A DNA stretch of 27,641 nt from assembly GCA_027082895.1 (NCBI GenBank), contig JALWTJ010000112.1:1-27641 (forward strand), in the 5' to 3' direction. The notes beneath the pieces were generated by a model, which saw only the letters and a list, made by a program, of their open reading frames with translations, was not told the origin of the DNA and made no database searches. The DNA comes from Hyphomicrobiales bacterium (GTDB lineage Bacteria; Pseudomonadota; Alphaproteobacteria; Rhizobiales; Devosiaceae). Position 1 is the stretch's first letter; each line of letters opens with the position of its first letter. The position numbers were made by a program, and so were the translations under genes. This document shows, piece by piece, positions 1 through 27,641 of this stretch.

Positions 1-277
1 GATTGAGTCGCATCGGGACCGAGGGCTGGCCCACCTTTCCGCGCACGGGCTTGTCCCGCACCAGCAGCTGTTCCTTTTCCAGCGACCGCATGATGACGGT
101 GGCCGTCTGGGCGGAAAACCCGGCAATGCGGGCGATCTGTGCCTTGGAAAGGGATCCGTTGCGCCGGATGAGGGACAGAACCAGCCGTTCATTGTGATCC
201 CGCACGCGGGCCTGGTTCGATCCGCCGCGCAGGGACATGGGGTCGTCCGGTTTCCCCGATGTTTGCCACTTGGTCAA
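1..277 (-). CDS. frcR: ROK-family transcriptional regulator, N-terminal wHTH part only (runs off the left edge); FrcR-like
   Basis: Not in the ORF track. Reverse-strand translation gives MSLRGGSNQARVRDHNERLVLSLIRRNGSLSKAQIARIAGFSAQTATVIMRSLEKEQLLVRDKPVRGKVGQPSVPMRLN, a typical ROK wHTH. Start is TTG at 277 (AGGGGAG 6 nt upstream) or in-frame ATG at 238. Divergent from frcBCA. Confidence 0.85.
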   Translation of the reverse strand, partial: MTKWQTSGKPDDPMSLRGGSNQARVRDHNERLVLSLIRRNGSLSKAQIARIAGFSAQTATVIMRSLEKEQLLVRDKPVRGKVGQPSVPMRLN

Positions 278-339
278 TCCGTACTCCCCTGGTTGCCGGA
301 TGGATATGCCACGGTTGCCAGTGTCAACCAAGTCAATTG

Positions 340-358
340 ATAAATCAATCTGATTTAT
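340..358. promoter_or_regulatory. Perfect dyad ATAAATCA-N3-TGATTTAT, probable ROK (FrcR) operator
   Basis: 8-bp perfect inverted repeat between the divergent frcR and frcB, 3 bp upstream of a TTGACA hexamer. Confidence 0.65.
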
Positions 359-361
359 TTA

Positions 362-390
362 TTGACAGGCGACCGGATTTGGTGTGCCAT
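362..390 (+). promoter_or_regulatory. Putative sigma70 promoter of frcBCA
   Basis: TTGACA at 362-367, 17-bp spacer, weak -10 TGCCAT at 385-390. Confidence 0.45.
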
Positions 391-481
391 GGCCCCGGTC
401 TGTTCGGGGCCCTGTCGGCCCCGTGGATGTCGTGCGGGTCATTTCGACTCGTGGATTCACTTACGTTCTTGGGAGGAACCA

Positions 482-1507
482 ATGTCGTTACGAAACAAGA
501 TTCTGGGTGCCGCCGCCATTTCGGTCGTTGCCGCCCTTTCCGCATCCCCGGCCTTTGCCGTGGGCGCATGCCTGATCACCAAGACGGACACCAATCCGTT
601 TTTCGTCAAGATGAAGGAAGGGGCTCTGGCCAAGGCCCAGGAACTGGGGATCGAACTGTCCACTTTTGCCGGCAAGGTTGATGGGGACCATGAAAGCCAG
701 GTTGCCGCAGTTGAAACCTGTATTGCCTCTGGTGCCAGCGGCATTCTGATCGCCGCTTCGGACACCAAGGCCATTGTCGAACCGCTGGCCGTTGCCCGTG
801 ATGCCGGTCTTCTGGTCATTGCCCTGGACACGCCCCTTGATCCGATCGATGCGGCGGATGCCACCTTTGCCACCGACAATTTCGAGGCCGGCCGTCTGAT
901 CGGTGCCTGGGCCGCGGCAAGGCTGGGGGACGCAGCCAAGGACGCCAAGATCGCCATGCTCGATCTGAACGAGAGCCAGCCAACCGTTGGCGTATTGCGT
1001 GACCAGGGCTTCCTGACCGGTTTTGGCATTGATGTGGGCGACGTCTCCAAGTGGGGGGACGAAACCGATCCCCGCATTGTCGGACACGCCGTGACCTCGG
1101 GCAACAATGAAGGCGGGCGCACCGCCATGGAAGGCCTGTTGCTCAAGGAACCGGGCATCAACGTGGTCTATACCATCAACGAGCCGGCCGCCGATGGGGC
1201 CTTCGAGACCCTTCAGGCCTTCGGCGTGGATACCTCCAAGGTGTTGATCGTTTCGGTGGACGGCGGGTGCCCGGGTATTGACAGCGTGGCCAGCGGCGCC
1301 ATCGGGGCAACGTCCCAGCAATATCCGCTGCTGATGGCCTCCAAGGGTATCGAGGCCATTGCCGCCTGGGCTGCCGATGGTACCAAGCCGGAAAATTCGC
1401 CGGGACTGGACTTCTTCAATACCGGCGTCAACCTGGTGACGGACCATCCGGTTGACGGGGTGCCCTCCATCCCGGTTTCCGAAGGCAAGGACCGTTGCTG
1501 GGGCTGA
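482..1507 (+). CDS. frcB: Fructose/ribose/mannose-type sugar ABC transporter substrate-binding protein (341 aa)
   Basis: Signal peptide, then [39 protein letters not shown] and C-terminal CWG, closely resembling Sinorhizobium FrcB. ATG 482 with GGGAGG RBS preferred over the ORF-track start at 362. Confidence 0.9.
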
Positions 1508-1554
1508 CCTGACAGATTTTCCTCGCCGGAAGTGAGGGAAAGTGAAAAATGATG

Positions 1555-1584
1555 TTTGGGGCGGTCTTGACGGATCGCCCCGAA
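1555..1584 (+). terminator. Intercistronic stem-loop after frcB
   Basis: TTTGGGGCGGTC-N6-GATCGCCCCGAA, 12-bp stem with two G-U pairs, followed by TTTC. Confidence 0.5.
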
Positions 1585-1652
1585 TTTCACCTAACTGGAC
1601 ATCGGGGGGAAGCAGATCCCTCTCCACGTCGTTGATTGTCAGGGCTTCGGGA

Positions 1653-2711
1653 ATGACATCTCAGAATTTTGAACAGCAGCTTGACCTGAGTGACACCCAG
1701 GTCGCCGAATTTGAGCATCACAGTTTGAACACACTGGGCAAGTTCCAGCATTTTCTGCATGGAAATCCGGCCATGATCCCCGTGATCATACTCCTGTTGT
1801 CCATAGCCGCCTTCGGCGTGGTTGCCGGGGGCAAGTTCTTCTCCCTGTTCAACCTGTCCCTGATCATGCAGCAGGTGGGGATCGTGGGCATACTGGCCTC
1901 GGCCCAGACCCTGATCATCCTGACGGCAGGCATTGACCTGTCCGTTGCCGCCATCATGGTGCTTTCCTATGTGGTCATGGGAAAGCTCGCCGTCCATATG
2001 GGTATCTATCCGCCTCTTGCCATTGCCGCAGGCATTGTTGTTGCCGTGGCAGCGGGCACCCTCAACGGCCTCCTGGTGTCCCGGGTCAAGCTGCCCCCTT
2101 TCATCGTGACCCTGGGAACCTGGCGCATATTTCTGGCCATCGTGTTTCTTTACACCGGATCGGAATCCATCCGCGGGCAGGACATCAACGCCACCGCTCC
2201 GCTGCTCCGGTTCTTCGGGCAGCGGGTCAATCTGGGTGGCGCCGTCTTCACCTATGGCGTGTTCCTGATGATCGCCATCTTCGTCGTGGTCTGGTACCTG
2301 CTCAACCGCACCGCCTGGGGACGCCACGTCTATGCGGTGGGCGATGATCAGGAAGCAGCAGAACTGTCCGGCATCCGTACCGGCCGCTTGCTGCTCAGTG
2401 TCTATGCCATGGCCGGACTGATCTGCGGACTGGGGGCCTGGGCGGCCATCGGTCGGGTCGGGTCCGTGTCCCCATCCAGCTTTGCCGATGCCAATCTGAA
2501 CTCCATTACCGCCGTCGTGATCGGGGGCACTTCCCTTTTCGGCGGTCGGGGCGCCATTTTCGGCTCTCTGTTCGGCGCCCTGATCGTGGGAGTATTTTCC
2601 TCCGGCCTCAAACTGGCCGGAGCCGATCCCCAGTGGGAGCTTTTTGCCATCGGCTGCCTGATTATCGCCGCCGTGGCGCTGGACCAATGGATCAGGAGGG
2701 TTGCCGCATGA
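1653..2711 (+). CDS. frcC: Sugar ABC transporter permease (352 aa)
   Basis: Hydrophobic BPD_transp_2-type protein with ILTAGIDLSV, GRHVYAVGDDQEAAELSGI, AVVIGGTSLFGGRG and FrcC-like C-terminus DQWIRRVAA. Start set at ATG 1653. Confidence 0.9.
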   Translation: MTSQNFEQQLDLSDTQVAEFEHHSLNTLGKFQHFLHGNPAMIPVIILLLSIAAFGVVAGGKFFSLFNLSLIMQQVGIVGILASAQTLIILTAGIDLSVAAIMVLSYVVMGKLAVHMGIYPPLAIAAGIVVAVAAGTLNGLLVSRVKLPPFIVTLGTWRIFLAIVFLYTGSESIRGQDINATAPLLRFFGQRVNLGGAVFTYGVFLMIAIFVVVWYLLNRTAWGRHVYAVGDDQEAAELSGIRTGRLLLSVYAMAGLICGLGAWAAIGRVGSVSPSSFADANLNSITAVVIGGTSLFGGRGAIFGSLFGALIVGVFSSGLKLAGADPQWELFAIGCLIIAAVALDQWIRRVAA

Positions 2712-3505
2712 TTACGCCCGATTACACCGCCCGCCCGATACTTTCCGCCCGTAACCTGATGAAGAAATACGGACGGGTCGTTGCATTGGACAATGCCGAT
2801 TTCGAACTTTATCCGGGGGAAATCCTCGGGGTCATCGGCGACAATGGTGCAGGCAAGTCCACCATGATCAAGGTTCTTTCCGGCGCGGTCCAGCCCGATT
2901 CCGGTGAAATCATGCTGGAAGGGAAACCCGTATCCTTTTCCAATCCGTTGCAGGCCCGCGAACAGGGCATAGAAACGGTTTATCAGACCCTGGCCCTGTC
3001 CCCCGCTATGTCCATCTCCGCCAACATGTTCCTTGGCCGGGAAATGCGCCAGAAGGGGTTCCTTGGCAAATATTTCCGCAAGCTGGACCGCAAGGGCATG
3101 GACACCATCGCCCGGGACAAGCTGTCCGAACTGGGGCTGATGACCATTCAGAATATCGGGCAGGCTGTGGAAACCCTGTCCGGCGGCCAGCGCCAGGGGG
3201 TTGCGGTGGCCCGGGCCACTGCCTTCGGCTCCAAGGTCGTGATCATGGATGAACCCACCGCGGCACTGGGTGTCAAGGAAAGCCGGCGGGTGCTGGAACT
3301 GATTCTGGAGGTGCGCAACCGGGGCATTCCCATCGTGCTGATTTCCCACAACATGCCCCATGTGTTCGAGGTTGCGGACCGCATCCATGTCCATCGTCTG
3401 GGCCGGCGGCTGACGGTTCTGGACCCCAGGGAACATTCCATGTCCGACGCGGTGGCTTTCATGACCGGAGCAAAAAAGCCCCCCGAAGAGGAAGCGGCAG
3501 CCTGA
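2708..3505 (+). CDS. frcA: Sugar ABC transporter ATP-binding protein (265 aa)
   Basis: Walker A GDNGAGKST, signature LSGGQ, Walker B VIMDEPT; ATGA overlap with the frcC stop. Confidence 0.9.
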   Translation: MITPDYTARPILSARNLMKKYGRVVALDNADFELYPGEILGVIGDNGAGKSTMIKVLSGAVQPDSGEIMLEGKPVSFSNPLQAREQGIETVYQTLALSPAMSISANMFLGREMRQKGFLGKYFRKLDRKGMDTIARDKLSELGLMTIQNIGQAVETLSGGQRQGVAVARATAFGSKVVIMDEPTAALGVKESRRVLELILEVRNRGIPIVLISHNMPHVFEVADRIHVHRLGRRLTVLDPREHSMSDAVAFMTGAKKPPEEEAAA

Positions 3506-3555
3506 GGCTGTCATGTTCGGGGCAAGGCCAACCTGCCCATCGTCAAATGGAGCAA

Positions 3556-3581
3556 CACCGCAATTTCCGTGAATCGCGGTG
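3556..3581. terminator. Possible bidirectional terminator between convergent genes
   Basis: CACCGC...GCGGTG stem with imperfect inner extension, between frcA and the convergent hypothetical gene. Confidence 0.35.
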
Positions 3582-3604
3582 CGTGTTTGTGTGGTCGGGA
3601 AGAA

Positions 3605-4018
3605 TCAGCACTCAACGTGCAGGGGAACCCAGGGGCTGGATACGTCCGAGTGGGGCGTGACCACATGATATTTCATGTCCAGCGACGAGCCGACAAGCAT
3701 GGTATCGCTCCAGGTGCCCATGGTGACGCCATTGTTGCCCTTGACGGTTTCGACCATGAAGGGGCCGAGCACCGTTCCGTTGCTGGCAACAACCAGGATG
3801 GGAAATGTGGAAGGCTTGTTTGAAAACACCCAGGCGGTCAGCTTGGCGTTGCCCGGGCACACGTTGCCCGCGGGAGGCTGAACACCCAGTTGAATGCGCG
3901 TGACCCGGGGTTTGGGTGCGCCACCCCCTTGAAGGTCAAGCCCGGCGGCTTCTGCCATGCCGGCAGTGGTGGTGACAAGAATGGCAGCGGTAGTAACGGA
4001 TGCGAGCAGTTTGGACAT
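3605..4018 (-). CDS. Hypothetical secreted protein (137 aa, two Cys, beta-rich)
   Basis: ATG 4018 with GGAGGG RBS; signal peptide MSKLLASVTTAAILVTTTAGMAEA; Cys in NVCPG and at the C-terminus (VEC). No family recognised. Confidence 0.75.
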   Translation of the reverse strand: MSKLLASVTTAAILVTTTAGMAEAAGLDLQGGGAPKPRVTRIQLGVQPPAGNVCPGNAKLTAWVFSNKPSTFPILVVASNGTVLGPFMVETVKGNNGVTMGTWSDTMLVGSSLDMKYHVVTPHSDVSSPWVPLHVEC

Positions 4019-4069
4019 TTGGGGTCCCTCCAGGGAATTTTCGATGACCGGATGATGGCAGACGCTCGT

Positions 4070-4106
4070 TGAACACATTCTGAAATCCCCGTTCACTTCC
4101 TGTTCA
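4070..4106. promoter_or_regulatory. Symmetric four-box motif TGAA-N7-TGAA-N7-TTCA-N7-TTCA
   Basis: Boxes at 4070, 4081, 4092 and 4103 with exact 11-bp period, 52 bp upstream of the ATG at 4018. Confidence 0.55.
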
Positions 4107-4123
4107 GGATCCCGGAAAGGAAA

Positions 4124-4153
4124 CCGCACCCCTTCAGGCAGGAAGGGGTGCGG
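4124..4153 (-). terminator. Rho-independent terminator of the spondin-like gene
   Basis: Perfect 12-bp stem CCGCACCCCTTC/GAAGGGGTGCGG, 6-nt loop, followed on the minus strand by TTTCCTTTCC. Confidence 0.75.
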
Positions 4154-4205
4154 CATCTTCAGTTTCCGGATGAGCGTGAAAAGGCAGGTATCCGGACCTG
4201 AATGC

Positions 4206-4877
4206 CTACATGTTGTCCATCAACTCGATCTTGATGGTTCCCCAGCCCATGCCATCCACGCTGGTGATGGTCTTGGTGCCTTCATCGTGGCCGATATCAT
4301 AACGGGAGAATTCGGCCTTGATGCCGTGATCCCCCATCATGGTGTCATTGCCCATGTTGTCGTCCTTCATGGTGTCATTGCCCATGGAGTCATCCTTCAT
4401 GGTATCGCTGCCCATGGAGTCATCCTTCATGGTGTCGCCGCCCATGGAGTCGCCCATCAGGCCCGACAGGTCGACAACGGCGGTCAGGTAATTGTCCGGC
4501 ACCTCGGTGGGCGCAACCATGGCAAGGAAGCGCAGCATCTGCACCTTGGTGTCCAGCTGGAAGGTAACGGACTTGCCCGGAGCCAGCAGAACCCCCGGAG
4601 GGCCATCTTCCCCGTGAACGACCGAGGCATCGGTGCCGATACGAGCCACCAGCTTGGCCGGATCACCGGTCAGGATCTGCTCCTCGGCTTCCCGGGTCAC
4701 ATAGTGGCCGCGAAAGATATCCCGGTCATGGGCGGTGGCCACGATCACGATGGGCGCGATCAGTTCACTGTCCATGTGGTTGGTGATGGTGATCTTGTAG
4801 GAAGCGGCAAGGCTTGCAGAGGCGCTCAACAGGGTGAAGGCGGAAATGGCGCCGGCGGTCAAAAGTGTCTTTTTCAT
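4206..4877 (-). CDS. Secreted spondin_N-like protein with an internal Met-rich pentapeptide repeat (223 aa)
   Basis: ATG 4877 with GAGG RBS; signal peptide MKKTLLTAGAISAFTLLSASASLA; segments YKITITN, LLAPGKSVTF, MVAPT..D and YDIGHD resemble bacterial spondin domains; the repeat lies between the last two segments. Confidence 0.7.
   Translation of the reverse strand: MKKTLLTAGAISAFTLLSASASLAASYKITITNHMDSELIAPIVIVATAHDRDIFRGHYVTREAEEQILTGDPAKLVARIGTDASVVHGEDGPPGVLLAPGKSVTFQLDTKVQMLRFLAMVAPTEVPDNYLTAVVDLSGLMGDSMGGDTMKDDSMGSDTMKDDSMGNDTMKDDNMGNDTMMGDHGIKAEFSRYDIGHDEGTKTITSVDGMGWGTIKIELMDNM
4338..4457 (-). repeat. Coding tandem repeat, about 4 x 30 nt (8 x 15 nt), encoding M-[GK]-x-D-[STN]
   Basis: Units such as catggtgtcattgcccatggagtcatcctt; protein MGDSMGGDTMKDDSMGSDTMKDDSMGNDTMKDDNMGNDTMMGDHG. 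Confidence 0.9.
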
Positions 4878-4979
4878 GATTGTCCTCAAGTTTGTTGGTG
4901 TGCATGCACGCATTGTGATTTTTGCGTTTGGTGCATGCCCGACAGCTAACCCCCGTGTGCTTTGGAGGCGTAAGCGGGG

Positions 4980-5024
4980 GGTTAGGATTTGGTTAGGAAG
5001 CAACACAAGCCTGTGAAAGCCTGT
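4980..5024. promoter_or_regulatory. Two direct-repeat pairs, candidate OmpR-family binding sites
   Basis: GGTTAGGA at 4980 and 4991 (11-bp period); AAGCCTGT at 5007 and 5017 (10-bp period); between the divergent spondin-like and response regulator genes. Confidence 0.5.
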
Positions 5025-5117
5025 TTTTTTGGGGATTTTTTCACGCATTACGGGCTAACATGTGTACCGCGTTCTCCACCGGAGGGCCGATAGATATTCT
5101 TTGGGAAACACGTTTTG

Positions 5118-5909
5118 ATGCATTCGGACTCTGGATATCCTGACCCCGATCGCCAGCCGGAAAGAAAGATCCTGGTGGCCGAGGATGACGATAATATCCG
5201 CAATCTGCTCGCCTCCTACCTGTCGGTGAGCGGATTTGCCACCGTGCCCGTTGCCACCGGGTCCGCTGCCATGCGCAGCCTGGAAAGGGAAAGGTTCGAT
5301 CTGGCCGTGCTCGACATCATGCTGCCGGATGTGAACGGCCTGGACATTTGCACCCGGGTGCGCGAGCACCACAACATGCCCATCCTGATGCTGACGGCCC
5401 TTGGAGAAGAACGGGACCGCATCCGCGGCTTCGAAGTGGGGGCCGATGACTACCTGGTCAAGCCGTTCTCCCCCCGTGAACTGGTGGCCCGGGTCAAGGC
5501 CATCCTGCGCCGCACCGCCCCGGGGGATGGGGATGCCCGCCTGCCGGCCGGAGATTCTCCCCCCGGTTCCGCGCCCTATCCCATTCGCGTGGATATGGAA
5601 TGCAAGAGCGTTCACTATCTGGACCGGGAGCTGGAGCTGACCCGCTACGAATTCAAGATCCTGTCCGCCCTCGTGCGACGCCCCGGTGTCGTCTTTTCCC
5701 GCGACGAACTGCTTGATCTGCTCTATCCCACCGGCGTCAGCGTGGTGCCCAAGGCCGTGGACGTGCATATCCACAACCTGCGCACCAAGCTGGGCAAGGA
5801 AGGTGCAAAGCTGATCCAGACCGTGCGCAGTTTCGGTTACCGGGCCGCAAAGGTGGACCCTTCCGCTGCCCCGGATCAACATATCCTGCCCGGCACCCGC
5901 GATGATTGA
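5118..5909 (+). CDS. OmpR/PhoB-family response regulator (BaeR/CopR-like)
   Basis: Receiver ILVAEDD, phospho-acceptor VLDIMLP, GADDYLVKPF, and C-terminal wHTH VDVHIHNLRTKL...IQTVRSFGY. ATG 5118 (TTG 5115 alternative). Confidence 0.9.
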   Translation: MHSDSGYPDPDRQPERKILVAEDDDNIRNLLASYLSVSGFATVPVATGSAAMRSLERERFDLAVLDIMLPDVNGLDICTRVREHHNMPILMLTALGEERDRIRGFEVGADDYLVKPFSPRELVARVKAILRRTAPGDGDARLPAGDSPPGSAPYPIRVDMECKSVHYLDRELELTRYEFKILSALVRRPGVVFSRDELLDLLYPTGVSVVPKAVDVHIHNLRTKLGKEGAKLIQTVRSFGYRAAKVDPSAAPDQHILPGTRDD

Positions 5910-7047
5910 CTCCCGTCCTCCCCGCAAGACCTTCCCCATCCTGCTGTTGCAACTGGTGGTGGCCAACATTCTGGTGGCCATGGCGGTGACGGGCACGCTC
6001 TATGTCCTGTTCACCCGCCTGATGGATGCCTATTTCGAACGCCTGATGCACGAGTTCGACATTTCCCCCACCAAGCTCAATTCCATGTTCACCAGCGATG
6101 TCGAACAAAGCCTGTGGTGGGGTATCGTCGTGGCTCTTGCGCTGGGGATCCTCCTGTCCTGGTTGCTGACCCGCACCCTTCTGCGCCCTATTTCCAAGAT
6201 GGTTCGTGCCACCGAAAAGATCGCCGATGGCGACCTGTCCGCCCGTGCCCCCGACCTGAAGGGGGAACTGGGCACCCTTTCCTGGCACATGAACCACATG
6301 GCCGCGGCCCTTGAATCCCAGGAGCAGGGCCGCCAGCAATTGCTGCGCGATCTCAGCCATGAATTGCGCACCCCCCTGACCAATGTTCGTGGCTATATCG
6401 AGGGCATGGAAGACGGGGTCTTTCAGCCCGGTCCCGAGGTTTTCGGCGTGCTCAATGCCGAGGTAAAACGCCTGAGCGGCCTGATCGATGATCTGAGCGA
6501 GCTTTCCCTTTCCGAGGAAGCCCCCGACCGGCAGAAGCTGGAGCCGGTCGACCTGCGGGCCCATGTGGATGCGGTTATCGCCGCCCACCGCGCCCGCATG
6601 ATCGAAGCCGGCTTCCGTATCAGGGTGCAGGAGATTGGTACGCCCACGAAAGTGATGGCGGAGCCGGGAAAGCTGCAACAGATCTTCAACAATGCCGTGG
6701 CCAACATGGTGCAATATTCCGATTGCCGTTTCGTGCCCGCCGAACAGCAGGGCCCGGCCGCCTGTGACGGTGCGGTCATTCTGGACTGGTCCAGCCCCCG
6801 GCAGGTCAAGGTCTGCTTTGAAAACTGGGCCGCCCCCATTCCCGAACAGGACATGGCCCACCTGTTCGATCGCTTCTACCGGGTGGACAAGTCCCGCTCG
6901 GGCACCGCCAGCAATGTCGGGCTGGGGCTGGCCATCATGAAGCGGTTGGTGGGCGCGCTGGGGGGGCGGGTCTGGGCCAGCCAGACCCGGGGACGTTTCC
7001 AGCTTTTCGTCGCCCTGAGCCGTACCGGCACATCGGCCCCTGCCTGA
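5902..7047 (+). CDS. HAMP-domain sensor histidine kinase with two TM helices and a short periplasmic loop
   Basis: H-box LSHELRTPL, HAMP, HATPase LFDRFYRVDKSR...GLGLAI; overlaps the response regulator stop. Confidence 0.9.
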   Translation: MIDSRPPRKTFPILLLQLVVANILVAMAVTGTLYVLFTRLMDAYFERLMHEFDISPTKLNSMFTSDVEQSLWWGIVVALALGILLSWLLTRTLLRPISKMVRATEKIADGDLSARAPDLKGELGTLSWHMNHMAAALESQEQGRQQLLRDLSHELRTPLTNVRGYIEGMEDGVFQPGPEVFGVLNAEVKRLSGLIDDLSELSLSEEAPDRQKLEPVDLRAHVDAVIAAHRARMIEAGFRIRVQEIGTPTKVMAEPGKLQQIFNNAVANMVQYSDCRFVPAEQQGPAACDGAVILDWSSPRQVKVCFENWAAPIPEQDMAHLFDRFYRVDKSRSGTASNVGLGLAIMKRLVGALGGRVWASQTRGRFQLFVALSRTGTSAPA

Positions 7048-7060
7048 TCGCGCGGATCGT

Positions 7061-7963
7061 TCAGCCCGTTTTCGTCATGGCGGAAACCGCCTCCCTTGCC
7101 ACGTCCATGAAGGTGCGGATGAGGCGGCTTTCGCCCCGTTCCGTCAGGCAAATCAGCGCCTCCTGCATCGGCTCGGACAGCCCCGCAATGTCAAGGGGTA
7201 CCAGGCGTCCATCATGGCCGAATTCCGCCCGCGACACGAAACCGATACCGGCCCCCGCCGCCACGATCTCGCGCACCGCCTCCCGACCCTCCGCCTCGAT
7301 GGCCGGGGTCAGCGCGATGCCGTTTCGTTTCGCATACCGTTCCATTATCTGTCGCGTTCGCGACCCCTTTTCCCGCATGACCAGGGGCAGTTTCTGCAGG
7401 TCGTCCGCCGTCAGTACCTGCCCCTTTTCCAGCCCGAATTTTCGGTCCGCACAAAGGCTTGCGGCTGCAAAGGCAATCACCGGCGTCGAACTGAGGGGCA
7501 GGCACTGGAAGCGGGCGGTGGCGGGAACCTCCCCCAGCACGCCGATTTCGGCGCGGTAATTGATCAGGGCATCGCGCACATCGTCACTGTTGCCTGCGCG
7601 CAGGGAAACGAAGATACCGGGAAACCGGGTCCGGAAGGTGCTGAGCACGTCCAGTACATGGAACGGGGAATCGGCGATGATGCGCAGCTTTCCCGCGCGC
7701 AATGCCCGACTTTCCGCCAGAAATTCGCGTGTCTGTTCCTCCGCTTCGAACAGGCGGCGCGTATGAGCCAGCAGCTTTTGGCCGAAAGGGGTCAGGCAGA
7801 CCTGTTTGTGGCTGCGGTCGAACAGCAGCACGTCATGTTCGGCCTCCAGCCGGGCCACCTGGTCGGAAAGGGCCGGTTGCGTCAGCCCCAGCGCGCGGGC
7901 CGCCTTCGAGAACCCGCCATGAATGGCCACATGGTGAAAGGCGCGCAACTGGACATAACGCAT
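7061..7963 (-). CDS. LysR-family regulator of the aminoethylphosphonate-catabolism-associated type
   Basis: HTH QLRAFHHVAIHGGFSKAARALGLTQPALSDQV; ESRALRAGKLRI, GNSDDV, EGREAVREIV and CLTERGESRLI segments resemble the TIGR03339-type family; divergent from phnW. Confidence 0.85.
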   Translation of the reverse strand: MRYVQLRAFHHVAIHGGFSKAARALGLTQPALSDQVARLEAEHDVLLFDRSHKQVCLTPFGQKLLAHTRRLFEAEEQTREFLAESRALRAGKLRIIADSPFHVLDVLSTFRTRFPGIFVSLRAGNSDDVRDALINYRAEIGVLGEVPATARFQCLPLSSTPVIAFAAASLCADRKFGLEKGQVLTADDLQKLPLVMREKGSRTRQIMERYAKRNGIALTPAIEAEGREAVREIVAAGAGIGFVSRAEFGHDGRLVPLDIAGLSEPMQEALICLTERGESRLIRTFMDVAREAVSAMTKTG

Positions 7964-7979
7964 GGGGCGTCTCCAACAA

Positions 7980-7994
7980 ATAAGCAGTATCTAT
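7980..7994. promoter_or_regulatory. Putative LysR recognition site (T-N11-A)
   Basis: ATAA-gcagtat-CTAT imperfect dyad in the AT-rich lysR-phnW spacer, 16 bp upstream of the lysR start. Confidence 0.45.
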
Positions 7995-8090
7995 GATAAT
8001 ATACAAATTAACGATTTTACAAATGAATTGGCAGGTCGTACCAGTGCCAGGCAACAAGCCGGAGCCGTGCATCAGGCGGCCCACCCGCTG

Positions 8091-8108
8091 GCCGGGCACC
8101 TGCCCGGC
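8091..8108 (+). other. GC-rich inverted repeat in the phnW leader
   Basis: GCCGGGCA-CC-TGCCCGGC, perfect 8-bp arms, about 15 nt upstream of the GGAGG RBS. Confidence 0.35.
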
Positions 8109-8134
8109 AGTTTCAAACCCCCGGAGGAAGGCCC

Positions 8135-9313
8135 ATGGATTACACCATCGATATTCCCGAAATGGGCGAGCCGCGGCTTCTGACCCCCGGTCCCCTGACC
8201 ACAGCCACCGCCACCAAGCAGGCCATGCTGAAGGACTGGGGGTCATGGGACGGCGATTTTCGCCAGATGACGGCCCGCATGCGCAAGAACCTGCTCGCCC
8301 TGATCGGTGACCGGGAAGGGGCGTTTGACTGCGTGCCCATGCAGGGCAGTGGCACCTTTGTCGTCGAAGCCATGCTCGGCTCGCTCCTGCCCCGCACCAG
8401 CAAGACGCTGGTTCTGGCCAACGGTGCCTATGGACAACGCATCGCGCGCACCCTGACCTATCTTGGGCGGGACCATGTCACCATCGACAAGGGGGACTAT
8501 CTGCCCCCGCGCGCCGACGAGGTAAGCGCAGCCCTTGCAGCGGATTCCGCCATCACCCATGTGGTGGTGGTGCATTGCGAAACCAGTTCGGGCATTCTCA
8601 ACCCCATCGAAGAAATCGCGCAGGCCGTGCACGCGGCGGGCCGCAAACTTCTGATCGATTCCATGAGCGCCTTCGGGGCCATCGACCTTGATTGCAACGC
8701 CATTCCCTATGAAGCCATCGTCTCATCTGCCAACAAGTGCATCGAGGGCGTTCCCGGTTTCGGTTTCGTCATCGCCCGCAAGGCGGCCCTGGAAGCGGCG
8801 GCGGGCAATGCCCATTCCCTGTCCCTGGATCTGCATGATCAGTGGCAGGTGATGAACGAAACCGGCCAGTGGCGTTTCACCCCGCCGACCCATGTGGTGG
8901 CCGCCTTTCTTGCCGCCCTCGACCTGCACGAGAGGGAAGGGGGCGTTGCAGCCCGCGGCGCCCGTTATGCCGCCAATCGTGATGTGCTGGTGGCCGGCAT
9001 GCGCAGGCTGGGCTTTGAAACCCTGCTTGATGCACGCTGGCTGTCGCCCATCATCGTCACCTTTTTCAATCCGGCCGATACCCGTTTCGCGTTTCCCCGA
9101 TTCTATGACCTGATGAAGGACAAGGGCTTCATCATCTATCCGGGCAAGCTCACGGTGGTGGACAGTTTCCGTATCGGCTGCATCGGTAATCTGGATGCAG
9201 CACTGATGCAGCAGGTTGTCACGGCCGCCGCCGAAGCGCTCCGCAAAATGGGTGTGGACAGTGCCCGTCCCCCCGAAAAGGCATTGCGTGAACGGGCCAT
9301 CCTGGCCGCCTGA
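8135..9313 (+). CDS. phnW: 2-aminoethylphosphonate--pyruvate transaminase
   Basis: [36 protein letters not shown] lysine in [30 protein letters not shown]. Confidence 0.95.
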
Positions 9314-9362
9314 CCCGCCCTGCGTGTCACTCTTTCCAACACACAACCAGAGGAATATTTCC

Positions 9363-10211
9363 ATGACCCAATTCAACGAATTCACCTGGCAGCGCAGCTA
9401 TCGGGGCGGCGTCAAGGCGCTGGTGCTGGACTGGAGCGGCACCCTTGCCGACGCCTATGTCATCGCCCCGGCGGTGGTGTTCGTCGAAGTGTTTGCCAAG
9501 CAGGGGGTGGAGATTTCCATGCTCGAGGCGCGCGGCCCCATGGGATTGCGCAAGGATCTGCATATCAAGAAGCTGACCGAGGATCCGGTAATTGCCGAGC
9601 GCTGGAAACAGGTCAAGGGTGCCTATCCGACCCAGAAGGACGTGGACGCCATGTTCGCGGATTTCGTGCCCGCCCAACTGGCTTGCCTGAAGAAATACAC
9701 CGCCCTTTTGCCCGGGGTGAAGGACGTGATGCTGCGCCTGCAGGCGCGTGGCATCAAGATCGGGGCTTCCACCGGCTTCATCCGCTCCATGGTGGATGTG
9801 CTGCTCAAGGACTGTATCGCGCAAGGCTTCACCCCCGATGCAACCGTTGCCGGTGACGAGGTGGTCCACGGCGCCCGTCCGGCCCCCCACATGGTCTATC
9901 GCAATCTGGACCTGATGGGTATTGATCCCATCCAGTCCGTAGTCAAGGTGGACGATACCGCATCGGGCGTCGGGGAAGCCCTGAACGCAGGCTGCTGGGG
10001 GGTGGGCGTGGTGCGCTACTCCAACTACATGAACATCAATTCCCTTGAAGAGGCCGAACAGCTCGACGATGCGGAAATTGCCCGGCGCATGGATCATACG
10101 CGGGACATTCTGCTCAAGACCGGCGCTCACTATGTGATCGACAGTCTGGCCGATATCGAACCGGTGATCGAGGATATCAACGCACGTCTGGCCCGCGGCG
10201 AACGGCCCTGA
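9363..10211 (+). CDS. phnX: Phosphonoacetaldehyde hydrolase (phosphonatase, HAD family; 282 aa)
   Basis: DWSGT nucleophile motif, Schiff-base lysine in PMGLRKDLHI, KVDDT motif; ATG 9363 after GAGGA; directly downstream of phnW. Confidence 0.93.
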   Translation: MTQFNEFTWQRSYRGGVKALVLDWSGTLADAYVIAPAVVFVEVFAKQGVEISMLEARGPMGLRKDLHIKKLTEDPVIAERWKQVKGAYPTQKDVDAMFADFVPAQLACLKKYTALLPGVKDVMLRLQARGIKIGASTGFIRSMVDVLLKDCIAQGFTPDATVAGDEVVHGARPAPHMVYRNLDLMGIDPIQSVVKVDDTASGVGEALNAGCWGVGVVRYSNYMNINSLEEAEQLDDAEIARRMDHTRDILLKTGAHYVIDSLADIEPVIEDINARLARGERP

Positions 10212-10441
10212 CGGTTTCCTGCCTTTCCATGGCATCGGTTCCACCGGACCGTGGGGGGGAGAGGGAAAATGTTGGGGGCAGGCAGAACGTTTCTGCTGCA
10301 CCCGAAAAATTGCGGGGCGCGCCTGTAAAAGGCCGCCCCCATGATTTTTCACTCACCCCTTGATAATTCATATCATGCCGCCCTGCATCACGGTGCAGGT
10401 AATACCAGAGTCTCTGGTGCTCCCCGTCCGGCGCGGCAATG

Positions 10442-12133
10442 TTATTGGGCGGCCTTCTCTTCCCGATTGTCCATCTCTTCCACCAGCCGGGTTTCCAGCA
10501 ACTGGCCATTCTTGTACAGGATCGGGTAGGCCACGGCTGCGATCTGGGAATTCAGATCCTTCAGGGCCCGCAGGGTTTCCAGATGAATGTCGCTGCTTTC
10601 AAAGCTCTCCTCCAGCCCCTCGCGCAGGCGTTTGAGATGCTTCTTGCGGCTCTTGTGTTCCTTGCTGGCCATGTTGGCCTTTTCTTCCATCAGCAGCCGC
10701 GCACTTTCCAGATCTTCGGACAACAGCACGTTGAACGCCAGGGTCATGTTGGCCATGACCCGCTCATGCAGCCCCAGAAGTTCCTGCCACCCAGCCTTGG
10801 AAAATTTCAGGTGCTTGCGCTTCTTTTCCGCAGCAAGCTGCATCAGTTTTTTTGAAATGATGTCCCCGGCCACTTCCAGGTTGATGGCATATTCGGTCAG
10901 TTCGCGGGCGTGGCGTGCCTCCGATTTTGTCATGCGTTCCCGCGGAATAGCGGCCACATAGCGCCGGATATCGCTCAGGGCTTCGTTGACCTCCTTGTCC
11001 AGATCCCGGATGAATTCCATCTGTTCGGTGTCCCCGCTCTGGTAAAGCTCCATCACCGGGCGCGCCATCATTTCCACGATTTCCCCCATCCGGAGAATTT
11101 CCCGCGTCAGGCTGGCGAGGGCCATTTGCGGATTGTTGATCACCCGATGGTCAAGGGCGCTCACCGGCTTCATCCGCTCCCCGTCTTTTTCCGCCACCGG
11201 GTCGGAAGGCAGAAGGGAAAAGACCGGCTTTTCCAGAAGGCTGACGAAAGGCAGGGCGGAAATCAGCAACAGGATGTTGAAGGCCAGGTGAACCGAAACC
11301 AGGGTCTGCCCGTCGCCGAACCCGCGGAACAGGCCCAGAACCGGCGTGTTGTTGACGATCAGCAGGGCGATGATGGCGCCGATTCCGCGCAGGATCAGGT
11401 TGCCCAGCGGCACCCGGCGTGCATCCACCGCCATTCCCCGGGACAGCCAGATGGGCAGGGTGGCACTGCCCAGATTGGCCCCCAGGATCAGCGAAACTCC
11501 GGCCCCCACCGGCAGCGCCCCCAGGGACACGAAGGTAACGAACATCAGGATCGCGGCCACGCTGGAATGCATGACGAAGGTCACCGCCGCCCCCACGAGG
11601 AAAGCGGTAACATAGTCCGAGCGCAGATATTCGGCGATGGCCGGCAGGAAGTCCCCGTCCCGGATCGGGCCCATGGCCTCCCCGATCAGGCGCAGCGCCA
11701 GCAGGATCAGGGCCACGCCCAGCAGGATACGCCCCACCTGCCGGAGCACGGGGCCCTCTACCTTCAGGAACAGATAGCCGCCCGCCGCCAGCAGCAGCGG
11801 GATCATCCAGGACAGCTTGAACGACAATATCTGGATGACCAGCGCCGAGCCCACATCGGCCCCCAGCACCACCGACAGCCCCCCGGTGAAGGAGAGCAGC
11901 CCGCTGCCGGCAAAACCGGACGCCAGAAGGGCCGCGGCCGTGGCGCTCTGCAGGATGATCGCCAGCAGCACTCCGGCAAAGGCCGTCTGCAACCGGTTTT
12001 CGCGCCGGGCGGTGATGATGCGGCGGAAGCTGGAGCCCATGGACCGCTCGATGCCCGTCTGCACCATGCGCACGGCAAACAGCAGCAGCATGGTGGCGCC
12101 GGCCAGATTGAGAATGAAAATGAGTGTCGTCAC
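10442..12133 (-). CDS. Na/Pi cotransporter family protein (NptA/YjbB-like) with C-terminal PhoU-like region
   Basis: Repeated QSATA / LGADVGS and HSSVA / LGANLGS motifs, N-terminal TM helices and helical C-terminus; GTG start with AAGGAG RBS. Confidence 0.9.
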   Translation of the reverse strand: MTTLIFILNLAGATMLLLFAVRMVQTGIERSMGSSFRRIITARRENRLQTAFAGVLLAIILQSATAAALLASGFAGSGLLSFTGGLSVVLGADVGSALVIQILSFKLSWMIPLLLAAGGYLFLKVEGPVLRQVGRILLGVALILLALRLIGEAMGPIRDGDFLPAIAEYLRSDYVTAFLVGAAVTFVMHSSVAAILMFVTFVSLGALPVGAGVSLILGANLGSATLPIWLSRGMAVDARRVPLGNLILRGIGAIIALLIVNNTPVLGLFRGFGDGQTLVSVHLAFNILLLISALPFVSLLEKPVFSLLPSDPVAEKDGERMKPVSALDHRVINNPQMALASLTREILRMGEIVEMMARPVMELYQSGDTEQMEFIRDLDKEVNEALSDIRRYVAAIPRERMTKSEARHARELTEYAINLEVAGDIISKKLMQLAAEKKRKHLKFSKAGWQELLGLHERVMANMTLAFNVLLSEDLESARLLMEEKANMASKEHKSRKKHLKRLREGLEESFESSDIHLETLRALKDLNSQIAAVAYPILYKNGQLLETRLVEEMDNREEKAAQ

Positions 12134-12158
12134 GATATCTCCTTGCGGGCCAACCGGC

Positions 12159-12980
12159 TCACTTCCCCTTTTTCTTTTTCTCTGCGGCCACCAGTACCTT
12201 CACCTTCCAGCGTTCCATGGCGCGCGCAAATTTCTCGGGCAGGGGCTTGTCGCAAACCAGATAGTCCACTTCGTTGGGGGCGCAGGACACCATGGGCGCC
12301 GACTGGTCCAGCTTGGAATGGTCCACCGCCATGATGGTGTGGCGCGCCTGACGCACATAGACCTGGGCCAGTTCGGCCTGGGACTGTTCGGACACCAGAA
12401 ATCCTTCCTCCGGGTCAATGGCCCGGGCGGAAAGGATGGCAAAATCGGCGCGGAACTTGGCCGCATATTTCTGTGTGGGGGTGCCGAAGGTGCCCCCGGT
12501 CTGCCCCTGCAGTTCACCGCCGGCCAGAAAGACCCTGTTCCCCCTCCGGGTCATCAGGGTCTGGGCAACGGTCATGGAATTGGTGACAATGGTCAGGTTG
12601 TGCGCATGGCGCAGCGCCTCGGCAACAAACACGCTGGTGGAACCCGTATCCATGAACAGCGTCGCCCCGTCGTCAATCAGGGATGCGGTCCGTTCAGCAA
12701 TCGCGCGCTTGGCATCGGCCCTCTCCCCGATGCGTTTGTGCAAGGCGGTAAGGGCAAGATCACTGCCCAGATAGACCCCGCCATGGACCCGGGAAACCCG
12801 TCCCTCCCGGGACAGTTTTTTCACTGTCCGGCGGATTGTTTCTTCCGACACTTTCATGGTATCGGCAAGATGGCTTGTCCTGGCAGACCCCCCAAGACGC
12901 TGCAGGGTTTCCAGCAGTTCAAGCGCGCGGTGAGTCTTGCCGCCTTCTCGTCGTTTCTGTTCCTGTTCCACTTTGACCAT
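12159..12980 (-). CDS. DeoR/GlpR-family transcriptional regulator
   Basis: HTH VSEETIRRTVKKL...RVHGGV; sensor motifs AKRAIA, FMDTGSTS, IVTNS, LAGG, DHSK. Confidence 0.9.
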   Translation of the reverse strand: MVKVEQEQKRREGGKTHRALELLETLQRLGGSARTSHLADTMKVSEETIRRTVKKLSREGRVSRVHGGVYLGSDLALTALHKRIGERADAKRAIAERTASLIDDGATLFMDTGSTSVFVAEALRHAHNLTIVTNSMTVAQTLMTRRGNRVFLAGGELQGQTGGTFGTPTQKYAAKFRADFAILSARAIDPEEGFLVSEQSQAELAQVYVRQARHTIMAVDHSKLDQSAPMVSCAPNEVDYLVCDKPLPEKFARAMERWKVKVLVAAEKKKKGK

Positions 12981-13005
12981 GGGGCTGCATAAATCACGAA
13001 TGGAT

Positions 13006-13077
13006 AAAAATCCACACTAAACGTGCGTTTTCAGGGAAAATTGATTAATTTTCCGGACGTTTTTGTGGGTTTTTGTG
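13006..13077. promoter_or_regulatory. Operator-like motifs in the DeoR / PMH divergent spacer
   Basis: Dyad GGAAAATT-N4-AATTTTCC (13035-13054); direct repeat TTTTTGTG at 13060 and 13070; AAAAATCCACA at 13006 is a near-inverted copy of TGTGGGTTTTT at 13064. Confidence 0.45.
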
Positions 13078-13116
13078 TGTTTCAGCAGGTGCGCCGCCTT
13101 TTTCCGGGAGAAAATC

Positions 13117-14682
13117 ATGTCCGAAACCCGCTCGCCCCGTTCCGGCAGGAAAGTCCTGTTCATCATCATTGACCAGTTGCGGGCCGATTGCATCCATGGC
13201 CGTCTGGCCGATCATGTGAATCTGCCCAACATTGCGGCCCTGCAATCTGAAGCCATGAGCTTTGATGCCCATTTCTCGGTAACCAACCCGTGCGGTCCTT
13301 CCCGGGCCAGCATTTTCACCGGCCTTTATGCCATGAATCATCGCTCCATACGCAACGGCACGCCCCTTGACGGCAACAGGACCAACGTTGCCCTGGAAGC
13401 GCGCAAGGCCGGATACGACCCGCTATTGTATGGCTATTCCGATACCACCATGGACCCGCGGTTCTTCCACCCCATGGACCCCCAGTTGCACAGCGAGGAG
13501 CGGGTCCTGCCGGGCCTGCGTGAAATGCTCGAAATGCGCTATCTGGAAAGCTACCCCTGGCGCGCCCATCTGGTGGCACGGGGCTATGATGTTCCCGACT
13601 ATTCCCGTTTCTACGAATCCGTCTCCCCCGACCCGGACCGACCGGCCCGTCCGGACGATCCGCCCTTTTACCGGGCCGAGGACAGCGATACCGCCTTTCT
13701 CGCCGACAAAGTGCTGGAGGATCTGGCGGTTCGCCGCCATCAGGACTGGTTTGCCCTTGTCACTTTCCTGCGCCCCCATCCTCCCTTCGTGGCCCCGGCG
13801 CCCTATAACAGGATGTATGACCCCGCCCGGCTGCCCCTTCCCATCGGCCTGCCCACCCGGCAGGAGGAAGCCGCCGTTCACCCCTTCATGAAGGCCGCCC
13901 TTGTGGCCCCGTCCATGGTTCAGACGGTCAAGGGCTGCGATGGGCAGATCGAAAACGGCAATGTTGAAGACATTCAGACCCTGCGTTCCATCTATCTGGG
14001 GCTGGCAACGGAGGTGGACCGGCATGTGGGCCGGATCATCGATTTCCTCAAGGACTCCGGACAATATGACGACACGCTGATTTTCCTGATGGCGGACCAC
14101 GGGGAAATGCTGGGCGATCATCATATGTGGGGAAAACAGAACCCTTACGAAGCCGCCTACCGGGTACCCCTGATCATCCGGCATCCCGACATGAAGGACG
14201 GGCACGGAACGCGGACGGACATGTTCACCGAGTCGGTGGATATCATGCCCACCATTCTGGAGTGCCTGGGCCGTCCGGTCCCTGCCGGGTGCGATGGCCG
14301 ATCGCTTCTGCCCCTGTTGCGGGGGGAACAGCCGGCAGACTGGCGTGACGCTGTGCATATGGAACTGGATTTTGGCGAACCGGATCAGGATACTCCGTGG
14401 CAACAGGCCACCGGCTGTTCACTGGACGAGGCCAATCTGGCCATCCTGCGTGAAAAACGCTTCAAGCTGGTCCATTTCAACGGAGGGCTGCCGCCCTTGC
14501 TGTTCGATCTGGAAACGGATCCGGACGAACTGCACGATCTGGCCGCAGATCCCGCCCATACCCCGCAGCTCTTGCGCCTGACGCGAAAACTGCTCAGCCT
14601 GCGCATGCACCACGCCGACCGGACTCTGGCCAATGTGCGCATAACTCCGCAGGGTGCCGTGAACTTTCACGATGGAACCTGA
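13117..14682 (+). CDS. Phosphonate monoester hydrolase / phosphodiesterase (PMH/PehA family, alkaline phosphatase-sulfatase superfamily), cytoplasmic, 521 aa
   Basis: DQLRAD metal motif, CGPSR formylglycine motif, TGLYAMNHR, GYSDTTMDPR, RPHPP, DHGEMLGDH, WGK and C-terminal HADRTL resemble Rhizobium/Burkholderia PMH; no signal peptide; ATG 13117 with GGGAG RBS. Confidence 0.8.
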   Translation: MSETRSPRSGRKVLFIIIDQLRADCIHGRLADHVNLPNIAALQSEAMSFDAHFSVTNPCGPSRASIFTGLYAMNHRSIRNGTPLDGNRTNVALEARKAGYDPLLYGYSDTTMDPRFFHPMDPQLHSEERVLPGLREMLEMRYLESYPWRAHLVARGYDVPDYSRFYESVSPDPDRPARPDDPPFYRAEDSDTAFLADKVLEDLAVRRHQDWFALVTFLRPHPPFVAPAPYNRMYDPARLPLPIGLPTRQEEAAVHPFMKAALVAPSMVQTVKGCDGQIENGNVEDIQTLRSIYLGLATEVDRHVGRIIDFLKDSGQYDDTLIFLMADHGEMLGDHHMWGKQNPYEAAYRVPLIIRHPDMKDGHGTRTDMFTESVDIMPTILECLGRPVPAGCDGRSLLPLLRGEQPADWRDAVHMELDFGEPDQDTPWQQATGCSLDEANLAILREKRFKLVHFNGGLPPLLFDLETDPDELHDLAADPAHTPQLLRLTRKLLSLRMHHADRTLANVRITPQGAVNFHDGT

Positions 14683-14959
14683 CACATGCTGTCAGACGGG
14701 CCCGGTTAGGGGGCACCTCTGATGGGAAAGGCAGGCGGGGTAGTGCGGAGGCGAATGGCAGACAGGCATGCACAACCGGAAAGGCGTGGGAGAAGAGAGA
14801 GGAACGCGCGCGCCGGGGCGATAGGACGGCATGCCCGCCGAATTTCCAGCCCGGCAGGCCGCCGCCCCGTTCATGGCTGACATTGCCATGCGGCCCCAAA
14901 TGCTCGTGGTCGCCCCTTTGACCTGAGCGGAAAGGTGTACGCGTCCGGCTGAACAGGCC

Positions 14960-16096
14960 CTATTTGCCCTTTGACCCGGGCTTGCTCTTTGGCTTGGTCT
15001 TTCCCTTGTTCTTGCCGGATGCCTTGGCCTTTTCAGCCTTTGCCGTCGCCGCATGCCGCTTGTCGCTGCGCTCCTTGGCCGCCGCGTCCTCCGCTTCGAA
15101 AACTTCGACCAGCTCCTGCCAGCGATGGCAGGCCACATTGTGCTGATGGGCCGCATGATCCAGAAGCGGCTCCTCGGTACGGCACCGGTCGATCGCAAAA
15201 CGGCACCGGGTCTGGAACTTGCAGCCCGGCGGCGGATTGGTGGGGGAGGGGATTTCCCCCTCCAGCTTGTCCACCACGCTGTCATCATCCGGATCAAGGG
15301 ACGGAATGGCCGACAGCAATGCCCGCGTATAGGGGTGGCGTGGATTGGCGAACAGTTCCCGCGTTGGCGCCGTTTCCACCAGCCGCCCCAGATACATCAC
15401 CGCCACATGATCGCACACATGGGCGACCACGCTCAGATCGTGGCTGATGAACAGGAAGGTCAGCCCCATTTCCTGCTGGATATCCTTGAGCAGGTTGAGT
15501 ACGTCCGCCTGAATGGATACATCCAGCGCCGCCACGCTTTCGTCCGCTACCACGAAGCGCGGACGTGACACCAGCGCCCGGGCAATGGAGATGCGCTGCC
15601 GCTGCCCGCCCGAAAATGCGTGGGGGAAGCGGCGCAGATGTTCCAGATTGAGGCGGCACTTGGCGGCAATTTCGCGCACCCGTTCGTCCGTTTCCGCCTT
15701 TGACGCGGTAATGCCCATTACTTCCAGCGGTTCGGCTATGATGTCCCGAACCGTCATGCGCGGGCTCAGGGCCGCGTAAGGATCCTGAAAGATCAGTTGC
15801 GCACGGGTGCGATAGTCCTTGAGATCACCCTTTTCGATGGCCGCCAGATCATACTTCTTTTCCCCATCATCATAGGTCAGGTCGCCCCGCGTGATCGGTA
15901 CCGCCCGCAGCAACGCCCGCCCCAGCGTTGTCTTGCCGGAGCCGGATTCCCCCACCAGTCCGAAGAAACTGCCCTTTTCGATGTCCAGATCGACACCCTC
16001 GACAGCGCGCACGACGGGTTTCTTGCCCAATCCACCCCCGCGTACGCCAAAGTGAACCGAAAGATCGCGAACTGAAATTAGCGGCGTATCACTCAT
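14960..16096 (-). CDS. Opp/Dpp-type ABC transporter ATP-binding protein (DppF-like) with Lys-rich C-terminal tail
   Basis: [28 protein letters not shown] and C-terminal Cys motif GCKF..RC...C...C. Confidence 0.92.
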
Positions 16097-17109
16097 GTGG
16101 TCTTGGTTCCCTGATCATTGTTGGCCGGATCCAGCAGATGGCAGGCCACCTGATGCCCTTCCCGGGTCTGGGTAAACTGTGGAATGTCTCTGGCACAGCG
16201 TCCCTGAATGACCACCGGGCACCGAGTATGAAACACACAGCCGGAGGGCCGTTCCAGCGGTGAGGGGATATCCCCGGGGATCGGCACCAGCGGCTTGTCC
16301 AGATCGTCCAGCTGCGGCAGGGCGGCAATCAGCCCTTGCGTGTAGGGATGTCCGGGATTGCGGATCACTTCCCGGACCGGCCCCTGTTCCACCAGTCTCC
16401 CCAGATACATCACGGCCACCTTGTCGGCGGTCTGCGCGATCACGCCCAGATCGTGGGTGATGAAAATGATCCCCATGTGGAAATCCTTCACCAGATCCTT
16501 CATCAGGTCGATCACCTGCGCCTGAATGGTCACGTCCAGGGCCGTCGTGGGTTCGTCCGCAATCAGCAGTTTGGGCTTGGTCGAAAGGGCCATGGCGATC
16601 ATGGCGCGCTGGCGCATGCCCCCCGACAATTCGAAGGCAAACTGCCTGAAGCGGGTGCTGGCATCCGAGATTCCCACCCGCGCCAGCATTTCGATGGAAA
16701 GCTCCGTCGCCTGCCTGGTGGTCATGTCGGAATGGATCTGCAACTGTTCCACCATCTGGTCGCCGATGGAGATGGCCGGGGCAAAGCTGGCCATGGGCTC
16801 CTGGAAGATCATCGAGATCGCCCCGCCGCGCACCACCTTGAGGTCGCTGGAGGTCTTCAGGGACATGATGTCCACCGGTCCGTCTTCCAGATGCAGGGTG
16901 ATCCGGGTCTGCTCCCCATATACCGCATTGCTCGGATTCAGCTTCATCAGGGATTTGGCGGTTACCGATTTTCCGGAACCGCTTTCCCCGACGAGTCCCA
17001 TGACCTCACCCTGCTCCAGGGAAAAGGACACATCGTCCACCGCCGTGATCCGCCCCTCGTCCGTATCGAACTGAAGATTGAGATGTTCAACGTCTATAAG
17101 CCGGCTCAT
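16093..17109 (-). CDS. Opp/Dpp-type ABC transporter ATP-binding protein (DppD-like)
   Basis: GESGSGKS, LSGGMRQR, ADEPTTALDVT; ATGA overlap with the next gene. Confidence 0.92.
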   Translation of the reverse strand: MSRLIDVEHLNLQFDTDEGRITAVDDVSFSLEQGEVMGLVGESGSGKSVTAKSLMKLNPSNAVYGEQTRITLHLEDGPVDIMSLKTSSDLKVVRGGAISMIFQEPMASFAPAISIGDQMVEQLQIHSDMTTRQATELSIEMLARVGISDASTRFRQFAFELSGGMRQRAMIAMALSTKPKLLIADEPTTALDVTIQAQVIDLMKDLVKDFHMGIIFITHDLGVIAQTADKVAVMYLGRLVEQGPVREVIRNPGHPYTQGLIAALPQLDDLDKPLVPIPGDIPSPLERPSGCVFHTRCPVVIQGRCARDIPQFTQTREGHQVACHLLDPANNDQGTKTT

Positions 17110-18281
17110 TAACTGGTTTCCCCGTATGGGTCTGCCGCATCCCGCAGTCCGTCACCGACGAACACGAATGCCAACACGAGAGTGATAAAGAAAATGACGG
17201 GTATGAAATACCATTGGTAGTTGAGCAGAACATCAGCACTGGTGACGTTCTGCAACATGACCCCAAGGGAATTCACCGGATCCTTCAGCCCCAGCCCGAT
17301 AAAGCTGAGGGCGGTTTCCGAAAGCACCATGTAGGGAAAGGAAATCACAAGGTCCACAATGATGTAGGAGGTGAAACTGGGCAGCAGGTGCTTGCGGATG
17401 ACATGGCTTGCCGATGCGCCGCACAGCTGGGCCGCCAGCACATATTCCTGATTGCGTTCCGTCAGCAGATGGGTGCGCACCCGCCGCGCCAGTGTCGGCC
17501 AGCCGATGAAGCCCAGGATGATCGAGATGAAAAAGAACCGGGTTTCCGCGCTCCAGGTATCGGGCACGAATGCCGCCAGCGCCATGAACAGGGGGATCGC
17601 CGGAACGGTTCGGATTGTGTCCGTGATCATCTGCAGGATGCTGTCCAGCCAGCCCCCGTAATAGCCCGAAACGCCACCGATGATCAGGGCCATGACAAAG
17701 GCAATGAACACGCCGATGGTGCCCACCGCCATGGACGTGTTGATGGCGGCAAAGGTACGCGAAAAGATGTCCTTGCCCGTTGAATCGGTGCCGAACAGAT
17801 GGATCTGCCCCTTGTCCACCCCGAACAGGTGGGTGTCAAAGGTCATGCCAAACAGCTTGTAAGGGGAGCCCTTGACAAAAAACTGCATGTAGCGGCGGTC
17901 TTCGAGCCCCGTCTTGACCGTCGTGACCCAGCGGAAATTGGTCTTGATCGAACGCTCCCGGGTTGTCGTATAGATGAACGGGCGCGCCGAGAAACCGTTT
18001 TCATCCCAGAAACGGGGGATTTCGGGTGCACCGTTCTGATATTCCTTGTCCCGCCCGGCAATGGTGGGGTCGTACGGGGTAAGGAAGGGCGAAAATAGGC
18101 CGGACAGGATCAGTATGATCAGCACCCACGCGCCCACAAGTGCAGACTTGTTCTTCTTGAACCGTTGCCAGATCAGCTGGCGCTGGGAGGCGGTAAAATA
18201 GGCTTCCTTGGCCTTCTGGGCGGCCGCTTCCCGGGCAGTGGTCGTTGGGGTGGTGTTGGATGTGTCGGTCATGGCACTCAC
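17109..18281 (-). CDS. Family-5 ABC transporter permease (DppC-like) with enlarged extracytoplasmic loop
   Basis: IWQRFKKNKSA, HLFGTDSTGKDIFSR, EAA-like EYVLAAQLCGAS, LSFIGLG; GTGA overlap with the upstream permease. Confidence 0.9.
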   Translation of the reverse strand: MSAMTDTSNTTPTTTAREAAAQKAKEAYFTASQRQLIWQRFKKNKSALVGAWVLIILILSGLFSPFLTPYDPTIAGRDKEYQNGAPEIPRFWDENGFSARPFIYTTTRERSIKTNFRWVTTVKTGLEDRRYMQFFVKGSPYKLFGMTFDTHLFGVDKGQIHLFGTDSTGKDIFSRTFAAINTSMAVGTIGVFIAFVMALIIGGVSGYYGGWLDSILQMITDTIRTVPAIPLFMALAAFVPDTWSAETRFFFISIILGFIGWPTLARRVRTHLLTERNQEYVLAAQLCGASASHVIRKHLLPSFTSYIIVDLVISFPYMVLSETALSFIGLGLKDPVNSLGVMLQNVTSADVLLNYQWYFIPVIFFITLVLAFVFVGDGLRDAADPYGETS

Positions 18282-19282
18282 TTCAGGATTGATCGACGTA
18301 CGCGCGGGTCCATTACGGCCAGTAGCAGGTCGGTCAGGAAGTTGATGGTGACGATGGAGGCCGTCAGCAGGAAAATGATGGCGCCGGCCAATTGCTGGTC
18401 ATTGGATTTGGCCAGCGCATCGATCAGCAGCGAACCGGCCTCGGTAAGGGTCAGGATCAGTGCCACCACCGGCAATTCGTTGAAAATCCGGTTCAGGTCG
18501 AACCCCAGGGAATTGATGATGGGGGCGAGAGCATGCCGTGCCGGATAGCGCATCAGCAGACGGCGCCCGGACACCCCGCGCGCCTCCGCGGCGGTTACAT
18601 AGAGCTTTCCGATTTCATCGGACATCAGGGCGCGCACCGTCTGGATGGCAAAGGCGGTTGCCGACCAGCCCAGAATGAACACCGGCAGCCAGGCATGCTG
18701 AAGAAAATCGACCAGCTTGGGCCATGACCACGCCGCGTCCCGGAACTCCTTGGAAAAAAGCCCGGTCAGGCTTTCGCCAAAATAGATGGTGGAAAACAGC
18801 ATGATCATCAGCGCCAGCAGGAAGTTGGGCAGCGCCAGCCCGAGATAGGAAATGAAACGAAGAACATTGTTGACGATCCGGTTTTTTGAAACCGCCGCAT
18901 ATATGCCCACCGGTATCGCGATCATGTAGGCAAGCACCAGGGCCGCCAGACTGAGACCCAGACTGATCTTGAACTTGTCCCCCAGCAACTGGGAAATGTT
19001 GAGCCTGAGAATGCAGCTGTCGCCGAAATCGCCCTGAAAGGCATACCAGACCCATTTGCCCCAGCGTTCGATATAGGGCCTGTCCAGACCCAACCGGACC
19101 CGTTCGGCCTCGATATCGGCGGTGGTGATGACAGCCCCTTGCGTGTTCTTGAAGGCGATGTAGCGCTCGGCACAGTCACCGGGCACAAGTTCCATCAGGG
19201 AAAAGACGATGAAGGAAACCAGCAGCAGCGTCAGGATGGCCAGCACGGCGCGCGTTGCGGCAAATCGGGCAAATTGAAACAT
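18278..19282 (-). CDS. Family-5 ABC transporter permease (DppB-like)
   Basis: LVPGD, LGLDRP, GDFGDS, LALPNF, LYVTAAEARGVS, MDPRVR. Confidence 0.9.
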   Translation of the reverse strand: MFQFARFAATRAVLAILTLLLVSFIVFSLMELVPGDCAERYIAFKNTQGAVITTADIEAERVRLGLDRPYIERWGKWVWYAFQGDFGDSCILRLNISQLLGDKFKISLGLSLAALVLAYMIAIPVGIYAAVSKNRIVNNVLRFISYLGLALPNFLLALMIMLFSTIYFGESLTGLFSKEFRDAAWSWPKLVDFLQHAWLPVFILGWSATAFAIQTVRALMSDEIGKLYVTAAEARGVSGRRLLMRYPARHALAPIINSLGFDLNRIFNELPVVALILTLTEAGSLLIDALAKSNDQQLAGAIIFLLTASIVTINFLTDLLLAVMDPRVRRSILK

Positions 19283-19356
19283 GTCCCCCCCTGGAAAACT
19301 CGGGCATTCTGAAAGTCGGGTGCGGGCAGAGAGCTCCGCCCGTACCGGTTCGTGAC

Positions 19357-19390
19357 GTTCGCCCCCGGCCGATATTGGCCGGGGACGAAC
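19357..19390 (-). terminator. Intercistronic stem-loop after the SBP gene
   Basis: Minus strand GTTCGTCCCCGGCC-N6-GGCCGGGGGCGAAC, 14-bp stem with one G-U pair. Confidence 0.55.
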
Positions 19391-19408
19391 AGTTTTACAT
19401 CACGCGGT

Positions 19409-21457
19409 TTATTCGTCCAGGAACCACTGGTCACCCCGGTAGGGATAGGCCCAGTAATAGTCGTAGGACGCGGTCTTGAACTCGGGAACATTCTTCAGAA
19501 CGTTGCGATGGAAGACCGGCGACACGGCTTTCACGGTGCCGATGAACAGCAGTTGCTTGGTCATGCGTTCGACCATGCGCGCGCCGATGGCGGCCTGCTC
19601 GTCCGAGCCGGGGGTAGCCGACTGGAAGGCAGCAATATCGGCAATCGAGTCGTTGACCCATGCCGGGGGCTCGACACCACGTTCGCCATTGCTCTCGATA
19701 TATTCAGCCCACAGCATGCCGGTGCGGTGTGCGAAATAGTTCTCGAACGGGGGAACGAACTCCTCGTTGTTGCCAAGGATAACGGCCAGGGGCTGGCTCT
19801 TTTCCCAGCTGCCGACCGAGAGCTGGTTGGCGGACTGTGCCGAACGGTACTCGTCGGCGGTGATTTCCTTCACCGTCGTCTTCACACCGACTTCGGCCCA
19901 GTTCTGCGCGACCAGTTCGTTCACCTTGGCCGATGTGCCCTGGGTAGCGAACTGAATGTTCAGAACCAGAGGCTTGCCCGAAGGCAGATCGCGCCATCCG
20001 TCACCATCCTTGTCCACAAAACCGATGGAATCCAGCAGCGCCTTGGCACCTTCCGGATCATATTCGGTCTTGTACTGCAGCATGTCTTCGGAAATGAACC
20101 CGGGAGTTGGCGAGAAGGCAACATACTGCTGGATCTGACCCTGCCCGAAATAGGCAACATCGTTGATTTCCTGCCGGTTGATGGCCACGGACATCGCTTC
20201 ACGGAACTTGATGTTGTTGAACAGTTCACGCTTTTCCAGATCTTCGTCCGTCACGTTGAACGAGAATACCGGGAAGGAGATCTTGGGTTCGAGCCAGACG
20301 GTGTAATCGCCCTTTTCCTGATTTTCAAGCAGGATCGGAGCCATGTCCAGCTGCAGGGACTGCGTCTTGTAGTCCACTTCGCCGTTGATCATCTTGAGCA
20401 CGCGAACTTCCGTTTCCGTCACGAAGGTTTCATCCATCTCGTTGACATAGGGAAGCTGGTGCCCGGCCGTGTCCACCTTGAAATAATAGGGATTGGGCAC
20501 GAAATGCCGTCCCTCGGTGGATTCGCGGACAACGATATGGCTTTCCAGCGTCGGGGCGGCAGCGAAAGGCATGTTCGCGACCTTGTCCGGGCTGTTCAGC
20601 ATCGGGGTGGCGGTATCCATCCAGTCCGAGTTGCCGAAATAGGCCTTGATCACTGCATACCCGTTTTCGAACCCGAGAGCCTGGGCTTCCGCGTCGGCAT
20701 TGGGGTTGATGGCGGGATGGAAGCGGCCCAGCAGATGCTTGGGCTGGAAAGCCTGCGCATAATGGTTGGCAAAGTGGCTCAGAAGGCCCGGCTTGGGAGC
20801 CGGCAGCTTGAACACGACCGTGTACGGATCCGGCGTTTCCACCGTCATCCGCTCGCCACCCACAAGAACATAGTCCTTGGTCTTGGCCATCACGTTGGGA
20901 TCAAGTTCCAGATTGTCATACCAGAACTTGATATCCGCGGAGGTGAAGGGCTCGCCATCGGACCATTTGTGGCCCTTGCGCAGATAGAAGGTCAGCTCGG
21001 TATAGTCATCGTTCCATTTCCAGCCCTTGGCCACGTTGGGAACAATGGTTTCCAGATCGTCCGAGTAGCGCACCAGGTTGACATGGCGAATGGACATCAT
21101 GTCCGACGTGCCTGCTTCGGTGGCGTTGGAGATGATGTCCAGCGTGCCGCCATAATGGCCGATCTCGTCATAAGGGACGACCACCAGCGGTTCTTCGGGC
21201 AGACGCTCGGCAAGCGGGGGAAGATCCGGGTTGCCCTGAATCTGGCTGTTGAAGGCGGCGATGGAAGCATCATCGCGCGACGAAATGTCAAGGGTGCAGT
21301 TCGCGGCAGCTTCGAACTCGGAAAGTTCGTACTGCTGCGGATATGCACCGGCAGCCACGCCCATGCTGTCGCTGACGGTGATTGCCGGGCAAGCAGCGCC
21401 CTGGGCAATTCCGGTCAGCGCCATGAGCGCAACGCCAGAAAGTAGGATTTTCTTCAT
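19409..21457 (-). CDS. Family-5 ABC substrate-binding protein (682 aa), sugar/oligosaccharide-binding-like subgroup
   Basis: Signal peptide; LPPLAERLPEEPLVV...GHYGGTL; LRKGHKWSDGEPFTSADI; FREAMSVAINRQEI. The LPPxAERLPxEP segment also occurs in AgpA-like sugar binders. Confidence 0.85.
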   Translation of the reverse strand: MKKILLSGVALMALTGIAQGAACPAITVSDSMGVAAGAYPQQYELSEFEAAANCTLDISSRDDASIAAFNSQIQGNPDLPPLAERLPEEPLVVVPYDEIGHYGGTLDIISNATEAGTSDMMSIRHVNLVRYSDDLETIVPNVAKGWKWNDDYTELTFYLRKGHKWSDGEPFTSADIKFWYDNLELDPNVMAKTKDYVLVGGERMTVETPDPYTVVFKLPAPKPGLLSHFANHYAQAFQPKHLLGRFHPAINPNADAEAQALGFENGYAVIKAYFGNSDWMDTATPMLNSPDKVANMPFAAAPTLESHIVVRESTEGRHFVPNPYYFKVDTAGHQLPYVNEMDETFVTETEVRVLKMINGEVDYKTQSLQLDMAPILLENQEKGDYTVWLEPKISFPVFSFNVTDEDLEKRELFNNIKFREAMSVAINRQEINDVAYFGQGQIQQYVAFSPTPGFISEDMLQYKTEYDPEGAKALLDSIGFVDKDGDGWRDLPSGKPLVLNIQFATQGTSAKVNELVAQNWAEVGVKTTVKEITADEYRSAQSANQLSVGSWEKSQPLAVILGNNEEFVPPFENYFAHRTGMLWAEYIESNGERGVEPPAWVNDSIADIAAFQSATPGSDEQAAIGARMVERMTKQLLFIGTVKAVSPVFHRNVLKNVPEFKTASYDYYWAYPYRGDQWFLDE

Positions 21458-21708
21458 ATTGGGTTTTCTCCGTTCAGGTTGGTAAAAACTATGCGCGATG
21501 GCCGCACGGGGCCGGCGAAATACGGTATTTTTCTTTCAGATGTGACTTCGCGGCCTGCTGACCGTTCCGCACAGGTACCCGGCACGTTTCCCGTCCCGTA
21601 TGGCCTGTGCAGTCTGGCATTTGCCCGCTTCTCCTCCTCCCAAAGGCAGCGATTGCGCACGGGCACTGATTTCTTGATTCATTTTTTCTCAGCGCCCTCA
21701 GGTGAACA

Positions 21709-21758
21709 AGAATGAACGTGCGCTCGGGCTGTGTCAAGAAACTTACAGGCGGCTGTAA
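21709..21758 (-). promoter_or_regulatory. Putative promoter of the ABC operon with adjacent dyad
   Basis: Minus strand TTGACA (21737-21732), 17 bp, CATTCT (21714-21709); dyad TTACAG-N4-CTGTAA at 21743-21758 just upstream. Confidence 0.5.
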
Positions 21759-21990
21759 CAGTTTCACCACGCTGCTGCGAAGATTTCGTGACATTTGGGG
21801 CGGTCAGAGAGGGCGCCCGGAATTGAAGAACCACGAAGGGCAGCGCGGGGTTTCCAGAGCCTTTCGTGAAGGGTGATGAGAAGTTTTGTCAAAAATAGTA
21901 ATGAAACATCAAATGGATATGGAAGGTGCCCTGATCAGATGACATCCGTATTTTGGTAAAGGGTTCCCCCGGCCCCGGATATTGATTCGT

Positions 21991-22827
21991 TCAGGCCGTG
22001 GCCATGATGGCGATGCCGACGGCCACGATACCCGCCGCCGTCAGACGCAGGCGCCAGGGCCGTTCGTGCAGAACGATGACGCCGATCAGTGCCCCGAACA
22101 GCACCGAGGTTTCTCTAAGGGTGGAAACGAGGCCGAGCGGGGAAAGGGAATTGGCGTAGATGACCAGCCCGTAGGCGGTGGCCGATATGACTCCGCCGGC
22201 CATGCCCGTAAGGGCCTGCTTGCGGCCCATGTTCAGGAGTTTGCCGGCGCGCCGGAAAGTGATGAACAGGGTTACGAAAGCCTCGAAGATGAACAGCCAT
22301 CCGATATAGCTCAGTGCCGCTCCGGCATGGCGCACGCCCAGCCCGTCTGACAGGGAATAGGCGGCAATGTTTGCTCCGGTCAGCAGGGCCGTCAGCAGCA
22401 GACCGGGGGGCATTTTCCCCCGGAACGCATCCCCGGAAAGCATGAGGATGCCAAGGGTAACAATGATGATCCCGACCCATTCCTGCACCGACAGGGCCTC
22501 CCCGGCAAGCACCAGCGCACCAAGGGCAATCAGAACCGGCGAGATGCCCCGCGCAATGGGGTAGGAATGGGACAGATCCCCATCCGTATAGGCTCGGTAA
22601 AGCAGATAATAATAGTAGAAGTGGATGATGGTGGATGCCAGGAGGAACGGCCAGCTTTCCGGGGCGGGCAGGGGGGAGTTCAGCGCCAGCACGATGCCGA
22701 ACGTCACATGCCCCAGGGAAACCAGCCCCAGCGAGATAAGCCGGTCACCACTGGCCTTGACCATGGCGTTCCAGGTAGCATGCAGCAGCGCTGCCGTCAG
22801 AACGAGCAGGAAGACGGTCGAACTCAT
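21991..22827 (-). CDS. EamA/DMT-family transporter (278 aa)
   Basis: About 10 TM segments; AALLHATWNAMVK, GDLSHSYPIARG, STLRETSVLFG. Confidence 0.85.
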   Translation of the reverse strand: MSSTVFLLVLTAALLHATWNAMVKASGDRLISLGLVSLGHVTFGIVLALNSPLPAPESWPFLLASTIIHFYYYYLLYRAYTDGDLSHSYPIARGISPVLIALGALVLAGEALSVQEWVGIIIVTLGILMLSGDAFRGKMPPGLLLTALLTGANIAAYSLSDGLGVRHAGAALSYIGWLFIFEAFVTLFITFRRAGKLLNMGRKQALTGMAGGVISATAYGLVIYANSLSPLGLVSTLRETSVLFGALIGVIVLHERPWRLRLTAAGIVAVGIAIMATA

Positions 22828-22923
22828 TGGACGCTCTCACCGGCGCGGGGAACACAGACCTTGTCCTTCCTTGTTGCCCCGGATTGGGTCCGGGGCAAGA
22901 AAGCCCGTCCGGTGATGGCCACC

Positions 22924-24069
22924 TCAGATACAGTCCTGAAACAGCTGTGTGACGTTTTCCCGGGTCAGTTCCACCGGATTGCCTGCACAACTGGGATCCT
23001 TCAGGGCCATTTCCGTCAATTCCGCAATGCGGTTGGTGTCAACCCCGAGCCCGGACAGTCTGTCCGGCACCCCCAGTTCCGCACGCAGTTCAAGAACATA
23101 ATCATAGAATCCGTCAAAGCCGCCCTTGATTCCCAGATAGTCGGCCGCTTCGGAAATGCCCCCCTCGATGGCCGGCCGGTTCAGTTTCAGCACCGGGGGC
23201 ATCACCACCGCATTGGTCATGCCGTGATGGGTATTGTAAACTGCCCCGATCGGGTGGGACAGGGCATGGATGGCCCCCAGCCCCTTCTGAAAGGCGGTGG
23301 CACCCATCATGGCCGCACTCATCATGTGGGCACGGGATTGCAGGTTTTCCGGGTCCGTGGCCACCTGGGGCAGGTTTTCCTTCACCAGTCGCATGCCTTC
23401 AAGCGCAATTCCCTGGCTCATCGGGTGGTAATGGGGGGAGGAATAGGCCTCCAGACAATGGGCAAAGGCATCCATGCCGGTGCCTACCGTGATCATCCTG
23501 GGCATGCCCACGGTCAGTTCCGGGTCGGCGATCACAATCGAAGGCATCACCTTGGGGTGAAAGATGATCTTTTTCACATGGGTCTGGCTGTCGGTAATGA
23601 CGCTGGCCCGTCCCACTTCGCTGCCCGTTCCCGCCGTGGTGGGAACTGCGATGATCGGGGCGATGGCCTCCGCATCGGCCCGTGTCCACCAGTCCCCCAC
23701 ATCCTCGAAATCCCAAACCGGGCGCGACTGGCCGGCCATGAAGGCCACCATCTTGCCCAGGTCCAGCCCCGAGCCGCCGCCAAAGGCGATCACCCCGTCA
23801 TGGCCCCCGTTCAGGTAGCGGGCAACGCCTGCCGCCAGGTTGATTTCGTTCGGATTGGGGTCCACTTCGGTAAAGATGGCCCGGTCAAAGCCGGCTTCCT
23901 CCAGCAGATCCAGGGTCGCAAGGGTGATGGGCAGGTTTCCCAGCCCCCGGTCCGTGACCAGCAGCGGGCGGCTGATACCGGCCTGTTTGCACGCCTCCCC
24001 GATTTCCTTGATGCGCCCGGCGCCGAACCGGATGGAAGTGGGATAGGACCAGTTGCCAACGAGTTTCAT
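22924..24069 (-). CDS. Iron-containing alcohol dehydrogenase (candidate gamma-glutamylethanolamide dehydrogenase)
   Basis: GGGSGLD, PTTAGTGSE, GMDAFAHCLE, HALSH...HHG. Start ATG 24069, or GTG 24078 overlapping the ALDH stop. Confidence 0.88.
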   Translation of the reverse strand: MKLVGNWSYPTSIRFGAGRIKEIGEACKQAGISRPLLVTDRGLGNLPITLATLDLLEEAGFDRAIFTEVDPNPNEINLAAGVARYLNGGHDGVIAFGGGSGLDLGKMVAFMAGQSRPVWDFEDVGDWWTRADAEAIAPIIAVPTTAGTGSEVGRASVITDSQTHVKKIIFHPKVMPSIVIADPELTVGMPRMITVGTGMDAFAHCLEAYSSPHYHPMSQGIALEGMRLVKENLPQVATDPENLQSRAHMMSAAMMGATAFQKGLGAIHALSHPIGAVYNTHHGMTNAVVMPPVLKLNRPAIEGGISEAADYLGIKGGFDGFYDYVLELRAELGVPDRLSGLGVDTNRIAELTEMALKDPSCAGNPVELTRENVTQLFQDCI

Positions 24070-24074
24070 TTTTC

Positions 24075-25451
24075 TCACGCTTTCTTCAGATGGTAGGATT
24101 TGGGGCGGGTAAGGTTGTGATAGCCGATCACCGACAATGCGCCCCCCCGTCCGGTATTCTTGCAGCCCGTCCAGCACAGGCCCGGATCCAGATAGTCGGC
24201 CCGGTTCATGAACACGGTGCCCGTTTCGATCTGGCGTCCGATCCGCGCCGCCCGTTCCGGGTCTGCCGTCCACAGGGAGGCGGTAAGCCCGAATTCGCTG
24301 TCATTCATCAGTTCGACGGCTTCTTCGTCCGATGAAACCTTCATGATTCCGACAACCGGCCCGAAGCTTTCGTCCCGCATCACCCGCATCTGGTGGTTGA
24401 CGTTGGTCAGGATCTGGGGGGACAGGTAGGTGCCCCCGTCATCTTCGGCAAAGGTGTCGATATGGGTCTGCGCCCCCATGGCCACCGCTTCGGAAATCTG
24501 CGCCCGCACCTCGTCGGCAAAACGCCGTGCGGCCATGGGGCCAAGGGTGATCTCGGGGTCCAGCGGGTTGCCCAGCTTGTAGGCCGATGCGATGGCCACC
24601 GCCTTCTCAACAAAGGCGTCATAAAGGGACTCGGTGACATAAATGCGCTCGATACCACAGCAGCACTGGCCCGAATTGTACATGGAAGCATCCATGAGTG
24701 TTTCTACCGCGGCATCCAGGTCCGCATCCTCCATCACATAGCCCGGATCCTTGCCTCCCAGCTCCAGCCCCAGGCTGGTAAAGGTTCCCGCCGCCGCCTT
24801 TTCCATGGCCACGCCGCCGCCCACCGATCCGGTGAAATTGACGAAACCGAAGCTTTTCGCCCCGATCAGCGCCGAGGTGGTTTCATGGTCGAGGAACACG
24901 TTCTGGAACACGTCTTCGGGCACCCCCGCCTCGTTGAAGGCCCGCGCCATGCGCTCGCCCACCAGCAAGGTCTGGGTCGCATGCTTGAGCAATACCGTGT
25001 TGCCCGCGATCAGGGCGGGGGCCACGGTGTTGATGGCGGTCATGTAGGGATAGTTCCAGGGGGCCACCACCAGCACCACCCCGTGGGGTTCCCGTTCGAT
25101 CCGGCGTTCAAAGCCGCCGCTTTCCTCCACGATGATCGGCTTGAGGGATTCTTCGGCAATGGCCGCCATGTGCGTGGCCCGTTCGTTGAAACCTCCGAAC
25201 TCGCCGCCATAGCGCACCGGACGGCCCATCTGCCAGGCCAGTTCGGTAACGATGTCATCATTCATTTCGCCTACCCGGGCCACCCCGGCCAGCACCAGGT
25301 CCACCCGTTCCTGGAGCGGACGGGCCGCCCATGCCTTTTGCGCTGCCCTGGCGCGGGCCACCGCATCGCTGGCCTGTTCGTGGGAAAGGACGGGACGTTC
25401 CGCATAAACGGAGCCGTCGATGGGAGAAATACACTTGAGAATTTTTGTCAT
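24075..25451 (-). CDS. Aldehyde dehydrogenase (candidate gamma-glutamyl-aminoacetaldehyde dehydrogenase)
   Basis: PWNYP, FTGSV, catalytic Glu in LELGGKDP, catalytic Cys in NSGQCCC, ESFGPV. Confidence 0.9.
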   Translation of the reverse strand: MTKILKCISPIDGSVYAERPVLSHEQASDAVARARAAQKAWAARPLQERVDLVLAGVARVGEMNDDIVTELAWQMGRPVRYGGEFGGFNERATHMAAIAEESLKPIIVEESGGFERRIEREPHGVVLVVAPWNYPYMTAINTVAPALIAGNTVLLKHATQTLLVGERMARAFNEAGVPEDVFQNVFLDHETTSALIGAKSFGFVNFTGSVGGGVAMEKAAAGTFTSLGLELGGKDPGYVMEDADLDAAVETLMDASMYNSGQCCCGIERIYVTESLYDAFVEKAVAIASAYKLGNPLDPEITLGPMAARRFADEVRAQISEAVAMGAQTHIDTFAEDDGGTYLSPQILTNVNHQMRVMRDESFGPVVGIMKVSSDEEAVELMNDSEFGLTASLWTADPERAARIGRQIETGTVFMNRADYLDPGLCWTGCKNTGRGGALSVIGYHNLTRPKSYHLKKA

Positions 25452-25635
25452 GTTCTTATCCGCTTGCAGATTTTGCGACCGGTGTCAGACCGGTTCGCGG
25501 TAAAGTGTGCCCCCCGAAATCGGGCTGCACATTGTGTTGGGTCAAGAAGCCGGGCCGGGCGGCCTGTGGCAAGGAACGTCTTTTCCCCGTCCCGTTCTGA
25601 CCGGGCAGGGGGACGCCGCTCCGGAGCAGGGGCGG

Positions 25636-27000
25636 TCAGGCCCGCTCGAACCCCCGGGCAACCTCGTAGTCGGTTACCACGCGGGCAAATTCCTCCTGTT
25701 CCCAGGTCGCCGCCCGGTAATAATGGTCGATTACATCATCCCCCATCGCTTCGCGCAGCATGGTTGACCCGTTAAGGGCATCTCCTGCATCGCGCAGGTT
25801 GGAAGGGATATGGTCCGTGTTTTCGGCGCGATAGGCGTCCCCCTTCAGGGCTGGCGCCAACTCCCGCTTTTCCTCGATTCCCTTCAGACCTGCCGCCAGC
25901 TGGGCGGCCATGGCCAGATAGGGGTTCATGTCGGCCCCCCCGATCCGGCATTCGATACGCACGGCCTTGGTGTTTTCCCCGCACAGGCGGAAGCCCGCCG
26001 TCCGGTTGTCGATGCTCCATGCACTGCCGGTGGGGGCAAAGCTGCCCTTCTGGAACCGCTTGTAGCTGTTGATATAGGGCGCGAGGAAATAGGTGAACTC
26101 GGGGGCATAATGGATCAGCCCGGCCACATAGCGCGCCATGGTCTGGGACATGCCATGGGGGCGATCCGGGTCAAAGAACAGGGGCGTGCCGTTGCGCCAC
26201 AGGGATTGATGCACATGGCTTGCGCTGCCCACACGGTCCTGATGCCACTTGGGCAGGAAGGTCACCGCGTGCCCCTGCTGCCAGGCAATTTCCTTGATGC
26301 CATGCTTGGCAATGGTGTGGTTGTCCGCGCATTCCATCGGCGCGCCATAGCGGATGTTCAATTCTTCCTGCCCGGCTTCCGCCTCCCCCTTGGAGCCTTC
26401 GACCGGCACCCCGGCGCCCAGCAGTTCGTTGCGCACCCGGCGCATGATATGCTCTTCCTTGGTGGTCTGCAGGATGTGGTAATCCTCGTTATAGGCGCTG
26501 ATCGGCTTCAGGTCGCGAAAACCTTCGGCGCGGATTTCGTCAAAGGATTTCGCAAAAATGAAGAATTCCAGTTCGGTCGCCATCATGGCGTCCATTCCCA
26601 TGTCTTCGAGCCGCCCCAACTGATGCTTCAGCACCGCACGCGGGGAATGGGCAACCGGCTCATGGCTGTGATGGTCCAGCACGTCACACAGCACCATTGC
26701 CGTGCCCTCCAGCCAGGGGATCAGCCGCAGGGTGGAAAGGTCGGGCTTCATGACATAGTCGCCATACCCTCTTTCCCAGCTCGTGCTTGCATACCCGTCC
26801 GGCGTCGCCATCTCCAGGTCGGTGGCCAGCAGGTAGTTGCAGCAATGGGTTTCTTCCCAGGCGCCATCAATGAAATATTTCGCAACCATGCGCTTGCCCA
26901 TCAGGCGGCCCTGCATGTCCACCATCACCGCAAGGACGGTATCGATTTCGCCTTCAACCACCTTCTTCTTCAAGGCGTCAAACGTTAGATTTCCAGCCAT
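25636..27000 (-). CDS. Glutamine synthetase-like gamma-glutamyl-amine ligase (candidate ethanolamine gamma-glutamylase)
   Basis: GS fold motifs DMQGRLMGKR, TELEFF, EAEAGQEE, HVHQSL, NRTAGFR, RIECR; GSFAP replaces the GYEAP flap of true GSI; AAAGGA RBS. Confidence 0.88.
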   Translation of the reverse strand: MAGNLTFDALKKKVVEGEIDTVLAVMVDMQGRLMGKRMVAKYFIDGAWEETHCCNYLLATDLEMATPDGYASTSWERGYGDYVMKPDLSTLRLIPWLEGTAMVLCDVLDHHSHEPVAHSPRAVLKHQLGRLEDMGMDAMMATELEFFIFAKSFDEIRAEGFRDLKPISAYNEDYHILQTTKEEHIMRRVRNELLGAGVPVEGSKGEAEAGQEELNIRYGAPMECADNHTIAKHGIKEIAWQQGHAVTFLPKWHQDRVGSASHVHQSLWRNGTPLFFDPDRPHGMSQTMARYVAGLIHYAPEFTYFLAPYINSYKRFQKGSFAPTGSAWSIDNRTAGFRLCGENTKAVRIECRIGGADMNPYLAMAAQLAAGLKGIEEKRELAPALKGDAYRAENTDHIPSNLRDAGDALNGSTMLREAMGDDVIDHYYRAATWEQEEFARVVTDYEVARGFERA

Positions 27001-27027
27001 TCGGAATTTCCTTTGTGCAAAGGGAAG

Positions 27028-27052
27028 CCCCGGCGATATCCCGTCGCCGAGG
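27028..27052 (-). terminator. Stem-loop downstream of the TRAP SBP gene
   Basis: Minus strand CCTCGGCGA-N7-TCGCCGGGG followed by CTTCCCTTT. Confidence 0.45.
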
Positions 27053-27117
27053 CAGTTTTCATGTCTTTGGCTTGCCCCAACATTTCCACCGGGGCAAGCA
27101 CTATTTCACGCGCGGCG

Positions 27118-27641
27118 TCAGCAGCTGTAGCGGTAGGGACGGCCCGCTTCCACCATGGTCGCATTGTAGTCCCGGATGATGTTCACCACCTTGGCCTTGA
27201 GTTCGGACTGCGAAGCGATGTCGTCCCAGAACTTGTGGGCCGCTTCTTCCACCTTGCCCCATTCGGCATCGGGAATGGTGGTCAGCTTCAGCTTGTTTTC
27301 CTTCACCCGGAGCCGTGCTTCACCACCCCAGTACCACCACTGACGATGGTAATGGCTGTCGTTCATGCACACCTGAAGCAGCTGCTTCATGTTGTCCGGC
27401 AACTCGTTCCAGCGATCCATGTTGGAGAAGAAATGCCCGATCCAGGCGCCCGAAATGTTGTTGGTCAGGAAATAGTCGGTCACATCGGCCCAGCCGGAGG
27501 TGTAATCCTCGGTAATGCCGGACCAGGCCAGCCCGTCAAGCTCGCCCGTCTGCAGGGCCACTTCCGCATCTTCCCACGGAATGGTCACCGGCACCACGCC
27601 GAACTGTTCCATGAACCGCCCCGCGGTGGGGAAGGTGAAGA
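27118..27641 (-). CDS. dctP: TRAP transporter substrate-binding protein (DctP family), C-terminal part only; ethanolamine-binding type
   Basis: Frame stays open to the right edge: FTFPTAGRFMEQFGVVPVTIPWED...QTGELDG...AGRPYRYSC. Phe in place of the carboxylate-binding Arg region and the GS/ALDH/ADH context fit the amine-binding TRAP subgroup. Confidence 0.85.
   Translation of the reverse strand, partial: FTFPTAGRFMEQFGVVPVTIPWEDAEVALQTGELDGLAWSGITEDYTSGWADVTDYFLTNNISGAWIGHFFSNMDRWNELPDNMKQLLQVCMNDSHYHRQWWYWGGEARLRVKENKLKLTTIPDAEWGKVEEAAHKFWDDIASQSELKAKVVNIIRDYNATMVEAGRPYRYSC

Follow-up and report, generated by a model that had tools for sequence, protein, structure and literature searches.

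What brings genes for 2-aminoethylphosphonate (2-AEP) catabolism, a phosphonate monoester hydrolase (PMH)-type enzyme, a family-5 ABC importer and an ethanolamine operon together in a marine Hyphomicrobiales bacterium, and do they serve one pathway? The window, i.e. the whole stretch of DNA analyzed here, is one entire MAG contig of 27.6 kb. The original prediction read positions 7061-27641 as a single locus for scavenging esters of 2-AEP and phosphoethanolamine. Pfam and NCBIfam profile matches recovered all of the genes that it listed where it had placed them, and their annotation revealed no housekeeping gene among them. We favor, with moderate confidence, the view that these genes form a composite catabolic island in which a PMH-ABC feeder for AEP or phosphoethanolamine esters is combined with head-group catabolism, Pi handling and regulation. 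The functional coupling of the blocks, which was the core of the predicted joined pathway, is strongly supported because the neighborhoods of PMH homologs show recurrent linkage.

At the center lies a PMH/PehA-like sulfatase-fold enzyme (13114-14682, plus strand; Pfam Sulfatase, SGSH_C and Phosphodiest), which combines a sulfatase fold (PF00884, 142.6 bits) with a C-terminal SGSH_C-type domain (PF16347, 71.8 bits). Its best solved relative is entry 4UPK, a "phosphonate monoester hydrolase" (574 bits), followed by 4UPH, 2W8S and 2VQR, whereas arylsulfatases score below 200 bits. The PehA model matches with 485.2 bits, under its NCBIfam equivalog cut-off of 900, and the choline sulfatase model with 154 bits (cut-off 433), homology to choline sulfatase being nonetheless evident from the comparison with solved structures. 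By these scores, the enzyme is a PehA relative that is closer to the PMH of entry 4UPK. The formylglycine motif C-x-P-x-R reads CGPSR (residues 59-63 of protein P0003), and the IIDQ, MNHR, RPHPP, DHGE and WGK motifs align with 4UPK, 4UPH, 2W8S and 2VQR. Together with the formylglycine motif, the aligned DQ, N, H, DH and K are reportedly metal-binding or active-site residues of PMHs (Jonas et al. 2008). Inspection of the translation revealed that the catalytic core begins at residue 11 and that the protein therefore has no signal peptide, which predicts a cytoplasmic location. Since PMHs are promiscuous in vitro, the specificity of this one cannot be read from its sequence.

Downstream of pmh, and convergent with it as a separate transcription unit, lies a complete family-5 importer of the Dpp/Opp type on the minus strand (DppF/D/C/B-type genes, 14960-19282). 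It comprises two ATPases (14960-16096 and 16093-17109; ABC_tran and oligo_HPY) and two permeases (17109-18281 and 18278-19282; BPD_transp_1 and OppC_N). The operon opens with the gene of a 682-aa substrate-binding protein of the sugar-binding subgroup (19409-21457, minus strand; SBP_bac_5), the translation of which displays a signal peptide and is predicted to be periplasmic. The system reached no curated equivalog, the best being Opp4A (116 bits, cut-off 650). The closest solved relatives of the binding protein are SPH1118 (7VER, 229 bits), T. maritima 5IPW, and alpha-galactoside and chitin-oligosaccharide binders. SPH1118 binds pectin oligosaccharides, and anionic ligands thus occur among these relatives (PMC9314435).

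The original prediction considered this importer an orphan, and here it was mistaken. We fetched 80 related PMH loci and used the 50 with at least 6 kb on both sides for neighbor counts; a family-5 ABC system adjoins PMH in 42 of these 50, and the importer is a conserved partner of the PMH-type hydrolase. The linked ABC proteins, 72-93% identical to those of the window (mostly 75-90%), are better conserved than the PMHs (51-69%). The pmh and ABC genes are mostly convergent, and co-directional in four loci (L058, L075, L076 and L080). In a distant version of the pair found in genus g79 (PMH 40% and binding protein 50% identical), PhnW lies between both genes. Carriers among the 80 loci are mostly marine Rhodobacterales and Paracoccaceae MAGs; the cultured Marivivens marinus MK-3 (L076) has the complete gene set. 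About two thirds of the PMH-ABC loci have no AEP or Eto genes nearby, and one has a choline sulfatase and TauE in their place. The PMH-ABC unit may hence accept a range of zwitterionic esters or a different kind of substrate. In the closest syntenic relatives of the window (L001 and L014), the ABC operon also carries a PF01266 FAD amine oxidoreductase, and such enzymes are known to feed N-methyl-AEP to PhnWX (PMC10590968).

The 2-AEP genes open the island. A LysR-type regulator, probably of the aminoethylphosphonate-catabolism subfamily (7061-7963, minus strand; HTH_1 and LysR_substrate) is divergent from phnW and syntenic in L001 and L014; TIGR03339 (phn_lysR) is by far its best-matching model, with 303.9 bits, just short of the cut-off of 341.1. 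The adjacent plus-strand genes phnW and phnX both exceed curated cut-offs: PhnW, the 2-AEP:pyruvate transaminase (8135-9313), matches NF010006 with 565 bits (cut-off 296) and TIGR02326 with 489.7 (400.8), and PhnX, the phosphonoacetaldehyde hydrolase (approximately 9411-10211), matches TIGR01422 with 286.5 (220). The start of PhnX was deduced from an ORF that is open from 9216 and matches TIGR01422 from residue 66 of its long form. Sixteen of the 50 loci have AEP genes, either PhnWX or PhnW-PhnY-PhnA, at most 10 kb from PMH, in at least five gene orders, and these are its most frequent catabolic neighbors. Both of these non-homologous routes are linked to the PMH-ABC unit: PhnWX occurs in nine of the 80 loci besides the window and PhnW/PhnY/PhnA in nine, with PhnY (TIGR03250, 750 bits) and PhnA (TIGR02335, 505 bits) over their cut-offs. 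Across 300 genomes of the order of the window, PhnW is present in 22 of the 33 that encode the binding protein versus 43 of the 267 that do not, and the co-occurrence also holds by genus (11 of 16 genera).

At the other end, the predicted ethanolamine set proved to be a standard Eto operon, its families and order matching those described (PMC10132767). On the minus strand, it consists of a Fe-dependent alcohol dehydrogenase in the gamma-glutamylethanolamide dehydrogenase position (22924 to approximately 24060; Fe-ADH and ADH_Fe_C), an aldehyde dehydrogenase in the gamma-glutamylacetaldehydeamide dehydrogenase position (24075-25451; Aldedh, 390 bits), a GS-like gamma-glutamyl ligase in the ethanolamine gamma-glutamylase position (25636-27000; Gln-synt_C, 318 bits) and the C-terminal part of a TRAP DctP-type binding protein in the EtoX position (27118-27641; DctP, E 7e-11), a gene cut by the contig end. 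The ligase remains under all GlnA cut-offs and is related to gamma-glutamylputrescine synthetase (196 bits), and the DctP fragment is 73-74% identical to homologs adjoining GS and ALDH genes in L060 and L088. The rest of the cluster, a FGase-type amidohydrolase and RpiR, lies on contig C480 of the same MAG. In Phaeobacter sp. MED193, the order is RpiR-GGAH-EtoVWX-ETAGA-GAADDH-GETADH (PMC10132767). Eto genes lie beside PMH in 13 of the 50 loci with sufficient flanks, and about 16 loci have genes of this set (GS-like, Fe-ADH, ALDH, FGase, RpiR) next to the PMH-ABC unit. Counting against the proposed feeder, this operon comes with a TRAP importer of its own and can do without such a supply. Between this operon and the ABC genes lies an EamA-family membrane protein (21991-22827, minus strand; Pfam EamA) related to the phosphonate-utilization-associated DUF6 family (TIGR03340 phn_DUF6, 153 bits, cut-off 288), the gene of which sits between the binding protein gene and phnX in L028, L038 and L055.

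Between phnX and pmh lie two minus-strand genes that probably are co-transcribed. One encodes a YjbB-like Na/Pi cotransporter-family protein (10442-12133; NF037997, 107.5 bits, cut-off 50), in which Na_Pi_cotrans (PF02690) matches in two stretches followed by PhoU (PF01895) at residues 346-427; YjbB-type proteins are reported to promote Pi export (PMC7980370, citing Motomura 2011). The other is a DeoR/GlpR-family regulator (12159-12980; DeoRC and HTH_DeoR) divergent from pmh, for which the best NCBIfam match is DeoR/GlpR (152 bits, under the cut-off). Homologs of the Na/Pi-PhoU protein lie beside PMH in 12 of the 50 loci. In L044, L046 and L055, the Na/Pi and GS-like genes form one operon, the latter gene following directly with gaps of 33-36 bp in L044 and L046 and about 130 bp in L055. 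deoR lies near PMH in 14 related loci and is directly divergent from it in ten. A HisN-like amino-alcohol-phosphate phosphatase separates the Na/Pi and deoR genes in L024, L025, L028 and L072. In L032, L064 and L076 it occupies other positions next to PMH, and in G271 it comes immediately after the ABC genes. No phosphoethanolamine phosphatase was detected in the window, and the incomplete MAG genome yielded no HisN-like one, only distant IMPase paralogs. Alignment of 10 orthologous deoR-pmh intergenic regions (12981-13113 in the window) revealed a conserved CCACA box at 13002-13006, where the window reads CCACAC (13002-13007), and a tandem TTTTTGTGKG repeat at 13060-13079; a 20-bp palindrome at 13035-13054 is unique in the window and not conserved in relatives. 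No other promoter of the window, including those of ABC, phnW and Eto, has the conserved motif.

Could such a neighborhood be a historical accident, independent catabolic operons having come to lie side by side without a common flow of substrate? Every block comes with a regulator or promoter of its own, a motif and palindrome search of the window found no operator shared between blocks, and in other bacteria PhnWX and Eto each work as self-contained pathways (PMC10132767, PMC8316502). The original prediction had retained chance as a possible account. The neighborhood analysis that it had called for contradicts this account: ABC, phnWX or phnWYA, Eto, Na/Pi, DeoR and EamA genes recur around PMH homologs of many lineages in rearranged orders, of which there are at least five. 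Mapped on the PMH tree, the AEP linkage requires at least eight independent changes and the Eto and Na/Pi linkages at least nine each, which excludes chance clustering. For a single-copy gene of a 4-Mb genome, chance alone would give a distance of at most 10 kb from PMH at about 0.5% of loci, versus 24-32% observed. DeoR, EamA and the HisN-like phosphatase also join the PMH-ABC core repeatedly, in variable order and orientation. With PMH identities of 51-69% and varying gene orders, these linkages do not reflect one recently spread mobile element. We hold clustering without a shared substrate flow to be highly improbable.

Two other readings differ as to the substrate. The PMH-ABC unit could serve the general uptake and cleavage of small zwitterionic amino-alcohol esters (choline-O-sulfate, phosphocholine, glycerophosphocholine or -ethanolamine and N-methylated forms), with 2-AEP esters as a side substrate at most and PhnWX nearby merely since these lineages collect head-group catabolism in one island. 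Consistent with this reading, choline sulfatase is homologous to PMH, and a bona fide choline sulfatase (TIGR03417, 869 bits) is inserted with TauE at the PMH-ABC unit in L005/L081. Choline-dehydrogenase-like GMC enzymes are divergent from pmh in six loci, DMGDH-like N-demethylases flank it in six and directly adjoin it in two, and a DmmA-like fusion protein follows a PehA-like enzyme in G059 and G206. However, the commonest catabolic neighbors are the AEP genes of two pathways, and even the distant version of the pair still encloses PhnW. Free phosphocholine and choline sulfate moreover usually enter by BetT or ChoX-type systems (PMC10132767), and we consider this reading unlikely.

Alternatively, the importer could take up an oligosaccharide that carries sulfate or other anionic groups, and the "PMH" could be a sulfatase, its phosphonate and ethanolamine neighbors resulting from island formation by horizontal transfer. 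The sulfatase fold with its formylglycine motif and the kinship of the binding protein with oligosaccharide binders would fit, as would the TauE and second sulfatase of one locus and the 10 loci in which pmh has GMC, MR_MLE acid-sugar-dehydratase-like and SDR genes as neighbors. The island was probably acquired, as it is absent from all nine same-family genomes. Against a sulfatase, the closest solved relatives form the PMH group rather than arylsulfatases, and no glycoside hydrolase is among the families recurring in the 80 loci. The recurrent partners (Na/Pi-PhoU, the HisN-like phosphatase, PhnX and PhnA) are phosphate-related and none is a sulfur gene; we regard the sulfatase reading as quite improbable.

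In the feeder model that we favor, the family-5 binding protein and ABC permease would import an ester, R-O-P(O2)-CH2CH2NH3+ or R-O-P(O2)-O-CH2CH2NH3+, i.e. most likely an R-O-AEP or R-O-phosphoethanolamine ester in which R is a sugar or oligosaccharide, or glycerol. PMH, a formylglycine hydrolase of the cytoplasm, would then expel R-OH and free the head group. Free 2-AEP would be converted by PhnW and PhnX, under LysR, to acetaldehyde and phosphate. Ethanolamine would arise directly or through a phosphatase (HisN-like in relatives) acting on phosphoethanolamine, and the gamma-glutamyl (Eto) route would then take it up. The YjbB-like Na/Pi-PhoU protein, a candidate Pi release valve, may dispose of or balance the released phosphate, and DeoR would control pmh and the Na/Pi gene from their common intergenic region. 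Counting against this model are the separate, convergent transcription of pmh and the ABC operon, the lack of a shared operator, the PMH score under the PehA cut-off and the many PMH-ABC loci without AEP or Eto genes. The gene set suggests a route, so far undescribed, by which esterified head groups of lipids or glycans would serve as nutrients. PhnWX, Eto and PMH enzymes are each known, and a 2026 paper mentions pmh beside phnWX in passing; as the original prediction surmised, the searchable literature contains no description of the joined pathway, nor of the PMH-ABC pairing.

More tentatively, the PMH family and its dedicated sugar-type ABC importer could represent, in marine bacteria, the missing de-esterification step. 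This step would precede C-P cleavage or gamma-glutamyl catabolism and detach phosphoethanolamine and phosphonates (2-AEP, and perhaps others in ester linkage to glycans or dissolved organic matter) from their conjugates. If so, about one tenth of the sampled genomes of the order of the window would possess a Pho-independent, cytoplasmic route of de-esterification, and PMH, which has served for two decades as a textbook example of promiscuous catalysis without a known job, would gain a role.

UgpBAEC/UgpQ and GlpQ scavenge glycerophosphodiesters. Like these systems, the proposed route would bind and import or cleave a phosphodiester, use its alcohol and phosphate, and involve a GlpR/DeoR-type regulator; unlike them, it has a family-5 rather than a family 1 binding protein and a formylglycine hydrolase of the AP superfamily instead of a GDPD. 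This hydrolase could also cleave phosphonate monoesters, which GDPD enzymes are not known to do. The use of choline-O-sulfate by BetC and a transporter likewise involves a homologous cytoplasmic sulfatase-fold enzyme that sets an amino alcohol free after import of its zwitterionic ester, but the enzyme of the window belongs to the PMH branch and has phosphorus rather than sulfur genes as neighbors. The Eto operon, including the Chromohalobacter salexigens Csal_0678 cluster, can work alone on free ethanolamine (PMC10132767); that of the window is alike in the order of TRAP binding protein, GS-like ligase, ALDH and Fe-ADH, assigned by family and order, and unlike in being physically joined to PMH-ABC and a Na/Pi gene, as in about 16 relatives. 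PbfA-D are established accessory enzymes conveying AEP-related compounds into PhnWX or PhnWYA (PMC8154272, PMC10590968), whereas the accessory step proposed here, ester hydrolysis coupled to a dedicated importer, is absent from the described Pbf set. The phnW and phnX genes of the window are canonical, as the divergent lysR probably is, and none of the known AEP transporter genes (AepXVW, AepP and AepSTU) was recognized among the annotated genes beside phnWX. As for the PMHs themselves (PehA/BcPMH 2W8S, RlPMH 2VQR and 4UPK), they are known only as promiscuous catalysts in vitro and are not known to have a physiological substrate or partner. The enzyme of the window resembles them in fold, domain set, CGPSR motif, aligned metal-binding and active-site motifs, its score to 4UPK and its predicted cytoplasmic location. 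It differs in falling below the PehA equivalog cut-off and in its conserved partnership with an ABC importer and the AEP, ethanolamine and phosphate genes that recur around it.

The importer and the sulfatase-fold hydrolase of the window are encoded amid catabolic genes for 2-aminoethylphosphonate (2-AEP) and ethanolamine, and each gene named in the original prediction was recovered in Pfam and NCBIfam scans. lysR (7061-7963, - strand) is divergent from phnW (8135-9313, +), which precedes phnX (about 9411-10211, +); both phn genes score above curated NCBIfam cut-offs. [quoted passage not shown] The five-gene family-5 ABC operon (21457->14960, -) is convergent with pmh, and beyond it lie eamA (21991-22827, -) and a block (22924-27641, -) encoding Fe-ADH, ALDH, a GS-like ligase and the truncated end of a TRAP DctP binding protein. 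The genes of this last block are ordered as in the gamma-glutamyl ethanolamine (Eto) operon characterised in Phaeobacter sp. MED193 and in C. salexigens (PMC10132767); the FGase-type amidohydrolase and RpiR genes, absent from the block, are located elsewhere in the genome, on contig C480. The stretch between eamA and the gene of the substrate-binding protein (SBP) is non-coding (534 bp, 21458-21990) and gave no Rfam match, its sole ORF (101 codons, 21489-21794, -) being devoid of Pfam match. The source is a metagenome-assembled genome (MAG) of 2.56 Mb, 91% complete, from a hydrothermal vent, of which the window is one entire contig; the sequencing runs containing it are DNA only.

Inspection of the neighbourhood of PMH homologues indicates that the importer, initially regarded as an orphan, is a regular partner of the hydrolase. 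Eighty loci around homologues 51-69% identical to PMH were drawn from one-genome-per-species contigs, mainly of marine Rhodobacterales/Paracoccaceae, Hyphomicrobiales and Devosia MAGs with a few isolates; all window proteins were mapped onto these loci, and all their ORFs were clustered without prior bias, then annotated. ABC genes adjoin pmh in 42 of the 50 loci whose flanks extend 6 kb or more in each direction, most commonly in convergent orientation, as in the window, and co-directionally in L058, L075, L076 and L080. The ABC proteins are 75-90% identical to those of the window, a conservation exceeding that of PMH. The whole unit occurs in cultured Marivivens marinus MK-3 (L076) and Pseudohalocynthiibacter aestuariivivens BS-W9 (L072), while cultured Pararhizobium mangrovi BGMRC 6574 carries pmh with Eto, IMPase and Na/Pi genes and without the window-type ABC operon. 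Several Paracoccaceae MAGs (L070, L071 and L074, with L057, L068 and L067) harbor three tandem PMH paralogues with an ABC operon on either side, an arrangement that looks like expansion of the unit. In one locus (L026:11874-14617), IS4/IS5-type transposase genes separate pmh from the ABC operon, showing that this junction tolerates insertions.

Around the six genes formed by pmh and the ABC operon, the other partners listed in the original prediction also recur. PhnW and PhnX are encoded in nine related loci besides the window, and PhnW, PhnY and PhnA in nine others, PhnY and PhnA scoring above equivalog cut-offs; two non-homologous routes of 2-AEP degradation are thus attached to the unit. 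Among the 80 loci, Eto genes are found in about 16, the Na/Pi-PhoU gene in 17 (with the GS-like gene directly 3' in L044, L046 and L055), deoR in 14, eamA in nine, and a gene for a HisN-like inositol-monophosphatase-family protein in seven, in four of which it lies between the Na/Pi gene and deoR. Gene orders vary: lysR-phnWX-NaPi-deoR-pmh in the window, L001 and L014 (L024 starts at phnW), SBP-eamA-phnX-phnW in L028, L038 and L055, SBP-phnXW-lysR in L042, and lysR-NaPi-phnWX-eamA-pmh in L032. On a PMH tree built from the 50 loci with long flanks, at least eight state changes are needed for AEP linkage, and at least nine each for Eto and Na/Pi linkage. A single-copy gene would be expected within 10 kb by chance in ~0.5% of genomes; the observed values are 24-32%. 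AEP and Eto genes are absent nearby in about two thirds of the PMH-ABC loci, which suggests that the specificity of the unit may be broader than the window implies.

Genome-wide distribution points in the same direction. A sample of 300 genomes from the window's order contained 33 with the binding protein, 60 with a PMH homologue and 65 with PhnW. PhnW accompanies the binding protein in 22 of its 33 genomes and occurs in 43 of the 267 that lack this protein, an odds ratio of 10 among kin that are not independent; the co-occurrence is seen in 11 of 16 genera. A remote form of the unit from genus g79 (PMH about 40% and SBP 50% identical) retains PhnW between both genes. PMH, the binding protein and PhnW were found in none of the nine genomes sampled from the window's own family, a distribution that probably reflects acquisition of the island as a block. 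Nearest to it among the syntenic relatives are L001 and L014, which also share the upstream OmpR-type response regulator and HAMP histidine kinase (5115-7047, +), syntenic with the lysR-phnWX block at 66-79% identity; the pair may be part of the island or merely inherited alongside. Divergent from it is a gene for an MxKDx pentapeptide-repeat protein (4206-5048, -), whose 32-bit match to TIGR02953 falls short of the cut-off of 41. The stretch 2-3505 encodes part of a MarR-type regulator and a sugar ABC system of the ribose type (Peripla_BP_4, BPD_transp_2, ABC_tran), conserved beside PMH in none of the relatives.

Each block has kept its own regulator (LysR, DeoR or RpiR), and no operator common to the blocks was found in the promoters of the window. 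The deoR-pmh intergenic region (12981-13113) contains a CCACA element (13002-13006) and a tandem TTTTTGTGKG repeat (13060-13079), both common to the orthologous regions of about ten genomes, that constitute a candidate DeoR operator. The motif was not found at the ABC, phnW, EamA or Eto promoters of the window. A perfect 20-bp palindrome, GGAAAATTGATTAATTTTCC (13035-13054), was discarded as a shared operator: the window contains it once, and it shows no conservation among relatives. Conserved k-mers upstream of the SBP gene resemble a sigma-70 -35/-10 pair rather than a regulator site, and repeat, Rfam, promoter and terminator scans of the window yielded nothing above background.

Most 2-AEP and phosphoethanolamine in nature is esterified in phosphonolipids, phosphonoglycans, phospholipid head groups and decorated glycans. 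A plausible reading, and the simplest to cover all partners, is that such esters are imported, cleaved by PMH and fed into AEP and ethanolamine catabolism. The N-terminus of PMH leaves no space for a signal peptide, and the protein contains the formylglycine motif CGPSR; its nearest solved structures are four PMH-group entries, 4UPK (574 bits), 4UPH, 2W8S and 2VQR, with which all active-site motifs align. SBP (19409-21457) carries a signal peptide. As we infer the substrate and metabolic flow of the island, an ester R-O-P(O2)-X, where X is CH2CH2NH3+ (AEP) or OCH2CH2NH3+ (phosphoethanolamine), would be bound in the periplasm and imported, and PMH would then expel R-OH, as formylglycine enzymes of its group do from model substrates. 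AEP would enter PhnWX, or PhnWYA in other lineages. Phosphoethanolamine would be dephosphorylated, the HisN-like protein of relatives being a candidate (the canonical HisN substrate, histidinol phosphate, is likewise an amino-alcohol phosphate), and ethanolamine would proceed through the Eto route; no obvious phosphoethanolamine phosphatase was found in the window or its incomplete genome. Freed phosphate would be handled by the YjbB-like Na/Pi-PhoU protein, YjbB being reported to promote Pi export (PMC7980370). Thus specified, ester import and cleavage has, in our estimation, slightly better than even chances of being correct. Of the joined pathway originally predicted, the functional linkage stands as strong on the basis of synteny and co-occurrence, while the mechanism is plausible yet unproven.

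The nature of R is where the available clues diverge. Glycerol is favoured by the GlpR-like regulator and by the historical substrate of PehA, reportedly glyceryl glyphosate in the 1996 work of Dotson et al. A sugar is favoured by the solved relatives of SBP, the closest of which bind oligosaccharides, not peptides (PMC9314435), and include SPH1118 (pectin oligomers), T. maritima 5IPW, and alpha-galactoside and chitin-oligosaccharide binders. It is also favoured by genes beside pmh in ten Paracoccaceae loci (L037, L040, L044, L046, L050, L051, L056, L062, L078 and L079), where an acid-sugar-dehydratase-like gene of the MR_MLE enolase superfamily is located a short way upstream of pmh. A choline-dehydrogenase-like GMC oxidoreductase gene, divergent from pmh, is found between the two in six of the ten, and an SDR gene further upstream in five; the products of these genes may act on the alcohol part once it is released.

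Further partners, met with in other lineages, are consistent with head groups of the N-methylated or choline type. A DadA-like PF01266 FAD amine oxidoreductase (NF001933, 395 bits) directly follows the last ABC ATPase gene in L001 (11583-12845, -) and, split into two ORFs, in L014 (10970-12231, -); the window has only a 278-bp gap there (14682-14960). This enzyme may be an N-methyl-AEP oxidase akin to PbfB/C/D; PbfB-D channel N-methyl-AEP into PhnWX (PMC10590968). DMGDH-like and choline-dehydrogenase-like GMC enzymes are among the neighbours elsewhere. In L081:9124-13066 (= L005), pmh has a TauE/SafE-family exporter gene upstream and is separated from the ABC operon by a bona fide choline sulfatase gene (TIGR03417, 869 bits), a hint that the importer of that lineage may also take choline-O-sulfate-like esters. 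ABC operons lacking a window-type pmh were searched for non-homologous replacements as a substrate clue, and neither a glycerophosphodiesterase (GDPD) nor a glycosidase was found in its place. Two genomes, G059 (L087:1-4655) and G206 (L093:15443-20000), encode, after the operon, a sulfatase-fold enzyme that is PehA-like but divergent (305 bits); their next gene specifies a protein of ~990 aa in which 4Fe-4S motifs and a DmmA-like/flavin reductase C-terminus accompany a domain of the reductive-dehalogenase type (TIGR02486, 209 bits, exceeding the cut-off). A third, G271, has an IMPase-family phosphatase gene directly 3' of the operon.

To our knowledge, all characterised catabolic routes and transporters for 2-AEP and phosphoethanolamine begin with the free compounds, and opening of the ester bond is an acknowledged gap. 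Release by a PMH-type enzyme of phosphonates esterified to marine polysaccharides or organic matter was raised as a speculation by Sosa et al. (PMC5649143), Pho-independent use of head groups was left unexplained in PMC10132767, and pmh beside phnWX/phnWYA was mentioned without analysis in a 2026 paper (PMC13608971). Neither PMH nor this ABC system is mentioned in surveys of AEP-cluster accessory genes (PMC8154272, PMC10590968, PMC12366243) or in a study of AEP transporters (PMC8316502), and the literature searched yielded no paper that names a transporter or a physiological substrate for PMH. A conserved importer-hydrolase pair linked with two routes for AEP and with ethanolamine catabolism is a concrete, testable candidate for this step. 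Taken singly, PhnWX/LysR, the Eto operon, YjbB-type proteins and PMH enzymes have all been described, the last solely as promiscuous catalysts to which the literature searched assigns no physiological role. What is new is the well-supported linkage to this known catabolic core of a conserved importer-hydrolase feeder, undescribed in that literature, a pairing that supplies a physiological context for PMH enzymes.

Follow-up and report, generated by a model that had tools for sequence, protein, structure and literature searches.

Gene context of a PMH-family hydrolase beside phnW and phnX suggests a transport-linked step for cleaving organophosphorus esters

What does a PMH-family hydrolase do beside genes for 2-AEP catabolism? 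Characterised PMHs have been assayed on artificial aryl esters, and a literature search found no report of their natural substrate. The question is raised by a 27,641-nt stretch of DNA (henceforth the window) from a marine Rhodobacterales genome, in which the gene context of such a hydrolase offers a testable natural job for a family known mainly from test-tube promiscuity. The original prediction cast the enzyme, encoded next to phnX, as a possible accessory step that releases 2-AEP or a DeoR-inducing phosphorylated polyol and is activated in trans by a formylglycine-generating enzyme (FGE). Accessory enzymes of another kind are familiar from phnWX and phnWAY clusters, where the Pbf enzymes (PbfA lyase, PbfB-D FAD enzymes, PbfF racemase and PbfG/PhpC dehydrogenases) are recurrent but optional and presumably convert AEP-related compounds into substrates of the hydrolytic pathway (PMC10590968, PMC8154272, PMC12366243, PMC13576164). 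Our literature search found no characterised case of an ester-cleaving accessory step in AEP clusters. The gene pmh has been described next to phnW/phnX as well as within a phnW-phnY-phnA cluster of Amphidinium-associated bacteria (PMC13608971, 2026), a report of adjacency only, without comparative analysis, a link to an importer or Na/Pi transporter, an experiment on the PMH, or a proposal beyond annotation.

The open reading frame as called covers 13063–14682 (+ strand) and matches PF00884 at 142.6 bits (residues 30–403) and SGSH_C at 71.8 bits. The most likely start is the ATG at 13117, which has GGGAG just upstream and in favour of which the TTG at 13063 was set aside; the gene thus spans 13117–14682 and encodes 521 amino acids. 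All the PMH-type motifs listed in the original prediction (DQ, CGPSR, GY, RPHPP and GK) were recovered, as IIDQ (D19 Q20), C59-G-P-S-R63, GY107-S-D109, R-P-H221-P-P, D327-H328 and WGK340, and every one of these residues is invariant in an alignment, A1, of 11 sequences spanning 40–100% identity to the window hydrolase. The N-terminus, MSETRSPRSGRKVLFIIIDQ, contains neither a hydrophobic core nor a twin-arginine signal, in agreement with the earlier view that Sec and Tat signals are missing, and we count the cytoplasmic location among the firm results, together with family membership, the catalytic residues and the conserved linkage of the genes.

Comparison with solved structures places the enzyme closest to SpPMH (4UPK; 574 bits, E 3e-171, ~62% identity in an end-to-end alignment over residues 29–532), with E values of 1e-107 to 1e-118 for AtPMH (4UPH), BcPMH/PehA (2W8S) and RlPMH (2VQR), all four of which it resembles in fold, length and C-terminal region. 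The bit scores for the four PMH structures are 574, 399, 366 and 362, against 193 and 185 for the arylsulfatases SpAS2 and SpAS1 and about 111–122 for choline sulfatases. PMHs are marked by Tyr at LysA, Asp or Thr at HisA and Gln at AspB, where arylsulfatases carry Lys and His at the first two positions (PMC5488252). The hydrolase has the PMH-type Tyr107/Asp109 and D19-Q20, invariant in A1, and is therefore a D-type PMH by Tyr107 and Asp109; it also shares with characterised PMHs the CGPSR nucleophile motif, the DQ, Asn, His and Lys residues and the Tyr-x-Asp of the D-type enzymes. An arylsulfatase or choline sulfatase identity, named in the original prediction as the outcome that would speak against it, is ruled out by the scores (574 bits to SpPMH versus at most 193) together with the Tyr/Asp pair. 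Judged by its sequence, the hydrolase genuinely belongs to the PMH clade within the alkaline phosphatase superfamily. Unlike the characterised enzymes, it comes with a context that proposes a natural substrate, and at 485 bits it falls below the curated PehA cut-off of 900 (NF045661), which makes it a relative of Burkholderia PehA and not an equivalog.

The enzyme could nevertheless act as a functional sulfatase on sulfated sugars brought in by a carbohydrate-type importer, its PMH-like features being phylogenetic baggage. The sulfatase fold and CxPxR motif, a substrate-binding protein (SBP) that resembles oligosaccharide binders, and the measurable sulfatase side activity of PMHs (PMC5488252) would fit such a role. 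Tyr and Asp, however, replace the Lys/His pair on which efficient hydrolysis of sulfate esters depends, identity to a characterised PMH is 62%, and the gene is conserved alongside phosphonate genes and a phosphate transporter instead of sulfur genes. We consider this reading very improbable.

A phn-type LysR regulator gene (7061–7963, − strand; TIGR03339 phn_lysR 304 bits, below the cut-off of 341; PF03466, PF00126) diverges from phnW (8135–9313, +; 2-AEP:pyruvate transaminase, NF010006 565 bits against a cut-off of 296, TIGR02326 490 bits). Downstream of phnW follows phnX (9363–10211, +; phosphonoacetaldehyde hydrolase, TIGR01422 286 bits, cut-off 220), whose ATG at 9363 follows GAGGA and whose end at 10211 lies 230 bp from the stop of the Na/Pi gene, in keeping with the adjacency first noted. 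That gene (10442–12133, −) encodes a YjbB-like Na/Pi cotransporter and candidate Pi exporter with PF02690 in two stretches (136 bits) and a C-terminal PhoU domain (PF01895, 37.6 bits, residues 346–427), and it also exceeds the Na_Pi_symport cut-off (NF037997, 107.5 bits over 50). The two Na_Pi_cotrans repeats plus PhoU domain reproduce the architecture of E. coli and Salmonella YjbB, which promotes Pi export (PMC7980370); export of Pi is also reported for cells given 2AEP as their only source of N (PMC8316502). Unlike yjbB, the gene lies here under a DeoR regulator or, elsewhere, within phnWX operons, which suggests dedicated disposal of Pi from organophosphorus catabolism.

The regulator gene (12159–12980, −) is the first of the deoR-Na/Pi pair and encodes a DeoR/GlpR-family protein with both the HTH (PF08220, 34.9 bits) and the C-terminal DeoRC sensor domain (PF00455, 144.7 bits); it scores below cut-off against all named equivalogs considered (GlpR, AgaR, SrlR and others), including the GlpR models (152 versus 331). 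The coordinates bear out that the hydrolase gene diverges from this pair and that exactly 25 bp separate its two members. Between deoR and the PMH gene lie 136 bp, a shared promoter region with a candidate DeoR operator (13010–13082) made up of one CCACA box (13014–13018), two tandem TTTTTGTG(G/T)G boxes (13060–13082) and, between them, the palindrome GGAAAATT-N4-AATTTTCC (13035–13054). The boxes are invariant or near-invariant across seven congeners, CCACA/TGTGG repeats also occur in the equivalent intergenic region of other genera, and the motif does not occur elsewhere in the window, where no such boxes were found upstream of the importer genes. A phosphorylated polyol might be the DeoR effector, but this part of the original prediction is purely conjectural.

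The importer itself had been omitted from the original prediction. Converging on the PMH gene are genes for DppF-, DppD-, DppC- and DppB-like ABC importer ATPases and permeases (14960–19282, −; PF00005 plus oligo_HPY twice, BPD_transp_1 plus OppC_N, and BPD_transp_1), a convergent arrangement in which PMH and importer are not co-transcribed and which, like the missing DeoR boxes upstream of the importer, counts against a linked module in the window, followed by a family-5 SBP gene (19409–21457, −; PF00496 190 bits). The 682-aa SBP belongs to a carbohydrate-binding subgroup and, unlike the PMH, has a clear Sec signal; its closest relatives of solved structure are SPH1118 (7VER, 229 bits), 5IPW and the alpha-galactoside binder AgpA (6EPY), and its likeness to sugar binders, at 228 bits or less, is limited. 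SBP orthologues (at least 60% identity) occur in nine PMH-bearing genomes and in G028, a fragmented genome in which no PMH was detected.

We compared 90 PMH loci from species-representative genomes, counting as AEP-pathway genes phnW, phnX, phnA, pbfA or the FAD oxidase (TIGR03364) within 10 kb. A family-5-SBP importer (DppB/C) accompanies PMH in 34 loci and a PotD-like importer in 10. Same-strand operons run PMH>SBP5>DppBC... (L051, L053, L054, L060, L091, L099, L101) or SBP5...>PMH (L052, L024), and in Devosia and Aestuariivirga PMH is the last gene of an SBP_bac_6 ABC operon. In the PMH tree, the window enzyme falls in a marine clade (SH-aLRT 100) in which an importer adjoins PMH in 32 of 43 rows. 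Rhizobium and Mesorhizobium sequences and a single Burkholderiaceae sequence lie outside this clade, and no phosphonate genes were found in their contexts. The most conserved partner of PMH is thus the family-5 ABC importer, not phnX: PMH and importer form the core, which is all that Amylibacter (L029) has within 10 kb, and AEP catabolism is an optional shell.

That shell recurs widely all the same. At least one AEP-pathway gene was present in 27 of the 90 loci. These loci show at least 10 different gene orders and fall into four separate lineages of PMH, and several are same-strand arrays, for example LysR>PhnW>PhnX>PMH>SBP5>DppBCDF; gene identities were confirmed by profile (PbfA NF049939, 672 bits; PhnA TIGR02335, 504 bits). 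Na/Pi-PhoU genes accompany PMH in 19 of the 90 loci, sit within phnWX operons in L021 and L061, and also adjoin PhnW/PhnX genes in PMH-less genomes. Among 41 relatives, seven of the eight PhnX-bearing genomes carry PMH. The link to AEP catabolism therefore holds well beyond the window, and from this context we infer an ester-cleaving accessory role, an idea supported because the linkage spans so many gene orders and lineages. Like the Pbf enzymes, PMH is found repeatedly, though not obligatorily, beside phnW together with phnX or phnY/phnA. The Pbf enzymes modify the carbon chain or amine of free phosphonates, whereas PMH would act one step earlier, at the ester, and, unlike them, has its own importer alongside.

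Close relatives qualify this picture. PMH is retained in seven of eight congeners, and G004 shows a joint loss of PMH, SBP5 and Na/Pi; in half of the congeners PMH has no phnWX linkage. Three congeneric genomes (G001, G002, G006; 94–98% complete) share the window's arrangement of PMH, importer and DeoR-Na/Pi, and in them PhnW, PhnX, PhnA, PhnJ and PhnZ are all absent. The predicted release of 2-AEP by PMH gains from the recurrent linkage, but these genomes show that it is not essential to the module and cannot be its only purpose. Such genomes would be expected if PMH were mainly a phosphodiesterase for imported non-phosphonate diesters (glycerophosphodiesters, or phosphoethanolamine- or phosphocholine-substituted sugars), yielding an alcohol and a phosphomonoester for a phosphatase to finish, with phnWX part of a shared organophosphorus or nitrogen-scavenging island and not in a substrate-product relationship. 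PMHs are indeed good phosphodiesterases (PMC5488252), deoR and Na/Pi are separated by an IMPase/HisN-family phosphatase gene in G005, G006, L042 and L045, and a GlnA-like/AldDH/Fe-ADH set, potentially able to process an amino alcohol, turns up repeatedly in the vicinity. This account leaves unexplained, however, the same-strand phnW-phnX-PMH or LysR-PMH arrays and the PMH genes beside pbfA, phnA and phnY, which together span the four lineages, as well as the presence of PMH in nearly all PhnX-bearing relatives, and we think it rather unlikely.

Maturation of the nucleophile may be less conventional than supposed. As stated in the original prediction, the window has no FGE gene, but activation by an FGE in trans is doubtful, because profiles for FGE and anSME (PF03781, TIGR03942) found neither in the whole MAG (90.8% complete) nor in six of the seven PMH-bearing congeners, including genomes 97–98% complete. 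One might conclude that the phnWX adjacency is coincidental and that PMH serves some unrelated or housekeeping purpose or no purpose at all, being unmatured and inactive without FGE; half of the congeners lack the phnWX link. Against this stand the invariance of all catalytic residues over sequences 40–100% identical, the retention of the gene in all but one congener, the recurrence of the linkage in many gene orders and taxa, and the production of active PMHs in E. coli, a host that has no FGE (PMC5488252). We regard coincidence as quite improbable.

On balance, we think it somewhat probable that PMH is the cytoplasmic catalytic core of a transport-linked module for organophosphorus esters, feeding PhnW and PhnX in this genome. 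The family-5 importer, with its carbohydrate- or oligosaccharide-like SBP, would take up a small organophosphorus ester, whose P-O-C ester bond PMH would then cleave in the cytoplasm; in this genome and many others the acid freed would be 2-AEP or a close analogue. LysR-controlled PhnW and PhnX would convert 2-AEP to acetaldehyde and phosphate, and the YjbB-like Na/Pi-PhoU transporter would dispose of or balance the released phosphate. DeoR would control PMH and the deoR-Na/Pi pair through the CCACA-box repeats. The substrates are probably of the class 'X-O-P(O2)-R', with R an aminoethyl-type head group, because PMHs are roughly as efficient on phosphodiesters as on phosphonate monoesters and because some congeners hold the module without C-P cleavage genes. 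This class would span AEP esters and the analogous phosphodiesters, for example sugar or glycerol esters of the phosphoethanolamine type, and PMH probably takes the latter as well.

A broader version, which we advance tentatively as possible though short of probable, is that PMH works with the ABC importer and the YjbB-like transporter as a dedicated marine system of wide occurrence, which imports small phosphonoglycan or phosphonolipid fragments (AEP/HAEP esters and phosphoethanolamine analogues), de-esterifies them in the cytoplasm and exports surplus phosphate. If true, the PMH family would gain its long-missing natural function, and the missing de-esterification step linking esterified phosphonates of marine organic matter to free-AEP pathways would be found; the Cys nucleophile would, moreover, be matured or employed in these bacteria in the absence of every known formylglycine-generating system.

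Further genes lie beyond the importer. An EamA/DMT membrane protein gene (21991–22827, −) resembles the 'phosphonate utilization associated' family (TIGR03340 phn_DUF6, 153 bits, below the cut-off of 288) and is present in 15 of the 90 PMH loci, where it mostly separates the importer from phnX or pbfA. Co-directional with the importer are genes for an Fe-ADH, an aldehyde dehydrogenase and a GlnA-like gamma-glutamyl ligase (22924–27000, −), whose membership of the PMH module is uncertain and which may possibly handle an amino-alcohol or aldehyde product; the trio lies inside a DeoR-IMPase-Na/Pi array in L042 and is partially present in L034 and L045.

A large share of natural phosphonate occurs as esters, found in phosphonolipids, in phosphonoglycans and in the high-molecular-weight organic matter of the sea, and to our knowledge the characterised phosphonate catabolic pathways and transporters act on free AEP. 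This gap would be bridged by a conserved module that unites an importer, a phosphate transporter, a phosphonate monoester hydrolase (PMH) and either PhnWX or PhnWAY, and such a module offers concrete candidates for an enzyme, a binding protein, a regulator with its operator and, possibly, a Pi exporter. PMHs are textbook cases of catalytic promiscuity, and our literature search returned no report of a physiological substrate. A pmh gene beside phnW/phnX and within a phnWYA cluster has been noted without analysis (PMC13608971, 2026), and a PMH-like enzyme has been speculated to free phosphonate esters of marine polysaccharides (PMC5649143). A search for earlier functional work tying PMHs to AEP clusters gave a single descriptive mention, and PMH is missing from the Parma group's systematic studies of such clusters.

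The gene order of the window (GC content ca. 60%) was established from an ORF listing and HMM scans. A phn-type LysR gene on the reverse strand (7061-7963) is followed by PhnW (8135-9313) and PhnX (9363-10211) on the forward strand, by Na/Pi-PhoU (10442-12133) and DeoR (12159-12980) on the reverse strand, and by the hydrolase on the forward strand (13117-14682). Beyond it, all on the reverse strand, lie a complete family-5 ABC importer comprising DppF, D, C, B and the substrate-binding protein (SBP; 14960-21457), an EamA protein (21991-22827), and an Fe-ADH, an aldehyde dehydrogenase and a GlnA-like ligase (22924-27000). The original prediction had placed the hydrolase, deoR and Na/Pi genes correctly and named the right hydrolase motifs; the sole correction concerns the start codon, which is most likely the ATG at 13117 behind a GGGAG Shine-Dalgarno sequence and not an upstream TTG. 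As also claimed, the hydrolase lacks a signal peptide, whereas the importer SBP has an obvious one. The Fe-ADH ORF shares ca. 200 bp with the aldehyde dehydrogenase ORF, so that the Fe-ADH gene probably starts later than called. At the other end of the window, a sugar ABC system (362-3505, forward) precedes a gene (4206-5048, reverse) whose secreted product matches MxKDx pentapeptide repeats below cut-off (TIGR02953, 32 bits); this gene adjoins an OmpR-type pair of response regulator and histidine kinase (5115-7047, forward) and has no relation to the PMH finding.

The best solved relative of the hydrolase is SpPMH (4UPK; E 3e-171, ca. 62% identity over residues 29-532), followed by AtPMH, BcPMH and RlPMH. 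PMHs carry a Tyr where arylsulfatases have a Lys, and an Asp or Thr where these have a His (PMC5488252). The hydrolase has Y107 and D109 at these diagnostic positions, and because both are invariant in an alignment of 11 sequences spanning 40-100% identity, together with D19, Q20, C59, P61, R63, N80, H221, D327, H328 and K340, we assign it by sequence to the D-type PMHs. Clustering with aryl- or choline-sulfatases, set beforehand as an outcome that would overturn the proposed role, is not what the comparison shows: choline sulfatases match the hydrolase much less well than PMHs do, and so do the 'new' arylsulfatases SpAS1 and SpAS2. It is no equivalog of Burkholderia PehA, scoring 485 bits against a cut-off of 900. 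The hydrolase adds a member to an established enzyme family and occurs in a so far uncharacterised variant of the system.

Neither an FGE-sulfatase domain nor an anSME was found in the source MAG (2.56 Mb, 90.8% complete). The FGE domain was likewise not found in six of the seven PMH-bearing congeners, with a match only in G007, nor was anSME in the five congeners searched (G001, G002, G006, G007 and G008). Since the Cys-type (CGPSR) enzyme is nevertheless conserved in seven of eight congeners, these genomes point to a maturation system other than FGE or anSME, or to the use of an unmodified nucleophile. Replacing the nucleophile by Ser costs only about tenfold (PMC5488252). A Cys-type enzyme conserved in a genus without a known FGE bears on the 'third' route of sulfatase maturation.

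Among public genomes, the source MAG is closest to Rhodobacterales MAGs that bear the labels Amylibacter, Marinosulfonomonas and UBA3080. For comparison we collected 10 PMH loci from kin genomes and 80 from species-representative genomes with 10-kb flanks. Genes were called by a GC3-weighted choice, as the longest-ORF rule at 60% GC took reading frames antisense to phnX and to the SBP gene; proteins were clustered, recurrent clusters named by HMMs and families re-mapped by tblastn. Across the 90 loci plus the window, the neighbours of PMH are DppB (34 loci), DppC (33), a long family-5 SBP (30), DeoR (20), Na/Pi-PhoU (19), PhnW and PhnX (18 each), EamA and phn-LysR (15 each), PbfA (12), a PotD-like importer (10), an IMPase-family phosphatase (6), PhnA (5) and a TIGR03364 FAD oxidase (4). 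At least one dedicated AEP-pathway gene lies near PMH in 27 loci. Gene order varies greatly, and besides the window layout the following types occur: LysR< >NaPi>PhnW>PhnX>EamA>PMH in the related genome G011, <PbfA<PhnY<PhnA<PhnW >LysR>PMH>SBP5>DppBCDF in Marivita, Silicimonas and Roseovarius, PhnX>PbfA>EamA>SBP5>DppBCDF>PMH in Salaquimonas, LysR>PhnW>PhnX>PMH>SBP5>DppBCDF in Thalassovita, PotD-ABC< >PMH <PhnX<FAD-oxidase in Microbaculum, and PMH <LysR >PhnW>PhnX in a gammaproteobacterium. Chance would seldom bring single-copy genes of a 3-5 Mb genome to within 10 kb of one another, and the variety of arrangements argues for selection on linkage, with the proviso that kin loci are not independent.

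In the PMH tree, the window falls inside a marine clade of 43 rows (SH-aLRT 100), 19 of which have AEP genes and 32 an importer adjoining PMH, and AEP linkage recurs in three further separated lineages. Neither AEP genes nor an importer occur near PMH in the Rhizobium/Mesorhizobium clade, whose members we take to represent RlPMH-like enzymes and whose contexts (glyoxalase, DLH, GNAT, M19 dipeptidase, DAG-kinase-like) give no functional hint. One locus, L024 (G015:C8), holds two PMH paralogues ca. 3 kb apart, of which one immediately follows SBP5-DppBCDF in the same orientation and the other adjoins a DeoR-like gene.

Within the window's own genus, PMH is present in seven of eight relatives; one match (L005, G005:C52:4179-5711) has a single in-frame TAG and may be a pseudogene or reflect a sequencing error. 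The congeners G001, G002 and G006 (94-98% complete) keep SBP5-DppBCDF, PMH and DeoR-Na/Pi in the window layout, and PhnW, PhnX, PhnA, PhnJ and PhnZ were found nowhere in these three genomes. In the congener G004, PMH, the SBP orthologue and Na/Pi are all missing together, and Amylibacter has PMH and importer only, within 10-kb flanks. On these grounds the core unit is PMH plus importer, with DeoR-Na/Pi and the AEP genes as successive optional shells. Of 41 relatives, eight have PhnX, and seven of these eight also carry PMH; AEP catabolism thus looks like something added to the PMH module and not the reverse. The original view of PMH as an accessory step of AEP clusters is therefore partly supported: the linkage holds in 27 loci, but the AEP genes are optional, and the interpretation is widened to a PMH-importer core.

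As to the substrate, the nearest solved relatives of the SBP bind oligogalacturonides (SPH1118), alpha-galactosides (AgpA), chitin oligosaccharides and mannosides. Other PMH lineages have an importer of the PotD or SBP_bac_6 type instead, and proteins that bind polyamines or AEP are known from these families. As a check on whether free AEP can enter the cell, known AEP-binding proteins (PhnS, PhnS2/AepX-like) were searched for and gave no match above cut-offs; since a contig edge holds part of a PhnS2-like gene (C189; 106 bits, covering half of the model), they are not counted as absent. In some relatives an IMPase/HisN-family phosphatase gene, absent from the window, sits between deoR and Na/Pi (L019 of G006, 11535-12329; L020, L042, L045, L021, L099), and this insertion is a hint of a phosphomonoester intermediate. 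The GlnA-like, aldehyde dehydrogenase and Fe-ADH genes are met again within or next to DeoR-IMPase-Na/Pi arrays (L042, L034, L045) and may provide a gamma-glutamylation route for a PMH-released amino alcohol; three loci contain an FGGY kinase. PMHs hydrolyse both phosphonate monoesters and phosphodiesters (PMC5488252). Taken together, the SBP and importer types, PMH chemistry, phosphatase, ligase trio and kinase fit sugar or polyol esters with an aminoethyl-phosph(on)ate head group as the substrates we infer. AEP esters would be cut by PMH and pass to PhnWX, and phosphoethanolamine-type diesters would be processed by the phosphatase and the amino-alcohol route.

Seven congeners conserve the boxes of the 136-bp deoR/PMH intergenic region, namely one CCACA box and a tandem pair of TTTTTGTG(G/T)G boxes, and CCACA/TGTGG repeats with ca. 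10-bp spacing occupy the same intergenic position in other genera (L017-L023, L032, L038, L042, L043). These boxes (13010-13082) are probably the DeoR operator. The motif was looked for in the rest of the window, also ahead of the importer operon, and does not occur outside this gap. Scanning 10200-15100 for promoters and terminators yielded no signal beyond that expected from shuffled sequence. No solved structure matches the DeoR protein at E 1e-10. Between the SBP gene and EamA lies an unusually long non-coding gap (21458-21990, 533 bp) without DeoR boxes.

The Na/Pi-PhoU protein has the architecture of YjbB, which promotes Pi export (PMC7980370). Bacteria using 2AEP as nitrogen source export Pi, with no exporter named (PMC8316502), and the literature we searched gave no relevant report on phosphate exporters in phn clusters. 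A role as Pi release valve in phosphate-insensitive AEP mineralisation is plausible for this candidate exporter. Na/Pi-PhoU genes are found inside phnWX operons at two PMH loci (L021, L061), and homologues lie within a few kb of PhnW/PhnX in five PMH-less related genomes (G027:C3, G030:C216, G031:C29, G036:C289 and G037:C3).
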